This document shows positions 1 through 64,000 of a stretch of DNA of 64,000 nucleotides, in pieces (position 1 is the stretch's first letter; each line of letters opens with the position of its first letter). Source of the DNA: Alphaproteobacteria bacterium (GTDB taxonomy: Bacteria; Pseudomonadota; Alphaproteobacteria; RF32; CAG-239); assembly GCA_017480745.1 (NCBI GenBank), contig JAFUSA010000031.1:13792-77791 (forward strand), read 5' to 3'. Both the position numbers and the translations under genes were made by a program. Under the pieces are notes generated by a model, which was not told the DNA's origin, did not search any database, and saw only the letters and a list, made by a program, of their open reading frames with translations.

Positions 1-1057
1 ATCCCATTAACGAAGACCCTCCGTAAGAAATAAACGGCAAAGTCATACCTTTGGTAGGTATAATATGCAAAGAAGAAGCCATATTAACAAAAGCCTGCAA
101 TCCGATAGAAGCGGCCAAACCAACTTCGGCATACATAACAAATAAATTACTTTCTTTCATTGCCGAACGCAAAGTTCTGATAACTATTACCGCAAACAAA
201 GCAATAATAATCAAGCATAACCAAACGCCATATTCTTCACCGGCAACCGCAAAAACAAAATCAGTATGCGCATCGGGAATCAACAGTTTTACGGTTCCCT
301 CTCCCGGTCCTTTGCCAACCAAATTACCGTTTTGGAAAGCCTCCATTGCACGATTTATTTGATAACTTGTTTCATCACTGCCATATAAAAATTGGTCAAC
401 ACGAGCGTGAAAGTGCGGATACACAAAATAAGCCAAAAACAAAGCAGCAACTCCGGCCATAGACAGTCCGACAACAACTATAATCGGCAAACCGGCCAAA
501 AATAACTGCAAACCGAAAACAGCTGAAAATAACACGCTCATTCCTATATCAGGCTGCAACAGTAACAAACCCAAAACCAACACGAACAACCCTGTTGAAA
601 CTGCCATACCCGGAAAATAATCAAGTTTTTTACCCAAATCTAACAACCATGCCGTAACAATAATAAATATAGGTTTCATAAATTCAGAGGCCTGCAATGA
701 AAAACCGCAAACACTTATCCAACGTTTGGCACCCTTAATTTCAGAACCGAAAAAAATCGTTATAATCAACAACCCGATCATTAGCACAAAACCCAATAAC
801 GAAATACGGCGAATTGTCTTTAAATTAAAAACAGAAATCGTTAACAAAGCCATGATGGAAATAACCACATAAAGAACCTGTTTGCGCACAAACCAATATT
901 CATCTACATTTATTTTTCGTGCCACCGCCGGACTCGCTGTTATATCCAAAATAACTCCGATTGTCAGCAACAACAGCGACAAAACCAAAATCACCTTGTC
1001 AACAGTCCACAACCATTTTGCAAAAAAACTATGACTTTGTCGCGAAAACTTAACCAT
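1..1057 (-). CDS. ftsW: Cell division protein FtsW (3' end runs off the window)
   Basis: Manual translation from ATG at 1057 (MVKFSRQSHSFFAKWLWTVDK...) contains SEDS motifs GAKRW, LLLQPDIG, PDAHTDFVF and PTKGMTLPFISYGGSS; directly downstream of mraY. Confidence 0.93.
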   Translation of the reverse strand, partial: MVKFSRQSHSFFAKWLWTVDKVILVLSLLLLTIGVILDITASPAVARKINVDEYWFVRKQVLYVVISIMALLTISVFNLKTIRRISLLGFVLMIGLLIITIFFGSEIKGAKRWISVCGFSLQASEFMKPIFIIVTAWLLDLGKKLDYFPGMAVSTGLFVLVLGLLLLQPDIGMSVLFSAVFGLQLFLAGLPIIVVVGLSMAGVAALFLAYFVYPHFHARVDQFLYGSDETSYQINRAMEAFQNGNLVGKGPGEGTVKLLIPDAHTDFVFAVAGEEYGVWLCLIIIALFAVIVIRTLRSAMKESNLFVMYAEVGLAASIGLQAFVNMASSLHIIPTKGMTLPFISYGGSSLMG

Positions 1058-1073
1058 TTAGTTCGTCTCCTTG

Positions 1074-2120
1074 TTATATAAAAATTAAACTGCCGGCGGC
1101 GGCCAACAACAACGAAGCCAACCAAAAACTTAATACAACTTTTTTCTCCGACCACCCCAATTGTTCAAAATGGTGATGTATGGGAGCCATCCGGAAAAAA
1201 CGTTTACCTGTGCTCTTAAAATAAACAACCTGAATAATAACAGAAACGGTTTCTACTACAAAAACACCACCAACCAATGCTAAAATTATTTCATGTTTTG
1301 TCATTACCGCAATAGCTCCCAAGATTGCCCCCAAAGCCAAGGATCCCGTATCGCCCATAAAAACTTTTGCTTTTGGTTTATTAAAATATAAAAATCCTAA
1401 ACATGAACCTGTAAGTGCGCTACAAACCACGGCAATTTCACCGCAACGCGGAATAAACAACATATTATAGTCCACAGCATTATGTAAACCGCAAAAATAT
1501 GCCACCGCCATAAAAAAGCTAAAAGATATAATCAGCATCCCGCTGGCCAAGCCGTCAAGTCCGTCACTCAAATTAACTCCGTTAGATGCGCCTGAAATAA
1601 CCACTACGGCAAACGGAACATAAAGCCATGAAAGATTTAAAAACAAATCTTTGAAAAACGGGAAAGTCAACACCGTGTTAATACCACGCGGAGTCGCAGC
1701 TGTTATTATGCTGGCGGCAACAAGCGCTGTTAAAAATTGCAAAAATAATTTTGTACCGGCCGTCATAGCGTTTGAACTTTGACGCTTTACTTTCCAATAA
1801 TCATCCAAAAACCCAGTGGCTCCGTATATTATCAAAATCAGCAAACTAACCCAAACAAAATGGTATTTTATGTTGGCAAATAACAAAATTGAAATAATCG
1901 ACGTTCCTAAAATCAGGATTCCGCCCATCGTCGGCGTACCTTGTTTTGTTTTAAGATGACTTTGCGGTCCATCCGTGCGAATCGGTTGTCCTTTTTTCTG
2001 ATGCTCGTGTAAAAAATTAATCAGAGGATGCCCCAAAAGCAAACTCAAAAATAAAGCCACAACAAAAGCCAAAACCATTCTGATTTTCAGCGCCAAACCC
2101 AAACTCATCAATTCCAACAT
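1074..2120 (-). CDS. mraY: Phospho-N-acetylmuramoyl-pentapeptide transferase
   Basis: GTPTMGG, SNGVNLSDGLDGL, VFMGDTGSLALG and MAPIHHHFE motifs. Confidence 0.97.
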   Translation of the reverse strand: MLELMSLGLALKIRMVLAFVVALFLSLLLGHPLINFLHEHQKKGQPIRTDGPQSHLKTKQGTPTMGGILILGTSIISILLFANIKYHFVWVSLLILIIYGATGFLDDYWKVKRQSSNAMTAGTKLFLQFLTALVAASIITAATPRGINTVLTFPFFKDLFLNLSWLYVPFAVVVISGASNGVNLSDGLDGLASGMLIISFSFFMAVAYFCGLHNAVDYNMLFIPRCGEIAVVCSALTGSCLGFLYFNKPKAKVFMGDTGSLALGAILGAIAVMTKHEIILALVGGVFVVETVSVIIQVVYFKSTGKRFFRMAPIHHHFEQLGWSEKKVVLSFWLASLLLAAAGSLIFI

Positions 2121-2254
2121 TCCAGTCCTCCCGTATTTTGACGGAGTCTATTGCAAATATCTAAAATAAATCTTAAAAAAAGCAGTTTTTGCATTTAAAT
2201 TTACGAGAATTTTACTATTATTGCTTATAATGTATTTCAGCAAAGGATATTACC

Positions 2255-3085
2255 ATGAAGAATGTTTACATATTGTTGGCAACTTTTATTTTTTGTGCTG
2301 GATCATACTTTAAACCAGCCTACGCTGAGGAAGATTTGTTTGGTGTGGAATTAAATGATTTTGCCGATTCCGATCAACCGAAAGAACAAGAGCCGAAAAC
2401 ACAACAGAATGAATATTTATCTTCTTTTCTACGCACTCGCATTCCGGAAAATACGGCCAAACTTTTAAGCAAAGCAGAAAAGATATTTTGCTACACTGTT
2501 GATTATGCCGGAGCAGATTATGACGGTTATTTGATTGATGACTTAGCGGTAAAGGGCTCTTGTGGCGAAGTTTCCAAAGAAGGTAATGAAATGTTAAAAG
2601 AAGCTTTGTTTAACAACAATCGTGCTTTTTCCAGTAATGCGGATTCGTGCAGTATTGCCCCGCGTATAATGTTGCGATATATCTACGGACTTGAACATGC
2701 TGATGTATTAATTTCTGCTCCGTGTCATTCGTTAACTTTTTTTCACGGTGCTAATATAACCACAGTTAATGCCGCTCCGGGAGCAGAGATTGTTGAAAAA
2801 ATAGCCGATGCTTATTCTTCACTGAATGAAAGATTTTTATCACCGGCTTTGTTAGGACAAATGGTAGCCAACGGACAAGTTATTAACACTAATCAAAAAG
2901 AAATTGTGCGGCGTATGTCGCCATCAGACGGACCGGTGCGCAAATGGACCAGCGAACGGCAAAATACACAACAGACAAACACATCAGTTAACAAGCGTTC
3001 CTCTGCAACAAACAATACCGATAATGATATTAACAAAAGCGGAGAGCAACCGGTTAAACGTGGCTGGAACAAACTCAGCCGATAA
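2255..3085 (+). CDS. Hypothetical exported protein
   Basis: 276-aa ORF, AAGGA SD, signal peptide ending AYA-E, low-complexity polar C-terminus. Confidence 0.75.
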   Translation: MKNVYILLATFIFCAGSYFKPAYAEEDLFGVELNDFADSDQPKEQEPKTQQNEYLSSFLRTRIPENTAKLLSKAEKIFCYTVDYAGADYDGYLIDDLAVKGSCGEVSKEGNEMLKEALFNNNRAFSSNADSCSIAPRIMLRYIYGLEHADVLISAPCHSLTFFHGANITTVNAAPGAEIVEKIADAYSSLNERFLSPALLGQMVANGQVINTNQKEIVRRMSPSDGPVRKWTSERQNTQQTNTSVNKRSSATNNTDNDINKSGEQPVKRGWNKLSR

Positions 3086-3151
3086 AAAATACATTGCAAA
3101 ACTGACTGTTGATTTATTTGAGCCGATGGTTTTGAGATAAAGAAATAATAC

Positions 3152-3892
3152 TCAAAAATCTGCACTTAATATCTGCCTGTTTTGCGCATATTTATAAGCA
3201 CAAGCTTTGAGTATCGGCAAATATTTTTCCGGCAGAACAAAATCTTGCGGATAAATTTTTTCGCAAAGCTCGGATATATCATCCCATATTGCCACCTCCT
3301 GCGGAACAAAATGCCGACAAAATGCGTAGCTTGCCGCCGGCAAATCATGAGTGTCATATCCGATTATTTGCAGTAACTTTGCCACATCATTTTCTGCCAC
3401 TTTTACCGCATCGGCCAAATCATACCACAAACCTATGCCCTTGCTTGCCAGATATTGCCAAGGAAAAGCCTTACCCGGATCCGGTTTGCGAGTAGGTGCA
3501 ATATCGGAATGTGCCGCCACATTGACTTTTTTTATTTGATAATGCCTCATAATTTGTCGGCATAATTTTATCAAACTTTTAATTTGTTGCTCCGGATAGT
3601 CATTTTGTCCCATAGTCGGCGAAGACAGTTCTATACCTATGGAATAATGATTTAAGTTTTCCATTTCGCGCCAACTGCTTATACCGGCATGCCACGCTCG
3701 CTTACCTTCCGCCACTAATTGCCAAATTATTCCGTCACCACCAATAACATAATGTGCACTCAATTTTCGTTCGTTCAACAAATCAATCATATCTTCTGCC
3801 GGATGCGTAGCACAATGTATAATCAGTGCTTTAATTTTTTGCGGGTATGGGCGTTCATCATAAACAGAACCGAATCTTTGCCTAATCTTCAT
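3152..3892 (-). CDS. N-acetylmuramoyl-L-alanine amidase, AmpD/AmiD (Amidase_2) family
   Basis: IIHCAT, SAHYVI, RAWHAG, SIGIEL and HSDIAPTRKPDPG motifs. Confidence 0.92.
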   Translation of the reverse strand: MKIRQRFGSVYDERPYPQKIKALIIHCATHPAEDMIDLLNERKLSAHYVIGGDGIIWQLVAEGKRAWHAGISSWREMENLNHYSIGIELSSPTMGQNDYPEQQIKSLIKLCRQIMRHYQIKKVNVAAHSDIAPTRKPDPGKAFPWQYLASKGIGLWYDLADAVKVAENDVAKLLQIIGYDTHDLPAASYAFCRHFVPQEVAIWDDISELCEKIYPQDFVLPEKYLPILKACAYKYAQNRQILSADF

Positions 3893-3895
3893 CTA

Positions 3896-4651
3896 TTATA
3901 ACCTTATGCACGAATATTGAGTGGGATAATCTTTTTCTTTACTTATCAAATGCAAATGCGTATTGCGACGATAGCTAAAATAACCGTTAGCAACAGGATA
4001 TGTATCTATGTGGCAATTTTCCACATTCTTAATCCCAAGTGCCATAAGTTTATCCTCTACATAACCACTTAAATCAAAATGTAAACATTTCTCTGTATCA
4101 AGCACAAAATAGCGAGCATTACTTGCTTTCAAATCAATAAATATCTGTCGCATATCATCTTTAACTTCAAAAGAATCTTTTTGCAAACAAGGGCCAATCG
4201 CCGCACAAATATTTTCACGTTTTGCCCCAAGCTTCAACATTAAATCAACCACATTTTCAATAATTCCTTTATACGCTCCGCGCCAACCGGCGTGGGCCGC
4301 CCCGATTATCCCGTGTTTATAATCTGCCAACAATACCGGTGCACAATCAGCAGTTTTAATTCCTAACAACAAATTGGAGCGATCAGTAACAATTCCATCA
4401 GCAGCTATGTCAAACCACGAAGGTTTATCCGCAATTATTGCCACATTAGAAACGCTTTGCCGAATCGTAAACATATTTTCCGTTTTAAGTTTAAAATGTC
4501 CGGCAATAACAGCAAAATTGCGCAAAATATCTTCTTGGCTATCCTGACTGCTTAAATTAGTATTCAACGAAGCATATTTTCCGCCGGAAACACCACCGTG
4601 AGAACCAAAAAAACCGTGCTTTTCCGTCGCTAAAACAGAAGCTTTATACAA
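3896..4651 (-). CDS. pgeF: PgeF/YfiH-family purine nucleoside phosphorylase (laccase-domain protein)
   Basis: ADGIVT, TADCAPVLL, AAHAGWRG and FSYRR motifs. Confidence 0.9.
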   Translation of the reverse strand: MYKASVLATEKHGFFGSHGGVSGGKYASLNTNLSSQDSQEDILRNFAVIAGHFKLKTENMFTIRQSVSNVAIIADKPSWFDIAADGIVTDRSNLLLGIKTADCAPVLLADYKHGIIGAAHAGWRGAYKGIIENVVDLMLKLGAKRENICAAIGPCLQKDSFEVKDDMRQIFIDLKASNARYFVLDTEKCLHFDLSGYVEDKLMALGIKNVENCHIDTYPVANGYFSYRRNTHLHLISKEKDYPTQYSCIRL

Positions 4652-4719
4652 AATAAAATCCCTCCATATATTTTGTTGTCAGGCTAAATCAAAATTTTTA
4701 AAATTTGATAAATAATTTA

Positions 4720-4748
4720 TTGCCAAAAAACAAAAAATATGTTATACT
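4720..4748 (+). promoter_or_regulatory. Sigma70-type promoter for the small membrane protein
   Basis: TTGCCA (4720-4725), 17-nt spacer, TATACT (4743-4748). Confidence 0.55.
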
Positions 4749-4925
4749 AAGCCATTACTTGTAGAGATTTTAGTTGATATTATATATTTATTTAGTGTGT
4801 TCTCATATATTTATTTGCCCGTAAACAGCTTTGGTTGTTTATGCGCATTTAGGTGTTTGACATAAGGTAAAATATGATTTCAGCCAAACTCTCCAAATGT
4901 TGAACAAACTAAAAAATAATATATT

Positions 4926-5150
4926 ATGAGTGACACTATCTTCGGTGTAGCGCTTGTAGTTGCAGGTGTCTACTTTGGATGGAAGTTGTTGGTCTGGTTA
5001 TGTCAGAACAGCAAAATTATCCGAATAATTGTAAAATTAGCAATCTGTGGCGGAATCATTTACTTTCTTATGAATGTATGCGGCTTATCTTGGAAAGGGG
5101 TGGCCGGTGTATTTCTTCTTTTGATAGTAATCGGTCTGGCGCAAGATTAA
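4926..5150 (+). CDS. Small hydrophobic membrane protein (74 aa)
   Basis: Three hydrophobic segments; own promoter upstream and terminator downstream. Confidence 0.7.
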   Translation: MSDTIFGVALVVAGVYFGWKLLVWLCQNSKIIRIIVKLAICGGIIYFLMNVCGLSWKGVAGVFLLLIVIGLAQD

Positions 5151-5161
5151 ACAAGTAATTG

Positions 5162-5219
5162 AGCGGTTTGTATGGAAAAACATTTGTGTTTTTTATGCAA
5201 ACCGCTTTTTTATTTTTTT
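5162..5219 (+). terminator. Long intrinsic terminator hairpin
   Basis: AGCGGTTTGTATGGAAAAACA pairs with TGTTTTTTATGCAAACCGCT; T tract follows. Confidence 0.8.
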
Positions 5220-5230
5220 GAAGAAGTGCA

Positions 5231-5259
5231 TTGACATACAAAAATACATCATGTATGTT
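5231..5259 (+). promoter_or_regulatory. Sigma70-type promoter for the 30-aa peptide gene
   Basis: TTGACA (5231-5236), 17-nt spacer, TATGTT (5254-5259). Confidence 0.6.
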
Positions 5260-5368
5260 GCACGTAGTTTATTTATAATTATGATATTATATATTTTGGG
5301 TAGATACTACACAAAATACAACCTAAGTGATCTGTAATTTTATTGTTTAACCCTTAAAACTTGTCGTT

Positions 5369-5461
5369 ATGAAAAGGAATTATTTGTCCCCGAAAATCGA
5401 AGTGATCCAAGTGAAAACATCTTTGATTTGTGCAAGTGGATCCTACGATCGGACCCGTTAA
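5369..5461 (+). CDS. 30-aa peptide MKRNYLSPKIEVIQVKTSLICASGSYDRTR (YxxP-type leader/precursor-like)
   Basis: Not in the ORF track; manual translation; lies between a promoter and a terminator; has the MKxxYxxPxxxV...LICAS pattern. Confidence 0.6.
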   Translation: MKRNYLSPKIEVIQVKTSLICASGSYDRTR

Positions 5462-5488
5462 GGCTTGAATGAACTCTATCCCATGACC

Positions 5489-5530
5489 AAAAGACTCCGA
5501 CGCTTAACCATAGCTTTCGGAGTCTTTTTT
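5489..5530. terminator. Bidirectional terminator between the peptide gene and amiC
   Basis: AAAAGACTCCGA ... TCGGAGTCTTTTT inverted repeat. Confidence 0.75.
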
Positions 5531-5541
5531 GTTTTTACCAA

Positions 5542-6783
5542 TTAATTTGAAGCAATTTCAGGATCTTTAAAATAGCGATCGATCGCCTGTGCTGCAGCTT
5601 CAGCTAATTTTTTGCGATAGGATGTTGTTTTTAAGTTGGCTTCTTCCGTGCGATTAGATAAATAACCCATTTCCAACAAAACAGATGGCACATCCGGAGC
5701 TTTCAACACAGCGAATCCGGCAAAACGGTGTGTATTTTTTACCAATTTCACATGCTTCGCCATTTCTTGCACCATATAGGTGGCATATTTAGACGACTTA
5801 TTGCGCGTATCTGTTTGCGAAAGCGAAATCAAAATATCATTTACTTCTTTGGTATTACCACCCAAATCAATACCACCGATAATATCAGCTTTGTTTTCAC
5901 GTTCCGCCAAAGCTGCCGCTTCTTTATCCGATGCCGTATCCGACAAAGTATAAACCGAAAGTCCTGTCGCCTGTTTATTTTGTGCACTATCGGCATGCAA
6001 AGACATAAACAAATCCGCCTTATATTGTTGAGCAATTTTCGTACGCTGCCGCAACGGAATAAAAATATCTCTATCGCGCGTCAAATAGACTGTATAACCT
6101 CTGTTAACCAAAACCTGTTTCAGCTCTTTGCCCATTGCCAAAGTAATATTCTTTTCGTATGTTTTGCCATATGCTCCGATGGCTCCCGGATCCTTACCGC
6201 CATGCCCCGGATCAAGCACAATAATTTTTTTGCGCACCGATTTTTTAGTAGAATTATCTACCATTTTTTGTTCTGATTTAGCCCAACTAAACAAACCTCC
6301 GCTTTTTTCTTCTTGCGGATTAAATTTTGTATCATTGGTAACGGCGTATTTATTGCCAACTTTGCGTCCGAACTCTTTGGAATCCGTCATTTGCAAATCA
6401 ACAACAAATCGCCAATTTTGCCCGCTTTGTGGAGATAACATAAATGCTTTTTTAACAATAGCCGGACGCGATAATTCTCCGACTATTCTCTTATCATTGC
6501 CGGACATTTTACCGACGCGAGTAGCACTTATCACCTGATTTTTAGCCATACTGCGTGGCAAATTTCCTATATTTGCATCATCCAAATCAATAACCAAGCG
6601 TTTCGGATCATCCAATAAAAAAACTCTGTAATTAATGCTTTTATCCATATCAAAAACCAAACGCACTCCGTCTGTTTGGTTGCCAATTCGCATATTACTA
6701 ACGTTTACGGCAGCATAAGCAGATGACATCAATAACATCATCAAACCGAACAAAACCCCCGCAAAACGACGCATAAAATTCAT
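5542..6783 (-). CDS. amiC: N-acetylmuramoyl-L-alanine amidase with AMIN domain
   Basis: Signal peptide, AMIN-like N-terminus (RLVIDL), LDPGHGGKDPGA, FMSLHAD, PSVLLEMGYLSN. Confidence 0.9.
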   Translation of the reverse strand: MNFMRRFAGVLFGLMMLLMSSAYAAVNVSNMRIGNQTDGVRLVFDMDKSINYRVFLLDDPKRLVIDLDDANIGNLPRSMAKNQVISATRVGKMSGNDKRIVGELSRPAIVKKAFMLSPQSGQNWRFVVDLQMTDSKEFGRKVGNKYAVTNDTKFNPQEEKSGGLFSWAKSEQKMVDNSTKKSVRKKIIVLDPGHGGKDPGAIGAYGKTYEKNITLAMGKELKQVLVNRGYTVYLTRDRDIFIPLRQRTKIAQQYKADLFMSLHADSAQNKQATGLSVYTLSDTASDKEAAALAERENKADIIGGIDLGGNTKEVNDILISLSQTDTRNKSSKYATYMVQEMAKHVKLVKNTHRFAGFAVLKAPDVPSVLLEMGYLSNRTEEANLKTTSYRKKLAEAAAQAIDRYFKDPEIASN

Positions 6784-7071
6784 TTCCTCTCTCTAATCAT
6801 CCGTTTTTCAACCGCTCCTATTATAAAGCTTAGTTATTACCAATCTGTTAAAATTATTGGTTGTGCAGATGATTTAACAAAAAAGAGCTTTACTTATTCG
6901 GAATAATATTACAGTGGCTGTATACTTGTATTTCTTTGAGGCAATATTTTGCAAAAAAATATTGATAAATAAGTTGTGAACAGTAATGGTTATACTCATA
7001 TACAATTTTATTAAACACTTTCTATATAGCAACCGCTACGGTGCTATCAAAAAGCGCTGGCCGAATTAATC

Positions 7072-9195
7072 TTATCTTTTAATTTCTGCGCGGGCACGGC
7101 GCATTTCTTCCGTATTTTCCAAATCTTCCAAACAAACCGGAAGTTTGCGGCGCCAATTCGGGTGCTTATCTCTGTCTGTTCCCGGCAAATTTTGCAAAAC
7201 TTCCACCCCAAAAATATCTTCCAACTGCGCCAAATAAACTTCACTTGCGCTTTGAGAAACAAATTTTTCCACAGCTTCCGTAATTCCGTTTGGATACCCT
7301 TCACCATATAAACAATCGCCCTGACGCGGTTTGTCCTGTGGCCAAGACCCACTGTTATCTAAAGCTCTCAACAGGCGACATCTCTCGTCTTCTCGTCCCT
7401 TATATTGATTAACACGATCTTCATCCGAAAGCATTTTTAAGTTATACATTGTTTCAATATCATACCCGAACCAACGCATTTTCAATGGCGCCATATCATG
7501 AGTTCCCACCGAGCAAAAAGCTTTTTGCGGAAAATCACATGGTTGCTTAAAATCGCCTAATCCGTTCCAGCGTTCCGCCCATAAAACGCTGAGCGAATAT
7601 ATACCGCGCTCTTCTATTTTTGCTAAAAATCCGTCCGGCACATTGCCGATACTTTCACCCACCACCATACATTTGTTCAAATAACTTTCTAACGCCACAA
7701 TACCCAGCATTTCATCAAAATTATAATAAATATATGTTCCGTCATCGCCACAATCCGGAATAATATACAGACGCATTAACCCCATTACATGATCTATTCT
7801 CAAAGCTCCGGCACCTTGCATAGCCGCTCGTAAAATTTTGATATATGGTTTATAAGCGTTGTTTTTCAAACTTGTCGGATTAAAGGCTCCCAAACACCAT
7901 TTTTGACCTGTCGGAAAAAACACATCAGGTGGCGCACCGGCCCCACATTCTTTAATAAATAAATCATTGCCACTCCAAAGCTCCTCACTATCTTTGTTAA
8001 CTCCTACCGGCAAATCACGATATAAACCGATTTGCAATCCGCTTTCTTTTATTTGTTTATACACATTTTTTAGTTGTTCAAAAGCTATATATTGCAAAAA
8101 TTTAAAAAACATTACCTCGTTTTTGTGTTTGTTTTTAAATTTCACCACCGCTAAGCCGTTTGGATTTTGCAGTTCTTGCGGCCAATCTCGCCAACCTCTG
8201 TAAGCTTTGTCGTGATATACAGAATAAATAACCTGATAAACAGCCAAATTATCCAAGTCACTTCCTTGCTCGGCACAGAATTCGGTAAATTTTTTATATT
8301 CTTCACCATCTTTGTTTTTCTGCCATTTGGCAAAAATCTCTCGTAAACAATCTATCTTCAAATTATAAACAGTAGAATAATCTATATTTTCACTATTACG
8401 AGCCTGTTTTAACTCTTCCTCACGGCTTTCAAGCATTTGCTCTTCAAAACCGGATACTTCTTCCACATCAATATAAATCGGATTCAAAAACAAACGGCTG
8501 ATAGATGAATACGGACTGGCATTTTCAGGAAAATCGTGTTGCAAAACATTCATCGGATTAACACCAATCACATCAGCACCTTGACGCGCGCATATTTTTA
8601 CAAAATTTTTCAAATCGGTAAAATCACCAATTCCCCAATTGCGTCTACTTACCAAACTATATAATTGAACGGCATACCCCCATAATTTACGCTGTTGTAA
8701 CACATCCGGCAAATAGCATTTATCCGGCGTTATAGCCAATACCGAACCATATTTTTTTCCTTGCAAATTAACTCTTAAATCATAGTATTGCGGTTCCATA
8801 TCAGAGGTAATTGTTACTTGCAATTTAACATAAATTGAGCGCCCTATTTTTTTTTCTTCCGTCAACTGTGTCTGATGTTGAACAACAATTTCTTTGCCCT
8901 CTTGTGTGGCAATATTTAAATCGAACATCTTTGAATCGCTTTTTTTAAGCACAACATCAAAAGTTTTATTATTGCTACGCACAATATAAATAGGTTCTAA
9001 AACAGATTGCCAGCGTTTATCTTCAATTTTTTGCAACAATTCCGCACTGTCCTCAATTTTTTTAAGCGGATATCCCAAATAATTAACCATTTTCAGCAAG
9101 GCTTCATCTTCAACCGTATATTGTTTTTGCATCGCATCATAAAAAGTTTTGGCTATTCCCAACTTTTTCAGCAACAAATCCCAACTATTGTTCAC
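7072..9195 (-). CDS. malQ: 4-alpha-glucanotransferase (amylomaltase)
   Basis: WGIGDFTDL, SPYSSISRLFLNPIYI, GAPPD, LRIDHVMGL and NLPGT motifs. Confidence 0.96.
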   Translation of the reverse strand: MNNSWDLLLKKLGIAKTFYDAMQKQYTVEDEALLKMVNYLGYPLKKIEDSAELLQKIEDKRWQSVLEPIYIVRSNNKTFDVVLKKSDSKMFDLNIATQEGKEIVVQHQTQLTEEKKIGRSIYVKLQVTITSDMEPQYYDLRVNLQGKKYGSVLAITPDKCYLPDVLQQRKLWGYAVQLYSLVSRRNWGIGDFTDLKNFVKICARQGADVIGVNPMNVLQHDFPENASPYSSISRLFLNPIYIDVEEVSGFEEQMLESREEELKQARNSENIDYSTVYNLKIDCLREIFAKWQKNKDGEEYKKFTEFCAEQGSDLDNLAVYQVIYSVYHDKAYRGWRDWPQELQNPNGLAVVKFKNKHKNEVMFFKFLQYIAFEQLKNVYKQIKESGLQIGLYRDLPVGVNKDSEELWSGNDLFIKECGAGAPPDVFFPTGQKWCLGAFNPTSLKNNAYKPYIKILRAAMQGAGALRIDHVMGLMRLYIIPDCGDDGTYIYYNFDEMLGIVALESYLNKCMVVGESIGNVPDGFLAKIEERGIYSLSVLWAERWNGLGDFKQPCDFPQKAFCSVGTHDMAPLKMRWFGYDIETMYNLKMLSDEDRVNQYKGREDERCRLLRALDNSGSWPQDKPRQGDCLYGEGYPNGITEAVEKFVSQSASEVYLAQLEDIFGVEVLQNLPGTDRDKHPNWRRKLPVCLEDLENTEEMRRARAEIKR

Positions 9196-11282
9196 TTTAA
9201 TTTTCCTTTCTTAATATCCAGCACCATCACACTCCACGCGGGAACACAAAACTTATCGGCCGTATTAAATTTAACATCGGTCATTATTGTTTCAGAACTA
9301 TCTAATAAAAGCGATACCTCCGCATTTTTACAAAATGCCGGTAACTGCCAATTTTCCTGATTGTTTGAAGCATTATAAATTATTAAATATGACTTATTTT
9401 CATTATAAACGAAACACCCCAAACTGTGGCGTTTTTCCAAATACCAATCATTATTTGTAAATTCCTTGCCCTCTTCGGTCAGCCAAATAATATCCTTTAT
9501 TTTATAGCGTGCATATTTTTCAATTACCTTACCGTCAAAAAATTTTTTACGAGCAAAAATTTTCATTTTTTTACGCAAATTAATAACTCGGCGCACATAG
9601 CGGGCAAAATCTTTATCTTGTTTGGTTATGGCTTCCCATACAATCCAAGTAATTACGTTGTCCTGACAATAAGGATTATTGTTACCAAACTGGGTATTGC
9701 CGAATTCATCTCCACAAACAATCATCGGCGTTCCAAATGACATCAGCAAAGTAGAAATCATCGCGCGAGCTCTTATTCGGCGATTTTCTGATATTGTAGA
9801 ATCATTGGTCAAGCCTTCTGCTCCGGAATTCCAGCTCCAATTAGCGTTATTGCCGTCACGGTTATCTTCACCGTTTACCATATTATGCTTTTCGTTATAG
9901 CTAACCAAATCACGCAAGTTAAAACCGTCATGAGAAGTTAAAAAATTTATGCTGCTCCAAATATTGCGGTTTACATAGCCGAAAATATCGCTTGAACCGC
10001 TTATACGGCTTGCAAACTCTCCGACTTGTTTATTATCTCCGCGCCAAAACCGCCGCACCACATCACGGTAACGATCATTCCATTCAAACCATCCCGGAGG
10101 GTAAGCTCCGATGCGATAACCATCCATTGTGGCATCCCATGGTTCGGCAATCATTTTAACATTGCGCAACACTTCATCTTGTCTAACAGCCAATAAAAAA
10201 CCGCTATCCTGAGTAAATTCTCCGCGCACACGGCTTAAGCTTGTTGCCAAATCCAAACGAAAACCGTCAACATGCATAACCTTAACCCAATACCGTAGTG
10301 AATCCATAACCAAAGTCAAAACATACGGATTTTGCAAATTAAACGAAGCTCCGCAACCTGTGCTATCATAATAAAAGCGTTTATTTTCCTGTAATGTATA
10401 ATAGCTTTCATTATCAATTCCGCGATAACAAATTGTCGGTCCCATCTGGTTGCCCTCAATGGTATGATTATACACCACATCTAAAATAACTTCTTTGTTG
10501 TTGGCGTGCAAAGCTTTAACCATTTGCTTAAATTCGTCTATATCATTATACGCCAAATACTTGGATTCGGGAATAAAATAAGAAAGTGTTTCATACCCCC
10601 AATAATTATCGATATACATTTCATCTTTATCACCGAAAAAAGAAAATACCGGCAATAACTCAACCGAAGTAACTCCCAACCAATTCAAATAATTTATAAC
10701 TCCGGTTTCTGTAAAACCTAAAAATTTTCCGCGATAACAGTTATGAACCTTAGGGTGCAACATAGTAAAACCACGCACATGAGTTTCATAAATTATTGTA
10801 TCTTCGGGTTTTATTTGCGGATGTTTATCATCACCCCAATCAAACAAATCGTTAACAACTACCGATTTCGGAACATACGGAGCGCTATCCATATCGTTAT
10901 AAGACAGATCTTTTTCTTCACTGTCAATATCATACCCGAACAGAGCTTTATGCCATATCAATTTGCCGATTAATTTTTTAGCATACGGATCAAGCAATAA
11001 TTTATGATGATTAAAGCGTTTACCTTCGGCCGGTTTATATGGTCCGTAAACCCTGTAACCATAGGCCTGTCCCGGACGCACCCCCTCTAAATAAATGTGC
11101 CATATGTTATTATCATTGCCAAACAGCTCAAAACGTTTTGTTTCAGTTGTTCCGCTACTGTCAAACAAACATAACTCAACTTTTTCGGCATGAGCGGAAA
11201 ACAGCGAAAAATTAACACCGTTTCCGTCGTATGTTGCCCCGAGAGGATAACTTTTACCACTTGAAATTTTTATTGCTGTCAT
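9192..11282 (-). CDS. glgX: Glycogen debranching enzyme
   Basis: YPLGATYDGNGVNFS, NYWGY, DVVYNHT, VDGFRLDLA and NNNPYCQDN motifs. Confidence 0.96.
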   Translation of the reverse strand: MTAIKISSGKSYPLGATYDGNGVNFSLFSAHAEKVELCLFDSSGTTETKRFELFGNDNNIWHIYLEGVRPGQAYGYRVYGPYKPAEGKRFNHHKLLLDPYAKKLIGKLIWHKALFGYDIDSEEKDLSYNDMDSAPYVPKSVVVNDLFDWGDDKHPQIKPEDTIIYETHVRGFTMLHPKVHNCYRGKFLGFTETGVINYLNWLGVTSVELLPVFSFFGDKDEMYIDNYWGYETLSYFIPESKYLAYNDIDEFKQMVKALHANNKEVILDVVYNHTIEGNQMGPTICYRGIDNESYYTLQENKRFYYDSTGCGASFNLQNPYVLTLVMDSLRYWVKVMHVDGFRLDLATSLSRVRGEFTQDSGFLLAVRQDEVLRNVKMIAEPWDATMDGYRIGAYPPGWFEWNDRYRDVVRRFWRGDNKQVGEFASRISGSSDIFGYVNRNIWSSINFLTSHDGFNLRDLVSYNEKHNMVNGEDNRDGNNANWSWNSGAEGLTNDSTISENRRIRARAMISTLLMSFGTPMIVCGDEFGNTQFGNNNPYCQDNVITWIVWEAITKQDKDFARYVRRVINLRKKMKIFARKKFFDGKVIEKYARYKIKDIIWLTEEGKEFTNNDWYLEKRHSLGCFVYNENKSYLIIYNASNNQENWQLPAFCKNAEVSLLLDSSETIMTDVKFNTADKFCVPAWSVMVLDIKKGKLK

Positions 11283-11289
11283 AACAATC

Positions 11290-13491
11290 CTATCTTATAG
11301 GTTTCAAAACAATGGTTGATAACGGCGGTAATATCAATTCTATTGAATAAGGGCGTCCGTTAACACCGTAATTTTGCGCCTGTTTAGCACCTTCATTACG
11401 CACACCGCTTCCCCAATAGTTTTTATCATCACTGTTAAAAATTTCCTGATATGCGCACGGTTCATAAACTCCCACGCGGAAATTATTACGCACCACCGGA
11501 GTAAAGTTGCAAATAACCAACAAATAATCTTCCTGATTATGACCTTTACGCATATATGAAATAACACTATCATCGCAATTTGCGTAGTCAATCCATTCAA
11601 ATCCGCGCGAATCAAAATCTTCTTCATACAGAGGTGCATTGCCTTTATACATCAGATTTAAATCTCTAACACAATTTTGCATTCCTCTATACATCGGGTA
11701 GTCAAGCAAGTGCCAACGCAAACTTTCATTACTGTTCCACTCCCAATCCTGACCAAATTCATTGCCCATAAATAACAATTTTTTCCCCGGATGTGTCCAC
11801 ATAAAACCGTAGTATGCGCGCAAATTAGCAAATTTTTGCCACTCATCTCCCGGCATTTTAGAAAGCATGGACCCCTTACCATGCACAACTTCATCATGTG
11901 AAATAGGCAAAATAAAATTTTCGTTAAAAGCATAGAGCAACCCAAAGGTTAACAAACCGTGATGATATTTTCTGTGCACCGGTTCATGACTGATATAGCG
12001 CAAAGTATCGTTCATCCACCCCATATTCCATTTATATCCGAATCCCAAACCGCCGGCAGAAACCGGACGAGATACCATAGGCCAAGCCGTTGATTCCTCT
12101 GCGGCAGAGAATGTGCCTTTGGATTCGCTGTATATCAACTCATTCATTTTGCGCAAAAAGGCAATGGCTTCCAAATTTTCATTACCACCGTAAACATTAG
12201 GAATCCACTCACCGGCTTTACGCGAATAATCTAAATAAAGCATGGAGGCCACGGCATCTACCCGCAACCCGTCAATATGAAACTCTTTAAGCCAATATAA
12301 AGCACTTACGCATAAAAAATTACAAACCTCGGTGCGCCCGAAATTATAAATTTTTGTTCCCCAATCAGGTTGTTCACCCTTGCGTCTGTCGGCGTGCTCA
12401 TATAAGCAAGTTCCATCAAACTCAGCCAAACCGTGAGCATCTTTCGGAAAATGTGCCGGCACCCAATCCATAATAACACCTATTCCGGCCTGATGAAATT
12501 TATCTATCATATAGCGGAAGTCGTCCGGTGTACCAAAACGAGAAGTAGGCGCAAACAACCCTGTTATCTGATATCCCCATGAGGCATCAAGAGGATGTTC
12601 GCACAATGGCATAAACTCAACGTGCGTAAATCCCATATTGCTGACATAAGGCACTAAACGATCGGCACATTCGCGATAATTCAAAAATTCGCAGCCATTA
12701 TCGCCTTTACGTCGCCATGATCCCAAATGCACTTCGTATATAGACATCGGTTTATCGTATGTATTGTTATTTTCCCGATAACGCATCCATTCGGAATCTT
12801 CCCAATTATAATGGTTAATATCAAACACTATGGAAGCATTTTTCGGTCTTACTTCGGAATATGTGCCAAACGGATCGGATTTGGTTAAGATATTATCATT
12901 TTGTGTTTTAATTTCAAATTTATAATATTCTCCTTCGGTCAAATTCGGAATAAATATATCCCATATACCGCAACTGATATGTTTGCGCATAACATTGATT
13001 CTGCCGTCCCAATTATTAAAATTGCCAACCACCGACACACGTTTGGCATTTGGCGCCCATACAGCAAAAGCTACACCCTTCACTCCGTCCATTTCCATAA
13101 TATGGGAGCCTAATTTTTTATATATTTCACGATGATTCCCTTGCGCAAACAAATATTCGTCTATATCGCCGATACAAGAAGGAAATCTGTAAGTATCTTC
13201 GGCAACATATATATTACCTTGATCGTTGGTTATTCTGAGTTTATAGGCAAAATACTCCGTTTTATCTGAGTTTAATTGAAAAAATCCACGCTCATCTAAT
13301 TTAGCCATTTCTCCGAGCGATTCACCATTTTCAGCAATCACCTCTATTTTATCGGCAAAAGGCTGATACACACGAATAAAAACTTTTTTTGAACCTTTAT
13401 CACGATGTATACCCAAAACAGCAAAAACATTTCCGTGATCGCCGTTAATAACAGCTTTTGTTTCTTCTTCCGACAGCAAATTATCCATCAT
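11290..13491 (-). CDS. glgB: 1,4-alpha-glucan branching enzyme
   Basis: FAVWAPNA, IYEVHLGSW, DGLRVDAVASMLYLDYSR and SHDEVVHGKGS motifs. Confidence 0.97.
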   Translation of the reverse strand: MMDNLLSEEETKAVINGDHGNVFAVLGIHRDKGSKKVFIRVYQPFADKIEVIAENGESLGEMAKLDERGFFQLNSDKTEYFAYKLRITNDQGNIYVAEDTYRFPSCIGDIDEYLFAQGNHREIYKKLGSHIMEMDGVKGVAFAVWAPNAKRVSVVGNFNNWDGRINVMRKHISCGIWDIFIPNLTEGEYYKFEIKTQNDNILTKSDPFGTYSEVRPKNASIVFDINHYNWEDSEWMRYRENNNTYDKPMSIYEVHLGSWRRKGDNGCEFLNYRECADRLVPYVSNMGFTHVEFMPLCEHPLDASWGYQITGLFAPTSRFGTPDDFRYMIDKFHQAGIGVIMDWVPAHFPKDAHGLAEFDGTCLYEHADRRKGEQPDWGTKIYNFGRTEVCNFLCVSALYWLKEFHIDGLRVDAVASMLYLDYSRKAGEWIPNVYGGNENLEAIAFLRKMNELIYSESKGTFSAAEESTAWPMVSRPVSAGGLGFGYKWNMGWMNDTLRYISHEPVHRKYHHGLLTFGLLYAFNENFILPISHDEVVHGKGSMLSKMPGDEWQKFANLRAYYGFMWTHPGKKLLFMGNEFGQDWEWNSNESLRWHLLDYPMYRGMQNCVRDLNLMYKGNAPLYEEDFDSRGFEWIDYANCDDSVISYMRKGHNQEDYLLVICNFTPVVRNNFRVGVYEPCAYQEIFNSDDKNYWGSGVRNEGAKQAQNYGVNGRPYSIELILPPLSTIVLKPIR

Positions 13492-13781
13492 AAACTCCTA
13501 TACTTAACCATAAATAATAAAACTGCGATTCCTTAAAATCTTTGTATATATCTATACATATATATCCGACAAATTGCAAGTAAAATTATCTTTTAAGAAG
13601 AATATTTTTTAATTTGTTTACCGGATAAATATAAGTATAAATTTCGCTCAAAAAAGTCTATATTTTGTCATTATTTCGCTTAGTGAAAAATATTTAAAAA
13701 AATATACTTTAAACTATTGACGCATAAAAAAAAAAGATATACATTATGCCTTGTTGAAACTTAATTTAGCGGAGAATTAAA

Positions 13782-14027
13782 ATGAATAAAAATTATAACG
13801 AAAATTCAATTCGTGAAGCTGCTTACTATTGTTGGCAAAACGCCGGTTGCCCAAGCGGAAAAGACGAATACTTCTGGAATATGGCTATCAACCAATTATA
13901 CGGCTGCAACTGCTCTTCTTCTTGCAAAAGTTCCAAATCTTCTGTTAGCAAGAGCTCATCGGCCAAAGCATCTTCTTCTGCAAGCACAGCCAAAAAAGCT
14001 TCGGCAAGCAGCAAAAGCAAAAAATAG
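13782..14027 (+). CDS. DUF2934-like small protein with Ser/Lys-rich tail
   Basis: IREAAYYCWQNAGCPSGKDEYFWNMA resembles the DUF2934 pattern; GGAG SD; terminator follows. Confidence 0.75.
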   Translation: MNKNYNENSIREAAYYCWQNAGCPSGKDEYFWNMAINQLYGCNCSSSCKSSKSSVSKSSSAKASSSASTAKKASASSKSKK

Positions 14028-14053
14028 TTTTTAATAGTAAATCGCTATTATAG

Positions 14054-14083
14054 AAAAAACCTGTCGTTTTCGGCAGGTTTTTC
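14054..14083 (+). terminator. Intrinsic terminator
   Basis: AAAAACCTGTCG-TTTT-CGGCAGGTTTTT. Confidence 0.75.
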
Positions 14084-14185
14084 TTATTTATTTACAGTTA
14101 TGCACAAATTTTGTTTTCTTTTTTTGTATAAAATTAAATTATCTCCAATAATTTGTCGCAAATATTCTGCTTTCTTATTTTTGCA

Positions 14186-14211
14186 AAAAGCCGCCTCAAA
14201 CAGGCGGCTTT
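14186..14211 (-). terminator. rpsU terminator
   Basis: AAAGCCGCCT-CAAAC-AGGCGGCTTT. Confidence 0.75.
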
Positions 14212-14230
14212 CATAAAAATTTCTATTAAA

Positions 14231-14437
14231 TTAGAAACCTTCAGCGTCTAAGCGTTTACGCATTTGTTTACGAGCACGACGAACGGCCTCGGCTTTACGG
14301 CGAGCTTTCTTTTCGCTGTTTTTCTCATGACAACGGCGTAATTTCATCTCACGGAAAACACCTTCTCTTTGCATTTTCTTTTTCAAGATTTTCAAAGATT
14401 GGTTTACATCGTTTCCGATAACGGTTACTTGTACCAC
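14231..14437 (-). CDS. rpsU: 30S ribosomal protein S21
   Basis: [23 protein letters not shown], alphaproteobacterial S21 pattern. Confidence 0.95.
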
Positions 14438-14533
14438 TTAAATCACCCCTTTCTGATTTTCTTAAAGGTTAATACAAATTTTCGCCCTATATAACACGGC
14501 AATTTTTATTTTGCAAGCATAAATTTAAATTTT

Positions 14534-14746
14534 TTATGCAATTATGTTCGGATTAATAGATTCTTCCACCTTAGTTATTTTCTTAGCCAAACCGCTTTTC
14601 AAATTACTAAGTTGCTTTGCCTTGAAAAAATCAATCGTTTTACCTTGTTTTAAAAGCCTTGACATATCATTGTTAACATGTCTTTGTTCCAACTTCAATT
14701 CACATAATAAAAGTTGCAACTTAGCCGATTTATCGTTCATATTCAT
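14534..14746 (-). CDS. Small coiled-coil protein, DUF465/YdcH-like
   Basis: ELKLEQR...INPNIIA resembles alphaproteobacterial DUF465 proteins ending PDIIA. Confidence 0.6.
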   Translation of the reverse strand: MNMNDKSAKLQLLLCELKLEQRHVNNDMSRLLKQGKTIDFFKAKQLSNLKSGLAKKITKVEESINPNIIA

Positions 14747-14861
14747 ATTAAGTCATAGTCCTTTTCAACAATTTAAAGTGTAAACTTTATTTTTTTTGTG
14801 GTAAAATGATTATTAATCGTTTAAGAGTATACAGTATTTTTTAAAAGATTGCAACAAAAAA

Positions 14862-15950
14862 ATGGAGAATTTGATGAATAAAATTAAAAAAATAGGTATA
14901 TTAACCAGTGGTGGCGATTGTGCCGGTCTTAATGCGGTGATTATGTCGGTAGTTAACGCTGCAACGCGCCAAGGGTGGGAAGTTTACGGTATTCATGACG
15001 GCACTGACGGTTTAACCAACCGCCCGCTTTCATACGAAGTTTTAACCGAAAATAATTTTTCTAATTCTCCATGGCCGCGCTTATCCGGTTCCTATTTAGG
15101 CTCGCTTAATACCGGAGTTAAAGAAACGCCAGAAGTTTTGGCTCAGCGTTTCGGTGAAGGTGTGCGCGAATTAGGACTCGATGCCGTAGTGGTTGTCGGC
15201 GGTGATGGCAGTATGAACATTGTAAGCGGATATTGTAAGGCTGCCGGTGTTAAAATGGTCGGAGTACCGAAAACTATTGACAACGACACTCCTTTAACCG
15301 AATTTTCCGTTGGCTTTAATACTGCTTGTCAGGCTTGTACCAATGCTTTGGACGATTTAATGCTTACGGCTCGTTCACACCATCGCGCTCTTATTTTGGA
15401 AGTTATGGGACGTGATGCCGGACATCTGGCTATGCACTCGGCAGTTGCCGGATTCGCTGATGTTTGTTTGGTTCCGGAAATACCATACACCTTGGACGGT
15501 ATTATTGCCAAATTAGAAGAAGTTAAACAAAGCGGACGCACAAGTGCTTTGATTGTAGTTTCCGAAGGTGTTAAAACAGAAACAGGTGAAGCGGTTACCG
15601 GTGCGGTTAATATGGTTGGCGAAAAAATCAATGGTGGAATCGGCGAATATTTGAGCAACTTGATTAACAAAAATTATAAAGGTTTCCAAACACGTGTTAC
15701 AAAATTAGGACACGTTCAACGTTCGGGAAATCCGACATCTTTTGATCGTGGATTGGCCGTTGTTTTGGGTGCCGAAGCAATTCGCCTGTTGGCAGAAGGT
15801 CAAACCGACATTATGGTAGGACTTGCCGGCGGCAAGGTTACCTCTTTTGCCTTAGATAAAGTTGTTGAAGCCGGAACCACAGGATTGAATGAAAACAGTC
15901 CGTATGTTAAAGCGGCTCGCGCCATTGGCATCTATGTCGGTGAAAAATAA
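14862..15950 (+). CDS. pfkA: 6-phosphofructokinase
   Basis: GILTSGGDCAGLN, GGDGS, PKTIDND, EVMGRDAG and LGHVQR motifs. Confidence 0.95.
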   Translation: MENLMNKIKKIGILTSGGDCAGLNAVIMSVVNAATRQGWEVYGIHDGTDGLTNRPLSYEVLTENNFSNSPWPRLSGSYLGSLNTGVKETPEVLAQRFGEGVRELGLDAVVVVGGDGSMNIVSGYCKAAGVKMVGVPKTIDNDTPLTEFSVGFNTACQACTNALDDLMLTARSHHRALILEVMGRDAGHLAMHSAVAGFADVCLVPEIPYTLDGIIAKLEEVKQSGRTSALIVVSEGVKTETGEAVTGAVNMVGEKINGGIGEYLSNLINKNYKGFQTRVTKLGHVQRSGNPTSFDRGLAVVLGAEAIRLLAEGQTDIMVGLAGGKVTSFALDKVVEAGTTGLNENSPYVKAARAIGIYVGEK

Positions 15951-16067
15951 TTTTGCTTTATATAATCAAAAAAACGTCCGATTCGTTGGACGTTTTTTTG
16001 TATTGAGAAAAATTTTTCATCTACGTTTTTAACTTGAAAACCGTGCTTTGCTGAATATATTTGCAAC

Positions 16068-16970
16068 ATGCTATGGGTGTTTTTGAGCTTGGTTTACGGA
16101 ATATTTACGGCAATTTATATGCTGTTTAATCAACACTATAAAATCAACGGCTATATTTTGGGGATATGGCGTGGTTTCGGGATATGCGCCCTGTTTTTGC
16201 CACTACTGTTTGTCGTAGCGATTCCAAATCAACCGCATTACTGGATTTTATTAGCAATACAGGGAGTATGTATAGGTGTGTATGATTCCAACATATTTTT
16301 CAATTCTGCACGTTTTGGCGCCGGTCCCACCTCGCGATTTATGGCAGTTACGGTGCTATTAACGGCTTTTATATGGTGGTTGCTTACTCCGCAAAAGTTT
16401 TTTGGATTATTGCAAAACGGTAAAATTATGTCGGTGTTAATGTTTATTTTGTGTGGATTTACCTTTTTTTATTGGCAAATGTTACAAAATGAAGTTTCGC
16501 GACAAGTTGCGAAAGCAACAATGCCGGCTGTACTTGCGCTTGCCGCCATGAGCATCATAACCAAATATATCGCCGAATCTGGAAATTCAGTGTATCAGGG
16601 GCTTTTTTATTATTTAACGGTTTCAACTTTTATAAGCGGAATATATAACTTATTGTTATATCTATGGCAAAATCGCAAACTTAAAGCGACGGCTTTGAGG
16701 CAGATTATTGCACCGAAAATGCACCGCATCGGTGCTTATTTAATAACATTCAGTTCGGTACTGATTGCAGCAAAAACATTGGCGTTACGACTGGCACCGA
16801 ATCCGGCATATGTTATTGCCCTATTACTGATTGCTCCTCTGTTTATATATTTATTTAACCGCAATCAAAAAATTGCCGACAACATATCTGTCAAGGCAGG
16901 ATTTGCCATGATAGCTTTTTTGTTGGCGCTGATTATTTTGGTAACCGGCAACTTCGGAATAACGGATTAG
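16068..16970 (+). CDS. Multi-pass membrane protein, possibly DMT/EamA-like
   Basis: About ten hydrophobic helices in 300 aa. Confidence 0.6.
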   Translation: MLWVFLSLVYGIFTAIYMLFNQHYKINGYILGIWRGFGICALFLPLLFVVAIPNQPHYWILLAIQGVCIGVYDSNIFFNSARFGAGPTSRFMAVTVLLTAFIWWLLTPQKFFGLLQNGKIMSVLMFILCGFTFFYWQMLQNEVSRQVAKATMPAVLALAAMSIITKYIAESGNSVYQGLFYYLTVSTFISGIYNLLLYLWQNRKLKATALRQIIAPKMHRIGAYLITFSSVLIAAKTLALRLAPNPAYVIALLLIAPLFIYLFNRNQKIADNISVKAGFAMIAFLLALIILVTGNFGITD

Positions 16971-17023
16971 TCACGACAAAATTAACCGTTTATAACATAT
17001 CTTATGAAAAAATACTATAATAC

Positions 17024-17617
17024 CTACAACTCCTTGCGGGCGGAAAGGGCAAGCTGAATGGTTCCGTCATCCATATAATCTAATTCCGCCCCCATCGGCA
17101 AACCTTGTGCCAAAGTAGTTACTTCTAACGGATATTCCTTTAAGCGTGAAAGCAAATAATGATTGGTGATTTGCCCGTCAACGGTTGCCGGCAAGGCCAA
17201 AATAACTTCTTTTATATTGCCCTGATTCAGGCGATTAAACAGGCTTTCTATATTCAAATCGTTTGGCGTAATACCATCCAGCGCAGATAAAATACCACCC
17301 AAAACATGATATTGCCCGCGATAAACACCAACCCGTTCCATTGCCCATAAATCCGCCACATCCTGCACAACACACAAAGTTTCCGTATCACGGCTTTTAT
17401 CAGCACAAACCGCACAAGGTTCTTGTGTGTCAAAATTACCGCAAATCGGACATTTTTTTATATTATCGGCCATATTTTGCAATGCGTCAATCAGAGGCAA
17501 TAACACCGTATCTTTCTTTTTGAGTAAGTGCAAAACAATGCGTCGTGCCGAACGTGAGCCCAAGGCCGGCAATTTAGCAATTATTTTAATTAGTTTTTCA
17601 ATATCATTACCCTGCAA
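17024..17617 (-). CDS. recR: Recombination mediator RecR
   Basis: LPALGSRSARR, C4 zinc finger CPICGN...CAVC, Toprim YHVLGG. Confidence 0.96.
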   Translation of the reverse strand: MQGNDIEKLIKIIAKLPALGSRSARRIVLHLLKKKDTVLLPLIDALQNMADNIKKCPICGNFDTQEPCAVCADKSRDTETLCVVQDVADLWAMERVGVYRGQYHVLGGILSALDGITPNDLNIESLFNRLNQGNIKEVILALPATVDGQITNHYLLSRLKEYPLEVTTLAQGLPMGAELDYMDDGTIQLALSARKEL

Positions 17618-17629
17618 GGCGGGAACTCC

Positions 17630-17950
17630 TTAAAACGGCAGCTTCAACCCACCCAAGCCGATTCCGTTGGTGGCTTCTTTCATGCCTTCTTCCATCATGC
17701 AATCTATTTGCTTATGGGCATCATTATAAGCGGCTAAAATCAAATCTTCTAACACATCAGCATCTTCGCCGTTTAACAAAGATTTATCTATACTGATACT
17801 CTTCATCTCCGATTTACCGTTCAGCACGACTTTAACCATATTACCGCCGCTTGTGCCTTCGCGTGTTTGTTCACCCAATTTGGCTTGTGTTTCTTGCATT
17901 TTGCGTTGCATTTGTTGAGCTTGTTTCATCATAGACTGTAAATTAAGCAT
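17630..17950 (-). CDS. ybaB: YbaB/EbfC nucleoid-associated protein
   Basis: MMKQAQQMQ, SGGNMVKV, LEDLILAA; conserved dnaX-ybaB-recR order. Confidence 0.94.
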   Translation of the reverse strand: MLNLQSMMKQAQQMQRKMQETQAKLGEQTREGTSGGNMVKVVLNGKSEMKSISIDKSLLNGEDADVLEDLILAAYNDAHKQIDCMMEEGMKEATNGIGLGGLKLPF

Positions 17951-17953
17951 TTT

Positions 17954-19648
17954 TTATTCCTCATCGTTATAATTGTTAAAACTTTCCGCGCTAAATTCAG
18001 CTGGATTTTCATCTTCTGCCGCTTCAACGCTTTTGTGAATTATTGTTTCTATTTTAGCTCCGTTAAATTCATCCAGTATAGCTTTTACTAACGGATATTC
18101 AGAGATATTTTTGCAATTTTGCTCTAAATCCTTGCGCTCCAAAAACGCCAAAGTTTCACCAAGCGGCTCATAGTCTATATTTATTTTCCATTCTGTGCCG
18201 GTTTCTTTTTGCAAAAACTTGCGCAAGTTGGCAATTAAATCTTTTGGAGCATTCAATGATAATGATATGCTCATTTCGCCATGACTAAACGAGTGAAACG
18301 ACATATCATTTTTCAGCGAAAAACATAACAATGGCTGACGGTTTGCCGTTAAAAGCTTAACCAAATCTTCCGGAGTTTGCAAAACAATATTTTTTTCTGC
18401 CGAATCAGCAATAATTTCCGTTGCGTCACCTGATACATCAATTTTTACAGACGCATTATTCAGTCCGGATTTTTTTTTTAATTCCTTCAGCAATTCTGCA
18501 GGACTCGGAAGACTGGCGGAATAGGCTATGCGTAGCAGTATCATTTCCAGCGCATCTATCTGCACTGTGGCATATTGCAGCTCACTAAGCCCCTTTATCA
18601 GCATTTGCCAAATTTTAGAGAGAATATTTATCGGCACGGCGTTAAGTTTTTTACACATTTCGCGATCAGTTTCGCTCAAAGACGAATCGCCCATAAAATC
18701 CGGTAAAATTTTCACTTTTGCCACTAAGTGGGTTATATCAATCATATCCTGCAAAACCAAAAGCGGTGATGCCCCGTTTTCATATAAGATGTGCAAATTT
18801 TGCAACACTGCGGCAATATCGCCTTCTAACAATTTTTCATACAAAGCAAAAGTTTGCTGTCTGTCGGCTAAACCAAGCATATTTTTAACGGTTGCATAAT
18901 CAATTTTTCCATTTCCCAAAACAATGGCTTGATCAAGCATCGAAAGCCCGTCACGAGCCGAACCGTCCGCCGCGCGAGCAACACTGTGCAAAGCTTGTTC
19001 GTCGGCACTTATATTTTCTGCCAGCAAAATTTTATTAAACAGATTCATCAAAGTTTCAATGCTCAAACGTTGCAAATCAAAACGTTGACAACGCGACAAA
19101 ATAGTTACCGGAACCTTGCGAATTTCAGTAGTAGCAAAAATAAACTTAACATGTGCCGGCGGCTCTTCCAAAGTTTTAAGCAAGGCATTAAACGCACTCT
19201 TGGAAAGCATGTGAACTTCATCGATTATATAAACTTTATAGCGTGCATTAGTTGGTTTATAGCGCACACCGTCCAAAATTTCGCGCATATCATCGACACC
19301 GGTTTTGGAAGCAGCATCTAATTCAATAACATCAATATGTCTTCCGGCGGCAATGGCTTTGCAATTTTCACACACTCCGCATGGATGAATGGTCGGACCT
19401 CCGTTACCATCCGCGCCCAAACAATTTATGGCACGTGCAATCAAGCGCGCTGTGGTTGTTTTGCCAACTCCGCGAATTCCGGTCAATATATAAGCATGGT
19501 GCAAGCGATTGTTTTGAATGGCATTCGTAAGTGTTTGCACCAAAGCATCCTGCCCCAGCAGATCCTCAAAGTTCTGCGGGCGATATTTGCGAGCTAACGC
19601 GATATATTGATTTTCCGTTTCTGCCATTTTTTCAATCTGTTTTAACAT
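17954..19648 (-). CDS. dnaX: DNA polymerase III subunits gamma/tau (start may be ATG at 19627)
   Basis: LARKYRP, GIRGVGKTT, IDEVHMLS and TILSRCQRF motifs. Confidence 0.97.
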   Translation of the reverse strand: MLKQIEKMAETENQYIALARKYRPQNFEDLLGQDALVQTLTNAIQNNRLHHAYILTGIRGVGKTTTARLIARAINCLGADGNGGPTIHPCGVCENCKAIAAGRHIDVIELDAASKTGVDDMREILDGVRYKPTNARYKVYIIDEVHMLSKSAFNALLKTLEEPPAHVKFIFATTEIRKVPVTILSRCQRFDLQRLSIETLMNLFNKILLAENISADEQALHSVARAADGSARDGLSMLDQAIVLGNGKIDYATVKNMLGLADRQQTFALYEKLLEGDIAAVLQNLHILYENGASPLLVLQDMIDITHLVAKVKILPDFMGDSSLSETDREMCKKLNAVPINILSKIWQMLIKGLSELQYATVQIDALEMILLRIAYSASLPSPAELLKELKKKSGLNNASVKIDVSGDATEIIADSAEKNIVLQTPEDLVKLLTANRQPLLCFSLKNDMSFHSFSHGEMSISLSLNAPKDLIANLRKFLQKETGTEWKINIDYEPLGETLAFLERKDLEQNCKNISEYPLVKAILDEFNGAKIETIIHKSVEAAEDENPAEFSAESFNNYNDEE

Positions 19649-19650
19649 GG

Positions 19651-19738
19651 TGGAGAGACCCAGACCCTGACATTATCGTTACGGCTGCTTTCTTCCGAAC
19701 CTGACCGGATTGGCGACTTTTCAACCCTGAGCCCTCCA
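19651..19738 (-). ncRNA. ffs: Signal recognition particle 4.5S RNA
   Basis: Minus-strand hairpin TGGAGGGCTCAG...CTGGGTCTCTCCA with domain IV motif GTCAGGTTCGGAAGAAAGCAGC; upstream of dnaX as usual. Confidence 0.92.
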
Positions 19739-19866
19739 AACACAGGTATCGCGCAAAAACACCCTAATTGCAAGCAAAAAAGCAGATTATTGCACATCAA
19801 AAAATCTTCAATTTTCCGATAAATTTTAAAAATCACAACAAAAAAAGAGGGCGAACCCTCTTAAAG

Positions 19867-19955
19867 TGGCGGAACGTATAGGACTCGAACCTATGCATCC
19901 TTTTAACGGGATGACGGATTAGCAATCCGCTGCATTACCACTCTGCCAACGTTCC
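19867..19955 (-). tRNA. tRNA-Ser (GCT)
   Basis: Acceptor GGAACGT/ACGTTCC-G-CCA, anticodon arm GCGGA-TTGCTAA-TCCGT, long variable arm, GGTTCGAGTCC T arm. Confidence 0.96.
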
Positions 19956-20045
19956 GTAACGCTTTTGTTATACACTGTTAAAAGCGAATGTCAAGATTAT
20001 TTTTTTAAAACTGTTATTAAGTTTATCACGGGTTTGTTTAATAGC

Positions 20046-20071
20046 AAAAAGCCGAGCAAAGCCCGGCTTTT
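20046..20071 (-). terminator. Terminator after the leaderless pilin
   Basis: AAAAGCCG...CGGCTTTT inverted repeat. Confidence 0.7.
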
Positions 20072-20098
20072 CGGTTATGTCTAAACTATGAGTAACGA

Positions 20099-20746
20099 TC
20101 AATAGAATTTCAAGAGCAATGCATTTTCGTCACCATCACAAACGGCTGCTGCATTAGCGGCGGTCATCGGACCTTTACCTCCACAAGCAATTCCGTTACC
20201 AGCAGAACATGCTGCAATTTTCTCTTGAAAAGTAGATAAGGTTGTATTTTCTACTTTATTTACCACGTTTGCTTCTATCAAGCCTGAACCGGAAGCCGAA
20301 CCCCAATCCTGAGTTGCCAAATCCATGCAAGCTTCTTCCGGAATGTTAGTAAACGCTACCACAAACGCTTTCGCATCACCACATTTCGTACAAAGAGCGT
20401 TATCCTTACTAGCACGAGCCGCCGCAACCAACTCAATAGCGCCACCAAACGGATTACCGTTCTCTATTATATCGGTGGAGCCATTCAGCAACTCATCCGG
20501 AAATAATTTTGCTTTGGCAATTAAAGAACCTGTTGTTGTTGCTCCTAAAGCTTTATAGTTCTTTTGGCTGCCGAACAGAGTGCGCACATTGGTTACAATC
20601 ATAGAAATTTGTTCAATGGTTTTATTTGTGCGGTATTTCATCATTGCTTTGGAATATCCGGCAATACCACCAACAGACAAAACACCGATGATGGCCAAAA
20701 CGCCTAACATCTCAATCATGGAACGACCGTTCTCATTATTTTTCAT
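20099..20746 (-). CDS. Type IV pilin-like protein (pilin 1, no structured leader; candidate major pilin)
   Basis: Short leader peptide, G/RSMIEMLGVLAIIGVLSVGG with Glu+5, Cys-containing C-terminal domain, GAGGAG SD. Confidence 0.88.
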   Translation of the reverse strand: MKNNENGRSMIEMLGVLAIIGVLSVGGIAGYSKAMMKYRTNKTIEQISMIVTNVRTLFGSQKNYKALGATTTGSLIAKAKLFPDELLNGSTDIIENGNPFGGAIELVAAARASKDNALCTKCGDAKAFVVAFTNIPEEACMDLATQDWGSASGSGLIEANVVNKVENTTLSTFQEKIAACSAGNGIACGGKGPMTAANAAAVCDGDENALLLKFY

Positions 20747-20784
20747 AACATTTCTCCTCTAAAAAAAATAACTTATTCTCTTGC

Positions 20785-20813
20785 AGAATATCACGCACAA
20801 ACCGCATTGTCAA
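20785..20813 (-). promoter_or_regulatory. Near-consensus sigma70 promoter of pilin 1
   Basis: TTGACA (20813-20808), 17-nt spacer ending TGA, TATTCT (20790-20785). Confidence 0.7.
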
Positions 20814-20923
20814 TACGCTATTTGTAATAGTTACAAAGTAATACACAATTTTCAACGCATACTATGCACTGTAATTTTGGAGATACTTTATTTGCGGCAA
20901 AAAGTAAAAACTACAAGATTTTG

Positions 20924-21295
20924 TTACTCTTTTATATATGGCTTGCTCAACTCATCAAAGCGTGCCGACGAATCTTTGCCCCACCCCATAATATATTCAT
21001 TGCCAAAACAAATCAGCGGCGTTCCGGCCATTGCGCCGATTCGATAAGTTTTAACCGCTTGGGTAAACAATTTTTGATTGCCGGGCATTTTAACGTTAAG
21101 CCCTTTAATTTGCAGATGCGGATATTTTTCTTTAATATATTCCGCCGCCTCATGACAATGCGGACAGCTTTCTTTGTAGAAAAAATATATCTGCTCCTTG
21201 CTTAAATTTTTGATGTTATCCGCCGAATCGCCACACGCCGAAATCAGCAAGGCCACACACGCGCAAATCGCCACATTCAATAAACGTTTCAACAT
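20924..21295 (-). CDS. Glutaredoxin-like lipoprotein
   Basis: Lipobox ISAC, CPHC redox motif, GTP cis-Pro loop. Confidence 0.8.
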   Translation of the reverse strand: MLKRLLNVAICACVALLISACGDSADNIKNLSKEQIYFFYKESCPHCHEAAEYIKEKYPHLQIKGLNVKMPGNQKLFTQAVKTYRIGAMAGTPLICFGNEYIMGWGKDSSARFDELSKPYIKE

Positions 21296-21301
21296 ATTAT
21301 A

Positions 21302-21901
21302 TTACTCTATACAGCAATCAACTGCCTTACGCACAAAACGTTTCATTTTAGCCAAAGCTCCAACCGGTTCTTCGGCAACAACAGTCGATTCGCTCACTTT
21401 GGTTTCAGCTTCGTTTTGCATAACTTCGGCGGCCTTAACCGTTATTTTTTTCACCTGCTCAATATCCGGCTCAATCCATTTCAGGTCTTTGGTTTCCATC
21501 ATTCCCATATTCAAGCCCCAAAAAAGGCAATACATATCATAAGCGGAATTAAACATTTTGTAGGCTTCTTCATCTTTGCCCAAAGATTGTTGCTTAGTGC
21601 CAACTTCCATCAAACGCATTGATGTTGCCAACAAGTGTTTAGACATGCACCAAACTTCACCCTCATAGCTTGGAATGATTTTTTGCAAAAGATTCTTGCG
21701 GGTTTCGCGCACTTCTTTTATTAAATCATAATAAGATGTTTTACCGGTTTTGGCGCCCGAAAACACTAAGTGCTCTTCAATAGATATAAGATTCATAATG
21801 GCGATGCTCAAATCCTGATCGGAAGATAAATCCTTAGGATTAACTTTTTTAGTGGCATCGATTCGCTCAACAAACGCTTTAACATTTTCCGCTTTTTTCA
21901 T
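21302..21901 (-). CDS. Hypothetical helical protein ending in DCCIE
   Basis: 199-aa ORF with AGGAG SD; probably co-transcribed with the glutaredoxin-like gene. Confidence 0.7.
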   Translation of the reverse strand: MKKAENVKAFVERIDATKKVNPKDLSSDQDLSIAIMNLISIEEHLVFSGAKTGKTSYYDLIKEVRETRKNLLQKIIPSYEGEVWCMSKHLLATSMRLMEVGTKQQSLGKDEEAYKMFNSAYDMYCLFWGLNMGMMETKDLKWIEPDIEQVKKITVKAAEVMQNEAETKVSESTVVAEEPVGALAKMKRFVRKAVDCCIE

Positions 21902-22084
21902 AATACAGCTCCTTGAAAAAAATCTTGGCTTAAAGATAATTGCTCAAAAAGGGCTTGTCAAGCAAAATATTCATTTAGCCGACATTATGTTTATTGCAAA
22001 AATTATTTAATCGCCCAAAAAAGTGAACGCCCGTTTTTTCCTTTTTAGGGGAAAAATACGGGACGTTCGTTAATTACTTGCTGA

Positions 22085-22801
22085 TCACTTCAAACCGGCA
22101 AAGCGGAATGTCGTGGGAGCAGCAGTTAACTCGGTAGTGTTGGTCGTCGTTGCTATTTCGGGATTTTCCTTCTTTTCTACCAAAAATGGAATATTGGTAG
22201 GAACAAAGAAACTTGTCATAGCAAACTCCCCATCGGCAGGGTCTTCTTCGTCTTTTTCCTCATCCTTGTCTGCATCATCATTATCAGACGAAGCAACTTC
22301 GGCAGGAATATTCATCAGAAGAGGCAGAGGCTTGCTTAATGCAACGTCGCGAGCAACAGTGTGATAGCGAGCAATAACCTTGGTCAGGCCATCAATCTTG
22401 ATAATCTCCACATGCTGTCCGGGCAGAATGGTTAGCCACGCGGGATCGCTGTTCTCGTAAACTTCACCGTTGGACAGGAACAGGCGGGCATCTTCGTTGT
22501 TGTCGGCGAGGGATATGGAATCCACGTTGACAATCTCCGATGTTGCCTTTGTTCTTAACACGACGGTTGTAGCCGAGGCGTCGCCGGGGATAGTTGCCAG
22601 TGCATAGGCGGACTTGTTCTTCGTAACTGCCTTGAAAATGACAGGGTTAACTTCTAACGTTGTGGCGCCGGAAGCAACGAAAAACTTGTTACCAACTCTT
22701 TTTGTTTCAGAAATCTCGCTCAGTGACTGGGCATTGATGTTCGAAACCAGTGTGCATAGGAAAGCGCACACAAATACTACCTTGTTCATAAACTTATTCA
22801 T
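22085..22801 (-). CDS. Hypothetical exported protein, probably foreign (start moved to ATG 22801)
   Basis: Signal peptide ending INA-Q, acidic linker, more GC-rich codons than neighbours, no SD. Confidence 0.65.
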   Translation of the reverse strand: MNKFMNKVVFVCAFLCTLVSNINAQSLSEISETKRVGNKFFVASGATTLEVNPVIFKAVTKNKSAYALATIPGDASATTVVLRTKATSEIVNVDSISLADNNEDARLFLSNGEVYENSDPAWLTILPGQHVEIIKIDGLTKVIARYHTVARDVALSKPLPLLMNIPAEVASSDNDDADKDEEKDEEDPADGEFAMTSFFVPTNIPFLVEKKENPEIATTTNTTELTAAPTTFRFAGLK

Positions 22802-22981
22802 GACGTACATATTTAAAGGTGAATAAATAAAACTCATATTAAATGCAATCATGGTAAGTTTGACAGAATCTGTAACTTAAAAATAATCCATAATCGCTAA
22901 TTTGATGTTCGCATCATAGCATATATTTTTCGCTTTTGCAAGCTATTTTTTTGTCAAAATGTAAAAAAATTTTTAATAAAT

Positions 22982-24460
22982 TTATTCTGCCAAACGAAAC
23001 AAATCAAATGGTAAACCATTAACGGTAATATAGGCGATAAGCAGGCAAAAAACGGCAAAAATTTGCAACATATTTAATATGTTTTGATTCTTTGCTAACG
23101 GAAAAATACGCGGCAATATTTTTAACAACCAGTTAAGAGCATAAATTCCCACGGTAATAAGTATAAGCTGAGCAAAAATTCCCGCCTGAATAATCTCCGT
23201 CTTATATGGAACCGCCAACTTGTATAAAAAGGCAAAAAATAACAAATACACTGCGCAAAATACATAAAATCCGTAATGTTTTAGATTATCAAGATAAGCC
23301 TGCTCTTGATTTTGGCGCACCATATTTTCCGCCGTTATTTTTTCCACTTTCATTCCGCGCACTGTTTGCGGCTCTTGCTGTTGTTTTTTATATTCCTCCA
23401 TCTGCGCTTTGAATTTTTCTTTAACCATACACAGACCGCATCCTTTCGGAGTAAAATAGGCATGGTTATGATCTTTTTTGCACTGTTTACGATTTTTTAC
23501 CAAATATTCTAAAAGTGATTGCCATTCCAGCGCACTCGGTCGCTCATTGCCTTTGGTAAATGCACGCTCAAACAAAACCATGGTGTTTTTATCAAAATAA
23601 TCATGAATACTATACGGGTGCGGAGCCTGATAAGTATCTTGCCACATGCCATAAGCGTAATGATAATCGGCGATGCGTTCTTGTATGGAAAGCATATTCA
23701 CGCTTTTGCGCGGAACACCTGAAAATGGGTGGATTCCCTCATTTAAAAGTTTGAATATAATAACAGCCAAAGCAAACTTATCCTGTTCCTCCCCCATTTC
23801 TTGACAAGTTTGTTCCATACCCTCGGGATATATATATTCTTCGCTCACATATTCTGCCGGATAACGCTCGTTATTTTCGCCTTTAATGGAAAAACCGTCG
23901 CAATCAAATAAAGCCACCAACATCGTACCTTTATAAACAGAAACGTTTGACGGCTTCAAATCAACAATATAGTGTCCGCAAGCGTGCAATGCCGCCACCA
24001 CCGAAGCAATATTATATGCCGCATAAATTCGATTCACATAACGTTCGCTTATTCCCAATTTTTGCCGCACGGCTTTTTGCATTAAATGATCCATGGATAT
24101 GGCATCATTAGTATCAATCAAAGGCATTAAATAACCAACGCAAAAGCCTTGTTTATCCTCCAATAAGGCAGTAGGCCACGCAATCTGAATATATTCTTTT
24201 TCAACAACTTTATCACCTGTTTTATCTTTGTGTTTAATAACCGGAATATTAGGCCGATTATGCAACATGGCTTCAAGTTTTTTGCGGTTTATCTCGCTGT
24301 TTTTACGGTCATGATAAATCTTAGCAACGCTCTTAGGATGGCTGTTATCTAAATATATACGACCGGAAGCTCCGCCTTTGTTAAGCAATTCTCCCAAAAC
24401 TATTTCTTCGTGGTGTCCGTCAGGGTATAACGCCAAATATTTATCTTGTATTTCTGCCAT
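22982..24460 (-). CDS. Ser/Thr protein kinase, YegI-like, with C-terminal TM helices
   Basis: GGASGRIY, VAKIY, DLKPSNV, DCDGF motifs; ATG overlaps the PP2C stop codon. Confidence 0.85.
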   Translation of the reverse strand: MAEIQDKYLALYPDGHHEEIVLGELLNKGGASGRIYLDNSHPKSVAKIYHDRKNSEINRKKLEAMLHNRPNIPVIKHKDKTGDKVVEKEYIQIAWPTALLEDKQGFCVGYLMPLIDTNDAISMDHLMQKAVRQKLGISERYVNRIYAAYNIASVVAALHACGHYIVDLKPSNVSVYKGTMLVALFDCDGFSIKGENNERYPAEYVSEEYIYPEGMEQTCQEMGEEQDKFALAVIIFKLLNEGIHPFSGVPRKSVNMLSIQERIADYHYAYGMWQDTYQAPHPYSIHDYFDKNTMVLFERAFTKGNERPSALEWQSLLEYLVKNRKQCKKDHNHAYFTPKGCGLCMVKEKFKAQMEEYKKQQQEPQTVRGMKVEKITAENMVRQNQEQAYLDNLKHYGFYVFCAVYLLFFAFLYKLAVPYKTEIIQAGIFAQLILITVGIYALNWLLKILPRIFPLAKNQNILNMLQIFAVFCLLIAYITVNGLPFDLFRLAE

Positions 24461-25206
24461 CACAATCTCGCCCACAATATAGTTTTATCATCTGAATTAA
24501 GACGTTGCGCTCGCTTGTCGTTAAGGGTGTTATTCAAAGCCTGTAAAGCATAGGTTTTACGTTGTTCAATTTCCAAATACTCCGCTACCGGAATAAAAAA
24601 TTTATACTGAATATCATAAAAATTATCGGCAAAAACAAAACCGGTTACACCATCTGTCATCAACATTACCCTATCGACATTTTCAAAAGGTGTAAAACGT
24701 AAACAATCTTGCCAATCACTCATCGTATAAAAATAAGTTTCACACGAAAAATTGCCGTTTTCCGGCTCAGAAATAACAAAATTTTTATAATCTCGCTGCT
24801 TAAAAGCAATACCGGCTCCATCTCCGATATGGAAGAATATTCCTTTGTTATTATGATAAAACACTCCGACTAATGTGGCGGAAAAATTAACCAATTCCGC
24901 CGCGCTTTTACTCCTATTATTTCGATGTAAAAGCAACTTGTTGCGAGCAATTTTAATTGATTTTATAACACTGTTGCGAATATCTTTTATGTCTGTGCGA
25001 ATAAGAGTATCACAAAGTGTCTCACAAATAACTTTTGCGCCGATTTTGCCGTATGGTGCAGACCCTGCACCATCTGACACAACGGCAACCAACTTGTTTT
25101 TGGCAATTTTGGAACAGCTAAAATCTTGACATGGCAAATTTTTTATGCGGTGCATTGCACCACAAATACTGGTAGCCAAAACTTTAATTTGTTCCTTGCC
25201 TGCCAT
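24460..25206 (-). CDS. PP2C-family phosphatase, YegK-like
   Basis: PCQD, VSDGAGS, HIGDG, MTDGV and DDKT motifs. Confidence 0.9.
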   Translation of the reverse strand: MAGKEQIKVLATSICGAMHRIKNLPCQDFSCSKIAKNKLVAVVSDGAGSAPYGKIGAKVICETLCDTLIRTDIKDIRNSVIKSIKIARNKLLLHRNNRSKSAAELVNFSATLVGVFYHNNKGIFFHIGDGAGIAFKQRDYKNFVISEPENGNFSCETYFYTMSDWQDCLRFTPFENVDRVMLMTDGVTGFVFADNFYDIQYKFFIPVAEYLEIEQRKTYALQALNNTLNDKRAQRLNSDDKTILWARL

Positions 25207-25209
25207 CTG

Positions 25210-25890
25210 TTAATTCTCGTTCCACTCAGTTATGTCATCAAGATAATTGTTTGCATTTGGTGCGGCTTTTGATATGCAGGAAACACTGCGACTAAGCCAT
25301 AGAAAAAATTCGGTAAATTTTAAGCCGGTCAAACGTTTGGGTGGCAATAGAGAAAATTTTGCTAACTTATCAAGGTTGGCGCCTTGTGTGCCAATAGCAT
25401 GAATCACAACTTTTTTATTTTTCTGCGCATAACGGCATATTTCCGCCGCATCTTCCCAACCATAATCGGTTGGTTCTCCGTCGCTGATTAAAAAAATCCA
25501 CGGTCTTTTAGAGGTTATACCACAACTATCATACAAACATTTTTGCTCTTCTATTTTTTGCAAAGCAGTTTCCATAGCTTTTCCAAGCGGAGTAAGACCG
25601 CCGGCTTCCATTGTCGGCGCCGTAAAATTCATAGCATCAACCCAATCGGTTTCAACACTCACCTCATCTTCGCCTGAAGCTTTAATAATCAGAAGCTGCA
25701 CCCGCGAACTGGCGTCTATATCTTCCTTCAATTCTTTCTCCAACGCTTTAAGTCCGCTGTTGAGTTGTTTTATCGGCTCATCGCGCATAGATCCGGAACA
25801 ATCTAAAACTAAAACGCAAGGAGTGCGCTCGTTGGCGTTTTCGGCAAATTCTACATAAGGTATGCGTTCCATATTATTTTTATCAGCCAT
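25210..25890 (-). CDS. vWA-domain protein, TerY/YegL-like
   Basis: MIDAS DCSGSM, GGLTPLG, RPWIFLISDGEPTD, FFLWLSRS. Confidence 0.9.
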   Translation of the reverse strand: MADKNNMERIPYVEFAENANERTPCVLVLDCSGSMRDEPIKQLNSGLKALEKELKEDIDASSRVQLLIIKASGEDEVSVETDWVDAMNFTAPTMEAGGLTPLGKAMETALQKIEEQKCLYDSCGITSKRPWIFLISDGEPTDYGWEDAAEICRYAQKNKKVVIHAIGTQGANLDKLAKFSLLPPKRLTGLKFTEFFLWLSRSVSCISKAAPNANNYLDDITEWNEN

Positions 25891-25899
25891 TTTACCCTC

Positions 25900-26037
25900 T
25901 TAATGCTGCGGATATGTATGTGGAAAATTACTGCCCTCAATCGGCGAAGGTTCGGAATATCTGCCGCAAGCAGAAAGAACCGACGTTAATGCACAAAAGA
26001 CAAACATCGCTAAAATTATTTTACAAAAATTACCCAT
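25900..26037 (-). CDS. 45-aa lipoprotein (LptM/YifL-like)
   Basis: Not in the ORF track; MGNFCKIILAMFVFCALTSVLSAC-GRYSEPSPIEGSNFPHTYPQH with lipobox LSAC. Confidence 0.7.
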   Translation of the reverse strand: MGNFCKIILAMFVFCALTSVLSACGRYSEPSPIEGSNFPHTYPQH

Positions 26038-26130
26038 TTATTAACCTTTTTTTTGAATCTTGATACTATATAACACATTAAATACTAAAAGTTAATATAA
26101 GTTAAGTTTTTTGCAGAAAGTTGTGAATGA

Positions 26131-26688
26131 ATGAAAAATTTTTTCAACATTGTTTTGATTTTTGTTTTGTTTATATTGCAGCTAAGTTCTGCTGCGGCAA
26201 AAATAAATATGTTTCCGCAACCACGCTATATCCCGCCGCTTAATTTTTACGGTGATAGCGGAAAAGCTTATAAATTAACGGATTTTAAAAGCGATTTACT
26301 GATGGCTGTAATTTGGTCAAAAAATTGCGGGCCGTGTTTGGAAGATATGAAATATTTGAACTCTTTTGCAAAAAAAACTGCCAAACAAGGAATTAAAGTT
26401 ATCTTAATTTCACCAGAAAAAGAATGGCAAACGATTGATCAACGACGTAGTTTTTTACGCAAAATCGGTGCGCCTAATTTAGTAAGTTACTTAGATAGAA
26501 AAGGGGCTTTTCGCGACGGTATGGGTATTATGGTAACTCCGACAGTGATTTTGGTTAATAAAGCCGGTGAAGAGGCCGGACAAATAACCGGCGCCGTCAG
26601 ATGGGATGATGAGGAAGTTATTGAATATATGGTAAAACTAAAAGAAGATATGTTACAAGAACTTTATCAGCGCAAATCCGCCAATTAA
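26131..26688 (+). CDS. TlpA-family thiol:disulfide oxidoreductase
   Basis: Signal peptide, WSKNCGPC, TPTVILV, GAVRWD. Confidence 0.85.
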   Translation: MKNFFNIVLIFVLFILQLSSAAAKINMFPQPRYIPPLNFYGDSGKAYKLTDFKSDLLMAVIWSKNCGPCLEDMKYLNSFAKKTAKQGIKVILISPEKEWQTIDQRRSFLRKIGAPNLVSYLDRKGAFRDGMGIMVTPTVILVNKAGEEAGQITGAVRWDDEEVIEYMVKLKEDMLQELYQRKSAN

Positions 26689-27246
26689 AAGCACTAAAAA
26701 CAAAACCGAAAGCCACCCCAAGTTTTTTTCAATAAAAACACGCATTTTCTCGCCGTATGCTTTTAACAGCCAAGCTATTACAAAAAAACGCAAACCGCGA
26801 GCAATAACCGAAGCAACGGTGAATACTATTAAATTAAGATGTACGGCTCCGCTGGCTATGGTAATAATTTTATACGGAAAAGGTGTTATACCCGCACCGA
26901 AAACAATCCACGCGCCATATTCATGATACAGATTTTTAAATTCATTAAACTTTTCCAAATAACCATAAAAATTCAACAGCGGCTCGGCAATCATGTCAAA
27001 AAAGAAAATACCGATGGCATAGCCTAAATATGCACCAATAACGCTGGCAACCGTGCAAACAGAAGCAATTTTCCATGCTTGTTTCGGAGTAGCCAAAATC
27101 ATTGGAATCAGCATAATATCCGGTGGGATAGGAAAAAACGAACTTTCAATAAAAGAGATAACAAACAGCCAAGCCAAAGCATGTTTATTGCCGGAAAGGT
27201 TGATTACATAATCATAAATTTTGCGAACAAACGCGGTAAAAGACAT
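26653..27246 (-). CDS. YqaA/DedA-family membrane protein
   Basis: SFIESSFFPIPPD, TPFPYKI and ARGLRF motifs. Confidence 0.9.
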   Translation of the reverse strand: MSFTAFVRKIYDYVINLSGNKHALAWLFVISFIESSFFPIPPDIMLIPMILATPKQAWKIASVCTVASVIGAYLGYAIGIFFFDMIAEPLLNFYGYLEKFNEFKNLYHEYGAWIVFGAGITPFPYKIITIASGAVHLNLIVFTVASVIARGLRFFVIAWLLKAYGEKMRVFIEKNLGWLSVLFLVLLIGGFALIKFL

Positions 27247-27374
27247 TTTTTCCTCAAAAAATTTCGTATCATGGTGATATTAAAATAAAAAATTTTTAAT
27301 TGCAGTAATATCTTTTTTCTATCCACATAAAATATATACCGCCGACTTTGTTGCGGCGGTATATTAGTAATAGG

Positions 27375-28034
27375 CTATTTTACCAAAATATAAAACAGAA
27401 TTTCATTTCCGGCTCCGGGAGTTCCTTTCGAATTTGCCGCATTCGCACAATATGTTACGGCTTCTTCCATATCTGCCGGAATAGAACTGAACACATGTCC
27501 TGCTGGTCCCTGAATTTCCATTTTCATGGCATTTGATACCGACCAGTCCTTAGTTGCCAATTCTATACATATCTCCGCATCAAAAGGAAGACCATAGCCT
27601 ATATAAAATGATTTATTATCATCTGTTGCACCTAAAACAACAGAGTTTCCAAAAACGTTTGCCACTTTAATAGCTATATTGGCGTGTTGCTGTTGTGTAT
27701 CTACGATCATTTCATCGGGTAATATTTTGGCTTTTCTAATTATCGAACAGCCATCACCAGAACAATATCCAGTTCCACAATAACAAGAAACGCCATCATA
27801 GCTCCTTTGCGGAGCAAAAAATGTTCTCACATTGCCGGCAATTAAGGTTATTTGCTCTATGGTTTTATTGATTCTATACTTTTGCATAGCTTTTGAATAT
27901 CCGGCGATGCCACCGACAGAGAGCACGCCGATTATGGCCAGAACGCCTAACATCTCAATCATAGAGCGTCCGGACTGGCTCCCTTGCTCCTTGCGTGAGA
28001 GAGTATCATTATTTTTTATTTTTAAGTTTCTCAT
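27375..28034 (-). CDS. Type IV pilin-like protein (pilin 2)
   Basis: G/RSMIEMLGVLAIIGVLSVGGIAGYSKAM, KAKILPDEM, ICIELATKDW. Confidence 0.88.
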   Translation of the reverse strand: MRNLKIKNNDTLSRKEQGSQSGRSMIEMLGVLAIIGVLSVGGIAGYSKAMQKYRINKTIEQITLIAGNVRTFFAPQRSYDGVSCYCGTGYCSGDGCSIIRKAKILPDEMIVDTQQQHANIAIKVANVFGNSVVLGATDDNKSFYIGYGLPFDAEICIELATKDWSVSNAMKMEIQGPAGHVFSSIPADMEEAVTYCANAANSKGTPGAGNEILFYILVK

Positions 28035-28068
28035 AGTAAACTTCCTTTCATTGTTGTTGAATTATACT

Positions 28069-28241
28069 AAAATAACCGCCCGATAAGGCGGCTGGAAGCT
28101 CTAAACTATCATCTATCCAATAGCGTTGCGTATTTGCCACAGGTTTATTCCACAACCTTCCAGCCATGCTGGAAATATTTTACGTCACAAAGGACGGATA
28201 GATAAGAGGTTTAGAGACCTCAGACGAATTTTACCTCATCT
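28069..28241 (-). ncRNA. Pilin leader RNA, divergent copy D (candidate riboswitch/attenuator)
   Basis: Same helix order as the three + strand copies; pseudoknots CUCUAA/UUAGAG and UAUCUAUCC/GGAUAGAUG; antiterminator GGCUGGAAG/CUUCCAGCC overlaps terminator AGCCGCC/GGCGGUU-AUUUU. Confidence 0.75.
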
Positions 28242-28247
28242 TGTTTT

Positions 28248-28275
28248 ATCATATCATAAAAAATGCAAAAGTCAA
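28248..28275 (-). promoter_or_regulatory. Promoter of pilin leader D
   Basis: TTGACT (28275-28270), 16-nt spacer ending TGA, TATGAT (28253-28248). Confidence 0.7.
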
Positions 28276-28353
28276 ACTATTTTTACAAAATTCATAAAAA
28301 AATCCGCCGGCGAGATAAAACTCGTCGGCGAATAACTTTTGTTCAAACTTAAA

Positions 28354-29109
28354 TTATTTCACACTATTGATTTCCGCTTGAAAATCTTCTGCATTATAAG
28401 ATTGAACCGGCTTACCGTTAACAAACACAGACGGCACGCCTCTGATATGAATTTTTTGTGAAAGCACGGCAATTTCACCCAAATCATCGGCAATTTCCGT
28501 AGAATCCACATCGGCTTTGTATTTTTCCATATCCAAACCCAAATCTTCGGCAACTTTATCTACGGCTTTTTTATCCATAACTTCTTTGCTGTCCATAACT
28601 TTTTTATAAAAATCAATAAACTTATTCTGTTTATGCGCAGCAAAACCAGCCTTTGCCTGATATGGTGAAAGCGGTGTTAAAAAAGTAAGCGGTTTGAACA
28701 CAAACTTAACATCCGGATTATCAGCCATAATCTTTTCCATGGTAGGAGCCAACTTTTTGCAATATATGCAAGAAAAGTCAAAGAATTCCACTACCGTAAC
28801 CTTGGCATCTGCCGGACCAAATGTCGGTGCATTTTCCGTGCCATTAATTTCATCGGCATATTTGGCAACGGCTTCCTGTTGTTCTCTTTCTGCTTCTTCT
28901 TGCAATTGGAGTTGATAAGCCTCTAACGCATCAACAATCATTTTCGGATTTTTTTTAAGCATAGTGGCCAATTCTTCTTCCGACACTTGTCCACCCGACA
29001 ACTGAACAATCGAATTTCCCTTTACACCGCTGATTTTGCAACCGTTAAGCAAAGAAAACGATGCCAAAATAACAGCGATAACGGAAAGAATTATTGAAAA
29101 ATTTTTCAT
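28354..29109 (-). CDS. DsbA/Com1-family disulfide oxidoreductase
   Basis: VVEFFDFSCIYCK and IRGVPSVFVNG motifs. Confidence 0.88.
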   Translation of the reverse strand: MKNFSIILSVIAVILASFSLLNGCKISGVKGNSIVQLSGGQVSEEELATMLKKNPKMIVDALEAYQLQLQEEAEREQQEAVAKYADEINGTENAPTFGPADAKVTVVEFFDFSCIYCKKLAPTMEKIMADNPDVKFVFKPLTFLTPLSPYQAKAGFAAHKQNKFIDFYKKVMDSKEVMDKKAVDKVAEDLGLDMEKYKADVDSTEIADDLGEIAVLSQKIHIRGVPSVFVNGKPVQSYNAEDFQAEINSVK

Positions 29110-29253
29110 TTTGTTTTCCTCTGTTGATTAATCTAAACATATATAAAATAGTAACTTTTATCAAATTAAGCAAGTTTAAAAACATTTTAATAAAATATTT
29201 GTGGACTTTTATTTTTTTTGCGGTTAAAGTGGGCGGATAAGAAAGGACTTAAA

Positions 29254-29913
29254 ATGTTTAATATTAAATTATCCATATTTTCGACTACTCGTGATTTGGA
29301 ACAGAAAATTGATCAAATGCACGATAAAGTTATTGAAAGCTCGATGTTTTTTAAAGAAGCTTTTGATATTTACATGAGAGAAAAACGTAGCTCCAACTAT
29401 CGCCGTGTCAGCAAAAAAATTAAAAATATTGAAGCCGAAGCCGATGACTTGCGACGTGAAATTGAAAGCAGTTTATATATTCACAACCTGATTCCCGATT
29501 TGCGAGCCGATGTTTTGCAAATGGTAGAAAACATTGATAAAGTTATTAATGAGTTTGACGAAGTTGCTCATAAGTTTTATATCGAACAACCGGATATTCC
29601 GCAAAAATTTCGTGATAATTTTAAGGTGTTGGTGCAACAGGTTTCTGATTGTGCCGAAAATATGGCTATTTCCTCACGCGCATTTTTCCGCGATTTTGCC
29701 ACAGTGCGCGATTACGCCCGTAAAGTTTATTTTTTGGAGCATGAAAGCGATAAAACTTGGGCAGCTTTGAAGCAAGAAGTATTTGAATCCGATATGGAAC
29801 TGGCGCACAAAATACAATTAAACTCACTAATCGGAGAAGTTGCGGATATTGCCGATAAGGCGGAAGATTGTATTGACGCCGTTTTGATTTTCACAATTAA
29901 GAGAGATATCTGA
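29254..29913 (+). CDS. DUF47/PhoU-like phosphate transport regulator
   Basis: IEAEADDLRREIE, LEHESD, IADKAED; AAGGA SD before ATG 29254; coupled to pit. Confidence 0.88.
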   Translation: MFNIKLSIFSTTRDLEQKIDQMHDKVIESSMFFKEAFDIYMREKRSSNYRRVSKKIKNIEAEADDLRREIESSLYIHNLIPDLRADVLQMVENIDKVINEFDEVAHKFYIEQPDIPQKFRDNFKVLVQQVSDCAENMAISSRAFFRDFATVRDYARKVYFLEHESDKTWAALKQEVFESDMELAHKIQLNSLIGEVADIADKAEDCIDAVLIFTIKRDI

Positions 29914-30971
29914 TGGATCTTAGTTACTTGTTTTTCCTAAGTAGCGGCTTATTTTTAGGTTGGTCGTTGGGAGCAAACGACGCTGCTAATATCTTTGGCA
30001 CGGCCGTCGGTTCCAAAATGGTTCGCTTTTCTCTGATAGCAACCATTGCCTCAATATTTGTAATTTTAGGCGCTGTATTTGGCGGAGCCGGAACCAGTGA
30101 GACTTTGGGAGACTTAGGCGCGGTTGATGCTTTGGCCGGTTCCTTCATGGTTGCCTTATCCGCCGCCTTAGCGGTGTATCTAATGTTGCGAGTAGGTATA
30201 ACTGTTTCCACATCACAAGCAATTGTCGGTTCTATTATAGGTTGGAACTTATATGCCGGAAAAGAAACAGATTTAAAAACTTTGGCAGAAATTATATCCA
30301 CTTGGACAATTTGCCCGATAGTTTCGGGAATAATAGCAGTTGTTCTGTATTTATGCCTGAAAAAATTGATTAAATGTTCCAGTTTGCACTTATTGCGACA
30401 AGATCAACTTACAAGAATTGGTTTAATTATAACTGCTGCCATCGGAGCCTATGCCTTAGGTGCCAACAATATTGCCAACGTTGTCGGAGTTTTTGTGCAA
30501 TCTTGCCCGTTTAAGCCCCTTAAATTTAACGGGTTGATAACCTTAACTCCGGAACAAGTGTTATTTTTGCTCGGATCTATTGCTATCAGTGTGGGTATTT
30601 TAACTTATTCCAAAAAAGCCATAATGACGGTTGGTAATAATTTAATGAGAATGTCACCCGTCATAGCGTTAATCGTAGTTTTATCACAATCTCTCGTTTT
30701 ATTACTGTTTTCTTCGCAAACGTTGCATAATTGGTTGGAAGCTTCATCTCTGCCAACATTACCTTTGGTTCCGGTATCCAGTTCGCAAGCTGTCATTGGC
30801 GCTATTTTAGGAATTGGTTTAATTAAAGGTGGGCGTGGCGTCAACTGGGGTATTGTCCGCCGCATTGCCGTCGGTTGGTGTGCAGCACCTTTAATGGCTA
30901 TGTTGATTTGCTTTGTGAGCTTGTTTTTCTTGGCGAATGTATTCAATCAAACCGTATATTTTACGGATTAA
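29913..30971 (+). CDS. PiT-family inorganic phosphate transporter
   Basis: GANDAAN and GANNIAN repeats, PVSSSQAVIG. Confidence 0.92.
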   Translation: MDLSYLFFLSSGLFLGWSLGANDAANIFGTAVGSKMVRFSLIATIASIFVILGAVFGGAGTSETLGDLGAVDALAGSFMVALSAALAVYLMLRVGITVSTSQAIVGSIIGWNLYAGKETDLKTLAEIISTWTICPIVSGIIAVVLYLCLKKLIKCSSLHLLRQDQLTRIGLIITAAIGAYALGANNIANVVGVFVQSCPFKPLKFNGLITLTPEQVLFLLGSIAISVGILTYSKKAIMTVGNNLMRMSPVIALIVVLSQSLVLLLFSSQTLHNWLEASSLPTLPLVPVSSSQAVIGAILGIGLIKGGRGVNWGIVRRIAVGWCAAPLMAMLICFVSLFFLANVFNQTVYFTD

Positions 30972-31013
30972 AATGATTTTATCTGGCGCTTAAATTCAAA
31001 AGCATAAGTTGTA

Positions 31014-34000
31014 TTATAAACCATTTCCCTTGACTTGTTGCATGGCTACTAAATTTATAGCAGAAAGACCTGCACCCTGATTCTCTTTAATTTTACTGTT
31101 GTTCGGAGTTTTATTTGCAATGGACGCCGGATAACCTATATTGCTGAGCGAGTTATATCCGTTGCGCATATCTGTTAAATGTTTGCCCTGCTCAGCAGAT
31201 GACATAGATTTTAATTCACGCTTTTCCGCTGCGGCAATAGCAGAATTAGTCATATCTTTGTTGGTTTGCATTTTTTGCTCCGCCGGCATCTGAATCGGTG
31301 TTTGCGGTGTCATTTCAGCCTTGAAACAAGTCTCGGCATAAGGTATAAGCTCTTTTTTATACCTCTGCATCATATCTTTTGCCACACTATTGGCCTGATC
31401 CATTGTTTTCACACCAACCGCCGTATATTGCAAATTCCAACTGGTGGTAATATTTTGATATAAAGCCGGATCTTTTTGTTTTACATCTTCGCACAGTTTA
31501 CGCAGTTTGGAATCCGGCTCTTTTTCAATCAAATTATCATATAAATTGCTTTTAACCACATTTTCAGCGTGCGGCATAAGATCAAATTTATGCTGATTCA
31601 TAATATCACGAGCAATACTATCATATTGTTCCATATTGGTAGGAGATTGTGCCGCGTGTGCGGTGTTCCAATCCGCCATAATTTTATTCCCTAAACCGGA
31701 ATCCGTTTTAGATACCTCTGTGCAAAGTTTCACTAAATTTTGGCCGGCATTTACCGATTCCAGTGAAGAAAGCATTTCCGATTGTTGCATCATGGTTTCA
31801 ACATGCGGTTGCAGAGCAGATTTATACTGCATCATTACATTACGTGCTACATCGTTATATTGTTCCATGGTTGTAATAGGTTTAGCACTATGTTGCTCAT
31901 TCCAATCGGCAATAATTTTTTTATGTAATTCCGGATTATATTTCTGCATCTCCTCACAGAGTTTTCTTAATTTTTCACCGGCATCTTTTTCGGCAAATTG
32001 CGCATAACGATTGTCGTCTTGTTGAGAGCTGTATTCTCCCGGCTCCAACGGAACATCCGCCGTTTTTTCATTTTTTGCAAATACATTATCCGATTGTATT
32101 TTTTCTTTAATGCCCCCCCCCGTTGCATTATTTTCTTTATTATTTGAGGTCTTTTGCTTTTCAGTAACCTTTGGCTCTTCTTTAACTTCTAACTTGCCAA
32201 ACTCGGCTCCGGTCTTCTTGGTAAACTCTTCCGGTGTTAAATATTCTCTGAACCCTTTGTTATCATCTCCTACTTGGTTGTTTTTTTCAAAATATTTTCT
32301 ATTTGCTGCGGAGGCAATTATTACCGGTACACCCCTGTTACTATCAAAATACATCAGTCCGACATTTTCCGGTAATTTAAGTCCGGCATCATTCACATCT
32401 TTTATAAATGAAGCCGTATCCTCCGGTATTATCATCATTTTAAGGTTGCTCATATCGCTTCTGCCGACAATCTTCAAATCTTCAACACCGGATATTTGAA
32501 CCATATCGGAGCACTTTATTTTTGTTTCCGGAGATAGTGGTAACTCTTTAAGTTGAGCAATGGCAAACGGCGAATGCGCTGAACCTACATCCAATGATGT
32601 GCATTGAGAAAAATCTGCTTTTATGTTGTTGCGCGGACTGATGAAAAAATCAGCATCATACCCCGATAAATGACAATCTCCGTAAAACTTGACATTTTTT
32701 TGAGAACGTAAATCTACACCAGCCTCATCTAAACGAGTTGTCTTAACGTTTCGCAAATGGGCAGTTTCACCATCAATAGCAATACAAGGCAACGAATTAT
32801 CCATTATATCAAAAGAAGCCTTATCTTTTACTCTGATAGCCTTTAATTCTGAAATATCACAGGATTTCAATTTGTTTGATAAAGATGCGTCTTCTGCCTG
32901 AAAAATACCAGAAAATTTAAGCTCTTTTGCCTTATCAATATTCGTTTTAAGTACATCATCAATCAGTGCATCTTTGCTTGAAGAAATTGTTACAGCCCGC
33001 CCGCTTAAATCCATATGTTGCGAAAGTTTACAATCTTCAAATTCCACACTTTGCGGCAATTTAACATTATCAGGAAAAGCACAATCTATAAACTTGGCAT
33101 TTTTCAGATGACTTAAATCAACACCTTCCTTAAATTGGCAGTTTTTGAAAACTGTACCATCGGGAATATCTTTGCCGTTTTCCACCGCACAAGCCGTAAG
33201 AGTTAGGTTTTGTATGTCCTTTAACAGCGGATTATCATCAACCATACAGTTAGATATCACAACTTTTTTAAACTCAATATCTTGAACGCAGATCGGCACG
33301 ATATCTTCAATCTTTTGCTGTTCATCGCCGGGCTGACTACCGAAGGCAACAACTTTATCCAATTTATATTTACCGCCTTCGGTTAGAGAAACTTCGGATT
33401 CCAAAAAATTCTGCTTAATAAATTCTTGCGCTGCCATATCGCGCTTGGCTTCATACGGTGCCAACATTTTTTCTTTGTTATACGGCCTCACAGCCTGAGA
33501 AATATCTGCTTCAACAGTATCTTTAAGCAAATTACCGCGTTCACACATAACCTCGGTTTTTGCTAAGCTTTTAACATCATGCAGTTTAGCAAACAGTTCC
33601 ATTTCCCGATTGATATATCCGTTTTCATCGGCTATTTGATACATTTTATTGTTTTTTATCATATACAGAGCTTTAACCGGATTTTTGTGTGATAAACCGA
33701 TAGTCTCGTATGCTCTTCTTCCTCGCTGTTGCTCTGCACCTCTGCTCTCCAATCCCCAGTCTTTATAAAACTTTTGATCTTCGCTTAAATTTACAGCGGC
33801 AACAATACCTATTTCCGTAGAATACCCTGCACCTGCACTGTAAATCTTAGCAACGTTTGCATCCGGCGAAAAATATGCCAAATCCTTACTGCGGCGAGCA
33901 GATAAAACCGCATACGGCTGACTGCCGAACGAACCGCCGCGATAACCGGTCGTATAATCATTAGCCAAATCCTCAACTCTGACTTCTGGCAAAGTTTGCA

Positions 34001-34571
34001 ATCTTTCTGTTTGTTGTTGCAAAAATTCATCAACACTTTGACCGTATTCATTTTGTATTTGCTGCTCCAATGCTGTGCCGTAATTATTTTCGACAACATT
34101 AACTCCTTGTTTAAACTCATTTGTGTAATGCGTTAAGCTTTCTGCCGTTTGCGGAAAAGCAAATCCTTTAATATCATCACCGTTGTTCTTTAAAATATCG
34201 GCAATATCTGCCGTAACCTGAACAGCATCTTCCGGTTTTAACATAGGGGTGGATATACCACTGCGATCCACCACAAATTTACCTATATCCTTAGCATCTT
34301 CGGAATTATAAGGCACAGCATCAATACCATTTGCACGCAGAAGATTAACTGTTTTTAAAATGTCACTGTCAAGCAACTCTTCGGCTGATTTTAGCCCCAC
34401 ATCTCCACTATTTACATCATAAAAAGATTCAACACCTATTGAAACTGTGCAGGGACGGTCCAAATCATGAAAATGATTAGACATAATCTCGGCAACAAAT
34501 TTCGGATTATCTGCTTTTTCAATAATATCATCTATTTTTTCTGCCGATATTTTTTCATATTGTTCATTCAT
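31014..34571 (-). CDS. Large multidomain hypothetical protein (1185 aa)
   Basis: Long open frame; possible ADP-ribosyltransferase-like motif, solenoid-like middle, three helical C-terminal repeats. Confidence 0.8.
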   Translation of the reverse strand: MNEQYEKISAEKIDDIIEKADNPKFVAEIMSNHFHDLDRPCTVSIGVESFYDVNSGDVGLKSAEELLDSDILKTVNLLRANGIDAVPYNSEDAKDIGKFVVDRSGISTPMLKPEDAVQVTADIADILKNNGDDIKGFAFPQTAESLTHYTNEFKQGVNVVENNYGTALEQQIQNEYGQSVDEFLQQQTERLQTLPEVRVEDLANDYTTGYRGGSFGSQPYAVLSARRSKDLAYFSPDANVAKIYSAGAGYSTEIGIVAAVNLSEDQKFYKDWGLESRGAEQQRGRRAYETIGLSHKNPVKALYMIKNNKMYQIADENGYINREMELFAKLHDVKSLAKTEVMCERGNLLKDTVEADISQAVRPYNKEKMLAPYEAKRDMAAQEFIKQNFLESEVSLTEGGKYKLDKVVAFGSQPGDEQQKIEDIVPICVQDIEFKKVVISNCMVDDNPLLKDIQNLTLTACAVENGKDIPDGTVFKNCQFKEGVDLSHLKNAKFIDCAFPDNVKLPQSVEFEDCKLSQHMDLSGRAVTISSSKDALIDDVLKTNIDKAKELKFSGIFQAEDASLSNKLKSCDISELKAIRVKDKASFDIMDNSLPCIAIDGETAHLRNVKTTRLDEAGVDLRSQKNVKFYGDCHLSGYDADFFISPRNNIKADFSQCTSLDVGSAHSPFAIAQLKELPLSPETKIKCSDMVQISGVEDLKIVGRSDMSNLKMMIIPEDTASFIKDVNDAGLKLPENVGLMYFDSNRGVPVIIASAANRKYFEKNNQVGDDNKGFREYLTPEEFTKKTGAEFGKLEVKEEPKVTEKQKTSNNKENNATGGGIKEKIQSDNVFAKNEKTADVPLEPGEYSSQQDDNRYAQFAEKDAGEKLRKLCEEMQKYNPELHKKIIADWNEQHSAKPITTMEQYNDVARNVMMQYKSALQPHVETMMQQSEMLSSLESVNAGQNLVKLCTEVSKTDSGLGNKIMADWNTAHAAQSPTNMEQYDSIARDIMNQHKFDLMPHAENVVKSNLYDNLIEKEPDSKLRKLCEDVKQKDPALYQNITTSWNLQYTAVGVKTMDQANSVAKDMMQRYKKELIPYAETCFKAEMTPQTPIQMPAEQKMQTNKDMTNSAIAAAEKRELKSMSSAEQGKHLTDMRNGYNSLSNIGYPASIANKTPNNSKIKENQGAGLSAINLVAMQQVKGNGL
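31332..31982 (-). repeat. Three tandem 77-78-aa protein repeats
   Basis: Pattern LxKLCxxxxxxxxxLxxxIxxxWNxxxxAxxxxxMxQxxxxAxxxMxxxKxxLxPxxE occurs three times (units start near 31982, 31748 and 31517). Confidence 0.85.
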
Positions 34572-34872
34572 AAGAACCCCTTGATGATTTTAGTGTTGTC
34601 TGTATTTTAGCACGTTCAGGTACGATAATTTTCTCATAAATTACTTTAAATTCTTCCTGCAATGTTTCAATTTTTTCATCTACTTTATCATTAGATAACC
34701 CCAAAGATTTTTGTGCCGGATACCACTTTGGCAAGTTGCTTATTTCTATACTTTCGTCTTCGTTAATACCTCGTTTGCTATATTTGAAGCTTAACCCCGT
34801 ATTATGTACTGCTTCATTTTTTGCGCTGTTTACCTGCCAATCATTGATAAATTCTTTTAATTCTTTAACCAT
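34564..34872 (-). CDS. Hypothetical protein (102 aa), coupled to the 1185-aa gene
   Basis: AGGA SD; stop overlaps the start of the downstream gene by 8 nt. Confidence 0.7.
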   Translation of the reverse strand: MVKELKEFINDWQVNSAKNEAVHNTGLSFKYSKRGINEDESIEISNLPKWYPAQKSLGLSNDKVDEKIETLQEEFKVIYEKIIVPERAKIQTTLKSSRGSYE

Positions 34873-35038
34873 TTTATTATCCTAACACATTTATTCTGGC
34901 ATTTTTGTCATTTTACAACAATTTTTGTTAAAATGCAATACTCTTTAATTTGTGCCATGAAATATTTATACTTCTGTTATACAAATTTTAACCTTTTTGT
35001 TCTACTATGCCGACAGTTATATAACAAGGAGAAATACT

Positions 35039-38000
35039 ATGTTAAAATTGAGTCGTAACGGCATAGGCTTGCTTACTGCACAATATCGCAGTGTGCTGAG
35101 GAAATGCTTTATACTAAATATGTGTGCCGCCGGTATTGCCATTGCTTTTGCCGGAACGGCTAATGCTTGGAACCCAGGAGATATTGTGGATTCCGCTGAT
35201 TACACAACTTTGACCACACAAATGGGAAATTTAATCAACTATGATACAGCAACAGATATAGCAGGAATGTATTTAAGCGGAACTTATGATACCGAACTAT
35301 ATAATGTAGGTATGAATAATGACGCATGGATTCAAAACTATGAAGGAAAATTGGTAGTTGGTCGCAATTCAGGCGGAAGCGCAGTTACAACTGTTATTTC
35401 CAACTTACACAATATTACCGGCGACAGTTACACCGATGGTGGTGGTGCTATTTTCAACGGCAATGATAAAACCAAAGATATTGCCGGTGGCGAGTTTAGC
35501 GTATATAACAGCACATTTTCGCGTAACAGTGTAAGTACAGACGGTTTTTTGTATCCGACAGCCGCCGGCGGTGCCATTGCTAACGTAAGCCGAACCGCGG
35601 CAACCATTACAGGCACTAACTTTACCGAAAACTATGCTATGAGCTTTACGGATGCTTTGGGTGGTGCCATTTATAACGGAACCAACACGGTTAATGCTCC
35701 GTCCGGAGCACAATCGGCTTACGGTAATATAACTTCTTCCGGCAACACATTTACCTCAAACCATGCCGGCAATATTTCCGGAACTTATGCCGGTTATACT
35801 ATTGATTATGTTCCGTCATGGCTTGTTACATCTTGGCAAACAGATAATCCTACTGTATATGTCAATCAGTTAGGTATGGCTAAAAATGCGGCTGGTGGTG
35901 CTGTTTATAACGGCGGAGAATTGAAAAAAGCTACCTTTACTTCCACCAACGACACATTTAAAAACAATTTTGCTTTGGGTTTGTCCGCCAAAGGTGGTGC
36001 CATTGCCAACTACTCAAACATTACGGTTACTAACGGAACCTTAGATTCCAACGCTGCCATTACTGTTTATGCTCCGGCTTCTGGTTTAACCGAAGCCAAT
36101 GCTTTGGGCGGAGCATTCTATAATGAAAATGACAGCACAACCACAGCTCAAATTATTGACAGCGCTATTACCAATAATAAAGTGGCGGTAGTAGAGTCTG
36201 CCGGCGGATATACATACAACGCTTTTGGTGGTGCCATTTATAACAACGGTTCAACCGACACGGCAAATTTGGCAATCAAAGCCCAAAACGCTGATGTAAC
36301 TATTTCCGGTAACAGTATTACAGTAGCTGTTTCCGACGCCGGAGCTACGGAAAACTTCCGTGGTGGTGCAATTTATAACGGCAATCAAGGTAAACTTGAT
36401 TTAACTTCTTCCGGCACACATGCTATTAACATTAATTCTAACAGTGCCAAAGAAGGTGGTGCACTCTATAATGCCGGAACAGTTAATGTTACAGCTGGTA
36501 ACACATCTGCCGTAAACTTCAACGGCAACAGCGCAACTGATAACGGCGGAGCTCTTTACAATGCCGCCGGAGCCAACTTTAACGCTACCTTAACTGATGC
36601 AGGTAAGATAGTGTTCAACACTTCTTCCGATTCGGTATATAATTTAGGAACAATAACCATTACCGGCGCTAACACTGCTCCGGCTATTACTCTGTATCGT
36701 CCGAATGCGATTGATACAACCGCCACTCAGGTTGTTTTGAACTCCGAATTCGGCGGAACCGGAACATACAACATTTCAACCACTCAATTAAATTTGGGAA
36801 CAAACGGTTTAATTAATCTTGATCCGGTTATGGTGTTAAAAAACAACTATGTTAATATGGCTGACGGTTCCAAGATTTATTTATCTTCCGCTGATACGGT
36901 AAATAACAATAATTTCTATTTATCTTCGGGTGCTTTGCTTGATTACACAGACACAAATCCGGCAGCTGACGTTACTTTGGCCAATACCATTGAAAACGCC
37001 GGAACGGTAAAATATGCTGCTGCAACCGGTGATACAAATATTAATATTGCAACGGTAATGAAAAACTCAGGTGTTTTGAATGTTGCCGACGGCTTGTTGA
37101 CAAATGTAAATGTTGGCACATTGAACAGCGCAAACGGCAATCAAATTGTTATCAACTTAGATAACCCTAATTTGAAGGCCGATGTTATTACTGTTGCGGA
37201 TAAAATTTCCGGAACAACAAATGTTAAATTTGTTGATATGACAAATGCAGATATCAGCCAAGTTACATTGGGTGAAGATGACAAAATTTACTTTGCAAAA
37301 ACACAAACAGATCAATCATATAACTTTGGCAAAACATTTTTAACTAACGCCGCCAACGATGAATATAAAATTGTTGTCGGTCATGAACAAAACGGCAGTG
37401 TTTATGATTGGTTCCTGTACAGATACAAAGGTTTATTGCCGGAAGAAATTGCTATGATTGACTTACCGCGTGCTGCTATTGAACAAACTCGTTCGATTCT
37501 GTTCAATGTAAGTCGCACAAACCGCGGTCAATGCAGTTGCTATGAAGACAGATGTCAAAATTCATTCTGCCGATATGAAAGCGGTGATACAAAAACCAGA
37601 TTATGGGCAACACCTTTCTATCGTTCCGGAACATATGATTCACCGGTTGAAACCGACTTTAAGTTAAAAGGTATTGACTTTGGTTTGGATATTCAGCCTA
37701 CACATAGTGACATGTTTGGTGTTTTCGGTTCATACCGTGACGGTAAATACGAAAATGACGGCAAGGGTAAGAAATATTCCACCTTGTTGGGCGGCAGCGA
37801 ACTTGATATTAAGAGTATGGTAGCCGGATTATACTACCGCAGATACTTTGGTAATCTCTATTTCTTGGGTGCCGGCTATGGTGGTAAACTTGATATAGAT
37901 ATGAAAGCCGATACCGGAGCCAAAGCTTCTACCGATGGTTTGAATTTAGGCTTACAAGGTGAACTCGGTTACGATATCAAAACTTCTAATCGTTCAATCT

Positions 38001-38389
38001 TAACACCATCTTTGCGTGCCACATATGATTACTTAAAATTTGATGACGCCAAAGATAACAACGGCAGACAATATGAGTATGATAAAGTTCATGAGGTTGA
38101 GTTGGAAGCCGCTCTCAAATTTGAATATCAGTTCAATGATGAAACGCAACTGCCGACTTCGGCCTATATTAAGCCGTCTGTTATTCAAACAATTGCCAGC
38201 GGAGGCAAGGTTACCATTAACGGAACGGAATATGACAAGACCGTTGATAATGATACCTTGGGTCGTATTGAAATTGGTGCCGATACCGAAATTATCGAAG
38301 ATTTGTCACTCGGTTTATTCGGTAATTATACCTTCGGTTCTGAGTATAAAGCTTGGGGCGTAGGCGGTAACGTAAGATACGTATGGTAA
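35039..38389 (+). CDS. Autotransporter with Pmp-like GGA(I/L/V)/FxxN passenger repeats
   Basis: AAGGAG SD before ATG 35039; many GGAI/GGAL/GGAV repeats; C-terminal amphipathic beta strands ending VRYVW. Confidence 0.9.
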   Translation: MLKLSRNGIGLLTAQYRSVLRKCFILNMCAAGIAIAFAGTANAWNPGDIVDSADYTTLTTQMGNLINYDTATDIAGMYLSGTYDTELYNVGMNNDAWIQNYEGKLVVGRNSGGSAVTTVISNLHNITGDSYTDGGGAIFNGNDKTKDIAGGEFSVYNSTFSRNSVSTDGFLYPTAAGGAIANVSRTAATITGTNFTENYAMSFTDALGGAIYNGTNTVNAPSGAQSAYGNITSSGNTFTSNHAGNISGTYAGYTIDYVPSWLVTSWQTDNPTVYVNQLGMAKNAAGGAVYNGGELKKATFTSTNDTFKNNFALGLSAKGGAIANYSNITVTNGTLDSNAAITVYAPASGLTEANALGGAFYNENDSTTTAQIIDSAITNNKVAVVESAGGYTYNAFGGAIYNNGSTDTANLAIKAQNADVTISGNSITVAVSDAGATENFRGGAIYNGNQGKLDLTSSGTHAININSNSAKEGGALYNAGTVNVTAGNTSAVNFNGNSATDNGGALYNAAGANFNATLTDAGKIVFNTSSDSVYNLGTITITGANTAPAITLYRPNAIDTTATQVVLNSEFGGTGTYNISTTQLNLGTNGLINLDPVMVLKNNYVNMADGSKIYLSSADTVNNNNFYLSSGALLDYTDTNPAADVTLANTIENAGTVKYAAATGDTNINIATVMKNSGVLNVADGLLTNVNVGTLNSANGNQIVINLDNPNLKADVITVADKISGTTNVKFVDMTNADISQVTLGEDDKIYFAKTQTDQSYNFGKTFLTNAANDEYKIVVGHEQNGSVYDWFLYRYKGLLPEEIAMIDLPRAAIEQTRSILFNVSRTNRGQCSCYEDRCQNSFCRYESGDTKTRLWATPFYRSGTYDSPVETDFKLKGIDFGLDIQPTHSDMFGVFGSYRDGKYENDGKGKKYSTLLGGSELDIKSMVAGLYYRRYFGNLYFLGAGYGGKLDIDMKADTGAKASTDGLNLGLQGELGYDIKTSNRSILTPSLRATYDYLKFDDAKDNNGRQYEYDKVHEVELEAALKFEYQFNDETQLPTSAYIKPSVIQTIASGGKVTINGTEYDKTVDNDTLGRIEIGADTEIIEDLSLGLFGNYTFGSEYKAWGVGGNVRYVW

Positions 38390-38407
38390 TTTTCCTTATA
38401 TAACCGC

Positions 38408-38440
38408 AAATACCTCGGTTGGCAACAACCGAGGTATTTT
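38408..38440. terminator. Terminator after the autotransporter
   Basis: AAATACCTCGGTTG-GCAA-CAACCGAGGTATTT perfect hairpin. Confidence 0.85.
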
Positions 38441-38485
38441 GTTGTAAAAATAATAAAAACTCTTTACGGTAGTGCGTGGTGTTTT

Positions 38486-39106
38486 TCATTTATCCTTATC
38501 TTTTTGCGTTAGCTCAAAATTAGCCACTTTAATTGTTTCATAATACGGCAGCAAAACCAAAATAACGATAATCAAAATCAAATAAAGGCGATAACCGGTA
38601 ATTTCCACAATGTTAAAGACATCTAACAACAAAATAAATATGGTCGAAAAAATCAGACTCATAGTAACAAATTTTAAATTACCGACGGCTTTACTTTTGT
38701 TGTTTTTCAAAAGTGAGAATTTGGCATTTTTGCCTTTTTGCACCTGATTATTATAATCAAAAGCCGATTCGCGAACCGGTTTATCGGTAAAAGGGTCTAT
38801 TACCTCAAAAAAAGGCTCTTCTTTACTGGCATAAACCAAATAACCGATAATATCAGGGTTGCTTTTAGATGTTTCACTCAAATGTTGCTTTAATAAATCT
38901 TTGTCACTTATATGATCCGGCAAACTTAATTTGTTGCGCACTTCAAAAATTTGCAAAGGTGTTAAGGTTGCAGTATCTACAATAACCAAATCGGCACGGT
39001 ACTTACCCTCCTTATAATTAAACAGCAGACTGTCATCGGGATAACCTTGCTTTTGCAAATAATCAATCAGATGTTGCAACGTATCTTTTTCTGTGCTTTT
39101 TTGCAT
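38486..39106 (-). CDS. HsdR N-terminal-like (PD-(D/E)XK fold) domain fused to two C-terminal TM helices
   Basis: YLQKQGYP...RADLVIVD...PLQIFEVR resembles HSDR_N; hydrophobic hairpin near the C-terminus. Confidence 0.6.
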   Translation of the reverse strand: MQKSTEKDTLQHLIDYLQKQGYPDDSLLFNYKEGKYRADLVIVDTATLTPLQIFEVRNKLSLPDHISDKDLLKQHLSETSKSNPDIIGYLVYASKEEPFFEVIDPFTDKPVRESAFDYNNQVQKGKNAKFSLLKNNKSKAVGNLKFVTMSLIFSTIFILLLDVFNIVEITGYRLYLILIIVILVLLPYYETIKVANFELTQKDKDK

Positions 39107-39221
39107 AGTATTCTCCTCAGATAATCTACATAATCATTAAAGCCGCTATAATTTATAAAACTTTAAGTGTAAAAAGTCATATCGTTGTTGATTATTTGAA
39201 AAGAACCGCTATCATATCAGT

Positions 39222-40532
39222 ATGTTAGATTTGTTAGCAGAAAAAAAAGAATTTACCGTCAGTGAAATATCGTTTGCCATTAAACATTTGGTGGAAACGA
39301 ATTTTGCTTATGTGCGAGTTAAGGGTGAAATTTTCGGCGCTAAACGTGCCGATTCGGGGCATTGGTATTTGTCGCTCAAAGATGAAAATTCCCTTTTGGC
39401 GGCGGTATGTTGGCGTGGTGTGGCAAATTCATTGCCAATTAAAATAGAAGACGGAGTTGAAGTTATTGCCAGCGGGAAAATAACCACTTTTAACGGACGT
39501 TCGTCTTATCAATTAGTTATAGAAAAATTAGAAATTGCCGGCGAAGGAGCTCTTTTAAAACTTTTGGAAGAGCGTAAACAAAAATTTTTGGCCGAAGGAC
39601 TTTTTGCTGCCGAACATAAAAAGAAAATACCATATTTACCGCAAACAATCGGAGTTATTACCAGTCCGACCGGAGCTGTCATTCGCGATATTATTCATCG
39701 TATTCGAGACAGATTTCCCACACGTATTATCGTTTGGCCGACACCGGTGCAAGGTGAAGGCGCCGCCGAAAAAATTGCCGCAGCAATCAAAGGTTTTAAT
39801 GATTTACCCGTCGATTCTCCATATAAACCTGACGTGTTGATTGTAGCGCGAGGTGGTGGCAGTTTGGAAGATTTGTGGCCGTTTAATGAAGAAATAGTGG
39901 TGCGTGCCGTGTATAATTCGGAGATTCCGCTTATTTCCGCCGTAGGGCATGAAACAGATACCATGTTAATTGATTATGCCGCTGATTTAAGGGCTCCAAC
40001 TCCAACCGGTGCCGCCGAATTTGCCGTACCGGTAAAAACCGAATTATACAACGGTTTATTAACTACTGACTTACGCATTAAAAATGCTGTTTTTCGTTAT
40101 TTTAACGAGCTAAAACAATATATGGAAGCTTTAGGGCGAGGCATACCTTCATTAGAGCAAATAGTTTTGGAAAATCAGCAAAAAATAGATGACCGCCACG
40201 AACGCTTGCAATTAGCTTTTGCTAATTTACTTAAAGATAAAAATAATTTGATAAAATTGACGAATTTGAAACCTTTTTATATTAAAACATTGCTTGAAAC
40301 GAAAAAGGAAAACTTGCGCAACTTGGCGTTACGTTTAGAATCCGTTTCAATAGATGCAGTTCTAAAACGCGGATTCGCTTGGGTTTCAGATGGCAAATTT
40401 CAAACTTTGTATAACACCAACAGCGCCAAAAAAGCACAAAACTTGCACATTCGTTTCGCCGATGGAATTGTTAAAGCACGCGTAACGGAGAGAGATTGTG
40501 CGATTCAAGGCGATTTGTTTGATAATTGGTAG
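39222..40532 (+). CDS. xseA: Exodeoxyribonuclease VII large subunit
   Basis: SGHWYLSLKD, TSPTGAVIRD, ARGGGSLEDLWPFNEE, SAVGHETD, RAPTPT. Confidence 0.96.
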   Translation: MLDLLAEKKEFTVSEISFAIKHLVETNFAYVRVKGEIFGAKRADSGHWYLSLKDENSLLAAVCWRGVANSLPIKIEDGVEVIASGKITTFNGRSSYQLVIEKLEIAGEGALLKLLEERKQKFLAEGLFAAEHKKKIPYLPQTIGVITSPTGAVIRDIIHRIRDRFPTRIIVWPTPVQGEGAAEKIAAAIKGFNDLPVDSPYKPDVLIVARGGGSLEDLWPFNEEIVVRAVYNSEIPLISAVGHETDTMLIDYAADLRAPTPTGAAEFAVPVKTELYNGLLTTDLRIKNAVFRYFNELKQYMEALGRGIPSLEQIVLENQQKIDDRHERLQLAFANLLKDKNNLIKLTNLKPFYIKTLLETKKENLRNLALRLESVSIDAVLKRGFAWVSDGKFQTLYNTNSAKKAQNLHIRFADGIVKARVTERDCAIQGDLFDNW

Positions 40533-41403
40533 TTGGCTGACGGTGAATAACTGTTTGGCTCTCGAAATTTGCGGAGACATAAAACAAGGCGAATTACTTT
40601 TGTTAAAAAGTGCACGCAACGTTGTTTTTTACGACAATACCCAAATTGCCGATTTTGTTGCCACAGAACAAAACATTAAAAGCAAAACAGAGTGTATGGT
40701 TGCATCGGATGGCCAAGCTTTATTGGCATTACCGCGAAATGCCGCCAAAAAATCTTTAATTGCCGATTATCCCGGCACAGATTACGGAACAATTTATGAA
40801 ATAGATATCGCTCCGTCAAAATGGGATATTCAACATATTAAAGGAGTGGCACAACATAAAGTAACTCCCTATAAAAGACATGAAAAAGAAATATCTCGCG
40901 AATTAAATGATGTGCGCACAGCACTCACAAAAGAAAGCTTTGAAGAATTTTGGCGCGAAGGATTTACAATGCCGGTCAATGGACGTATCAGCGGCAACTT
41001 TGGTAACCAACGGATATATAACGGAATACCCAAAAATCCGCATAGCGGAACAGATATTGCCGCCCCCGAAGGAACACCGGTAAAAGCTTCCGGAAGCGGC
41101 AAGGTTGTTTTGAGCGGTAAAAATTATTTTTATACCGGCAACATGGTTATTATCAGCCACGGACAAAGCTTATACACTATTTATGCGCACCTTAAAGAAG
41201 CCACCGTAAAAGACGGCGATATAGTAAAAAAAGGTGACATTATCGGCTATGTAGGCAAAACCGGACGTGCAACCGGCGCACATTTACATTGGGGTGCTGT
41301 TGCCGGCGGAGTACGTTTTCGTCCGCAGTCATTATTAGATATAAACGAAAAAAAATGCCGGCATTTTGACGGTGTTTACATTGGTAGCTTAGTGGAGGAT
41401 TAA
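40498..41403 (+). CDS. M23-family metallopeptidase
   Basis: HSGTD, YAHL and TGAHLHW motifs. Confidence 0.9.
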   Translation: MRFKAICLIIGSWLTVNNCLALEICGDIKQGELLLLKSARNVVFYDNTQIADFVATEQNIKSKTECMVASDGQALLALPRNAAKKSLIADYPGTDYGTIYEIDIAPSKWDIQHIKGVAQHKVTPYKRHEKEISRELNDVRTALTKESFEEFWREGFTMPVNGRISGNFGNQRIYNGIPKNPHSGTDIAAPEGTPVKASGSGKVVLSGKNYFYTGNMVIISHGQSLYTIYAHLKEATVKDGDIVKKGDIIGYVGKTGRATGAHLHWGAVAGGVRFRPQSLLDINEKKCRHFDGVYIGSLVED

Positions 41404-42234
41404 ATGTCTGATTTACAAACCGTATTATTGGCTTTATTACAGGGAATTACCGAATTTTTGCCGGTAAGCTCGTCAGGGCATTTGATTTTATTTTCTAAAT
41501 TAGGAAATTTTCCCGATCAGGGAATTGCCATGGATGTTGCATTGCATATCGGTTCCATCATTGCGGTAATTATTTATTTTTTTCCGATTCTATGGGAAAT
41601 GTTACGCGGATTATGGAAAAGCAAGTTTTTACCGAATATGCAAATTTACGGCTCGAAGGTTTTTTATTTGCTGGTAATAGCAACCATTCCGGCTCTTGTT
41701 TGCGGAGCAATACTTAAATATTGTGGCACGGAATGGTTGCGTAGCACAAAATTAATCGGCTGGAACATTTTAATTTACGGTTTGCTTTTATGGTTTTTTG
41801 ATAGTGTATCCCTAACCGCACGCAAAATAAGAAATTTAGAAATTAAAGATGCCGTATTAATTGGCTTGGCACAGTGTTTGGCTTTACTTCCGGGAACAAG
41901 CCGCTCCGGCGTTACCATAACAATGTGCAGAATGTTAGCAATGGAACGAAGAGAAGCAGCCACTTTTTCAATGTTAATGTCCATTCCGGTAATTTTGGCG
42001 GCAGGAATTATTTCCGGTTATGAATTGTGGCAAAACGGTGATATGCAGCAAATAGCTCAGGCCTGTAACGCTATTGAATATTCGTTTGTATTTTCCATCT
42101 TAGCAATTTTTATTTTGATGCAATGGCTCAAAAAATGGAGCTTTTTTCCGTTTGTAATATATCGCGTTATGCTTGGCACAGCCTTATTGCTTGACGCTTA
42201 CGGTATTTATAATATCAAAGATTTATTTTTCTAA
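41404..42234 (+). CDS. uppP: Undecaprenyl-diphosphate phosphatase
   Basis: QGITEFLPVSSSGHL and PGTSRSGVTI motifs. Confidence 0.95.
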   Translation: MSDLQTVLLALLQGITEFLPVSSSGHLILFSKLGNFPDQGIAMDVALHIGSIIAVIIYFFPILWEMLRGLWKSKFLPNMQIYGSKVFYLLVIATIPALVCGAILKYCGTEWLRSTKLIGWNILIYGLLLWFFDSVSLTARKIRNLEIKDAVLIGLAQCLALLPGTSRSGVTITMCRMLAMERREAATFSMLMSIPVILAAGIISGYELWQNGDMQQIAQACNAIEYSFVFSILAIFILMQWLKKWSFFPFVIYRVMLGTALLLDAYGIYNIKDLFF

Positions 42235-42441
42235 TCATATAGCGTATTGCCGTGCTTGCTTAATCGGCTTACCAATACGCTATGTGAAATATTAAGTTCA
42301 ATTAATGAATTGAAAGCCTTGACTATAATAATCTATCTCAACATTAAAAAAAGCAAAAGTCAATTATCTTTTATAAAAATCTGCAAAGTTTGCAAAAAAG
42401 GCAGCCAACAGACTGCCTTTTATTCAAAAAGTAAACAATTA

Positions 42442-43608
42442 CTAAGCTGCCTTATTCATTTTGGTGGCGGCAAAAGCATTCATTTTTTCAATAATATAAC
42501 TCATTTGCTCGTCACTCAAATAAGGTGTCATCGGCAAACTGCAAACTGTTTTGGAAAGCTTTTCGCATACCGGTAAGGAGCGATTATTCCATTTAGCATA
42601 GGCAGTTTGTGTGTTAACCGGACGTGGATAATATGCACCACACGGAATACCGTTTGCCTTCAAATAGGTTATCAATTCATCTCTGTCCGGACAGTTAATA
42701 GTATAAAGAGCATAAGCCGAACGACAACCTTCCAAAATCTTTTGCTTACCAAAATAAGGACTCAACTCATTGTCGTAGCGTTTAGCAACCTGATATCTCT
42801 TTTCAAGTTCGTCTTTGAACACACTCAATTTAAGCAACAAAACGGCTCCTTGGAAAGAGTTCATACGACCGGTCATTCCCAAACGAATATTATCATAATG
42901 ATCTTCCTTGCTCATACCGTGAACACGACAAGAAATTACCATATCGTTTTCATCACTGTTATTGGTAAATACCGCTCCGCCATCGCCATAACCACCCAAC
43001 GGCTTGGTAGGATAAAACGAAGTAGCCGTCATATCAGCAATGGAACCGGCATTTTTGCCTTTATAATTTGAACCAAAACTCTGACAAGAATCGGACAATA
43101 CTTTCATTCCGTTTTCTTTGGCAATTTTCATAATTTCGTCGTAATTACATGGCGAACCGAAAATATCAACCGGAATAATTGCCTTCAAATTCAACTTACC
43201 TTCGGCTTTAACCTCGGCAATAGCACGTTTCAAATCGGCGATATCCATATTATATGTTTCCGGATCAGAATCTACAAAAATAGGAGTAGCTCCGAGCAAA
43301 ACAGGAGCCTCTGCCGAAGCAACAAATGTAAACGACGAAACAAATACCGCATCACCCGGCTTAACATCCCATGCCATTAATGCTAACGTTAAGGCATCTG
43401 TTCCCGAACCGCAAGTAGAGCAATATTTTGTGCCGGCAAACTCTGCCAACTTAGAATCCAACTCTTTGGTTTCAGGACCTTGACAATAAGCTCCATGATT
43501 CAAAATATTTTTAAACGCATCTAAAAATTTTTCCTGACCAATTACTTTTTGAGTGGTTGCACAGTCAAACAAATTAATCGGTTCAGCAGGTTTATCAGTC
43601 ATATTCAT
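42442..43608 (-). CDS. DegT/DnrJ/EryC1/StrS sugar aminotransferase
   Basis: SGTDAL, DSCQSFG, SFYPTKPLGGYGDGG. Confidence 0.93.
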   Translation of the reverse strand: MNMTDKPAEPINLFDCATTQKVIGQEKFLDAFKNILNHGAYCQGPETKELDSKLAEFAGTKYCSTCGSGTDALTLALMAWDVKPGDAVFVSSFTFVASAEAPVLLGATPIFVDSDPETYNMDIADLKRAIAEVKAEGKLNLKAIIPVDIFGSPCNYDEIMKIAKENGMKVLSDSCQSFGSNYKGKNAGSIADMTATSFYPTKPLGGYGDGGAVFTNNSDENDMVISCRVHGMSKEDHYDNIRLGMTGRMNSFQGAVLLLKLSVFKDELEKRYQVAKRYDNELSPYFGKQKILEGCRSAYALYTINCPDRDELITYLKANGIPCGAYYPRPVNTQTAYAKWNNRSLPVCEKLSKTVCSLPMTPYLSDEQMSYIIEKMNAFAATKMNKAA

Positions 43609-43749
43609 ATCCTTCTAAAAATTTCAACTGTTCGTAATCTACAATTATTTTTCCTCGCTTGCAACACACAAAAAATTACAGCTTTGTAACAATTTCCGTT
43701 TATATTGCACTCTTGTTGCCAAATATCTTGCTGATTTTACAAAAATCGT

Positions 43750-43777
43750 TTGACTTTTTAATTTTTTGTGATAGTAT
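43750..43777 (+). promoter_or_regulatory. Promoter of pilin leader A
   Basis: TTGACT (43750-43755), 16-nt spacer ending TGA, TAGTAT (43772-43777). Confidence 0.7.
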
Positions 43778-43784
43778 TCCAGAT

Positions 43785-43979
43785 AGAACTTCGGTTCGAG
43801 GGCTTTGAACAGCTCTTAGGTTTTCGGTGCTTTTGCATCGTTATAAGAATGTAATATATCTCCGATTGGGTCGGGGAGTCTCTAACGGATGTTCAGGAAC
43901 TTTGTTCTAAAGGTTAGGGGAATCACTAAAACCTATGATTGTTCAACTCTCCCGACCGCTGTTTAGTGGTCAATTTTTT
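43785..43979 (+). ncRNA. Pilin leader RNA, copy A (candidate riboswitch/attenuator)
   Basis: Homologous to 59407-59605 and 63450-63647 with compensatory changes in the helices; ends in terminator GACCGCU/AGUGGUC-AAUUUUUU. Confidence 0.85.
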
Positions 43980-44013
43980 ATTGTGTTAATACTTAATTTT
44001 AGGAGATAGAATT

Positions 44014-44640
44014 ATGAAAAACTTAAATGTAAAAAATCAAAACGGGCGCTCAATGATTGAGATGCTGGGTGTTCTTGCTATCATCGGTGTTTTATCGGTT
44101 GGCGGAATCGCGGGATACAGCAAGGCGATGATGAAATATAGAATCAATAAAACCATTGAGCAGATAACGTTAATTGCCGGTAATGTGAGAACATTTTTTG
44201 CTATGCAAAGGGATTATGAAGGACTTGATTCAAGCACAGATGATGGTAGGAAAATAATTCAAAAAGCCAAACTTGTGCCCGATGAAATGTGGAATGAAGC
44301 CGGAAACGGTTTGGTAAATGCGTTTGGAGATATGTTTTATGTAAATGCAACAGGAAAGTCGGCAGAGGATTCTTATGGTAATAGAGCGTTTCAAATTCAA
44401 CTGCATGAAATACCAGAAGAAGCCTGCATTGAGTTATTATCGCATGATTGGCAAGCCAGCGGTATGGTAGCTATATATACAGATACCAGTTCCAAAGGAG
44501 AAGTAATTGCTAAGGTTCCGCTCAGTGTTGAGGCGGCAACCAACTTCTGTGCCGATAATAGTGGCGATGATAAAGACACTCTTTTTATGTTTGATATAGA
44601 CTGGAACAGGTGGTCTGACGGACTTTACATTTATGAATAA
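44014..44640 (+). CDS. Type IV pilin-like protein (pilin 3)
   Basis: G/RSMIEMLGVLAIIGVLSVGG, KAKLVPDEM, IPEEACIELLSHDW; AGGAG SD. Confidence 0.88.
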   Translation: MKNLNVKNQNGRSMIEMLGVLAIIGVLSVGGIAGYSKAMMKYRINKTIEQITLIAGNVRTFFAMQRDYEGLDSSTDDGRKIIQKAKLVPDEMWNEAGNGLVNAFGDMFYVNATGKSAEDSYGNRAFQIQLHEIPEEACIELLSHDWQASGMVAIYTDTSSKGEVIAKVPLSVEAATNFCADNSGDDKDTLFMFDIDWNRWSDGLYIYE

Positions 44641-44700
44641 GGATATCCAAGTCTTTTATTTATGTTTGGCATTGATTTTAAGAGATCTCTATGGAAAAAT

Positions 44701-44740
44701 ACAACTTGGCAATAATATTAACAACTTGGCAATAATATTA
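44701..44740. repeat. Perfect 20-bp tandem duplication
   Basis: ACAACTTGGCAATAATATTA occurs twice in tandem; the last TTA is the ABC gene stop codon. Confidence 0.9.
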
Positions 44741-46474
44741 CTTTTCCATTTTTTGGATTTGGTAAAAGTTGTAGTAAGCGCCGCGGTGAGAAAGCAGCTC
44801 ATCGTGAGCGCCTTCTTCAACAATTTTTCCCTTATCCATAACTACCAATCTATCCATTTCTTTTAAGGTAGAAAGGCGGTGAGCAATGGCAATCACTGTT
44901 TTGCCGCGCATAAGTTTTTTGAGTGATTTTTGAATGTAGCGTTCGCTTTCGCTATCAAGCGCTGATGTTGCTTCATCTAAAATTAAAATCGGCGCATCTT
45001 TCAAAATAGCGCGAGCAATGGCAATACGTTGTCGTTCACCACCTGAAAGCATAACTCCGCGTTCACCGACTTTGCTGTTATAACCGTGCGGAAGTTCACG
45101 AATAAACTCATCGGCATACGCCATTTTAGCAGCTTTGATTACATCTGCATCGCTGGCATAAACATTGCCGTAACGAATATTTTCCATAATTGTGCGGTTA
45201 AATAAAGTTGTATCTTGCGGAATAACGGCTATTTTTGCACGCAAGCTCTCCTGACGCACTTGTTTTATGTCTTCGCCACCGACAATAATTTTGCCGCCGG
45301 TAACATCATAATAGCGCACCAAAAGTTTAATCAGAGTTGATTTGCCGCTGCCGGAATGCCCGACCAAACCAACTTTTTCGCCGGATTTTATTTTGAGATT
45401 AAATTTTTCAAACAGATTTTCCTTGTTGTTATAGTGATAAGTTATATTATTAAAATATATGGCTTTGCCACGCAAAGACATGTTGTGTGCGTTTGGTAAA
45501 TCAAGCACTTGACATGGTGAAAAAATAAGTGTCAACCCATCTTTGACTTGTCCGTAGGCTTGTGCAAATTCACCGGCAAAAAAGCCAATGTTTGTAACAT
45601 CCATGGTTAGACCGTGCATTAACGAAGTGCAAAGCACAACTGCGGTTAAATCTAAACGCCCCAAATACCAAAAATAAAAAATACATAAACAAGAAGCCAA
45701 ATAAGTCAGGCGAAAAATTAAATTGCCTTGCCAATCAAAAACAGCATCTTTTTGGCGCTCACTCTGTTCGGCACGAACTGCTCCTTTTAACACTTGATAA
45801 AAGCGGCGTTTTTCAAAAAAGTAGTTAGCAAAACTTTTAACTAAATCTGAATTAGTGATGGTATCAATAAAAACGCCATCCGTTTCTGCCGAAAAGCGCG
45901 CTCTTTTTTCTGCCCATGAACCTATTTTGCGACGTATGGCTACCATGGAAACAATAAAAATAATATTCAATAAGCCGATGATTAAACCAAGCTCCGTATC
46001 ACAGCGAAAAACCAAAAACAAAGTAACTAAAATACCGGCAACCGGACGAATCAGACCAAACACAATTTGGCCTTCAACTTCTTTAATTCCGGAAACAATG
46101 TTTTTTGTTTTTGCGGCAATTTTACCGGCCATCTCTTCATTGAAAAACACCACAGAATGATGATGCACCGCCACAAAAATATCTTTGTAAATCAAACTGC
46201 AAAAATAAGGCAAAAATTTGCCGTTAGTATAGCGCCAAATAAAGTTTACCAAACTGCCGGCAAACATAAAAAACGTTAGCATAATAACATAAAACAAGAT
46301 ATTATGCAAAATGTCATTGTTTGCCGTATATTTTGGTAATAGGCCGATTATTTGCGCCATGGCATACACCTCTCCGCGATCGGCAAGACTGCGGCAGATA
46401 AGCGCAAACAAAATAACTCCGGCCATTAATTTTGTTTTGCGTAAATATTTGAGAATAAAAGCAAAAACATTCAT
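44738..46474 (-). CDS. ABC exporter, fused permease/ATPase
   Basis: N-terminal TM domain, GHSGSGKST, LSGGERQR, LDEATSALD. Confidence 0.93.
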   Translation of the reverse strand: MNVFAFILKYLRKTKLMAGVILFALICRSLADRGEVYAMAQIIGLLPKYTANNDILHNILFYVIMLTFFMFAGSLVNFIWRYTNGKFLPYFCSLIYKDIFVAVHHHSVVFFNEEMAGKIAAKTKNIVSGIKEVEGQIVFGLIRPVAGILVTLFLVFRCDTELGLIIGLLNIIFIVSMVAIRRKIGSWAEKRARFSAETDGVFIDTITNSDLVKSFANYFFEKRRFYQVLKGAVRAEQSERQKDAVFDWQGNLIFRLTYLASCLCIFYFWYLGRLDLTAVVLCTSLMHGLTMDVTNIGFFAGEFAQAYGQVKDGLTLIFSPCQVLDLPNAHNMSLRGKAIYFNNITYHYNNKENLFEKFNLKIKSGEKVGLVGHSGSGKSTLIKLLVRYYDVTGGKIIVGGEDIKQVRQESLRAKIAVIPQDTTLFNRTIMENIRYGNVYASDADVIKAAKMAYADEFIRELPHGYNSKVGERGVMLSGGERQRIAIARAILKDAPILILDEATSALDSESERYIQKSLKKLMRGKTVIAIAHRLSTLKEMDRLVVMDKGKIVEEGAHDELLSHRGAYYNFYQIQKMEK

Positions 46475-47421
46475 TTAAATTTATCCTTGCGCCGTTTTTT
46501 AAGTAATGAAAGCTTTTCACTAACTGATCCGGTATCTCTGCCGGTTGTGGCTAAACGTTCATACATACGGCTGATTTCACGCTCTAAATAGGCAGTTTCT
46601 ATTTCTTCACGCAAAATTTGTTTATCTTCTTCTTCACCGCGATCAAGAATCATATTCATACGATTCAGGCAATCTTCAACACTTAAATTATAGTTCATTT
46701 TTTGCTTAATAAAATAAGGAAGGTCATAAACAACCTGCCGTGCATTATTACATGCTTGATTGCCGTCAGTGCAATTAACATAACGTAATTTAAGCAAACG
46801 GAATGCAATTTCCAGTTCGTTTTCATCATCAACCACAATAAAAGGAACCGGATCGGCAAACCCCTCCTTGGCAATGAATTTCAAAAATTCCAACAAGTGG
46901 TGAAAAAATCCGTTAATATTATAAATTATGAACGGTTTTTGTGGCAACATACCGTCTTGCATAGCCACACAATCGTATGCCAATTCATCCAAAGTTCCAA
47001 CACCGCCCGGAGCAAACACTACAAAATCGGCCTTTAATAACATTTGTTTGCGCTCCTCCAAAGTGCGAGCCACAACAATATCCATTTTACGTATGAGTTC
47101 ATCATCGCTGGGATATAAAGCAAAATATTTTTCCGTGGTTATTCCTTGAATAGGAGCTCCTTTTTGTTTGTGTTGTTTTTTATTCCATCCGTCAAGCACT
47201 CCTTTGGCCACCGCCCCCATGATACCACTGTTAGATAAACCGAAATCAAGCCGAAATTCCATTTTTACGATTTTTTTACCCAAGTTGTAAGCTTCTTCGG
47301 TATATTGACTATCGTTACCTGAGCGAGAACCACCGGCAACAAAAACGCGCACACCATCTTTGCGGTTTTCACGTCGAAAACTTTCTAAAACTTTTTCATC
47401 TAAAATCGGGGTATCATTCAT
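46471..47421 (-). CDS. LOG-family nucleotide phosphoribohydrolase with C-terminal extension
   Basis: GIMGAVA and PGGVGTLDEL motifs. Confidence 0.85.
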   Translation of the reverse strand: MNDTPILDEKVLESFRRENRKDGVRVFVAGGSRSGNDSQYTEEAYNLGKKIVKMEFRLDFGLSNSGIMGAVAKGVLDGWNKKQHKQKGAPIQGITTEKYFALYPSDDELIRKMDIVVARTLEERKQMLLKADFVVFAPGGVGTLDELAYDCVAMQDGMLPQKPFIIYNINGFFHHLLEFLKFIAKEGFADPVPFIVVDDENELEIAFRLLKLRYVNCTDGNQACNNARQVVYDLPYFIKQKMNYNLSVEDCLNRMNMILDRGEEEDKQILREEIETAYLEREISRMYERLATTGRDTGSVSEKLSLLKKRRKDKFK

Positions 47422-47423
47422 TT

Positions 47424-49679
<2,256 letters not shown>

Positions 49680-49687
<8 letters not shown>

Positions 49688-50465
49688 TTATTTCTCCACT
49701 ATTTATCAATTTTTTGGCAATATTTATCACATCCTCAGCGGCTTCGGAATCCGGATAGCGATTCATAAAAGGAACTTGATTGCGAATCGCGTCTCTTACA
49801 CGAGTATCAATTCGTATAACGCCCAAAAGTTCCGGTATGGACTTAATATATTGTCCGCAAGCACGGTGTAATATATTATATGTTTGTAAACCATCCTCAT
49901 AAGAGTTAGCATAGTTTACGATTATTTGCAACCGGTTATATTTATAATTTTGCACTGTTTCCTGCAAAAACTTATAAGTCGCCACAAGATTAGCCGGATC
50001 ACCGGTGCATATTAAAATTAAATCAGCATTTTGCGGTAGAAAGTGTTGAAATATTTTTTCTTCATTCGGTAAATCTATCAACACATTATCGTAACGGCTT
50101 GCCTCAATAAGCAAATCTTCACGTAAAGTCTGCAAACGTCCGACCGGAATATCTACCAAAATATTACTTCCGGAAATTCCGCAAATAACATCTAATCTTT
50201 TTTTATTAAAACTTTCGACAATTTGATTTATGGATTTTTTATCATTTATAACTTCATCAATGTTGGAATTTTGCAAAGCTAACTGAAACATTATGTTTTG
50301 TAAACCATTGTCAGCATCAAACAATAAAACTTTTTGCCGTAACATATTCAATGCTTGTGCCAGAGAAATTGCCAACCATGTTTTTCCCATACCGGTTGCA
50401 CCGGATGCAATGGCGGTAATATTATCATTTTGACTCAAAAATAAGTTCTTATTTATATTTATCAT
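49680..50465 (-). CDS. FlhG/MinD-family ATPase
   Basis: IASGATGMGKT, LLFDADNGL, IRIDTRVRDAIRNQ. Confidence 0.82.
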
Positions 50466-50525
50466 CTTGCACTTTTGATTTTTATTATGTAATATGTTAC
50501 AAAAATATTGTTGTTATGCAATCGG

Positions 50526-50541
50526 TTAAAACCTTTTTAAC
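50526..50541. promoter_or_regulatory. CtrA-type binding box
   Basis: TTAA-AACCTTT-TTAAC matches TTAA-N7-TTAAC on both strands, in a divergent promoter region. Confidence 0.5.
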
Positions 50542-50586
50542 ACAATTTATTTTATAATATTTGTATGTTTTCGGGGAAATGGCAAG

Positions 50587-51579
50587 ATGAAAAAAATTTT
50601 TTTGTGGTTGTTTTTAACTTTTTTTCTTAGCAACAATTCTTTTGCTATGAATATGGTTAAAAAAGAAAATTACTTGCGCTATGATTTAACAATTACCGGG
50701 TTACCTGATTATCCTCCATTTTCATATTATGAGCTGGGCGGGCGCGAAAAGGATATATATTTTTTACATGGCGCGTTTTTGAAACCGACCAAAGATGTTA
50801 TGGAAAAATACGGATTTGCCATAGAGAATGTTAGATTGAAAGGGGTTAATAATCCCAAACTTGATGTAAAAATGATGTTGTTGGATGTTAAAAGCGGCAA
50901 TATCAATCTTTATGTCGGAGCTTATGCCAATACAAGAATATTTTCCGGTTTGGAAATGATTTTTCCGGCGGCGCTTTCTAATCCTATTCACGTTATAACC
51001 TTGCCGGAAACACAAGATAAAATAAATACCCAAGGAGATTTGAAAAAACTTAGGGGAATTGTTTGCAAAAAAGAGTATTTCAGCGATTTTGTGTTGAGGA
51101 AAATGAAAGAACTTAATGTAAAGTTTGTAAATGAACCTTTTGAAGCTTATGAAATGTTGTTTACCGGTGAGGCCGATTATTTGTTAGGGAGTTTATATTA
51201 TAACCGAATGATGTCAAGTAAACAAGGTATCGAACGCTATTTAGGATATTCTAAAAAGCCGTTATTCAAAATGCCTATGTTTATTGCAATATCTAAGGTA
51301 ACACCCATGTTTTCGGAATATATGCGTGTATTTAAGGATGAATTTGCCAAACCGGAATATGCTATTGCCGTAAAGAAAGAAATTATCCGTATTGTTGAAG
51401 AAGAGGTGCGTAAGAATAACGGTATAGTTCCGCCGACTTTTGCTAAAAAAGTTTTACAAGCTCCGGTGGCAAAAATTGTTAAACAGGAAGAAATTGAGCA
51501 AACACCTGAAGCTGATGGCTATATTGTTCAAAAGAAAGAAAAGGCAAAGACATTTGATGATGTATTGGACGGAATTTAG
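50587..51579 (+). CDS. Periplasmic substrate-binding protein, family 3-like
   Basis: Signal peptide, DYPPFSY, LFTGEADY. Confidence 0.72.
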   Translation: MKKIFLWLFLTFFLSNNSFAMNMVKKENYLRYDLTITGLPDYPPFSYYELGGREKDIYFLHGAFLKPTKDVMEKYGFAIENVRLKGVNNPKLDVKMMLLDVKSGNINLYVGAYANTRIFSGLEMIFPAALSNPIHVITLPETQDKINTQGDLKKLRGIVCKKEYFSDFVLRKMKELNVKFVNEPFEAYEMLFTGEADYLLGSLYYNRMMSSKQGIERYLGYSKKPLFKMPMFIAISKVTPMFSEYMRVFKDEFAKPEYAIAVKKEIIRIVEEEVRKNNGIVPPTFAKKVLQAPVAKIVKQEEIEQTPEADGYIVQKKEKAKTFDDVLDGI

Positions 51580-51588
51580 GAGTTTATA

Positions 51589-52254
51589 ATGGTTCTTTTG
51601 GTTCATAGCAGTATTTCACCTCATTGCCGTAAAGTGCGGATTTTGATGGCGGAAAAGAAAATGTTATATGTGTTGAAAGAGGAAACACCGTGGGCTCTTT
51701 CAAAAGATATTATGAAAATAAATCCGTCCGGAGAACTTCCGATTTTTATTTATGACGGTAATATTATCGCCGGTAATTATGCAATATGCGAGTTTTTGGA
51801 AGAAACTTATACACAAAATCGTTTAATAGTCGGCGATAATAAAGGAAGAGCAGAAACAAGAAGACTGATTGATTGGTTCGATAATAAATTTTATCGCGAA
51901 GTGTTTCAATATGTTGCCGGAGAAAAAATATATAAACGATTTGCCCTCAAACAACCGCCGGAATCTAAAAAAATTAAGGTCGGAATTAATAATTTGCACT
52001 ATCATTTAGAATATATTGATTGGATTGCGGAAAGAAATAATTACTTGGTTGGGAACGATTTTTCTTTGGCAGATATAAGTGCAGCAGCACAATTATCTGT
52101 TTTGGATTATTTAGGTGATGTGCCGTGGGATAACTACGCAAATGCCAAATTATGGTATTCTAAAATAAAGTCACGACCAAGCTTTAAAGAAATATTAAAC
52201 GACAGAATTAAAGGAATTTATCCTTCAAAACAATATGCAGATTTGGATTTTTAA
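51589..52254 (+). CDS. Glutathione S-transferase family protein, FzlA-like
   Basis: SPHCRKVR, NPSGELP, SLADISAAAQLSVLDYLGDVPW, KSRPSF, C-terminal YADLDF. Confidence 0.85.
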   Translation: MVLLVHSSISPHCRKVRILMAEKKMLYVLKEETPWALSKDIMKINPSGELPIFIYDGNIIAGNYAICEFLEETYTQNRLIVGDNKGRAETRRLIDWFDNKFYREVFQYVAGEKIYKRFALKQPPESKKIKVGINNLHYHLEYIDWIAERNNYLVGNDFSLADISAAAQLSVLDYLGDVPWDNYANAKLWYSKIKSRPSFKEILNDRIKGIYPSKQYADLDF

Positions 52255-52256
52255 CC

Positions 52257-52718
52257 ATGAGATACGCTGTTTTTTTACTCACTTTTATTTTGAGCTCCTG
52301 TTCTTCTTATTGGGGAGGAAAAGGGCAAATAATTTATAATTGGGAAAGAGAAAATACCGGAGTAGCAAAGTTTTCTCGGGATCATTCGGAATGTCTTAAA
52401 GAAGCGGAAGGGTGGTTCCATTTTCCGGATTTATCAAACTGGTTTTATACCGAGGAATATCGTTATGATATTCATGTAAATTGGTATAAAGAAAAAGGTA
52501 TATGGGCGAGTTATGTTCCTTATAAAGGAGCTTCTCCTATATTGGTTAATTCCATTCGCGATTCGGCAGAATCAAATCCGCGTGATTATCGTTTGTGTAT
52601 GGAGGCAAAAGGCTATTGGCACCGCACTTATGATATTCCGACCGTAACGAATTTGTTTATTTATAAGCCTCAGAAACCTTCTGACAGGATTCCGTTTGAA
52701 GAATACAACTATCAATAG
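52257..52718 (+). CDS. Hypothetical lipoprotein
   Basis: Lipobox LSSC; DHSEC...CMEAKGY pattern. Confidence 0.75.
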   Translation: MRYAVFLLTFILSSCSSYWGGKGQIIYNWERENTGVAKFSRDHSECLKEAEGWFHFPDLSNWFYTEEYRYDIHVNWYKEKGIWASYVPYKGASPILVNSIRDSAESNPRDYRLCMEAKGYWHRTYDIPTVTNLFIYKPQKPSDRIPFEEYNYQ

Positions 52719-54096
52719 TTGCCCCGCTTGCTTTGTAATAAGCAATTAAATTTTGCCAAACGGCGGCAGTAGCATTGACACTGTCGCGTTGAGCTTTAAT
52801 AAGATTCTGTTGCATGGTAAGCAAATCAGAAAATTCTATTAATCCGTTTTCAAATTTGCTGCGACTTAGATAAGTGGCTTTTTCTATATTTGCGGTGGCG
52901 ACAAATTGTTTTTTTTGACTTTTAAGAGAATTTTCATAAGCTGTCATGGAATTTTTAAGTTCACTTACGGCATTCAAAAGAACTTGTTTGTATTGCGCCA
53001 AATTCTCTTCTTTTATGTATTTTTGTAACAGCACATTGTTTTGCAGGCGATTCCAGTCCAATATAGGCATATTTATTAATGGTGCATAATTATATGTTTG
53101 ACTTTCAGAATTGAATAAACCACTTCCGTTTTTCGCGGCATAACCCCAAAATCCGCTTATGTTAACATCAGGATAAAGATTAGCTATCGCTTTTGCCACT
53201 TGTGCGTTTTGGGCAATTAAATTTTGTTCGGCAATTTGCACATCTGGACGCTGACGAATTACATTTGCCGGTAAGTCATATATTTTGCTTGAATTGTGAA
53301 TATAATTGCCTTTAAACAGAGAGGTTGAAGATATTTGAACAGCAGAAGGCAAAATACCTACCAAAGTTGCCAAACTGTTACGATATGCCTCAATATTGCT
53401 TTCATATTGCGGAATTTGTGCTTGTGTATCGGCCAATAAATATTCTGCTTGTCTGTAACTTATTTCATCAATCAAACCATTATCGTATTTGTATTTTACG
53501 GTAGAAAAAATTTCTTTTTGTAAAAATAAATTTTTTTGCAATAATTCTAAATTTCTTATATTTTGTTGTAATTTAACATAATTTAAGGCAATATCTGCCG
53601 CTAACAAATTATGAGCATTAATCAGACTTAAATTTGCCGCATTTACTTTTGCCTCATCGGTTTCGTATTGCCTTAAGCTTTTTCCCCATATATCAATTTC
53701 CCACGAGGCATCAAAACCGGCAGTGTAGTAGTTTGAATTAACTGAGGCGGATATTTTTTTACTGCTTTTGTTATAATTATATCCACCTTGCGCATTAATC
53801 TGCGGTAAAAAACTTGTTATGTTAATCAATAAATTTTGTCGAGCTTGTTTCAAACGAGAAAGAGCCACCATAACAGAAGTACTTGAACACAATCCTTGTT
53901 GAATAAGTTGATTAAGTTGCTCATCTTTTAGCTGCAAATACCAATTATTCGGCAAGTGATTCGTTGGTTTAAGATGTAATTCTGCGGCAATTTTATTATC
54001 ATCGTAAAAATTAGGCTGTTTATATTTCTCACCAACATTACAAGCAAAACAAAACATACTTAAAGCGATTATATAAAAATTTTTAAGCATTTTCAT
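52657..54096 (-). CDS. TolC/NodT-family outer-membrane efflux lipoprotein
   Basis: Lipobox, [22 protein letters not shown]; third gene of the RND operon. Confidence 0.9.
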
Positions 54097-57000
54097 TTTT
54101 TTCTTCCCTTTTTGATATGGAAAAACGATATTCTTTTAAATGTTCAAAAATGGCAAATAACGCTGGAATAAAAATAATTCCGACAGTTGTTGCTGCAATC
54201 ATACCGAAAAACACGGCAGAACCTATGGCTATCTGTGAATTTGCTCCCGCACCTTTGGCAATTAGCATTGGAAAAACACCTAAAATAAAGGTAAAAGCTG
54301 TCATCAATACAGCCCTGTAACGTTCTTCCGCTCCCTTTTTAGCAGCTTCAGCAATACTTAACCCTTGTTCGCGATACATTTTGGTAAATTCCACAATCAA
54401 TATGGCATTTTTGGCAGCCAAACCAATTAACATAACCAATCCTAATTGAGCATATATACTTAGAGATTGTCCCATAAAAAATAGCCCGATCAAAGCACCT
54501 AAAATGGCAAAAATAGTAGAAAAAATTACCGATAATGCCAAAAACCAACTCTCATAAAGCGCCACCAAAAACAAATAACAAAAAATACCGGCCAACGAGA
54601 TAAGTATTACGGCCAAACCGCGAGTTTCCACTTCTTGTAAGCTTAATCCCGTCCACGAAATATCAAAGTTTTGCGGTAAATTTTTTTCCAATTTTTCCAA
54701 AGTATCAAGCGCCGTTCCGCTACTGATATTTTCTTTTGACATTGCCGTTATACCGGCAGAAGAATACTGGTTAAACCGATACATAATTTTTGGAGAAAGC
54801 TCTGTTTTCACTTCGGCAAAACTTTTTATTTGAATCAACCCGCCATTTTGTGAGCGCACATATAAATTGCCTATGTCGGCGATATTTTTACGATATTGAT
54901 AATCGGCTTGTAAAATTACCTTATTAACCTGCCCGTTTAAGGTAATATTATTTACGTAACGTGAGCCTAAGTTATTTTGCAAAACTGCAAACAAATCTGA
55001 TATATTAACCTTAAAATATTCCGATTTTTTGCGGTCAATATCTAAATAAATATGCGGAGTATCGGCAGTAAAAGTGCTAAAAGCATAAGAAAAATTTTTG
55101 TTTTGATTTATTTGTTGTAAATATTTGTTTAATTCTTGAACAAGAGTTTGCGGAGATAAGTCATTATCCGTAGTTAAAAACTCCAAAGAGATACCGTTAC
55201 TATTTCCAACTCCTGGAATGGATGGCGGAGCAAAAAAGTTTATTTCGGCTTGTTTGTTTTGTGAAAATTCCGCCCGTAGCTTATCTGTTATTGCCTCTAC
55301 GGAAAGAGAAGATTTTTTGCGCATATTCCAATCATCAAGACCTATCACCCCGAAAGCCACATTTTCTCCGCCGCCGCCCAACATACTGAAACCGGCAATG
55401 GATATAAAATATTTAACCCCTTCCATCGGTAATATTTTTTCGTTCATTTCGCTTAATACTTCATTTGTTCGGTTAATACTTGATGTATCCGATAGTTGAA
55501 CATTGGCAAAAATAATTCCCTGATCTTCCGGAGGCAAAAAAGAAGTTGGTGTAAAATTAAATGCCATTATTATGGCGGCAATTGTTAATACTATAATTGC
55601 ACCGGTTAAACGCAAACGAGAGGTGAAAAATTCAACAAACTTCAAATAATGATTTTTGCTGTTTTCTAATAATTCATCAAATTTTTTGAAAAATATTCGG
55701 CTTTTTTCTTCGTGATTTGATTGCAAAAAAATAGAACATAATGCCGGACTCAATGTTAAAGCATTGACAGATGAAAAAGAAACCGATGCAGCTATGGTTA
55801 CGGCAAACTGCTGATATATCTTTCCGGTAATTCCCGCCATTAATCCCACTGGTATGAAAATAGCCAACAAAACAAAAGTAGTGGCAATGATTGCTCCGCT
55901 TATTTGTTGCATAGCAGTAACAGAAGCCTGATGTGCATTCATTTGACTGTTTATCATCAAATATTGCACACGCTCCACCACAATTATTGCATCATCAACC
56001 ACCAATCCGATTGCTAAAATCATAGCAAATAAAGTTAAAATATTTATATTAAACCCCAAAGCATAAATTACGGCAAATGTGGCTATTAATGACACCGGAA
56101 TTGTTAAAAGAGGTATAAGGGTTGTTGTTAATTTTTGTAAAAATATGTATGTAACTAACACCACTAAAAAAAAGGTAATTGCTAATGTTTCAATAATACT
56201 ATCAATAGAGGCCCGCACATAATCTGTGGAATCATAGGCAATACTGAAATCCATATCTTCCGGTAGTTTTTGAGAGAGTTCATTCATTTTTTGTTTAATG
56301 TTATCCATAATCTGCAAAGAGTTTGTGTTAGGAGTTTGATTGATTGCCATAATCAATGCCGGCGCATTATTATAAGATGATTTTATGTTATAAATATCAG
56401 CACCAAGCTCGATATGCGCTACATCTTTTAGATATATTACGGCTCCGTCAGAAGATGTTGCCACCACAATATTTTCAAAATCTTCTACGCTGTTTAATAA
56501 ACCCTTTGCCGTTAAAGAAAGCACCATTTTATTATTTATATCACTCGGCGCTGAACCGATACTACCGATGGACGCTTGCACATTTTGCGTTTTGACGGCA
56601 TTTAATATATCATTGCTGTTTAAACCCAAAGCACTGATTTTATCGCTGTTTAACCATATTCGCATACTGTATTGCGGACCGAAGATTTGAATATCACCAA
56701 CACCTTTAATGCGTGAGAGAGCGTTTTTCAAATTAGTATAAGCATAATTGCTCAAAAATAAATTATTATATGTGTGATTTGGAGAGCGCAAAACTAACAG
56801 AGCCAACATATTAGCGTTTTGAGTGCGCACATTCATTCCGTATTGCACAACTTCTTCCGGCAATTCAGATGTTACCTGTTGCAAGCGATTTTGCACTTTT
56901 ACCTGAGCAATATCAGCATCCGTTCCCACCTCAAAAGTTACGGTTAATTTGTATGAACCGTTATCATCGGAGCTGGATGACATATAAAGCATATTATCTA

Positions 57001-57217
57001 CACCGTTTATTTCATTTTCCACCGGAACAGCCACTGTATCAACCAAAACTTTGGCATTTGCTCCGTAATAAGTGGTAGAAACCACAATTTGCGGAGGAGT
57101 AATTTCCGGATATTGTGCCACCGGTAACACACTTAATGCCAAAAGACCGATTAAAATCATTACAATCGCTACCACAATGGCAAAACGAGGTCTATCAATA
57201 AAGAAAGCTGAAAACAT
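54083..57217 (-). CDS. RND efflux permease (AcrB/HAE1 family)
   Basis: [42 protein letters not shown]. Confidence 0.95.
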
Positions 57218-57220
57218 CGT

Positions 57221-58342
57221 CTATTTCTCCGTTTGCATCAACTTATATTCTGCTTTTTTTCCAAGCATACGTTCATCAACATCTTCCACCACAATCATTT
57301 CGTTGGGAGCAAAAGAATTTTTCACCAAAAAATAATTGTTTTGTTCGGCCAAGATATCAACTTTATGCAAAGTTAAAACACCCTCTTTAACAGAATACAC
57401 ATAATCTCCGTCAGCATGTATTATCAGCCAGTTCTTTTGCAACTTTACAACATTTTCGTATTCTCGTTCCAACAACACATTAACAAAAGCGTCGGGAATT
57501 AAAAGATGCTCCGGATTGGCAAATATGGCATAAACCGCAATGGAATTTGTTGTTGGGTTTATTTGATTAGCGGAATATTGAATTTTTCCGGTTTGCGGAA
57601 GAATACTACCGTTAGCTAATTGTGCTTTTACGGTAAGAGGAGCTTTGTTTTTATGTTGCATATTGTTCAAAAATTCTTTATCACTGAGAGAAAAAACAAC
57701 TCTTATCGGGTCATATTGCACCAGATACGCCAAATTACGGCTTTGTGGAGAAATGTAATTTCCGATTGAAGAAGCTATATTACCCAAAACACCATCAAAC
57801 GGAGCTTTAATCAAAGTATATTCCAAATTTGTACGTGCCGAAAATTTTTGGGCTTCTGCCTTTGCCATATTGCCTTTGGCAGATAAATACTGTGCTTTGG
57901 CATTATCTAATTCTGTTAGGGAAACGGCTTTTTCACCGGCACTCTGCATACGCTCGTATTTTATTTTGGCGTTTAAATAATCTGCTTTGGCAGAAAAAAG
58001 ATTTGCCTCTGCGGCGGCCAAATCAGCAATGTATTCATCTTGCTGAATTTTTAGCAAAACATCTCCGCGTTGCACTTTTTGTCCGCCGGTAGCAATAATA
58101 TCAACCACATAACCGCTGATATAAGGCACTATTTCCGTGGCATTTATAGCGTCAACACGCCCGATATATGAGTGCACAACCGTTTGTTTTTGAGCCTGAG
58201 GTGCAATTACAGATATTTTTTCATCATAAACAGGCTTGTTAGTGTTTTTTCCACGATGTAAAGTTATAGCATACCAAACAACGGTTACAACAATAATAAA
58301 AAGTGCAAACGAAAACAGTTGTTTTTTGATATTCTTTTGCAT
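57221..58342 (-). CDS. RND periplasmic adaptor (membrane fusion protein)
   Basis: N-terminal TM anchor, GQKVQRGDVL and IKAPFDG motifs. Confidence 0.92.
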   Translation of the reverse strand: MQKNIKKQLFSFALFIIVVTVVWYAITLHRGKNTNKPVYDEKISVIAPQAQKQTVVHSYIGRVDAINATEIVPYISGYVVDIIATGGQKVQRGDVLLKIQQDEYIADLAAAEANLFSAKADYLNAKIKYERMQSAGEKAVSLTELDNAKAQYLSAKGNMAKAEAQKFSARTNLEYTLIKAPFDGVLGNIASSIGNYISPQSRNLAYLVQYDPIRVVFSLSDKEFLNNMQHKNKAPLTVKAQLANGSILPQTGKIQYSANQINPTTNSIAVYAIFANPEHLLIPDAFVNVLLEREYENVVKLQKNWLIIHADGDYVYSVKEGVLTLHKVDILAEQNNYFLVKNSFAPNEMIVVEDVDERMLGKKAEYKLMQTEK

Positions 58343-58405
58343 AATTTATCCTCCTGAGTATTTTCTCATTTTAGATAATCAGCAAAATGTTCTTTTCAAT
58401 AAAAG

Positions 58406-59278
58406 TTATTGCATTAATTCAACTGCGCGAGTTAATTTGCGAATGGAATTCAGTTCTATTTGTCGCACACGTTCTTTTGATATGTTATAAATGCGACTTA
58501 AATCATCAAGAGTTATGTTTTCTTCACTCATACGGCGTTTGAAAAGAATATCTTTTTCGCGTTGATTCAAGACATTTACGGCTTTATAAAATAATTTGCG
58601 GCGATAGTTTACAGTTTCGCGGTATGAAAGTTGCTCCTCCTGATTTGGATGATTATCATAAATAAAATCCATCCATTCGGCTCCGCTATCACCCTCACTG
58701 TTATCAATAACAATGTTCAAAGAACCATCATGTGCTTTAAGTCTTGTATTCATATCGGTTACTTCTTGTTCACTGACATCTAAAAACTGAGCAATATCTT
58801 TAATAACATCGTCAGAAAGTTCTCGATCATCCATTAAATTAAGGTTATTTTTTATTTTCCGCAAATTAAAAAATAATTTTTTCTGCGCAGCAGTTGTACC
58901 AACTTTAACCAGTGACCACGAATTCAAGATATATTTCTGCACGGCAGCTTTAATCCACCACAACGCATAAGTGGAAAATCTAAATCCTTTATCTGGTTCA
59001 AATTTTTTAATAGCATAAAGTAAACCAATATTTCCTTCGGCAATCATTTCATTGAGTGGCAAGCCGTATCCTTTATATTTGGAAACAACCTTAACCACAA
59101 GGCGTAAATGCGAAGTTATAAGTTGATATGCAATATCTTTATCGGCAGTTTCTTTGTATTTTACCGCTAATTCATATTCTTCTTCCTGAGATAACAGCGG
59201 AAAACGCCTGATATTTTGTAAGTAACGCGCCATATTAATATCGGGCGAAAAGTCAAGTCCAGTAAGAGCAGTTTCCAT
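58406..59278 (-). CDS. rpoH: RNA polymerase sigma-32 factor (start moved to ATG 59278)
   Basis: RpoH box KVGTTAAQKKLFFNLRK, GFRFSTYALWWI, SKERVRQIE; AGGAG SD before METAL. Confidence 0.93.
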   Translation of the reverse strand: METALTGLDFSPDINMARYLQNIRRFPLLSQEEEYELAVKYKETADKDIAYQLITSHLRLVVKVVSKYKGYGLPLNEMIAEGNIGLLYAIKKFEPDKGFRFSTYALWWIKAAVQKYILNSWSLVKVGTTAAQKKLFFNLRKIKNNLNLMDDRELSDDVIKDIAQFLDVSEQEVTDMNTRLKAHDGSLNIVIDNSEGDSGAEWMDFIYDNHPNQEEQLSYRETVNYRRKLFYKAVNVLNQREKDILFKRRMSEENITLDDLSRIYNISKERVRQIELNSIRKLTRAVELMQ

Positions 59279-59372
59279 TATTGTTCTCCTTTTAATTGAC
59301 CACACGATAATAGTAATATATTTTTTATTATACAACCTATACTTTTGTTTTAGACTTTTCTGCAAAAAATAT

Positions 59373-59400
59373 TTGACTTTTACTTTTTTTATGGTATAGT
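59373..59400 (+). promoter_or_regulatory. Promoter of pilin leader B
   Basis: TTGACT (59373-59378), 16-nt spacer ending TGG, TATAGT (59395-59400). Confidence 0.72.
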
Positions 59401-59406
59401 GAAGTC

Positions 59407-59605
59407 AGAACTTCGGTTCGGAGCTCTCAAAAGCTCTTATTAAGGTTGGCATCAAAAGATGTCATTAGTAAATGTGATAATATCTCCGATTTGGGTTGGG
59501 GAGTCTGTAACGGATGTTCAGAGCATTTGCTTAAAGGTTATGGAAATCATTTGCCTTAATATGATTTTTGAGCTCTCCCGACCGCCATTTAGCGGTCAAT
59601 TTTTT
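59407..59605 (+). ncRNA. Pilin leader RNA, copy B (candidate riboswitch/attenuator)
   Basis: Starts AGAAC-UUCG-GUUC; pseudoknots CUCAAA/UUUGAG and UAUUAAGGU/GCCUUAAUA; terminator GACCGC/GCGGUC-AAUUUUUU. Confidence 0.85.
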
Positions 59606-59639
59606 AATGTGTTAACCTCTGAATTTAGGAGATAAAATT

Positions 59640-60281
59640 ATGAAAAAATGTAATTTAAAAAATAATGATTATCTCTCCCCTTGCGGGAGAGAGAGCCAGT
59701 CCGGACGTTCAATGATTGAGATGTTGGGCGTTTTAGCTATCATTGGCGTGCTTTCTGTTGGCGGAATCGCAGGATACAGCAAAGCAATGATGAAGTATCG
59801 TATTAACAAAACCATTGAGCAGATAACCCTCATTGCCGGTAACATAAGAACATTTTTTGCTCCACAAGGAAATTATGCCGGTCTGGATAATGAAAAAGTA
59901 ATCCGAAAGGCCAAACTTATACCTGAAGAAATGATAGAGTATTATGTTGAAGGACCAGGTATTTCAATTGACTATGAAGGCACAATAAAATCCATAATAA
60001 ATCCGTTTGATGGCGCATTTATTATTCATACAGAAGAAGATTATAGAGCGTTTGGTTTTTCGTTAACAAACATACCGGAAGAAGCCTGTATAGAACTTCT
60101 AAGCAATGATTGGACTGAATTGAATGTAACGCATTTTTGCCACTCAGGTCCTCCTGTATGTATTACGCCGAAAGCAGATTTTGATAAAATACTGACCTTG
60201 TGTGAAAAAGCAAAAGATAGCTATTTGTTTCTTTTCTTTGAATTAAAAAATGAATTACCCGGCGATGGAAGCTGGTTATGA
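59640..60281 (+). CDS. Type IV pilin-like protein (pilin 4)
   Basis: G/RSMIEMLGVLAIIGVLSVGG, KAKLIPEEM, IPEEACIELLSNDW. Confidence 0.88.
   Translation: MKKCNLKNNDYLSPCGRESQSGRSMIEMLGVLAIIGVLSVGGIAGYSKAMMKYRINKTIEQITLIAGNIRTFFAPQGNYAGLDNEKVIRKAKLIPEEMIEYYVEGPGISIDYEGTIKSIINPFDGAFIIHTEEDYRAFGFSLTNIPEEACIELLSNDWTELNVTHFCHSGPPVCITPKADFDKILTLCEKAKDSYLFLFFELKNELPGDGSWL
59672..59692. repeat. REP-like GC-rich palindrome inside the prepilin leader peptide
   Basis: TCTCTCCC-CTTGC-GGGAGAGA; a degenerate copy in the opposite gene-relative orientation lies at 27981-28003. Confidence 0.65.
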
Positions 60282-60289
60282 ATCAACAA

Positions 60290-60315
60290 AAGAGCCGCCT
60301 GAACAAGGCGGCTTT
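60290..60315. terminator. Terminator between pilin 4 and rplQ
   Basis: AGCCGCCT-GAACA-AGGCGGCT. Confidence 0.75.
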
Positions 60316-60338
60316 GAACGAAAAAACAAACGTTATTA

Positions 60339-60791
60339 TTATTCTGCTGATGCAGTCTCGGCTTTTTCTGCTTCGGCTGCTGCTGCTTTTTCAGCGGCAA
60401 CGCGAGCCAAATCTTTCGCACCTTTGGCCTTAACATCGCGATCAACCAATTCAATAATCGCCATCGGAGCACAGTCGCCATAACGGAAACCGGCTTTCAA
60501 AACGCGGGTATAACCGCCGTTGCGATCTTTATAACGTTCTGCCAATGTAGAGAAAAGCTTAGAAACAACTTCATTATTACGCAAAAAACCTGCGGCTAAA
60601 CGACGGCTGTTTAAATCGCCTCTCTTGGCATATGTAATCATATTATCGGCAAAAGTTCTCAACTCTTTGGCGCGAGTTAATGTGATTGTAATTTGTTCAT
60701 GTGTCAGCAAAGCGCCGGTCAAATTAGAAAACAAAGCTCTTCTTTGGCTTTTCGGCATACTGAACTTTCTATGTTTATCACCATGTCTCAT
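60339..60791 (-). CDS. rplQ: 50S ribosomal protein L17
   Basis: MRHG start, [43 protein letters not shown]. Confidence 0.97.
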
Positions 60792-61002
60792 GATGTCATT
60801 CCTTTCTTTTCTGTGCTTTGCCTGGCAAAGCGGGTAAACACAAAGCTTTTACTACGGTGACGCAATGCGCTCATACATAAAAGCAATCAGATTCGTTGGT
60901 TGTTTAACATACTATTTTATTAAAAGCAAGATAAAAAAATACAAAATGTATAAAAAAATTTCGCCGGCACCCCAAAGCGTCGGCGAAATAAAACAAAATT
61001 TT

Positions 61003-61518
61003 TTAATTTTGCATATTTTCCTGAGCTACATCGGCTCCGGCATTTATGGCAATTTTTTTAAATTTTTGTTTTTCTGCCGGTAATTTAGGAATAGACACAT
61101 TCAACACACCGTTTTTATAAGCAGCGGTAACATGATCGTAATCCAAATCCCATGGCAAAGGCACTGTGCGTTTGAAAGTGCCGTAAGAAATTTCCGAAAA
61201 ATAAGCATCTTTATCTTTGGATTCGACAATATTTTTCTTTTCTCCGCAAACCGATAAATAGCCATCGGGAGAAATCTGTAAATCCAAATCTTTTTCTTCA
61301 ATTCCCGGAAGTTCGGCCGTAATATTAACTGCCGACTTTGTTTCCACAATTTGTAAATGTGGTTCAATTTCAGTTATGGACGAACCTTCACTGACAGAAC
61401 CTGTTGTATCAAAGTAGTTCCAAAAATAATTCATCAGATGATTAAATTCACTATTCCGGCCAAACGGCATCATCTCGCCGGATCCGGAACGGGTGTTGCT
61501 GGAAATCATACTCTTCAT
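61003..61518 (-). CDS. Small heat-shock protein (Hsp20/alpha-crystallin)
   Basis: TAELPGI, EISYGTFKRTVPLP, AAYKNGVLNVSIPK. Confidence 0.92.
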   Translation of the reverse strand: MKSMISSNTRSGSGEMMPFGRNSEFNHLMNYFWNYFDTTGSVSEGSSITEIEPHLQIVETKSAVNITAELPGIEEKDLDLQISPDGYLSVCGEKKNIVESKDKDAYFSEISYGTFKRTVPLPWDLDYDHVTAAYKNGVLNVSIPKLPAEKQKFKKIAINAGADVAQENMQN

Positions 61519-61529
61519 ACCCGTTGCTC

Positions 61530-61658
61530 CTATTTTTGTTTTTTAGCTGAGGATTCTTCGGATTCAGAGCTTTTTTTAGAGCAACTACAACCGCTTTGCG
61601 CAGAAAATTGTTTTGAGCTGGTTTCATTTTTAGCCTCTGATTCTTTACTTAACTTCAT
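61530..61658 (-). CDS. 42-aa Ser/Lys/Glu-rich peptide with GCSCS motif
   Basis: Not in the ORF track; AAGGAG SD; MKLSKESEAKNETSSKQFSAQSGCSCSKKSSESEESSAKKQK; its stop overlaps the hsp20 SD. Confidence 0.55.
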   Translation of the reverse strand: MKLSKESEAKNETSSKQFSAQSGCSCSKKSSESEESSAKKQK

Positions 61659-61774
61659 ATTTTTTCTCCTTCTGTTTATTTTCAAAAGCAAAACACAATG
61701 TTTCTACCGCTGATAAAAATAAATATGAAAAAGCAAAATCAAAGGTACCCAATGGTCTATTATAGCCTAAAAAT

Positions 61775-63331
61775 TTATTTTTCTGCCTTGCTTTCGTGAT
61801 ACGTTTTTTCGGTATTAACCTGCCAAATTGCCTTTTTATCGTCAGTTTCACCCAAAATATGCTTAACAGCCATAAAAGAAGTTGCCATAGAGTGATCCAT
61901 ATTGTTATAGCGATGCTGACCGTTTCGCCCGACACAATATAAATTATCAAAATCATTCAAAAAATCTATCAGTTTATCAATATCTTTATATGTATCAAAA
62001 TAAGCAGGATACGCCTTTATAACGCGCTCAACATGCGAATCTTTAACTTCATCAGCAGAAGAAATAACCCCCATTTTGAGCAGCTCGGCAACTCCGAATT
62101 CTTGCCATTTTTCATCATTCATGTTCCACATCTTATCGCCTTCTCGGCAAAAATATTCCAAACCGATCCACACACTTTCTTCCGGTTTGGCTACCATATA
62201 CGGCGACCAGTTGTTGAATATTTGAATACGTCCCAACTTAACTCCCACGTCTTGCACATAAATCCAGCAATCAGGCACAATATTATTAAGTGTTTGCAAT
62301 TTGGTTTTATTTTTCAAATTAAGCCTGCTTAACAATAAACCGACGGTAACAAAATCGCGATACGGTAAACCTTGTGCAATTTCACGTATATTTTCCGGCG
62401 TATCCGGCATTCCCGCAATTAAGTCTTTCAATGGCATGGAAGATATCACAATATCAGCTTCAACTTTTCGTTCCTTACCGTTTTCGCTATAAACAACCTT
62501 GTTTATATGTTTGTCCTTGCAAACAAAAGATGTTACTTTGGCATTTTTAATAATTTTGCCACCCATTTGTTCAATTTGTTCAGCAGCGGTGTTCCACAGC
62601 TGCCCCGGACCGTATTTGGGATAACTAAACTCTTCAATCAACGAAGTTTCTACTGTTTTCGGTTTAAACGGCATAAGTTTACCCAAAATATCTTTCAAAA
62701 TTGCCACAATAGAGAGCCCTTTAACCCTCTGTGCGCCCCAATCGGCAGAGATATCCCGCGGATGCCTCCCCCAAAGTTTTTCAGTATATCCCTCAAAAAA
62801 CATTGAATAGAGCTTGCGTCCGAAGCGATTAATATAAAAGTTTTCAAGTGAACTTTCCGGCAATTTCCGCACTACCGACCATAAGTAACTTAAACCGGCT
62901 TCAATCGTTGTAAACAATCCCATGTTAAGAATGGTGTTAAGATTCATCTTGACCGGATAATCAAAAAACTTGCGTTTATAATAAATACGCGAAACCCTGC
63001 GCCGTTTTAACATAACCACATCTTCTGTTTCCGGATTCGGCCCGTTTGGATTAAGTTCAACATCGCGCTTAATAATTATGTCATCATACGAAGGTTTGCC
63101 CTGCAAAGGCATTAAGTTATTCCACCAACGGTTTACTTCGTCATCTTTGGAAAAAAAACGGTGTCCGCCGATATCCATTCGATTCCCTTTATATTCCACC
63201 GTACGGGAAATACCACCCAAAATGTTATTTTCCTCCAAAACAATTACATCATATTTCTTAGATTTTTTCAGTAATTCATATGCCGCTGTCAAACCGGCCG
63301 GACCGGCGCCTATAACTACAACTTTTTGCAT
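61775..63331 (-). CDS. FAD-dependent oxidoreductase (protoporphyrinogen oxidase/UDP-galactopyranose mutase-like)
   Basis: [37 protein letters not shown]. Confidence 0.87.
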
Positions 63332-63415
63332 TGTTCCTCTCCGTTTTTTGACGTTTTAACCACATTATAACATAAATGAGCAAAATGCAACAGAAAAATA
63401 TTTTACATTTTAGGT

Positions 63416-63443
63416 TTGACTTTTGAATTTTTTGTGATATAGT
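63416..63443 (+). promoter_or_regulatory. Promoter of pilin leader C
   Basis: TTGACT (63416-63421), 16-nt spacer ending TGA, TATAGT (63438-63443). Confidence 0.72.
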
Positions 63444-63449
63444 CGATGG

Positions 63450-63647
63450 AGAACTTCGGTTCGGGGCCTTAGAAAGCTCTTACTACATTCGGTGTTCGAC
63501 ACCGTAACTATATATGATTAAATATCTCCGACTTGGGTTGGGGAGTCGTTAGTGGATGTTCAGGGGCTTTGCCCTAAAGATTAGCGAGATCATTTAATGT
63601 AGTATGATTTTCTAACTCCCCTGCCGCCGTTTGGCGGTCAATTTTTT
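63450..63647 (+). ncRNA. Pilin leader RNA, copy C (candidate riboswitch/attenuator)
   Basis: Starts AGAAC-UUCG-GUUC; pseudoknots UUAGAA/UUCUAA and UACUACAUU/AAUGUAGUA; terminator GCCGCC/GGCGGU-CAAUUUUUU. Confidence 0.85.
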
Positions 63648-63682
63648 AGTGTAAAATAACCTATTAACAGAGGAGATAAATT

Positions 63683-64000
63683 ATGAAAAATTTAAATAAT
63701 ATAAATAATGAATCCGGTCGCAGTATGATTGAAATGTTGGGCGTGTTGGCAATTATCGGTGTTTTGAGCGTTGGCGGAATCGCCGGATATTCCAAAGCCA
63801 TGCAAAAATATCGCATTAATAAAGCCATAGAACAAATAACTCTTATTGCCGGAAATATACGTGCGTTTTTCGGACCGCAGAAGAATTATGTCGGGGTGAG
63901 ATGTGTTTGCGATAACGGTGGTTATACTGGTGAAACTACTAACGATGGCTGTCCGATAATTAAAAAAGCCAAGATATTACCGGATGAAATGATTACTCTC
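63683..64000 (+). CDS. Type IV pilin-like protein (pilin 5, truncated by the window end)
   Basis: Manual translation MKNLNNINNESG/RSMIEMLGVLAIIGVLSVGGIAGYSKAMQKYRINK...KAKILPDEM; GAGGAG SD. Confidence 0.88.
   Translation, partial: MKNLNNINNESGRSMIEMLGVLAIIGVLSVGGIAGYSKAMQKYRINKAIEQITLIAGNIRAFFGPQKNYVGVRCVCDNGGYTGETTNDGCPIIKKAKILPDEMITL

Follow-up and report, generated by a model that had tools for sequence, protein, structure and literature searches.

The window analysed here is a 64,000-nucleotide stretch of contig C21 from the genome of an Alphaproteobacteria bacterium. The host is an uncultured ruminant-gut alphaproteobacterium with a small genome. The original prediction, made from the DNA alone, placed five pilin ORFs in the window, and all were recovered with the same coordinates and strands. 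On the minus strand lie the leaderless, 'core-type' gene at 20099-20746 (215 aa; Pfam PilS 40.5 bits, Bundlin 39.4 bits) and the gene at 27375-28034 (219 aa; PilS 26.3 bits against a cut-off of 22, Bundlin 21.6 bits, just below 22.3). The plus strand carries 44014-44640 (208 aa; PilS 46.3 bits, Bundlin 45.2 bits), which is the copy that was folded; 59640-60281 (213 aa; PilS 28.5 bits), which is convergent with rplQ; and 63683-64000, the 5' part of a gene that continues past the window to G000:C21:78145 and encodes 223 aa in total. Two further pilin copies are present on the contig, both before the start of the window, and none besides the five was found inside it.

These ORFs are type IVb major-pilin genes of the bundlin/PilS class. 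All five encode a class-III signal (G|RSMIE, with Gly at -1 and Glu at +5, then a hydrophobic helix), as do the 176 loci of the family genome-wide. PilS (PF08805) exceeded its cut-off of 22 in all four complete copies (26.3-46.3 bits) and Bundlin (PF05307) reached or exceeded its own in three of them. The family profile matched BfpA (1zwt, E 2.5e-7) and PilS (1q5f, E 2e-3), and NCBIfam held no matching model. The AlphaFold model of the 44014 copy (pLDDT 85.7, pTM 0.77) has a predicted type IVb pilin fold. When this predicted structure was searched with Foldseek, ranks 1-15 were all type IVb pilins (best E 1.3e-5, TM 0.59), as were the 13 best distinct PDB entries, which include ETEC 9iuf, TcpA 8uhf, CofA and PilS.

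That the whole protein has the predicted fold and the size of a type IVb major pilin, and that its 58-residue polymerisation helix is conserved well beyond the needs of a signal peptide, argues against a role other than that of filament subunit. In such a role the pilin N-terminus would be an export or anchor signal bringing many small binding domains to the surface via the pilus machinery, like the pseudopilin/bindosome proteins and the DUF1559 expansions. The number of paralogues, far beyond any known pilus system, would fit this, as would the cysteine-rich heads with their mostly even Cys counts and the precedent of Rhodopirellula baltica, for which PMC2754498 gives 74 DUF1559 genes. However, the only Pfam matches on the window copies were PilS, Bundlin and a weak N_methyl, with no solute-binding and no SBP_bac_10/DUF1559 domain. 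A DUF1559-type prepilin-like family was rejected on this ground, and a non-filament role in general is improbable.

The five copies combine a constant N-terminus with variable heads. Over the first 58 residues, counted from the Gly of GRSM, pairwise identity is 81-95% and 29 consecutive residues are invariant. The motif KAK[LI]xP[DE]E occurs in 5/5 copies and C[IM][ED]LxxxDW in 4/4 complete ones, bearing out the near-identical N-terminus and both shared motifs of the original prediction. Its further statement that segments between the motifs barely align stands in general (12-44% identity) but overlooked one exception: the 44014 and 63683 copies share 81% identity in their C-terminal segments, against 24-28% in their middle segments. 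The 20099 copy is a distinct subtype, leaderless and more conserved. It belongs to a subfamily of four members in the genome and has full-length matches of 51-56% in other species. Its divergence from its closest paralogue is uniform (fourfold sites 8/27 versus 21/61). For the 44014 copy, alleles of 81-88% identity were found elsewhere.

The ten genes adjoining the window pilins are unrelated. Nine have a Pfam match (DnaX, VTT/DedA-type, DsbA-like, DegT aminotransferase, ABC exporter, RpoH-like sigma factor, L17, Hsp20 and FAD oxidoreductase) and one has none, supporting the view of each pilin as a stand-alone unit amid unrelated housekeeping genes. As also predicted, the window holds neither pilus assembly genes nor, by a search for tyrosine recombinases, a recombinase; the machinery lies on other contigs. 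A single prepilin peptidase (Peptidase_A24) is encoded in the genome, on contig C1, and a cluster on contig C28 encodes an assembly ATPase, a T2SSF platform protein, PAP_PilO, a PilN-family type IVB secretin (272.5 bits, under the cut-off of 287.65) and a TcpQ-like protein. Only 2/176 pilin copies flank this cluster. Because every copy has the same class-III signal and N-terminal helix, all could be processed by the one peptidase and assembled into fibres by the C28 machinery. Judged from gene content, one R64/Tcp-like type IVb machinery and one prepilin peptidase would thus serve the whole family.

Promoters, leaders and a search for switching devices

A leader had been predicted for each copy. 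This holds for four of the five; the 20099 copy lacks both the family promoter and a leader, and only a weaker promoter-like match was found 56 nt before its Gly codon. The region upstream of the 27375 copy (28035-28275, minus strand) comprises an exact match to the promoter pattern at 28248-28275 and an alignable leader of ~210 nt belonging to a second leader type, with no hairpin plus T5 by the strict scan. Upstream of the 44014 copy (43750-44013, plus strand) are a promoter at 43750-43777 and a leader with a terminator-like hairpin ~70 nt before the Gly codon. The 59640 copy is preceded (59373-59639, plus strand) by a promoter at 59373-59400, a structured leader from ~59407 (fold z-score -3.97), a terminator-like hairpin with T-run at 59580-59606 and a Shine-Dalgarno sequence. 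For the 63683 copy (63416-63682, plus strand), pattern match, alignment and hairpin scan identified a promoter at 63416-63443, a leader and a terminator-like hairpin with T-run at 63623-63646.

The same organisation recurs across the genome, where most copies are separate transcription units with a structured leader of ~200 nt. A near-consensus promoter, made up of a UP-like A-tract and near-consensus -35/extended -10 elements, precedes 144/176 pilin copies, with a 16-nt spacer in 140/144. The strict promoter pattern matched 161 times genome-wide, 141 of them upstream of pilins, and five times in the window against 0.13 expected. A Shine-Dalgarno sequence and in-frame start are present in 166/176 copies. 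The leader often finishes in a terminator-like hairpin shortly upstream of the ribosome-binding site; under a strict criterion (hairpin plus T5) this was the case in 3/5 window copies and 83/173 copies genome-wide. Upstream regions of 169/176 copies join one similarity cluster, within which leaders vary in sequence, and alignment of the window leaders distinguished at least two types. A 169-nt contig from RNA run X18 spans 59426-59594, within the leader of the 59640 copy, with one mismatch. The RNA runs, used as contigs, cover this one leader and other genes, and cannot rank pilin genes by expression.

It is plausible that the leader silences copies. Since all leaders are alike, they could equally turn every copy on together. 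The whole family would then answer one signal as a regulon and pili would be mixed polymers, their diversity giving binding breadth or an untargetable heterogeneous surface rather than sequential variation. The nearly identical promoters with their fixed spacer are in line with this, as is the single linked family of leaders (169/176 upstream regions in one cluster). Purifying selection on every copy, described below, likewise suggests that every copy is used. However, leaders of at least two types could respond differently, and an identical polymerisation interface is no proof of co-assembly. We consider joint expression of the whole family unlikely.

Devices that might choose among copies were also sought. 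Across 141 aligned units there were no conserved inverted repeats, and conservation begins only ~20 nt upstream of the -35 box. Inverted repeats bracketing the whole promoter were absent from the four window copies analysed. The genome has eight matches to the tyrosine recombinase domain PF00589, none on the window's contig. Among 15 of the 46 joints found, none was a change of strand. A shufflon, other site-specific inversion or a promoter inverton was therefore rejected. A diversity-generating retroelement was rejected as well, because no reverse transcriptase (RVT_1) match exists in the genome, which is 98.9% complete. Thus no copy-choosing element was found among promoter-bracketing repeats, spacer changes or reverse transcriptases, a result that also fits expression of all copies together.

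Family size and selection on the N-terminus

The large genome-wide repertoire originally proposed proved to be an understatement. A genome-wide count gave 176 dispersed pilin loci, 171 with the exact 11-residue motif, which total 121,203 bp (121 kb), or ~7.6% of the 1.6-Mb genome. The units are divided between the strands (86 plus, 90 minus). Of these, 169/176 are intact and encode 150 aa or more; the three broken or stunted copies seen were one with an internal stop, among the matches listed, and two short ORFs. Since the genome was assembled from a metagenome, in 34 contigs, and 5/176 loci are cut by contig ends, some near-identical copies may have been collapsed or merged into chimeras.

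The N-terminal codons differ at synonymous sites far more than at nonsynonymous ones (pS 0.67-0.72 versus pN 0.07-0.17). Every synonymous codon family is used for the invariant residues, including both TCN and AGY for Ser and both CGN and AGA for Arg. Over the first 174 nt no pair of copies reaches 95% nucleotide identity, the maximum being 92%. The 29-residue N-terminus is thus invariant despite saturated synonymous sites, which indicates that selection keeps each copy working and that the likeness does not come from recent copying. These codon comparisons place the N-terminus of every copy under strong purifying selection.

Such protein-level constraint is hard to reconcile with neutral or selfish amplification, in which the promoter-leader-pilin unit would spread as a repeat that brings the cell no advantage. 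Dispersal on both strands and a copy number that varies widely among species would be expected of such a repeat. However, the units have neither terminal repeats nor target duplications, no transposase-like partner was noticed adjoining them, nearly all copies are intact, and in so small a genome 7.6% of useless DNA is unlikely to last. This explanation is highly improbable.

Across 50 species of the genus, pilin candidates number from 4 to 182 per species, and a pilin is found near rplQ in only 5/29 other species. The family occurs at low copy number across the bacterial family, with independent expansions in several lineages. Public metagenomes contain at least 7,972 matching clusters (90% identity) with an E-value of 1e-5 or better, and in a 50%-identity representative library 1,615 proteins reach 1e-10 or better. 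Named matches are few and labelled just 'hypothetical protein', so naming the family would better annotate many gut alphaproteobacterial genomes. Our literature searches found no paper describing this pilin family and nothing comparable.

Recombination and turnover of the heads

The heads consist of at least three modules parted by conserved scaffold motifs. The best partners for head modules 2 and 3 were the same copy in only 19/140 cases. Windows of 100 nt at least 97% identical (97-100%) are shared by 129 pairs, involving 30 copies, and all 129 fall within the head. In 9/12 closest pairs, divergence at fourfold sites is significantly higher for the N-terminal part than for the head (Fisher p < 0.02); in the one leaderless control pair, fourfold divergence was uniform. 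Identity profiles between paralogues are highest over the 3' half of the head, dropping past the stop codon. Mosaic alleles also occur outside this genome (P0009, P0001). Head tracts of 97-100% identity beside N-terminal DNA of at most 92% point to recombination that re-assorts heads. A test for gene conversion had been suggested with the original prediction, and it was positive for recombination between copies by module discordance, shared head tracts and the fourfold-site contrast alike. Taken together, these comparisons indicate that recombination shuffles head modules across paralogues and alleles.

Heads also differ between strains. The head of the 44014 copy is ~8-10% diverged in strains X5 and X6, whose flanking genes are ~99.2% identical, so that its divergence is about ten-fold that of the flanks. 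Strain X5 has the same allele of the 59640 copy (7 differences in 457 nt), and in strain X6 430 nt of its head are swapped for 612 other letters. Comparison of two runs at two loci thus indicates that heads turn over quickly between near-identical strains. Together with the range of 4-182 candidates per species and the sparse occupancy of the rplQ site, one diverged and one replaced head speak against syntenic orthologues that are fixed and little diverged, which was part of the outcome that would have contradicted a variable repertoire.

Exchange of segments between copies is evident, as in a Neisseria-type system in which silent donor copies feed segments to a single expressed pilin gene. 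However, the copies here are full-length, with a promoter in 144/176 and a ribosome-binding site and in-frame start in 166/176, and their N-terminal codons are selected in every copy, which silent donors would not need. Such complete, promoted and individually selected copies refute a Neisseria-type system as stated, and we give it virtually no credence.

Interpretation and comparison with known systems

The explanation we favour, and consider probable on balance, is that the genome carries 176 complete type IVb major-pilin genes with a constant, selected anchor and recombining heads, of which a leader-gated subset is expressed, forming a library that varies the pilus surface. Transcription would start at every copy and the leader would decide read-through into the pilin gene, such that the pilins made by a cell in a given condition would be a subset of the whole. 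This standing, recombining library would alter the exposed pilus surface, allowing escape from pilus-targeting phages or host antibodies, or changed binding. Its purpose may be antigenic, adhesive or phage-receptor variation. It looks like an unusually large surface-variation library, and to our knowledge 176 working major-pilin genes in 7.6% of a reduced genome would make up the largest pilin repertoire known.

More tentatively, the family may follow a VSG/var-like strategy on a polymer subunit, with more than 170 complete genes under constitutive strong promoters, a shared riboregulatory leader passing one or a few per cell or condition, and head modules re-dealt by recombination. If so, pili could be re-coated at will, dodging pilus-specific phages and gut antibodies or switching the cells or glycans gripped, and the library would be central to the way of life of an organism with a 1.6-Mb genome.

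The family also offers a clean natural experiment, since its two parts have opposite histories: the constant part has saturated silent sites beneath an unchanging protein sequence, and the 'variable' part has near-identical tracts. It also suggests that pili are a main arena of contest for such uncultured bacteria of the gut, be it with phages, with host immunity or in partner choice. Few bacterial surface machines have been studied as well as type IV pili, whose known systems rely either on a single major subunit gene or on one expressed gene backed by silent cassettes. The free-standing library proposed here departs from both arrangements.

The closest known systems are the type IVb major pilins BfpA of EPEC, PilS of Salmonella Typhi/R64, TcpA of Vibrio cholerae and CofA of ETEC. 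They share the Gly-1/Glu+5 signal, a mature size of ~200 aa and PilS_N/Bundlin domains with the family, its predicted fold matches 9iuf, 8uhf, 3s0t and 3fhu, and its machinery likewise includes a PilN-type secretin, PAP_PilO and a TcpQ-like protein. Those systems have one major pilin gene in or beside the assembly operon, whereas here there are 176, nearly all far away and the five of the window on another contig. Also unlike known type IVb pilins are the promoter and long structured leader of each gene, Arg at residue +1, and leader peptides falling into length classes of ~9-13, 20-25 and 39-63 aa.

In Neisseria a single locus is expressed, and the silent pilS copies lack a promoter and are truncated at the 5' end. 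The pilE/pilS system resembles the present family in the constant N-terminus, in variable head segments between conserved stretches and in the exchange of those segments. However, Neisseria pilins are type IVa and those here are type IVb, and the contrast with promoterless silent copies drawn in the original prediction holds. The R64 shufflon inverts DNA segments within one minor-pilin gene. The R64/IncI1 thin-pilus system, in which the Rci recombinase generates variants of the PilV tip adhesin, uses the same type of machinery, and alternative pilin C-terminal ends could alter binding in both. It differs in that the variable parts here are separate major-pilin genes, with no recombinase on the contig and no conserved inverted repeats.

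Tens of pilin-like genes per genome also occur in the DUF1559 families of Planctomycetes, whose proteins bear a prepilin-type N-terminus, and reportedly in Elusimicrobium minutum. They differ from the present family in their C-terminal domains and in having pseudopilin/type IVa-like N-termini, and we know of no such prepilin-like family that takes up as much as 7.6% of a genome. Trypanosome VSG, Plasmodium var and Mycoplasma vlp/vsp are likewise large dispersed families with a constant anchor, a hypervariable exposed part and segmental recombination. Unlike these proteins, a pilin is the subunit of a polymer, and the copy chosen would therefore change the whole fibre.

Identity of the window copies and their pilus machinery

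An ORF scan of the window recovered the five pilin ORFs where the original prediction had placed them, named here by their starts: 20099 and 27375 on the minus strand, and 44014, 59640 and 63683 on the plus strand. The 63683 copy extends past the window and ends at G000:C21:78145. In each copy a short, basic leader peptide precedes G|RSMIEMLGVLAIIGVL...; position -1 is Gly, position +5 is Glu, and a hydrophobic helix is present. Counted from the Gly, the first 58 residues are 81-95% identical among the five copies, 29 of them being invariant. Both motifs named in the original prediction were found. The stretches between them had been described as barely aligning; this held at 12-44% identity, except that the C-terminal segments of 44014 and 63683 are 81% identical, a likeness that had been overlooked. 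The ten neighbouring genes checked were all ordinary and unrelated, as had been claimed.

Pfam assigned PilS_N to all four complete window copies (26.3-46.3 bits, cut-off 22), plus Bundlin, both of which are head domains of type IVb pilins. A profile built from 117 family members and compared with solved structures matched BfpA (1zwt, E 2.5e-7) and Salmonella Typhi PilS (1q5f, E 2e-3). The AlphaFold model of the 44014 copy (pLDDT 85.7, pTM 0.77) has a long N-terminal helix and an alpha/beta head. In a Foldseek search with this model, ranks 1-15 were all type IVb pilins (ETEC pilus 9iuf, TcpA 8uhf, CofA and PilS), with type IVa pilins ranking far below.

We also noted several neighbouring genes. 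A DsbA-like thioredoxin-fold gene (Pfam; 28354-29109, minus strand) adjoins the 27375 pilin, and a second thioredoxin-like ORF, recognised by eye, lies near it (26131-26688, plus strand). The disulfide-rich pilin heads, with their even Cys counts, may need enzymes of the DsbA/thioredoxin type, and the adjacency at 27375 is perhaps due to chance. Three adjacent minus-strand ORFs at 22982-25890 (497, 248 and 226 aa) resemble, by eye, a protein kinase carrying a membrane part at its C-terminus, a PP2C-type phosphatase and a protein with a vWA domain.

The source genome (1,598,228 bp in 34 contigs, 37.8% G+C; completeness 98.9%, contamination 0.3%), in which the window occupies G000:C21:13792-77791, contains a single matching set of pilus machinery. 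Its genes, clustered on contig C28 and flanked by two family pilin genes, encode an assembly ATPase of 754 aa, a T2SSF platform protein, PAP_PilO, a secretin and a TcpQ-like protein. For the secretin, the closest family was PilN, of type IVB pili (272.5 bits against a cut-off of 287.65). Elsewhere in the genome we found one Peptidase_A24 (contig C1) and two short PilT-like ATPases. Directly after the platform-protein gene on C28 lies a 206-aa ORF (P0121; L041:6241-6861, minus strand) that has two Cys, a hydrophobic helix at its N-terminus and an ACINL motif resembling the family EACIEL. It lacks Gly-1/Glu+5 and has no Pfam match; a pilin-like protein, either degenerate or minor, is one possible reading. 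The genome additionally encodes a type IV secretion system, as seen from VirB10-like and VirB11-like genes at a contig end (G000:C30:120718-122769; stretch L034).

The large genome-wide repertoire that had been predicted was confirmed by a six-frame motif scan, which gave 176 loci, 171 with the exact 11-residue motif. The loci are spread over 29 of the 34 contigs (86 on the plus strand, 90 on the minus) and total 121,203 bp, or 7.6% of the genome. Complete copies of at least 150 aa number 169, with a median of about 228 aa including the leader peptide; the remainder are five loci that run off contig ends and two short ones (61 and 84 aa). The count is a lower bound because near-identical copies may be collapsed in this metagenome assembly. 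An independent protein search of the genome returned 170 matches from 190 candidates, 150 of them scored, and among the matches listed one copy had an internal stop.

Selection on the N-terminus and recombination of the heads

Among the 169 complete copies, the invariant residues use every synonymous option (Ser TCN and AGY, Arg CGN and AGA, Leu TTR and CTN). For 3,000 pairs drawn at random, pS, the proportion of synonymous differences, and pN, its non-synonymous counterpart, were 0.67 and 0.07 over codons 1-29, 0.72 and 0.17 over codons 30-58, and 0.67 and 0.46 in the head. Over the first 174 nt, nucleotide identity averaged 74% in 3,000 sampled pairs. When all pairs of the 169 copies were compared, none reached 95% over this stretch; the maximum was 92%. 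Some mis-joins within the conserved region are possible, though no pair exceeds that value. Recent duplication or homogenisation is excluded as the source of the constant N-terminus by the codon usage and this maximum. From the varied synonymous codons, the pS and pN values and the limit on identity, it follows that translation of every copy, and its selection for a common processing and polymerisation interface, go back a long time. Such long-standing translation and selection of each copy rules out silent DNA cassettes.

To compare the heads, we divided them at the two scaffold motifs, relaxed forms of which both occur in 140 of the 169 copies. The strict motifs of the original prediction occur in 143 and 112 copies, respectively, and together in 100. 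The same copy was the best partner of both the middle and the C-terminal module in only 19 of 140 cases, and in many pairs one module is at least 75% identical and the other less than 30%. The closest pairs had a head pS of 0.11-0.30 against an N-terminal pS of 0.39-0.67, with a head dN/dS of about 0.4-1.5. At fourfold sites, the N-terminal 58 codons were significantly more diverged than the head in nine of the 12 closest pairs (Fisher p < 0.02); in one example pair, 16/21 N-terminal sites differed against 6/47 in the head (p = 6e-7). Two more pairs went in the same direction without reaching significance, and the twelfth, 20099 and its closest paralogue, was uniform (8/27 against 21/61). The original prediction had suggested a test for gene conversion; the module mosaics and the discordant silent-site divergence show recombination.

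Shared tracts of DNA were placed in the same way. Windows of 100 nt with at least 97% identity were found in 129 pairs (30 copies), all 129 in the head. In identity profiles, the peak (95-100%) falls in the 3' half of the head, and values drop within about 40-180 nt past the stop codon; in the same pairs the leaders and leader peptides differ, large indels included. About 34 copies are 89-98% identical in nucleotides over 105-130 nt around the KAK motif, a higher value than in their 'constant' region. Two proteins from outside this genome were also mosaic relative to 44014: P0009 has an identical first head module (100%) with other modules at 50% and below 30%, and P0001 is an 88% allele whose first module is nearest another paralogue (96%). 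Recombination between heads and 5' units has thus taken place repeatedly, whichever half counts as the mover.

The genome holds 23 instances of a GC-rich palindrome, GCCGGCG-N6-16-CGCCGGC, 21 of them within 150 nt of a pilin 3' end; that of the 63683 copy lies just beyond the window (about L002:2210-2245). A 3' flank of 40-90 nt is common to 30 copies. Candidate roles for the palindrome are T-less terminator, REP-like element and 3' recombination anchor. Integron-like cassettes, which these palindromes brought to mind, seem unlikely: the units are dispersed, with no arrays and no attC-like core seen.

The copies were also compared with contigs from two DNA runs of other studies, X5 (bovine) and X6 (sheep), at two loci. 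The housekeeping stretch 44925-59393 was matched by a contig of about 14.5 kb per run, with 118 (X5) and 112 (X6) differences, or about 0.8%. The 44014 head showed 35 differences and 31 gap letters over 672 nt in X5, mostly at 44329-44434, and 17 differences and 9 gap letters over 296 nt in X6. At 59640, X5 carries the same allele (7 differences in 457 nt). In X6 this locus is covered by one 3,957-nt contig, 0.9% diverged on the rplQ side, in which 612 other letters stand in place of the 430-nt head and the N-terminal coding part is 19% different; a different family member therefore occupies the site. In this small sample of two runs and two loci, the copies are thus not fixed syntenic orthologues, as the original prediction required. 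Both X5 and X6 lack 20 nt at 44701, in the spacer of the 44014 pilin and ABC transporter genes. A search of metagenome contigs with the neighbouring ABC transporter gave 64 loci, the best 71% identical, and allele-level DNA comparison was impossible with these.

Promoters, leaders and expression

The promoter TTGACn-N13-TGnTAnnnT precedes 144 of the 176 copies, and 140 of these have a spacer of 16 nt. Genome-wide, the strict pattern has 161 matches, 141 of them ahead of pilins; one of the other 20 precedes rpsL. The window holds five matches against 0.13 expected, four of them ahead of pilin copies. A single similarity cluster takes in 169 of the 176 upstream regions. Upstream of the -35 box, conservation reaches back some 20 nt, to an A-rich tract, and ends there; the units therefore lack terminal repeats. 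Neither an inversion switch nor spacer slippage nor a retroelement turned up in scans of the genome and the units. Promoter inversion was rejected as there are no bracketing inverted repeats, those present overlapping the -35 box or being leader stems, and slipped-strand phase variation in the promoter T-tract is at odds with the constant spacer. A diversity-generating retroelement was likewise dismissed, the genome having no reverse transcriptase.

What was observed is consistent with a standing library that recombines and supplies a single pilus machine with interchangeable subunits. In the main rival reading, the control regions, being nearly identical, would turn on the whole family at once, making pili mixed polymers. 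Under the library reading, the leader, the structured region of about 200 nt between promoter and gene, would gate read-through so that subsets of copies are expressed, and the benefit would be a changeable pilus surface. The fold of the 59640 leader beat 200 of 200 shuffles (z -3.97), and it ends in a hairpin and T-run (59580-59606, plus strand) 34 nt ahead of the start codon; the 63683 leader has the same feature (63623-63646, plus strand). A strict hairpin-plus-T5 rule is passed by 83 of 173 copies, including three of the five in the window, and a Shine-Dalgarno sequence with an in-frame start was found in 166 of 176. At gathering thresholds, Rfam found a tRNA and SRP RNA in the window and no other match, and at E up to 1 it gave no match to the leader at 59380-59660.

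Genome-wide, the leader peptides fall into length classes of about 9-13, 20-25 and 39-63 aa and all begin M(K/R)N(L/F)xIKN; the longer classes seem to stem from in-frame insertions. The insert of the 59640 leader peptide (59640-59712) contains an 8-bp hairpin (59672-59692) that is not better than shuffles (z -1.68), and no such hairpin was found in the 27375 leader-peptide region (27963-28034).

The two RNA runs, X18 and X20, consist of contigs, in which missing cover says nothing on silence. Their contigs fall on rplQ, on hsp20, on genes scattered elsewhere and on a single leader, and among the RNA contigs listed none lay over the heads of the three pilin genes compared. A 169-nt X18 contig lies wholly within the 59640 leader (59426-59594) with one mismatch, at most a hint, compatible with terminated leader RNA.

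The leader had been attributed to the window copies in general. This stands for the others and fails for 20099, which has neither family promoter nor leader. This copy belongs to a four-member subfamily, aligns full-length at 51-56% to pilins of other species, low-copy ones included, and diverges evenly along the gene from its closest paralogue. Its neighbours were found at none of the 11 best-matching loci in other species. It looks like an older, ordinary type, from which the leader-bearing swarm may have grown.

Distribution of the family across species

A 59-residue N-terminal query matched all 50 species of the genus. In first-look candidate numbers, uncurated as gene counts, eight genomes have at least 50 (182 in this genome, then 154, 137, 109, 91, 77, 65 and 52), 18 more have 11 to 46, and 24 have 4 to 10, some of these in 10-20 contigs. 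Across the order, 195 of 201 genomes and all 22 genera match, with 1-6 candidates in most genera. A second genus has 33-99 candidates in ten of the 11 genomes searched and three in the remaining one.

Genome G059, another species, has at least 150 copies with an identical 29-residue start, the following 30 residues differing. In a quick ML tree of 40 of the 169 copies of this genome and 38 G059 copies (30 best-matching loci), species labels changed three times against 26.4 in shuffles, with none of 500 shuffles as low, and 30 G059 copies formed one clade. The expansions are thus lineage-specific.

Position is not conserved among relatives either. In the comparison of locus occupancy that had been suggested, a pilin lies within 1.5 kb of rplQ in five of 29 other species, two of them on the same side as here and 46-47% identical to the window copy. 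At 58406-61518 the order is RpoH-like sigma gene, pilin gene, rplQ and hsp20. Neither RpoH nor Hsp20 occurs within 1.5 kb of rplQ at any of the 29 loci of other species. Gene order in the rplQ region is rearranged here, with the pilin unit at the junction.

In public data, at least 7,972 of 8,000 scored candidates were family clusters at E 1e-5 or better; a set of 1.84 billion representatives contained 5,200 matches at E ≤ 1e-3, 1,615 at E ≤ 1e-10 and 160 at E ≤ 1e-30. Named family members there are few, all called just 'hypothetical protein', and a full-text literature search returned no paper on this pilin family.

A low-copy relative has three family pilin genes in tandem beside a tRNA gene (L167; G022:C257:3017-6640), whereas the copies in this genome are single and dispersed. 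By way of comparison, a passage in one paper gives 74 DUF1559 genes for Rhodopirellula baltica (PMC2754498).

Follow-up and report, generated by a model that had tools for sequence, protein, structure and literature searches.

A predicted cis-acting pilin leader RNA with two pseudoknots and its distant kinship with sRNA-Xcc1

The locus and the parts of the leader

The window, by which the whole analysed stretch of 64,000 nucleotides is meant, comes from an alphaproteobacterial genome of 1,598,228 bases in 34 contigs. On its minus strand, a promoter lies in the interval 28275..28069 together with five local hairpins, two pseudoknots of long range and a terminator with its antiterminator; a pilin open reading frame (ORF) follows downstream (Table 1). 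This leader is designated D, next to three others, A to C. Its promoter is near-consensus, matching at 10 of 12 consensus positions with the TG of an extended -10 element present, and the -35 box and the T-rich spacer are invariant across leaders A-D. Transcription is predicted to start near 28241, which gives a leader of 173 nt (28241-28069) that is followed by the Shine-Dalgarno sequence and then by the ORF of 219 aa.

The ORF has both a pilin domain and a prepilin cleavage motif of the type IV kind (G/RSMIE, with Glu at +5). Against Pfam it scores 26.3 bits with PilS_N (PF08805; cut-off 22) and 21.6 bits with Bundlin. A relative from rumen, a metagenome-assembled genome labelled Alphaproteobacteria (L131), has a pilin with 40% identity.

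Table 1. Features of the D locus, with the pairing recorded for the helices across D-type copies
Feature	Position	Strand	Remarks
Promoter, sigma-70 type	28275..28248	-	-35 TTGACT 28275-28270; 16-nt spacer; extended -10 TG-TATGAT 28253-28248
P1, 5'-end hairpin GAUGAG/UUCGUC	28240-28223	-	99.0% paired in 88 D-type copies; 1/6 pairs with two-sided changes
P2, hairpin GAGGU-CUCUAA-ACCUC	28221-28206	-	100% paired in 88 D-type copies
P2 loop, PK2 5' strand	28216-28211	-	Complement of UUAGAG 28104-28099
Linker AUCUAUCC, PK1 5' strand	28203-28196	-	Complement of P7 loop
P3, short hairpin GUC ... GAC	28195-28184	-	80.6% paired (MAFFT alignment); 2/3 pairs with two-sided changes
P4, hairpin UUCCAGC-AUG-GCUGGAA	28174-28158	-	99.2% paired; 3/7 pairs with two-sided changes
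Antiterminator 5' strand GGCUGGAAG	28165-28157	-	Helix 99.7% paired in 88 copies
P5, stem GUUGUG/CGCAAC	28156-28125	-	98.3% paired; 6/6 pairs with two-sided changes
P7, hairpin GCUAU/AUAGU	28124-28105	-	97.0% paired
P7 loop GGAUAGAU, PK1 3' strand	28118-28111	-	Complement of linker
UUAGAG, PK2 3' strand	28104-28099	-	Abuts P7 and antiterminator 3' strand without spacer
Antiterminator 3' strand CUUCCAGCC	28098-28090	-	4-nt overlap (AGCC) with terminator 5' strand
Intrinsic terminator AGCCGCC-UUAUCG-GGCGGUU + AUUUU	28093..28069; stem 28093-28074	-	8 pairs, 5 of them G-C
Shine-Dalgarno AAGGAAG	28047-28041	-	5' of the pilin ORF
Regulated ORF, type IVb-like pilin, 219 aa	28034-27375	-	Prepilin motif G/RSMIEMLGVLAIIGVL

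Every helix named in the sequence-only reading of this DNA was found at its place on the minus strand. Within the P5 stem lie the internal loops (GAAUAA ... AAAUA) as well as P6, a small and variable hairpin; the AAU and AA.A of these loops are invariant in 88 D-type copies, which suggests that the P5/P6 internal loops are a candidate binding site. The stem of the terminator is 100% paired in the 88 copies, with two-sided changes at one of five pairs, and its U-tract in D is short and interrupted (UUAUUUU).

Departure from chance and the leader family

The D leader folds at -63.1 kcal/mol (z = -5.0), a stability that none of 200 dinucleotide shuffles equalled. A covariance model made from A-C only (R1; alignment A2 with an assigned structure) was run with filters off over both strands of the whole window, where it scored A-C at 200-226 bits and D at 26.5 bits (rough E 8e-8), against 14.5 bits for the best background match; D is 58-62% identical to A-C, compared with 76-80% among A-C themselves. 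A partial descriptor of the fold (P2, P7, an 8-bp PK1 and a 6-bp PK2, with G-U allowed) was satisfied by one of 20,000 dinucleotide shuffles of D in its strict form and by 344 of 20,000 in a relaxed one. The sequence-only reading, which had proposed such a model as a check, took D for a fourth, divergent copy that keeps the architecture of the other three, and this claim holds.

Its count was far too low. R1 gives 85 matches at E < 1e-40 in the genome, 83 of them distinct (two are duplicates from overlapping tiles), and a second covariance model, R2, built from the D-type copies of this genome, gives 94 distinct leaders among its 96 matches at E < 1e-25. The genome thus holds about 177 leaders of two subtypes, and D, with 158.7 bits and rank 44 of 96 under R2, is typical of the D-type half of this family.

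A six-frame scan finds 175 ORFs with a pilin N-terminal motif, and 163 of these have a leader at most 400 nt upstream on the same strand (79 of A-C type and 84 of D type, by nhmmer matches), while at least three of the 12 pilin ORFs that lack one lie at contig ends. Viewed from the leaders, 163 of 177 have a pilin motif within 400 nt downstream on the same strand. Both subtypes precede the same gene family, and the subtype is weakly tied to the relatedness of the pilin C-terminal domains, with 93 of 159 nearest neighbours carrying the same type compared with 79.3 +/- 7.3 under shuffled labels; within this genome, leader type has a weak link or none to the pilin subfamily and to prepeptide length. 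The different P5 loop of D may carry a different specificity, as the sequence-only reading inferred. The pilin multigene family that the leaders would control, with 175 ORFs in 1.6 Mb, is extraordinary; it belongs to an uncultured gut or rumen lineage, and the leaders may explain how it is held in check or varied. A prepilin peptidase, several T2SSE ATPases and one GGDEF protein are also encoded, which makes pili and c-di-GMP signalling possible, neither of them being tied to the leader RNA.

Of 24 congeneric species other than this one, 21 have the leader by R1; R2, applied to 140 further genomes of the class sampled at one per family, finds it in 18. Among these class relatives a pilin-like ORF lies downstream in one case (L133), which stands for at least one other family with P4, the antiterminator and the terminator; the others precede lipoprotein-like or secreted proteins and unknown ORFs, as judged from their N-termini.

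Covariation of the helices and pseudoknots

The large number of copies in one genome amounts to a ready-made compensatory-mutation experiment with about 177 natural variants, and it leaves the fold unusually well defined. In a MAFFT alignment of 88 D-type rows with D as the first (A5), 94.9% of the cells are paired, compared with 80.2% in shuffles and 34-45% when the partners are slid by 1-3 columns. On four of five measures, none of 500 shuffles came up to the value found; the fifth, the count of further pair types, stands at 96, no different from the mean of the shuffles, and was reached by 254 of the 500. Two-sided changes occur at all eight pairs of PK1, all six of PK2 and all six of P5 across the 88 copies. 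Most PK1 pairs occur as four pair types, and five of the PK2 pairs fail in 0 to 2 of the 88 copies each. The last PK1 pair is unpaired in 55 of 88 copies in this alignment and the first PK2 pair in 51 (formed in 37), in part because the length of the linker varies.

The A-C type, aligned as 84 distinct rows, behaves in the same manner: standard pairs make up 96.8% of the cells, where column shuffles give 81.8% and sliding the partners by 1-3 columns gives 36-45%, none of 500 shuffles reaches the observed value on any of the five measures, and two-sided changes are found at 8/8 pairs of PK1, 6/6 of PK2 and 7/7 of P5. When all pairs of columns were scanned without a presupposed structure in a MAFFT alignment of 82 A-C-type copies, PK1 ranked first and P5 second among the possible helices. 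The predicted helices, both pseudoknots and both of the mutually exclusive helices discussed below are borne out by sequence and covariation together, so that the support which the divergent copy had been said to lend to the two pseudoknots is stronger than was claimed for it.

The same data bear on the idea that the complementarities belong to the DNA, as recombination or inversion sites or as remnants of mobile repeats, and have nothing to do with RNA structure. The many copies per genome would fit such an origin, as would the siting of sRNA-Xcc1 relatives, which are treated below, in integrons and islands and in some cases beside tRNA genes. Against it, compensatory changes preserve pairing between copies that differ almost completely in sequence, and the element sits between a promoter and a ribosome-binding site. 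Moreover, G-U pairs are frequent and strand-specific, with U-G in 63 of the 88 D-type copies at P1 and, at P2, G-U in 39 of them; on the opposite strand these would be A-C mismatches, and the structure is thus assigned to the transcript of the pilin strand. An origin at the level of DNA can be given next to no credence.

A proposed termination switch

The 3' strand of P4 is also the 5' strand of the antiterminator, which makes P4 an anti-antiterminator. In the D-type alignment, columns 98 and 99 change in concert with two sets of partners, 86 and 85 in P4 and 180 and 179 in the antiterminator: where column 99 is C, both partners are G, and where it is U, the partners are G or A. Since the shared strand covaries with both partners and the two helices are paired in 99.2% (P4) and 99.7% (antiterminator) of cases, selection has kept two mutually exclusive helices, and one strand that covaries with two alternative partners is the signature of a switch. 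The antiterminator of the type 1 leaders is 97.7% paired.

On these grounds D is read as a cis-acting 5' leader RNA that probably controls premature transcription termination of its pilin gene, a reading to which we assign a probability of roughly 0.65. In the mechanism proposed, P1 to P4 would fold first as the transcript emerges, and P4 would sequester GGCUGGAAG, allowing the terminator to form, with termination as the default outcome. The alternative fold would be a three-way junction of the sRNA-Xcc1 kind with P5/P6 and P7 as its arms, whose closing helix, GGCUGGAAG/CUUCCAGCC, would serve as the antiterminator by removing AGCC from the terminator stem. The 5' domain is proposed to clamp this junction through PK1, formed by the linker and the P7 loop, and through PK2, formed by the P2 loop and the strand between P7 and the closing helix. 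Once docked, it should stack on the antiterminator and favour read-through; we infer this direction from the fact that P7, PK2 and the closing helix are contiguous on the 3' strand, with no spacers between them (columns 163-182). Termination and read-through would be the two outputs and the docked fold the ON state, and a factor, which may be a small ligand or a protein, could shift the balance by binding at the conserved P5/P6 internal loops. PK1 and PK2 could in principle form in the OFF fold too.

Nested-model energies, with the pseudoknots left out, are -38.6 kcal/mol for P4 plus terminator and -33.8 kcal/mol for the antiterminator fold, i.e. about 5 kcal/mol in favour of OFF. The leader would accordingly be described as OFF by default in this model, and because the energies omit the pseudoknots and differ by that small amount, the direction of regulation is a guess.

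A simpler explanation would be a constitutive structured 5' UTR, that is, a fixed attenuator or stabiliser which gives each pilin gene a low and constant read-through and is never switched. The gene context indicates no ligand, damping is plausible behind near-consensus promoters, and the family precedes unrelated genes in other genomes, all of which such an attenuator would accommodate. It has no need, however, of a pair of exclusive helices maintained by covariation, yet P4 and the antiterminator are both kept, and the invariance of unpaired internal-loop nucleotides in 88 copies suggests a binding site, which makes a fixed attenuator unlikely in comparison with the regulated leader described above. 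Leader-peptide attenuation was considered separately, as an AUG in the A-C core opens reading frames; the length and the end point of these differ between A, B and C, and given that P5 covaries at the RNA level and that the frames are inconsistent, this candidate was dropped.

Relationship to sRNA-Xcc1 (RF02221)

For D or A-C, Rfam yields no match that reaches the gathering score in the window, and none when the regions of D, B and A are searched with E values of up to 10; the c-di-GMP-I and c-di-GMP-II riboswitch models are likewise without a match at either level. The connection to a known family came from relatives elsewhere in the class, several loci of which show sub-threshold matches to sRNA-Xcc1 (RF02221) of 28-41 bits, below the cut-off of 53, whose extent is exactly that of the leader's 3' domain. 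When intermediate relatives are aligned by cmscan, the closing helix of Xcc1 corresponds to the antiterminator (so that the antiterminator 5' strand lines up with the 5' strand of that helix in the Xcc1-like three-way junction), its first arm to P5/P6, its second hairpin to P7 and its joining strand to the 3' strand of PK2.

Across the class, five of 141 genomes exceed the RF02221 cut-off and 23 of 141 have a match at E <= 0.001, a tally that includes one unpublished genome (G065), which enters no other result given here. The scores form a continuum from 76 bits down to 32.1-34.7 bits for four D-type copies of the present genome, in which no copy reaches 53 bits; D itself gives no RF02221 match at E up to 10. 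The reverse search agrees, as R2 matched the bona fide Xcc1 loci L154 and L177 (57.9 and 57.7 bits under RF02221) at E 3e-4 in 65 kb and the intermediates L163, L160, L168 and L159 at E 1e-9 to 6e-5, while it misses the highest-scoring, GC-rich Xcc1 loci. With homology found in both directions and D below the Rfam cut-off, D is a distant relative of RF02221 and is not a member by the Rfam criterion. What is new here is that the 3' domain of the leader, as judged from these covariance-model alignments, is a sub-threshold relative of sRNA-Xcc1.

The relationship also reverses the direction of divergence implied by the sequence-only reading, in which D had been called the divergent copy. It is the P5/P6 internal loop of D (GAAUAA ... 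AAUA) that comes close to the sRNA-Xcc1 consensus in Rfam, AAUACAA ... GGAAUAA, and the A-C core belongs to another class (GGAUGUUCAG ... CUAAAGR). Both core classes are also present in other families of the class, so that the split between them is old.

As RF02221 describes no 5' domain, the sequence upstream of its members was searched for one. The set consisted of 32 matches that exceed the Rfam cut-off. A draw across the phylum, with 24 of 151 genomes above that cut-off, supplied 25 of them and the class search the other seven. A complement was sought within 160 nt upstream, by Watson-Crick pairs only, with a gap of 1-14 nt and at least 10 nt in all. A two-part complement, to the joining strand and then to the P7 loop, which corresponds to the two pseudoknots of the leader, is present in 28 of the 32, compared with a mean of 1.64 of 32 and a maximum of 5 when the upstream sequence is shuffled. 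An earlier per-locus shuffle test, which allowed G-U pairs and gaps up to 40 and had no power, gave 6 of 32 at p <= 0.05. The Xcc1 paralogues L152 and L175 differ by compensatory changes in these segments (UACAGG/CCUGUG and ACUAGG/CCUAGU).

In 15 of the 32, the two-part sequence recurs immediately downstream (shuffled mean 1.92, maximum 6), and in six of nine loci that were read through (L185, L191, L197, L204, L183 and L199) this second copy contains the Shine-Dalgarno sequence and the start codon, so that by pairing with the same receptor it can mask the ribosome-binding site. In the present genome no barcode copy near the ribosome-binding site rises above background (5.64 vs 5.63). On this evidence, sRNA-Xcc1 would make up the 3' half of a longer leader that regulates in cis, has two pseudoknots and contains a second, competing site. 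In 25 of 29 Xcc1 loci, the match is followed at a distance of at most 54 nt by the start of an ORF of 45 aa or more, and Pfam names eight of 27 such downstream ORFs (three Bro-N with or without P22_AR_C, two Rha, Rap1a and HTH among them), the other 19 having no family.

This differs from the established view of the family. The title of Chen et al. 2011 (RNA Biology), the reference that accompanied its Rfam submission, calls sRNA-Xcc1 trans-acting. Later work retains that description (PMC12189769), and in X. campestris it was detected as an RNA of ~88-100 nt (PMC2996969). By extension, the terminated pilin leader, or its Xcc1-like 3' domain, might act in trans as a small RNA on other mRNAs, the more readily since terminated leaders would be abundant RNAs of ~170 nt. 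The arrangement of the loci speaks against this. The leaders lie directly upstream of pilin ORFs on the same strand in 163 of 177 cases, their variable segments pair in cis at 11.79 of 12 pairs compared with 6.76 when combined with those of foreign copies, and the ORFs close behind 25 of 29 bona fide Xcc1 loci repeat the pattern. In other reports, Xcc1 is placed upstream of symE in Xanthomonas cassettes, where a "divergent regulatory mechanism" is suggested (10.1101/2025.06.18.660453), and upstream of an ORF6N gene in APSE phage (10.1101/2020.03.17.996009). The position and strand of Xcc1 relative to ORFs argue for action in cis, and a function in trans for the pilin leaders seems very unlikely.

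In the passages and listings covered by a literature search, no description of Xcc1 as a cis leader was found, and what turned up on Xcc1 as a riboswitch or pseudoknot were Rfam papers and unrelated c-di-GMP papers. If the cis-acting reading is correct, a curated family that is annotated as trans-acting in many genomes would have to be re-read.

Pseudoknot barcodes and a possible individual addressing

The pseudoknot segments differ from copy to copy to the extent that they resemble barcodes: 74 of 75 gap-free type 1 sequences and 52 of 53 gap-free ones among the 88 type 2 copies are distinct. It is conceivable that these near-unique PK1/PK2 sequences let each 5' module, possibly present as a separate short RNA, open its own receptor and no other, with the corollary that pilin genes or mobile-element cassettes could be switched one by one. 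Such addressing would be in keeping with the second barcode copy that overlies the ribosome-binding site in bona fide Xcc1 loci and with the U-run that follows the P3 hairpin of the Xcc1 5' module. The present genome, in contrast, has neither a terminator after P3 nor a barcode copy near the ribosome-binding site, and near-perfect matches between foreign barcodes number 17 against 17.4 +/- 4.6, and 27 against 21.3 +/- 6.4, in position-wise permuted controls. Such matches are no rarer than expected from permutation, so the barcodes show no evidence of having been selected for orthogonality, and regulation addressed by barcode appears quite unlikely.

A broader and speculative form of the idea, which we hold to be unlikely as well, is that Xcc1-type RNAs are modular, barcode-addressed switches and not free small RNAs, in which the 5' module and a module made of the ribosome-binding site or the terminator would compete for one receptor. 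The receptor proposed there is the P7 loop together with the joining strand of the three-way junction, and the 5' module is the P2 loop plus the linker. With barcodes of ~14 nt that are near-unique to each copy, each of the ~177 leaders and each mobile-element cassette would be individually addressable. If true, this would allow pilins to be chosen one at a time or stochastically, possibly through short 5'-module RNAs acting in trans.

Comparison with known regulatory RNAs

c-di-GMP riboswitches control pilin genes in Clostridioides. With these and with other terminator/antiterminator riboswitches, the D family has in common an aptamer-like domain in the 5' UTR, a closing helix that competes with an intrinsic terminator, and pilin targets; it differs from them in that it matches no Rfam riboswitch, precedes heterogeneous genes and is present in ~177 copies in this one genome. 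The D leader has the conserved structured domain with covariation and the expression platform with mutually exclusive helices that are expected of a riboswitch, whereas a coherent gene association that would point to a ligand was not found, the genes being pilins here and mixed ORFs elsewhere. In classical metabolite riboswitches, unlike the D family, the regulated genes do not vary between genomes in this manner.

The mRNAs of type I toxins such as hok and tisB are known for competing long-range pairings between their 5' and 3' regions. The Xcc1 loci resemble them in that the ribosome-binding region and an element far away on the 5' side vie for a single partner sequence, but the folds differ, and the likeness is one of logic that does not extend to D, whose platform is a terminator.

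The leader fold also resembles that of sRNA-Xcc1 itself, the two sharing a three-way junction made of a G-rich closing helix, a first arm whose internal loops are A-rich (AAUA ... GAAUA), another hairpin and a joining strand of 5-7 nt. The RF02221 model covers the 3' half only, without the 5' domain, the pseudoknots and the expression platform of the D leader, and no other Rfam family covers the upstream module. The two also differ in their platforms, which in the D leader would consist of P4 and the intrinsic terminator, and in the Xcc1 loci (six of nine) of the downstream copy that carries the Shine-Dalgarno sequence and the start codon.

The pilin multigene family and its leaders

A genome-wide ORF scan shows that the nearly invariant pilin N-terminus, GRSMIEMLGVLAIIGVLSVGGIAGYSKAM, occurs in 175 ORFs of the 1.6 Mb genome, most of them 180-280 aa in length; with their leaders included, these genes occupy about one-tenth of the genome. 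The stretch from the first Met to this motif varies widely, from 8 to 98 residues, and falls into recurring classes. The pilin ORFs are also rich in cysteine. The genome additionally carries partial leader copies, in which the profile of leaders A-C is matched over the 5' half only or the 3' half only, and which may be decayed or recombined leaders.

A weak match (14.5 bits) to the covariance model built from A-C only lies at window 27256-27422(-), in the AT-rich spacer 3' of the pilin ORF of leader D; its final part is AAUUUUUU, and it is probably merely the terminator region of that pilin gene itself. Further downstream of the D pilin region, ORFs for a protein kinase, a PP2C phosphatase and a VWA-domain protein are clustered at 22982-25890(-). 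On the other side of D, a DsbA-like thioredoxin-fold ORF (28354-29109(-); Pfam Thioredoxin_4 and DSBA) has its own terminator and ends just upstream of the D promoter.

Coordinates of pilin ORFs, Shine-Dalgarno (SD) complementarities and partial leader copies (among others)
Feature	Position	Strand or note
Pilin ORF	window 27375-28034	(-)
Pilin ORF	window 44014-44640	(+)
Pilin ORF	window 59640-60281	(+)
Pilin ORF	window 63683-64000	(+)
P4 5' strand/SD, copy B	window 59474-59481 with 59628-59634	
SD/PK2-antiterminator junction, D	window 28047-28041 with 28100-28094	
Partial leader copy	C4:28080-28207	match to A-C profile
Partial leader copy	C12:10863-10990	match to A-C profile
Partial leader copy	C29:182965-183088	match to A-C profile

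Possible pairing with the ribosome-binding region

An all-pairs scan found that in A-C-type leaders the SD region of the gene, GGAGAUA, is complementary to UAUCUCC, the 5' strand of hairpin P4. In D-type leaders the consensus sequence of the SD region is GGAAGUU, and its complement, AACUUCC, lies where PK2 meets the antiterminator 3' strand; in D itself 6/7 of these positions pair. In both subtypes the two partners are nearly invariant, so that covariation provides no test of these potential pairings.

Barcodes in sRNA-Xcc1 loci

Six bona fide loci of sRNA-Xcc1, the relative of the leader's 3' domain (L185, L191, L197, L204, L183 and L199), carry two copies of the barcode, the bipartite sequence able to pair with the P7 loop and joining strand, one located ~60-100 nt 5' and the other directly 3', the latter containing GGAG and AUG. 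This arrangement suggests that a competition switch may govern translation.

In L185, L191, L197, L182 and L187, P3, the hairpin 3' of the upstream barcode, precedes a U-run (e.g. GCGGUAUUUUUGUGCC) and resembles an intrinsic terminator, and therefore the 5' module carrying this barcode might also be present as a short RNA of its own.

Another genome harbors three tandem Xcc1 copies (L154/L177; G039:C1:749745-751817) at a spacing of ~994 nt. Every copy has a barcode of its own, while the ORFs downstream of them are near-identical. This array is similar to the five clustered sRNA-Xcc1 copies reported in Xylella (PMC12189769).

Follow-up and report, generated by a model that had tools for sequence, protein, structure and literature searches.

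In the genome of Alphaproteobacteria bacterium GCA_017480745.1, a leader of ~190 nt, counted from the start site to a U tract, separates a promoter from a pilin-like ORF, and the same arrangement recurs many times. What does this leader do, and by what means might it control the gene that follows it? We addressed this question in a window, the whole stretch of DNA that was analysed (64,000 nt; contig JAFUSA010000031.1, positions 13,792-77,791, forward strand), and in related genomes. A preliminary description of the leader had proposed that an anti-antiterminator, an antiterminator and a terminator compete for shared strands. That proposal is now backed by covariation, both within the genome and across species.

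Distribution of the leader family

The 1.6-Mb genome contains 174 full-length and 17 partial copies of the promoter-plus-leader unit, and the former make up ~2.7% of it by simple arithmetic (174 copies of ~250 nt each). The full-length copies fall into two sequence classes, 84 of them long-class and 90 short-class. A pilin-like ORF lies downstream of 160 of the 174; in these cases the leader is on the same strand, directly upstream and ~35 nt before the ribosome-binding site. Since BLAST of the leader DNA reached no more than 4 of the 24 genus genomes searched, covariance models were needed to find relatives. Of the order (gut Alphaproteobacteria), 141 genomes were sampled and 128 have the leader motif, and the long-class model matches 18 of the 20 genera sampled, 19 of which belong to the window's own family. 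Records with the motif in the public collection name the gut of human, ruminant, horse, rabbit and chicken. Two of the 80 loci listed, one in a Gammaproteobacteria bin (L110) and one in an Acidobacteriaceae genome (L122), were rejected as chance pattern matches with no model hit.

Elsewhere the leader also tends to precede a gene: 102 of 116 distinct hits in other genomes are followed on the same strand by an ORF of at least 60 codons that starts within ~220 nt. Across the order these genes encode pilins, BspA-type LRR proteins, autotransporters, outer-membrane proteins and glycosyltransferases, with Opacity/OMP barrels and a DNA methylase as further kinds found across species. The genes that follow the leader code for surface or secreted proteins from many families and have no metabolite in common. 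Searches of Rfam gave nothing in the leaders at the gathering score, no family match for the leader of copy A at E values up to 10, and chance-level hits only (E of at least 0.7) for that of copy D. The literature, searched as full text with supplements aside, held no description of the leader or of the pilin expansion in these bacteria. On these sequence comparisons, the family appears to be a new genetic switch, multiplied to an unusual extent and placed before ~170 surface-protein genes.

Architecture of the leader

Table 1. Features of leader copy A (43750-44640, + strand) and of copies B, C and D, in positions of the window
Feature	Position	Strand	Details
A, sigma-70-type promoter	43750-43777	+	-35 TTGACT 43750-55, -10 TAGTAT 43772-77; consensus scan
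A, P1 hairpin GAAC-UUCG-GUUC	43786-43797	+	predicted fold; conserved in long-class consensus
A, P2 hairpin	43800-43815	+	loop 43805-11 is PK2 5' strand
A, PK1 5' strand AGGUUUU	43818-43824	+	partner is P6 loop 43928-34
A, P3 hairpin	43825-43840	+	covarying pairs 75-91, 78-88, 79-87, 80-86
A, local hairpin (anti-antiterminator)	43859-43877	+	UCUCCGAU 43859-66 with GUCGGGGA 43870-77; minimum-energy fold
A, G-rich switching strand GGUCGGGGAG (antiterminator 5' strand)	43869-43878	+	covaries with two different partners
A, P5	43879-43920	+	43879-86 with 43913-20; asymmetric internal loop GGAUGUUCA / UAAAG, conserved
A, P5a hairpin	43896-43908	+	carried by P5
A, P6 hairpin	43921-43940	+	loop 43928-34 AAAACCU is PK1 3' strand; covariation
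A, PK2 3' strand UGUUCAA	43940-43946	+	directly adjoins antiterminator 3' strand
A, antiterminator 3' strand CUCUCCCGACC	43947-43957	+	10 pairs, one bulged U
A, intrinsic terminator	43954-43979	+	GACCGCU 43954-60, loop GUUU, AGUGGUC 43965-71, AA, U6 43974-79
A, Shine-Dalgarno AGGAGA	44001-44006	+	
A, pilin-like ORF, 208 aa	44014-44640	+	Pfam: PilS N-terminal 5.8e-12, Bundlin 1.4e-11, N_methyl 0.0025
B, switch	59483-59605	+	local hairpin 59483-90 with 59495-502; antiterminator 59494-503 with 59573-83
B, terminator	59580-97	+	U tract 59600-05
C, switch	63525-63647	+	local hairpin 63525-32 with 63537-44; antiterminator 63536-45 with 63616-25
C, terminator	63623-38	+	U tract 63642-47
D (short class)	28069-28240	-	local hairpin 28174-68 with 28164-58; antiterminator 28165-57 with 28098-90
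D, PK3	28240-34 with 28088-82	-	P1 loop GAUGAGG with CCUUAUC
D, terminator	28093-87 with 28080-74	-	then AUUUU 28073-69

The -35 element and the spacer of the promoter are invariant in copies A-D and conserved in the consensus sequences of both classes (Table 1). When the stretch 43785-43985 was folded without constraint, the resulting structure (-62.3 kcal/mol, z = -4.05; 0/200 shuffles as good) held the local hairpin (43859-66 with 43870-77) together with the terminator. Comparison of the copies shows a compact P5-P6 domain that is closed by the antiterminator and tied to the 5' leader by two pseudoknots: PK1, in which the P2-P3 linker pairs with the P6 loop, and PK2, in which the P2 loop pairs with the strand adjoining the antiterminator. 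In P5 the paired share is 98.6%, compared with 71.8% after shuffling, and 187 cells have changed on both sides; for PK1 (columns 67-74 with 179-186) the figures are 97.0% against 51.8% and 279 such cells. The P2 loop columns 54-59 covary with columns 193-198 (PK2) through all four Watson-Crick pair types and are 96-100% canonical, and copies A, B, C and D each have their own, different, matching pair of PK2 strands. The sequences of PK1 are nearly private to each copy, with 79 distinct 8-mers in 80 long-class copies.

Within P5, the internal-loop bases ATGT.CA and AAA do not vary among 35 sequences drawn from three species, and the loop is also conserved in 41 and 84 hits from other genomes. 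It differs between the long and the short class, and consequently the two lack a common conserved pocket for a single ligand. A reading of this loop as a tetraloop-receptor or T-loop was dropped; the leader has no GNRA loop.

In the short class, comparison shows a further pseudoknot, PK3, between the P1 loop and the rest of the terminator 5' arm plus its loop. It covaries (pair 40-189: GC 36, AU 16, GU 14; pair 44-185: UG 77, UA 8, CG 5) and is the only pseudoknot to overlap the terminator directly, while PK1 and PK2 overlap neither the terminator nor either of the competing helices.

One strand with two partners

At the centre of the leader is a G-rich strand for which comparison of the copies shows two mutually exclusive partners, a C-rich strand upstream (local hairpin) or a C-rich strand downstream (10-bp antiterminator). 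In copy A the elements sit where they had been placed from inspection: CUCCGA at 43860-65, GGUCGGGGAGU at 43869-79 and ACUCUCCCGACC at 43946-57, with the PK2 3' strand beside the antiterminator 3' strand (43940-46 beside 43947-57). The same three-way arrangement was recovered in copies B (59483-59605), C (63525-63647) and, with different sequence, D (28174-28069, minus strand). Two details of the preliminary description did not survive. The outermost antiterminator pair that it drew, U43879-A43946, falls in columns that are canonical in only 25 of 80 copies, and covariation places U43879 in helix P5 and A43946 in PK2. A proposed third pairing, AUAUCU with GGAUGU (UAUUUC with GGAAUA in copy D), shows zero both-side changes and no excess over shuffles, and just 30 of the 90 short-class copies have a canonical pair at one of its positions.

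Covariation within the genome is strongest in the short class. Among its 90 distinct copies, the local hairpin has 98.2% of cells paired and 53 both-side changes against 2.7 in shuffles (0/300 shuffles), and the antiterminator has 99.8% paired and 26 both-side changes against 4.0 (0/300 shuffles); since paralogues and relatives are not independent, such shuffle counts are not probabilities. Column 113 pairs with column 104 in the local hairpin (GC 43, GU 27, AU 18) and with column 181 in the antiterminator (CG 43, UA 25, UG 22), and in all 43 copies with C at column 113 both partners are G. Column 112 likewise pairs with column 105 in the local hairpin (AU 34, GC 34, GU 20) and with column 182 in the antiterminator (UG 40, CG 35, UA 15). 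Because the same nucleotides of the G strand covary with both partners, these patterns provide direct comparative evidence for two exclusive folds.

In the long class, the local hairpin is 96.7% and the antiterminator 97.9% paired, and the switching strands are near-invariant in the genome, with 4 both-side changes per helix, which amounts to weak covariation. As its own strands hardly vary, the evidence for the long-class switch is chiefly that of the short class and of other species. The long-class terminator stem is 96.6% paired, with 21 both-side changes against 5.9 in shuffles.

Across species, we compiled pairings of the long class from 116 distinct hits in a duplex-based table, which optimises pairing and could overcount. 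In the local hairpin, position 4 of the G strand is CG in 93 hits and UA in 11, and position 5 of the G strand, which is G or U, follows both its local-hairpin partner (GC 97, UA 11) and its antiterminator partner (GC 103, UA 9). Position 9 changes from A-U to U-A in 3 hits, and position 2 from G-C to A-U, also in 3 hits. Among 28 distinct short-class hits, position 4 is UA in 14 and CG in 13 for the antiterminator, and CG in 13 and UA in 10 for the local hairpin. Mean duplex energies across species are -19.0 kcal/mol for the antiterminator, -14.0 for the local hairpin and -6.8 for a control region.

Independent counts came from a model-based alignment in which the model leaves the switching helices unpaired. 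Here 90.3% of the antiterminator is paired, a share that sliding brings to 75.1% at most, and its covariation score is 0.149 against 0.130 (0/500 shuffles); the local hairpin and terminator together show 59 both-side changes against 34 (0/500 shuffles). The column counts of the antiterminator are barely above shuffles (90.3% against 88.9% paired; 8 both-side changes against 3.6; 11/500 as high), a slight excess that arises because the strands are conserved and the alignment shifts the bulge. The same shift, of the bulged nucleotide in the antiterminator 3' strand, is why the model-based counts lie below the duplex-based ones.

A few loci are irregular. The antiterminator of copy C has one U-U mismatch, as have loci L033 and L034, and the relatives L043, L204 and L036 have no recognisable anti-antiterminator strand.

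Terminator and energies of the two states

The leader has the parts of a classical attenuator. A Rho-independent terminator lies between promoter and ORF (43954-79); an alternative helix (43869-78 with 43947-57) shares GACC with it; and a third helix (43859-66 with 43870-77) sequesters the other strand of the antiterminator. As in a riboswitch, there is also a putative aptamer-like core, P5, P6, PK1 and PK2, backed by covariation and with invariant internal-loop bases. In copy A a consensus scan found the terminator as 7 pairs with a loop of 4, followed by AAUUUUUU (1 site against 0.3 expected). The downstream switching strand overlaps GACCGCU/AGUGGUC (43954-71), the 4 shared nucleotides being the last of the antiterminator 3' strand (GACC, 43954-57). 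A hairpin followed by a T-run is retained in 164 of the 174 copies, and between species the stems vary with compensation (CCGCC/GGCGG, CCACC/GGUGG, CCUCC/GGAGG). Long-class leaders have two A between stem and U tract, a spacing that falls short of the ideal for an intrinsic terminator.

Nearest-neighbour energies, with pseudoknots uncounted, are -30.7 (long) and -30.3 (short) kcal/mol for the ON state and -32.1 (long) and -32.7 (short) for the OFF state. The local hairpin plus terminator is therefore slightly favoured, by 1.4 +/- 4.0 kcal/mol in the long and 2.4 +/- 2.6 kcal/mol in the short class, again leaving the pseudoknots uncounted.

A 6-codon ORF starts from a conserved AUG in 68 of 80 long-class copies of the genome. 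Leader-peptide attenuation was rejected, as the frame is not kept and the length of the ORF ranges from 4 to 60 codons in the 116 hits from other genomes.

Discussion

The comparative evidence makes a conditional terminator/antiterminator switch quite likely, and we consider it likely that a cis-acting transcription-attenuation leader has its expression platform in this segment and works as an ON switch requiring an effector. During transcription the local hairpin would form first and hold the G strand; the terminator would then form, and RNA polymerase would release a leader RNA of ~190 nt, leaving the gene OFF. Read-through (ON) would require the downstream strand to displace the anti-antiterminator within the ~15-25 nt before the U tract is made. 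Such displacement would be favoured by a stabilised pseudoknotted fold, in which the antiterminator stacks on PK2 and, in the short class, also on PK3. We infer that the default fold terminates and the pseudoknotted fold reads through, a direction that agrees with the order of transcription and with the energies, which slightly favour the local hairpin plus terminator; on balance, we lean a little towards a default state that is OFF. Since neither PK1 nor PK2 overlaps the terminator, their coupling to read-through is something that we infer.

That an effector, rather than folding kinetics alone, decides between the states seems to us somewhat the better supposition. Such an effector would stabilise the pseudoknotted fold by recognising the conserved P5 internal loop and the junction, and could be an RNA-binding protein or a small molecule; if one guess had to be named, it would be a second messenger. 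Within the genus, 48 of 50 genomes carry a GGDEF gene. The genome studied here codes for a diguanylate cyclase whose GGEEF motif is intact, and it has no match to PilZ or EAL. The models of the c-di-GMP-I and c-di-GMP-II riboswitches (RF01051, RF01786) had no match in the genome either, a blank that is weak for c-di-GMP-I in that control genomes were also blank. Surface and secreted proteins of many kinds are also what c-di-GMP regulons encode; together with a GGDEF gene, such a set is compatible with c-di-GMP but is not specific to it.

Alternatively, the leader may need no effector and act as a kinetic or thermodynamic attenuator, either with a fixed read-through fraction, as a rheostat holding ~170 strong promoters low, or by sensing nothing but broad variables (polymerase speed, NTP, Mg2+ or temperature, for instance). 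The near equality of the two states in energy, the absence of a conserved sensor element common to both classes, the lack of a metabolite shared by the regulated genes and the near-consensus promoter on all copies would all fit such a device. We nevertheless regard it as unlikely: a passive spacer has no need of a P5 internal loop that is conserved across species, three pseudoknots kept by extensive compensation are costly for a fixed attenuator, and a random choice made for each transcript cannot alone give heritably ON or OFF cells.

Another reading takes the terminated ~190-nt leader as the main product, a stable trans-acting small RNA that might, for example, titrate a protein, with read-through being secondary. 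Tandem promoter-leader-terminator units occur in two relatives (four with a 327-nt period in G057; three hits ~320-327 nt apart in G056), the inter-unit stretches in G057 have no listed ORF of at least 50 codons, and the compact, pseudoknot-rich fold is probably stable. These arrays also end in a lipoprotein gene, however, and the position directly upstream of a same-strand pilin ORF in 160/174 copies, and of a nearby same-strand ORF in 102/116 hits elsewhere, makes this reading improbable, as does a conserved antiterminator that overlaps the terminator, which would be purposeless in a free-standing RNA gene.

Equally improbable, in our view, is that the local hairpin is a transient folding guide, that the mature leader always adopts the antiterminator and pseudoknots, and that the gene is constitutive with the terminator a backstop for misfolded transcripts. 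The antiterminator is the stronger duplex (-19.0 against -14.0 kcal/mol), PK2 and PK3 are able to stack on it, and the local strand is missing in a few relatives. Once loops are counted, though, the state with local hairpin and terminator has on average a small stability advantage over that with the antiterminator; the terminator stem and T-run are kept (164/174) and the stem covaries; and the local hairpin is compensated in two classes and many species, which is more constraint than is usual for a transient guide.

Translational control, in which the G strand mimics the Shine-Dalgarno sequence and the freed C-rich strands pair with the true ribosome-binding site, is highly improbable: the G strand of each class matches the Shine-Dalgarno of that class (long GGGGAG and AGGAGA, short GGAAGG and AGGAAG), UAUCUCC of copy A (43856-62) pairs perfectly, over 7 nt, with GGAGAUA of the ribosome-binding site, and AACUUCC is a perfect complement of GGAAGUU in the short-class consensus sequences, but common descent of the whole cassette can explain the class match, the G strand stays GGUCGGGGAG in other species while their ribosome-binding sites differ (e.g. 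AAAGGAAAA in G057), and a mutual-information scan brought out no covariation that links the leader with columns of the ribosome-binding site.

The effector-dependent ON switch that we prefer resembles several known systems. SAM-I (S-box) riboswitch platforms and trp-type attenuators are the classical leaders with a terminator, an antiterminator and an anti-antiterminator. As in these, three overlapping helices precede an ORF, the terminator 5' arm is common to the antiterminator and the other strand of the antiterminator is held upstream. In contrast to them, the pilin leader has no Rfam match and no conserved leader peptide, its antiterminator lies within a doubly or triply pseudoknotted fold, and ~170 copies are present in a 1.6-Mb genome. 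Riboswitches built on long-range pseudoknots include ZTP, SAM-II and preQ1-II. The pilin leader shares with them a pseudoknot in which a 5' element pairs with a strand beside the expression platform and would help to decide terminator formation, and differs in having two or three separate pseudoknots with near-private sequences. Contingency (phase-variable) sets of surface genes, such as the pilins, Opa proteins, LOS glycosyltransferases and autotransporters of Neisseria, switch by DNA repeats or inversions. Similar kinds of genes follow the leader in the various species, where the element in common is an RNA switch; a look of limited depth showed no switching at the DNA level.

For the regulation of surface structures by RNA, a close parallel is in Clostridioides difficile, where c-di-GMP-II riboswitches precede a type IV pilin operon and adhesin genes (PMC11477304, which names CD3513-03, CD2831, CD3246 and cmrRST). 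The leader studied here likewise stands as a structured RNA before pilin and surface genes, in a surface-structure regulon that would be controlled at the RNA level, in a genome with a diguanylate cyclase; it differs in architecture, is twice as long and comes in two classes with no common candidate pocket. T-box leaders (PMC7583486) are also a multi-copy family in one genome in which long-range RNA contacts decide between an exclusive terminator and antiterminator. In contrast to them, the pilin leaders have no Rfam T-box match, no specifier loop and no antiterminator bulge for a tRNA end; they precede surface-protein genes and not amino-acid genes, and their long-range contacts lie within one molecule.

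It is conceivable, if distinctly doubtful, that the leaders together exert genome-wide control of the surface repertoire at the RNA level. A shared and limiting effector, for which a second messenger such as c-di-GMP from the lone conserved cyclase (for which no PilZ receptor was found) and a dedicated antiterminator protein are candidates, would recognise the conserved core made up of G strand, junction and P5 loop, while almost private PK1 and PK2 would insulate the ~170 paralogous leaders by keeping them from mispairing. Leaders and abundant terminated products would compete for this effector, such that few pilins of the many would be expressed. If true, this would be antigenic variation without DNA rearrangement.

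Here we have described what the comparisons indicate to be a well-supported and previously uncharacterised leader RNA, for which hundreds of natural variants give support, at the level of base pairs, to two alternative folds and three pseudoknots. The genes it would control, which encode pilins, adhesins/autotransporters, outer-membrane proteins and glycosyltransferases, are of kinds on which a bacterium's encounters with host and phages usually depend. If an effector exists, the family would represent an orphan riboswitch or antiterminator class with ready-made natural compensatory mutants; if there is none, it would serve as a model of how gene output can be set by balanced co-transcriptional folding. 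In both cases, the control of a very large family of pilin genes becomes open to direct test.

The proposed leader switch and its copies

In copy A the proposed switch lies downstream of a near-consensus promoter, within the 5′ leader of a gene for a pilin-like protein (see table). The preliminary description had located each strand of this switch, and every position was found to be correct. An unconstrained fold of 43785-43985 reached -62.3 kcal/mol (z = -4.05), a value equalled by none of 200 shuffles, and includes both the local hairpin, the putative anti-antiterminator, and the terminator; a consensus scan returned one terminator site in copy A versus 0.3 expected. The same three-way arrangement of local hairpin, antiterminator and terminator was borne out in copies B, C and D, in D with different sequence. 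The fifth pilin-like gene of the window is without such a leader in a 5′ region examined to 20900, which is short and unrelated to the leader; this gene may be the constitutively expressed one. Between two of the pilin genes is a cluster encoding a Ser/Thr protein kinase, a PP2C phosphatase and a VWA-domain protein.

Positions of the leader elements, the genes and the features discussed (copy A where a single copy is meant)
Feature	Position	Details
Near-consensus promoter	43750-77	TTGACT-16 nt-TAGTAT
Leader cassette, copy A	43750-44013	
Further leader cassettes	59372-59640; 63415-63683; 28280-28035 (minus strand)	
Lone long-range Watson-Crick pair	~43803/43921	long-class columns 53/171
PK1 strands	43818-24/43928-34	long-class columns 67-74/179-186
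Local hairpin	43859-66/43870-77	
G strand	43869-78	
Non-canonical covarying pair	~43887/43912	long-class columns 138/162
Region of P5-loop ORF	43889-43909	
Terminator	43954-60/43965-71	
Shine-Dalgarno	44001-07	
Pilin-like gene	44014-44640	Pfam PilS N-terminal 5.8e-12; Bundlin 1.4e-11
Fifth pilin-like gene	20099-20746 (minus strand)	PilS 3.4e-10
Kinase/phosphatase cluster	22982-25890 (minus strand)	Pkinase 2e-10; PP2C 7e-36
GGDEF protein	C7:111344-111814 (minus strand)	576-aa frame

We found 191 leader loci in the genome from which the window derives (BLAST and nhmmer; 1,598,228 bases, 34 contigs). Full-length copies number 174 and fall into a long class (84 copies, the type of A, B and C) and a short class (90 copies, the type of D); the other 17 loci are partial copies of the promoter-plus-leader cassette. 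The ORF that follows has a pilin-type N-terminus in 160 of the 174 full-length copies; the remainder lie upstream of lipoprotein, glycosyltransferase or other genes, or have no called ORF. These pilin-like ORFs are about 200-290 aa long and dispersed amid housekeeping genes, outside pilus-machinery operons. By our estimate, pilin paralogues may make up roughly one gene in ten.

One strand with two partners

All three switching strands of the long class are nearly invariant within this genome, as expected if one strand must fit two partners; pairing reaches 96.7% in the local hairpin and 97.9% in the antiterminator, and each helix has four base-pair cells in which both nucleotides are substituted. 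Two G-strand positions vary among the 90 distinct short-class copies, and both covary with both partners. Column 113 pairs with column 104 in the local hairpin (GC 43, GU 27, AU 18) and with column 181 in the antiterminator (CG 43, UA 25, UG 22), and wherever it is C, both partners are G (43/43 copies). Column 112 behaves likewise with columns 105 (AU 34, GC 34, GU 20) and 182 (UG 40, CG 35, UA 15). Cells changed on both sides number 53 in the short-class local hairpin versus 2.7 in shuffles, and 26 in the antiterminator versus 4.0, values reached by none of 300 shuffles in either case.

The comparison of 116 distinct long-class matches across species gave similar patterns. At position 5 the G strand carries either G or U, matched by C or A respectively in the antiterminator (103 and 9) and likewise in its local-hairpin partner (97 and 11). 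Covariation within the local hairpin is also seen at position 4 (CG 93, UA 11, UG 9), an antiterminator A-U becomes U-A at position 9 in three matches, and G-C becomes A-U at position 2 in three. Compensation across three partners is visible within single loci. At locus L138, for example, the G strand has changed from GGUC to GAAU and the shared strand from GACC to GUUC, and the terminator 3′ arm is altered to match. The 28 distinct short-class matches show the same covariation behaviour. An independent count came from an alignment based on a model from which the pairing of these helices was deliberately omitted: the antiterminator was 90.3% paired versus at most 75.1% when slid, with a covariation score of 0.149 versus 0.130 (0/500 shuffles), and the local hairpin and terminator together had 59 cells changed on both sides versus 34 (0/500 shuffles), all figures that are lowered by a shifted bulge in that alignment.

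Two further features of the leader were considered. In 68 of the 80 long-class copies of this genome, an invariant AUG in the P5 loop opens a six-codon ORF (MFRAFA or similar) that ends at an invariant UAA; in copy A the UAA falls out of frame. A leader peptide was ruled out because the frame is not kept in other species, where ORF length ranges from 4 to 60 codons among 116 matches. The G strand also resembles the Shine-Dalgarno sequence of its own class (GGGGAG/AGGAGA; GGAAGG/AGGAAG in the short class), which the C-rich strands complement across 7 nt; this resemblance is absent as a conserved feature across species.

Pseudoknots, terminator and energy balance

A mutual-information scan of every column pair in MAFFT alignments fitted to no structure recovered helices P3, P5 and P5a and two pseudoknots. 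PK1 joins the linker 3′ of P2 to the P6 loop and is paired in 97.0% of cases versus 51.8% when shuffled (long class) and in 93.9% versus 53.8% (short class). PK2 joins the P2 loop to the strand immediately 5′ of the antiterminator 3′ strand (84.1% versus 57.8%; 89.2% versus 56.2%), and the proposal that one of its strands abuts the antiterminator is therefore upheld by both the scan and the pairing counts. Two smaller proposals did not survive. The U43879-A43946 pair (columns 130-198) is canonical in only 25 of 80 copies, PK2 claims A43946 and P5 claims U43879; the suggested third pairing has no cells changed on both sides, level with shuffles, and includes a pair that is canonical in 30 of 90 short-class copies. 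The scan also detected covariation in a lone long-range pair at columns 53/171 (CG 52, UA 23) and in a non-canonical pair at columns 138/162 (G-G 71, A-A 9), located at the base of the P5 internal loop; both suggest tertiary contacts.

Of the 174 copies, 164 (88/90 short, 76/84 long) carry a stem of at least five pairs with at least five T in the 9 nt that follow it. The long-class terminator stem has 21 cells changed on both sides versus 5.9 in shuffles in this genome, and stems vary between species with compensation. The short-class P1 loop, GAUGAGG, complements the remainder of the terminator 5′ arm together with the terminator loop (CCUCAUC), forming PK3 (pair 40-189: GC 36, AU 16, GU 14; pair 44-185: UG 77, UA 8, CG 5). 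The read-through fold would thus contain an unbroken run of 23 nucleotides (columns 170-192) paired to three different upstream partners. With the 3′ domain folded under constraint and pseudoknots excluded, the antiterminator state and the local hairpin with terminator were balanced in energy, at -30.7 ± 4.0 and -32.1 ± 4.9 kcal/mol in the long class and -30.3 ± 2.6 and -32.7 ± 3.2 kcal/mol in the short class, with a slight bias toward termination. From this bias and the order of synthesis, which would favour the local hairpin, we infer that the default state may be OFF.

Comparative support for the structure of the proposed switch (anti-antiterminator, antiterminator and terminator, with pseudoknots feeding the antiterminator) is unusually strong, and the leader is best read as a putative attenuation or riboswitch-like element with two exclusive folds.

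Candidate triggers

Several observations offer leads, and leads only, to the trigger. Long-class leaders share an invariant P5 internal loop across species, and short-class leaders have a different one; each class may respond to its own input, or the sensor may be another part of the leader or lie outside it. The genome encodes a single GGDEF protein, which has a membrane N-terminus, a GGEEF motif that is intact, and an RxxD site (RKDD); 48 of 50 genomes in the genus encode this cyclase. A genome search for PilZ and EAL gave no match, and no known c-di-GMP riboswitch was found in the genome, the c-di-GMP-I model being silent in controls too. In C. difficile, c-di-GMP-II riboswitches are located upstream of the pilin operon and adhesin genes (PMC11477304). 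PK1 is nearly private to each copy: the 80 long-class copies have 79 distinct 8-mers and the 90 short-class copies have 74, and non-cognate strands are fully complementary in just 0.3-0.65% of pairs; this privacy could reflect selection against cross-pairing among paralogous leaders. Finally, a relative (G057:C9) carries four complete promoter-leader-terminator units in tandem with a 327-nt period and no ORF listed between them, followed by one lipoprotein gene, and another (G056:C14) has three matches about 320-327 nt apart, as judged from match positions.

Distribution and putatively regulated genes

No curated family includes the leader and a full-text literature search found no description of it; as far as these searches go, it is probably a previously undescribed attenuation or riboswitch-like element. 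The long-class 3′ domain was built into a covariance model (R1), which matches 45 of 50 genomes of the genus and 128 of the 141 sampled across the order (127 of 139 in the family, 18 of 20 genera), and had no match in the one genome of the order's second family. With the short-class model (R2), 49 of the 50 genus members had matches, and the highest number of scored copies in a single genome was 64; per-genome copy numbers are lower bounds, as only 23-72 candidates were scored in each. Scanning 185,579 species genomes for an exact pattern gave at least 114 stretches, and R1 matches 78 of the 80 loci listed. Nearly all records of the listed loci belong to gut "Alphaproteobacteria bacterium" bins, sampled from humans, ruminants, horses, rabbits and chickens, with Azospirillum sp. 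51_20, Acetobacter sp. CAG:977 and Candidatus Scatocola among the named examples. A few listed contigs are filed under Bacteroidaceae or Firmicutes bins; loci L096, L112, L132 and L133 (R1 81-93 bits), whose bins carry the labels Bacteroidaceae, Holdemanella biformis and [Ruminococcus] gnavus, are probably on mis-binned alphaproteobacterial contigs.

Pfam analysis of 85 downstream ORFs from other genomes identified BspA-type LRR (14), autotransporter (9), SNase (5), OMP barrel, Opacity and surface antigen (4 each), sugar-binding glycosyltransferase and capsule synthesis (3 each), GT2 and PilS (2 each), one DNA methylase and one GmrSD, and about a dozen further ORFs have pilin N-termini as judged by eye. 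These protein families indicate that the regulon of the leader is the cell surface.

Follow-up and report, generated by a model that had tools for sequence, protein, structure and literature searches.

The leader RNA in front of pilin gene A probably works as a cis-acting, riboswitch-like conformational ON switch in the 5′ leader of the mRNA, a reading to which we assign a probability of roughly 0.7. It is built on comparative sequence analysis of the window (the whole 64,000-nt stretch of DNA that was analysed), of the genome to which it belongs and of related genomes. That is, one strand of the RNA (b) has kept complementarity to two mutually exclusive partners (a and c), of which c overlaps the 5′ arm of an intrinsic terminator, and the fold that would bring b and c together contains two pseudoknots (PK1 and PK2) with covariation at every base pair. 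The elements of leader A and the related loci in the window are as follows.

43785-43979, + strand: leader A
43750..43777, + strand: promoter of leader A (-35 TTGACT, 16-nt spacer, -10 TAGTAT, upstream TG; consensus scan)
43785..43797, + strand: 5′ end and P1 hairpin of leader A (43786-89/43794-97, UUCG loop; 100% paired)
43798..43816, + strand: P2 hairpin of leader A (43800-03/43812-15, plus 43798/43816; its loop, 43805-10, is the PK2 5′ strand)
43804, + strand: 5′ base of a lone pair formed at long range with 43921 (mutual-information rank 22)
43805..43810, + strand: PK2 5′ strand, pairing with 43941-43946 (double changes at 6/6 pairs)
43817..43824, + strand: PK1 5′ strand, pairing with 43928-43935 (double changes at 9/9 alignment pairs)
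43825..43840, + strand: P3 hairpin (double changes at 5/6 pairs)
43859..43865, + strand: strand a, which mimics c and forms a local hairpin with b in the predicted OFF state (97.4% paired; three-way covariation, RNAalifold)
43869..43878, + strand: strand b, the putative switching strand, with a or c as partner (pairing counts, covariation)
43879..43920, + strand: P5, internal loop and P6 (double changes P5 8/8, P6 4/5)
43879-86 / 43913-20, + strand: P5 arms, within 43879..43920
43887-95 and 43909-12, + strand: conserved internal loop between P5 and P6
43896-900 / 43904-08, + strand: P6 arms, within 43879..43920
43921..43940, + strand: 43921 and P7 (43922-25/43936-39; the PK1 3′ strand, 43928-35, lies in the P7 loop)
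43941..43946, + strand: PK2 3′ strand, with c directly 3′ of it
43947..43957, + strand: strand c, pairing with b in the predicted ON state (95.6% paired; overlaps the terminator 5′ arm)
43954..43979, + strand: intrinsic terminator of leader A (stem 43954-71, U-run 43974-79; 92.6% paired)
44001..44640, + strand: Shine-Dalgarno (SD) sequence and type IVb-like pilin gene A (ATG at 44014)
59373..60281, + strand: promoter, leader B (59407-59611, terminator stem 59580-97) and pilin gene B (59640-60281)
63415..64000, + strand: promoter region, leader C (63450-63653) and start of pilin gene C (from 63683 to the window end)
28032..28263, - strand: type-2 leader before another pilin gene (ATG at 28034-28032)

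Three homologous leaders in the window

A previous inspection of the DNA (hereafter the sequence-only reading) had described A, B and C as homologous leaders, and all three were found where it had placed them, with a mean column identity of 82% in their alignment. Their 5′ 14-mer occurs three times in the window versus 0.27 occurrences expected. The leaders had been said to start 6-7 nt after a -10 box; the box was recovered, but the distance is 7-8 nt. The promoters identified by the consensus scan are of the TG-extended sigma-70 type; that of leader B lies at 59373-59400 (-35 TTGACT, 16-nt spacer, -10 TATAGT), and the promoter arrangement of leader A is also conserved in the 5′ flanks of the copies in the genome. 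Similarly, the leaders had been described as ending before a pilin SD sequence. This SD lies approximately 15-25 nt downstream in most of the 83 copies listed (see below), but the end coordinate itself corresponds to the end of the U-run of a terminator that had gone unrecognised. Leaders A and B both have a GC-rich stem followed by a U-run, and the loop-closing pair of the terminator is CG in 57 and UA in 16 of the 83 copies, some of which have terminators with poor U-runs.

Covariation among the copies of the host genome

The host genome comprises 1.598 Mb in 34 contigs (98.9% complete). Searching it with an nhmmer profile of leaders A, B and C gave 93 matches, 83 of them near full length, and these 83 copies were aligned with MAFFT without structural guidance. 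All column pairs of the alignment were then scanned for mutual information with average-product correction. The best 24 column pairs were all canonical and recovered PK1, PK2, P5, P6 and P3, and the scan also recovered an unexpected lone pair, 43804-43921, which is CG in 55 copies, UA in 23, UG in 4 and something else in 1. The sequence-only reading had paired 43804 with 43811 to close P2, a combination that is canonical in just 33% of the copies; this assignment is not supported, and 43804 covaries with 43921 instead. The pair ranked 25th, 43887-43912 at the base of the internal loop, showed non-canonical covariation (GG in 74 copies, AA in 9). As for the loop itself, GGAUGUUCA/AAAG had been called invariant, which is true of leaders A-C, but across the 83 copies it is only near-invariant.

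When the full pseudoknotted structure (58 pairs, 4737 cells, 83 copies) was evaluated, 98.1% of the cells were paired versus 82.0% in shuffled alignments, and double changes were seen in 811 cells versus 214 in the shuffles, none of 500 shuffles being as high, although such tests overstate the significance because the 83 copies are paralogues and their independence is limited. As a control, sliding the partners by 1-3 columns left only 37-47% of the cells paired. The two pseudoknots of the sequence-only reading were thus borne out in the enlarged alignment: double changes occurred at every pair of PK1, PK2 and P5, and at all but one pair each of P3 and P6. They were scarce in P2 (0/5 pairs) and P7 (1/4 pairs). 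Furthermore, the two strands of PK1 pair fully within their own copy in 72 of 83 cases versus 0.28% of the non-own combinations, and those of PK2 in 79 of 83 versus 6.0%. The PK1 strands are distinct in 82 of the 83 copies.

Across the helices, G:U pairs were found in 721 cells and A:C combinations in 28 (83 copies). Therefore, the pairing is selected on the + strand RNA, which agrees with the proposal of a compact RNA under structural selection. G:U pairs are also unevenly distributed, at 0/498 cells in PK2, 27/734 in PK1, 121/664 in P5 and 114/415 in P2; because they are few or absent in the pseudoknots as compared with P5 and P2, wobble pairs are avoided in PK1 and PK2. One could imagine, given more than 150 dispersed copies in 1.6 Mb (both subtypes, see below), that the element is instead a repeat acting at the DNA level, e.g. 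a mobile promoter cassette or a recombination site, with inverted repeats that function in DNA. The excess of G:U over A:C, which places the selected pairing on one strand only, makes this explanation extremely improbable. Moreover, no terminal repeats or transposase context were seen around the copies, and the copies are old, fourfold-degenerate sites of the adjoining genes being just 0.47 identical.

RNAalifold, which cannot draw pseudoknots, merged PK2 and PK1 into a single nested helix and selected the local a:b hairpin. The merged helix is bridged by four pairs without any covariation. The pseudoknotted topology was accepted because P2 and P7 show double changes in relatives (5/5 and 2/4 pairs, respectively), in an alignment that was fitted to the structure model and hence leans toward it. 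The covariation previously claimed for the helices is therefore present in the host genome for P3, P5 and P6, but for P2 and P7 it is supported only in relatives. P1, which had been proposed as well, is paired in 100% of the 83 copies and showed double changes at 4/4 pairs in the same model-fitted alignment of relatives.

A second subtype and distribution among relatives

In the host genome a leader of the type described above (type 1) lies no more than 400 nt upstream of 80 of the 167 occurrences of the pilin N-terminal motif. Of the 87 occurrences without it, 77 align as a second type of leader (type 2); at least 2 of these 77 are spurious by eye, leaving approximately 75 pilin genes. The primary sequence of type 2 differs from that of type 1 and the layout is the same: PK1 again joins the linker to the P7 loop, PK2 joins the P2 loop to the strand preceding c, and strands a, b and c as well as a terminator are present. 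In 40 type-2 copies 97.7% of the cells were paired versus 85.1% in shuffles, and double changes were found at 5/5 pairs of PK2 and 6/6 pairs of PK1. Among same-genus relatives, type 2 precedes pilins in 6 of the 9 loci examined.

The sequence-only reading had proposed a covariance-model search. Using a model of the 83 type-1 copies (R1), for which match counts per genome are lower bounds, the family was found beyond the host genome in 135 of the 151 genomes of the order, including 134 of the 149 in the same family, and in 18 of the 20 genera; in a sample of 41 relatives 22 matched, some of them from two further families of that class. The type-2 model (R2) matched 140 of the 151 genomes and all 20 genera, and only 2 of the 151 genomes had neither subtype. 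At two pilin loci of a relative MAG (Alphaproteobacteria bacterium), R1 gave no match. The sequence of the window itself was present in ruminant gut metagenome runs.

The 59 type-1 matches taken from other genomes were 96.7% paired versus 80.6% when shuffled (model-fitted alignment). They retain the architecture, with the P1 loop, P3 and P6 enlarged by insertions, and some relatives have an additional 5′ hairpin. PK1 reached at least 7 bp in 50 of 55 own combinations versus 6.6% of non-own ones, PK2 reached at least 6 bp in 55 of 55 versus 16.5%, and the lone pair was UA in 25 sequences, CG in 25 and something else in 1. The relatives also showed a third pseudoknot, PK3, between an enlarged P3 loop and bases that directly precede strand a and extend into it: complementarity of at least 7 bp was seen in 58% of own versus 14.5% of non-own combinations (55 of the 59 sequences; 4 were dropped when the anchor failed). 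In the ON fold, such a pairing would prevent a from engaging b. Among the type-1 copies of the host genome, whose P3 loops are short, there was no signal for PK3 (complementarity 5.2 for own and 5.4 for non-own combinations).

Alternative pairings and expression platforms

Bases 43871-43877 of strand b are complementary both to a (43859-43865) and to c (43947-43957). The a:b hairpin (97.4% paired) and the b:c helix (95.6% paired) use the same b bases, and the latter closes the P5/P6-P7 junction. The three strands were compared in 142 sequences, i.e. the 83 copies of the host genome and the 59 from relatives. Ten sequences have a U in b, and the complementary A was found in a in 10/10 and in c in 9/10 of them, the commonest a variant accounting for 8 and the commonest c variant for 7 of the ten. 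In a genome of another family (G027, 5 sequences), a different change in b was matched in both a and c. This pattern, in which both alternative partners of b stay complementary, is what a regulated conformational switch would be expected to show. Since b has exclusive covarying partners, one of which would remove part of the terminator, a cis-regulatory role of the leader RNA is likely. The sequence-only reading had suggested a cis-regulator of pilin expression; the cis-regulatory part of that suggestion gains from the a/b/c covariation and the overlap with the terminator, but its restriction to pilins does not hold (see Downstream genes).

The platform on which the switch would act differs between lineages. 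A T-run of at least 4 within 25 nt of the hairpin was found in 51 of the 56 relatives' sequences that do not come from G029, a genome from outside the host's family. The G029 copies (n=3, leader GC 0.59-0.65) are without a terminator; instead, a GGGGAG-type ribosome-binding site follows c and adjoins the start codon, and in all 3 copies the minimum free energy fold pairs c with this site. In the terminator design as well as in the SD-sequestration design, b:c pairing is thus the predicted ON state.

The nested OFF fold was favoured over the nested ON fold by a mean of 3.4 kcal/mol (74 of 83 copies), and adding the duplex energies of PK1 and PK2 made ON favoured in 81 of 83 copies, both being rough sums that ignore loop and tertiary terms. 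This reversal would fit a kinetic choice made during transcription. The ON fold being computed as the stabler one in 81/83 copies could also indicate that the leader is a constitutive structural 5′ UTR which stabilises or insulates the mRNA, with a/b/c reflecting a folding pathway and no sensing. P1, a stable hairpin at the extreme 5′ end, would suit such a role, as would the fact that the downstream genes have no pathway in common. Yet a terminator (51/56) or an SD-sequestering hairpin (3/3) has been kept in different lineages, and mimic a covaries with b and c, both of which would be needless in a passive leader. We therefore consider a constitutive UTR unlikely.

In the proposed conformational switch, transcription would start 7-8 nt past the near-consensus promoter. 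The ON fold would consist of P1, P2, P3 and a three-way junction (P5-P6, P7) closed by b:c, and it would be locked by PK1 (P2-P3 linker with P7 loop), PK2 (P2 loop with the strand before c) and the 43804-43921 pair; in relatives, PK3 would in addition tie the P3 loop to the bases immediately preceding a. When b pairs with the nearby mimic a instead, c would be free to complete the terminator stem or, in the GC-rich relative, to cover the ribosome-binding site. The a:b hairpin would form first in the course of transcription, leading to premature termination (OFF). Completion of the pseudoknotted fold would draw c onto b, partly remove the terminator and allow read-through into the gene for the surface protein (ON). 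The OFF/ON balance would be shifted by an effector or a condition, whether a small molecule, a protein or folding that depends on ions or on rate.

Downstream genes

The product of pilin gene A matched PF08805 (PilS; 46.3 bits, cut-off 22, 5.8e-12) and PF05307 (Bundlin; 45.2 bits, cut-off 22.3, 1.4e-11), and the N_methyl model at 17.8 bits, i.e. under its cut-off of 21.2. Judging from these profile matches, the downstream genes encode type IVb-like pilins. The host genome also codes for a prepilin peptidase (Peptidase_A24) and T2SSE secretion ATPases. The pilin genes are dispersed among housekeeping genes.

A device dedicated to pilins, as had been supposed, is at odds with the situation in relatives, where only 1 of the 59 matches precedes a pilin-like ORF (by eye). 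In relatives the leader is otherwise found before genes for glycosyltransferases (family 2 and DXD) and an RgpF-like protein, before regulators of the XRE type, and before genes encoding a BspA-type LRR protein, an OMP/Opacity-like barrel, lipoproteins or methyltransferases. The genome of a sister species, G020, has at least 35 copies of the leader, and at least 8 of the 14 examined precede members of one secreted-protein family with a shared N-terminus; a sequence related to this family in another species matches a BspA-type LRR domain. The common theme downstream is that of surface-exposed, variable and often multi-copy genes. No metabolic pathway unites the genes under the leader; for riboswitches that sense metabolites this would be unusual.

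Mixed sets of surface genes are typically under regulators rather than metabolites, as in the RfaH and UpxY systems. The leader could thus be a protein-dependent attenuator, a sub-case of the switch proposed here in which an RNA-binding or antitermination protein sets the read-through in the style of LicT/SacY, PyrR or a NusG paralogue. The regulon of mixed surface and accessory genes, the XRE-type regulators among the downstream genes and the existence of two sequence subtypes with one topology are all in line with it. No candidate protein was found, though, the only NusG of the host genome being the housekeeping one, and the size of the RNA and its three pseudoknots would be more typical of ligand-binding or self-contained folds. 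A protein as the effector is therefore possible but, in our estimation, has the odds clearly against it.

Expression and candidate effectors

A 169-nt contig assembled from an RNA library covers 59426-59594 in leader B with one mismatch, and another RNA-library contig, derived from a paralogue, runs from the core of the leader through the terminator region to the start of a pilin gene. These assembled contigs give a weak hint of leader transcription; they derive from four RNA-designated runs (contigs only, one run without a match), their ends fall in sequence shared by paralogues, and DNA carry-over is possible. The short contig confined to leader B, in spite of its paralogue-shared ends, and the presence of an own promoter and terminator could be taken to mean that the leader is a small RNA gene in its own right, acting in trans or within an RNP, with downstream expression as incidental read-through. 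We regard this as very unlikely, seeing that an ORF follows closely on the same strand in most of the 83 copies and 59 relatives' matches listed, that no space for a second promoter was seen, and that the G029 RNA extends into the ribosome-binding site.

With respect to a ligand for the proposed switch, the host genome encodes one GGDEF protein, one RelA_SpoT protein and one NusG, and no DAC domain was found in it. The sequence-only reading had named c-di-GMP and c-di-AMP among the ligands to try. In genus g22, 12 of the 19 genomes (96-100% complete) had no GGDEF match, and all 12 have R1 or R2 matches. c-di-GMP is unlikely as effector because these genomes carry the RNA, and it was rejected on the GGDEF distribution. 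Similarly, c-di-AMP is unlikely in the host genome because of the lacking DAC domain. ppGpp is neither supported nor excluded as effector; RelA_SpoT is present. A mechanism involving a NusG paralogue was disfavoured, as the genome contains a single housekeeping NusG and no paralogue.

Comparison with known RNA elements

As had been predicted, Rfam 15 contains no match to the leader. At gathering thresholds the whole window gave only tRNA and SRP RNA, none on the leader; region 43700-44050 gave none at E up to 10, whether to c-di-GMP-I/II, T-box, ribozymes or any other family; and eight relatives' loci gave none on the leader at E up to 1. No description of the motif was found in full-text literature searches or by looking up terms in PMC8040213 and bioRxiv 10.64898/2026.09.15.751765; supplementary survey catalogues may list it.

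By its predicted organisation, the leader behaves like a transcription-terminating riboswitch or attenuator that has no match to a curated family. It resembles such riboswitches in its 5′ leader location, its covarying fold, the strand common to the closing helix and the terminator, and a platform that differs by lineage (terminator or SD sequestration). It is unlike them in that its regulon consists of multigene families of surface proteins and not of a pathway, and in the absence of an Rfam match. Compared with riboswitches generally, its copy number is exceptional (83 plus approximately 75 in 1.6 Mb). Three pseudoknots with a lone tertiary pair, two subtypes of the same topology and more than 150 copies before surface families make an unusual combination of traits.

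Small ribozymes typically have compact multi-pseudoknot folds, many copies and unrelated downstream genes, traits that the leader shares, and it could in principle be a self-cleaving ribozyme or another RNA-processing element in the 5′ UTR. Against this, no Rfam ribozyme matched even at E up to 10, the leader is larger than small ribozymes, and the terminator and SD alternatives indicate switching; the probability of such an element is accordingly very slight, and below that of a small RNA gene.

Type IV pilin and adhesin genes can be controlled by c-di-GMP riboswitches, as is reportedly the case for pilA1 of Clostridioides difficile. Here too a pseudoknotted leader would gate a pilin gene, and the surface and adhesion themes overlap; however, the leader matches neither class model, it is carried by GGDEF-less genomes, and it differs in size and in the layout of its helices. 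The EAR and put RNAs, RfaH/ops and Bacteroides UpxY either work processively on terminators located further downstream or depend on a NusG paralogue. Like the leader, they decide on read-through for polysaccharide, pilus or surface genes, whereas each leader in our set has an adjacent terminator with a competing helix and the genome has a single NusG. T-boxes are laid out as anti-antiterminator, antiterminator and terminator. The same three-tier logic can be read in the leader, a being equivalent to the anti-antiterminator and b:c to the antiterminator, followed by the terminator. T-box-type attenuators nevertheless differ from it: the leader has no T-box match and no conserved leader peptide (among ORFs of at least 50 aa there is one, of 58 aa, in leader B and none in leaders A or C), and it has a putative multi-pseudoknot sensing domain.

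If the switch reading is right, the leaders would represent a large uncatalogued class of structured regulatory RNA in uncultured gut Alphaproteobacteria, with hundreds to thousands of representatives. As a candidate for an orphan riboswitch, they would offer two subtypes and two different expression platforms, and orphan riboswitch candidates have in the past been a source of new signalling molecules. Moreover, the control of very large surface-protein families would become testable in a group without genetics. The 142 type-1 sequences and the type-2 set provide covariation that should permit high-confidence 3D modelling of the multi-pseudoknot fold.

Divergence of the copies

As a neutral proxy, we used 11 fourfold-degenerate sites in an invariant 27-residue block of the pilin, compared among 73 genes. 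Their mean pairwise identity was 0.47, with 0.29 predicted from composition alone, and because these sites are only 0.47 identical the paralogues must be old. The mean pairwise identity of PK1 was 0.44. Thus, the diversity of PK1 can be explained by neutral drift with compensation: the diverged pseudoknot helices would require complementarity only, and would drift at about the neutral rate. A barcode function of PK1 under diversifying selection was rejected as unneeded, the identity of PK1 being equal to the neutral proxy.

It is conceivable, though we think it very improbable, that the unique PK1 serves as an address through which single leaders are opened or closed, either by a gene-specific RNA acting in trans or by a terminated leader transcribed from a different copy. 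If so, one or a few of the more than 150 pilins or surface members would be displayed at a time, amounting to RNA-based antigenic or phase variation, and the two leader subtypes would define two separately controlled sets.

The other paired regions of the leader had mean pairwise identities of 0.51 (P5) and 0.59 (PK2), and its unpaired nucleotides were the most conserved among these at 0.76. With 0.47 as the neutral proxy, the unpaired leader nucleotides are under purifying selection.

Pilin paralogues and a second leader family

The N-terminal pilin motif occurs 167 times in the whole 1.6-Mb genome to which the window belongs (G000), and the type IVb-like pilin paralogues of this genome represent an extreme expansion, in which the N-terminal helix is nearly invariant and the C-terminal parts are divergent. 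Most of those pilin genes that lack a type-1 leader, the ~190-nt double-pseudoknot RNA, have a type-2 leader upstream. About 75 type-2 copies are found genome-wide, one of them in the window, and matches to the type-2 covariance model occur in 140 of the 151 genomes of the order. The two leader types share the layout of a double pseudoknot followed by the alternative-pairing strands a, b and c and a terminator, but differ in sequence. An Rfam scan of the window returned no match other than an adjoining tRNA and small SRP RNA.

RNA features of the window
28032-28263, minus strand: type-2 leader copy (second leader family)
19645-19955, minus strand: tRNA and adjoining small SRP RNA (Rfam matches)

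In many of the pre-pilins encoded downstream of leaders, the conserved cleavage-site region is preceded by a long, modular N-terminal extension (20-70 residues). These extensions are built from a few recurrent sequence modules that are shuffled between paralogues.

Examples of pre-pilin ORFs with an N-terminal extension (G000, contig:position)
C5:53402, minus strand
C23:15095, minus strand
C29:23150, plus strand

The leader in other genomes

In the sister species G020 (loci L178-L204), the leader has been amplified together with a family of secreted proteins, not with pilins. These proteins have a conserved N-terminus in common and, as judged by eye, are encoded downstream of at least 8 of the 14 leader copies examined. 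In another species, the related sequence L153 has a match to the BspA-type LRR_5 domain. No match to R1, the type-1 covariance model, was detected in the 1.5-kb upstream flank of two pilin homologues (40-44% identity) of an Alphaproteobacteria MAG (L126 and L127).

Variation within the type-1 leader

At its base, the conserved P5/P6 internal loop shows non-canonical covariation between positions 43887 and 43912 (GG in 74 copies, AA in 9), which suggests a specific non-Watson-Crick pair. In many relatives (L128-L167 and others) an extra hairpin, P0, lies between the promoter and P1, upstream of the R1 match; in other relatives and in the window's genome the leader begins directly at P1, without P0. 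Several R1 matches of genome G048 (loci L195-L205) are weak, with E values between 1e-6 and 1e-9, and short, at about 130-135 nt; some span model positions 80-175 only. These matches may represent further subtypes or truncated copies. About ten partial type-1 fragments in G000, consisting of the 5′ or 3′ half only, may be decayed copies.

Examples of partial type-1 fragments (G000, contig:positions)
C12:10858-10986
C29:188467-188554
C4:28123-28207
C1:43927-44074
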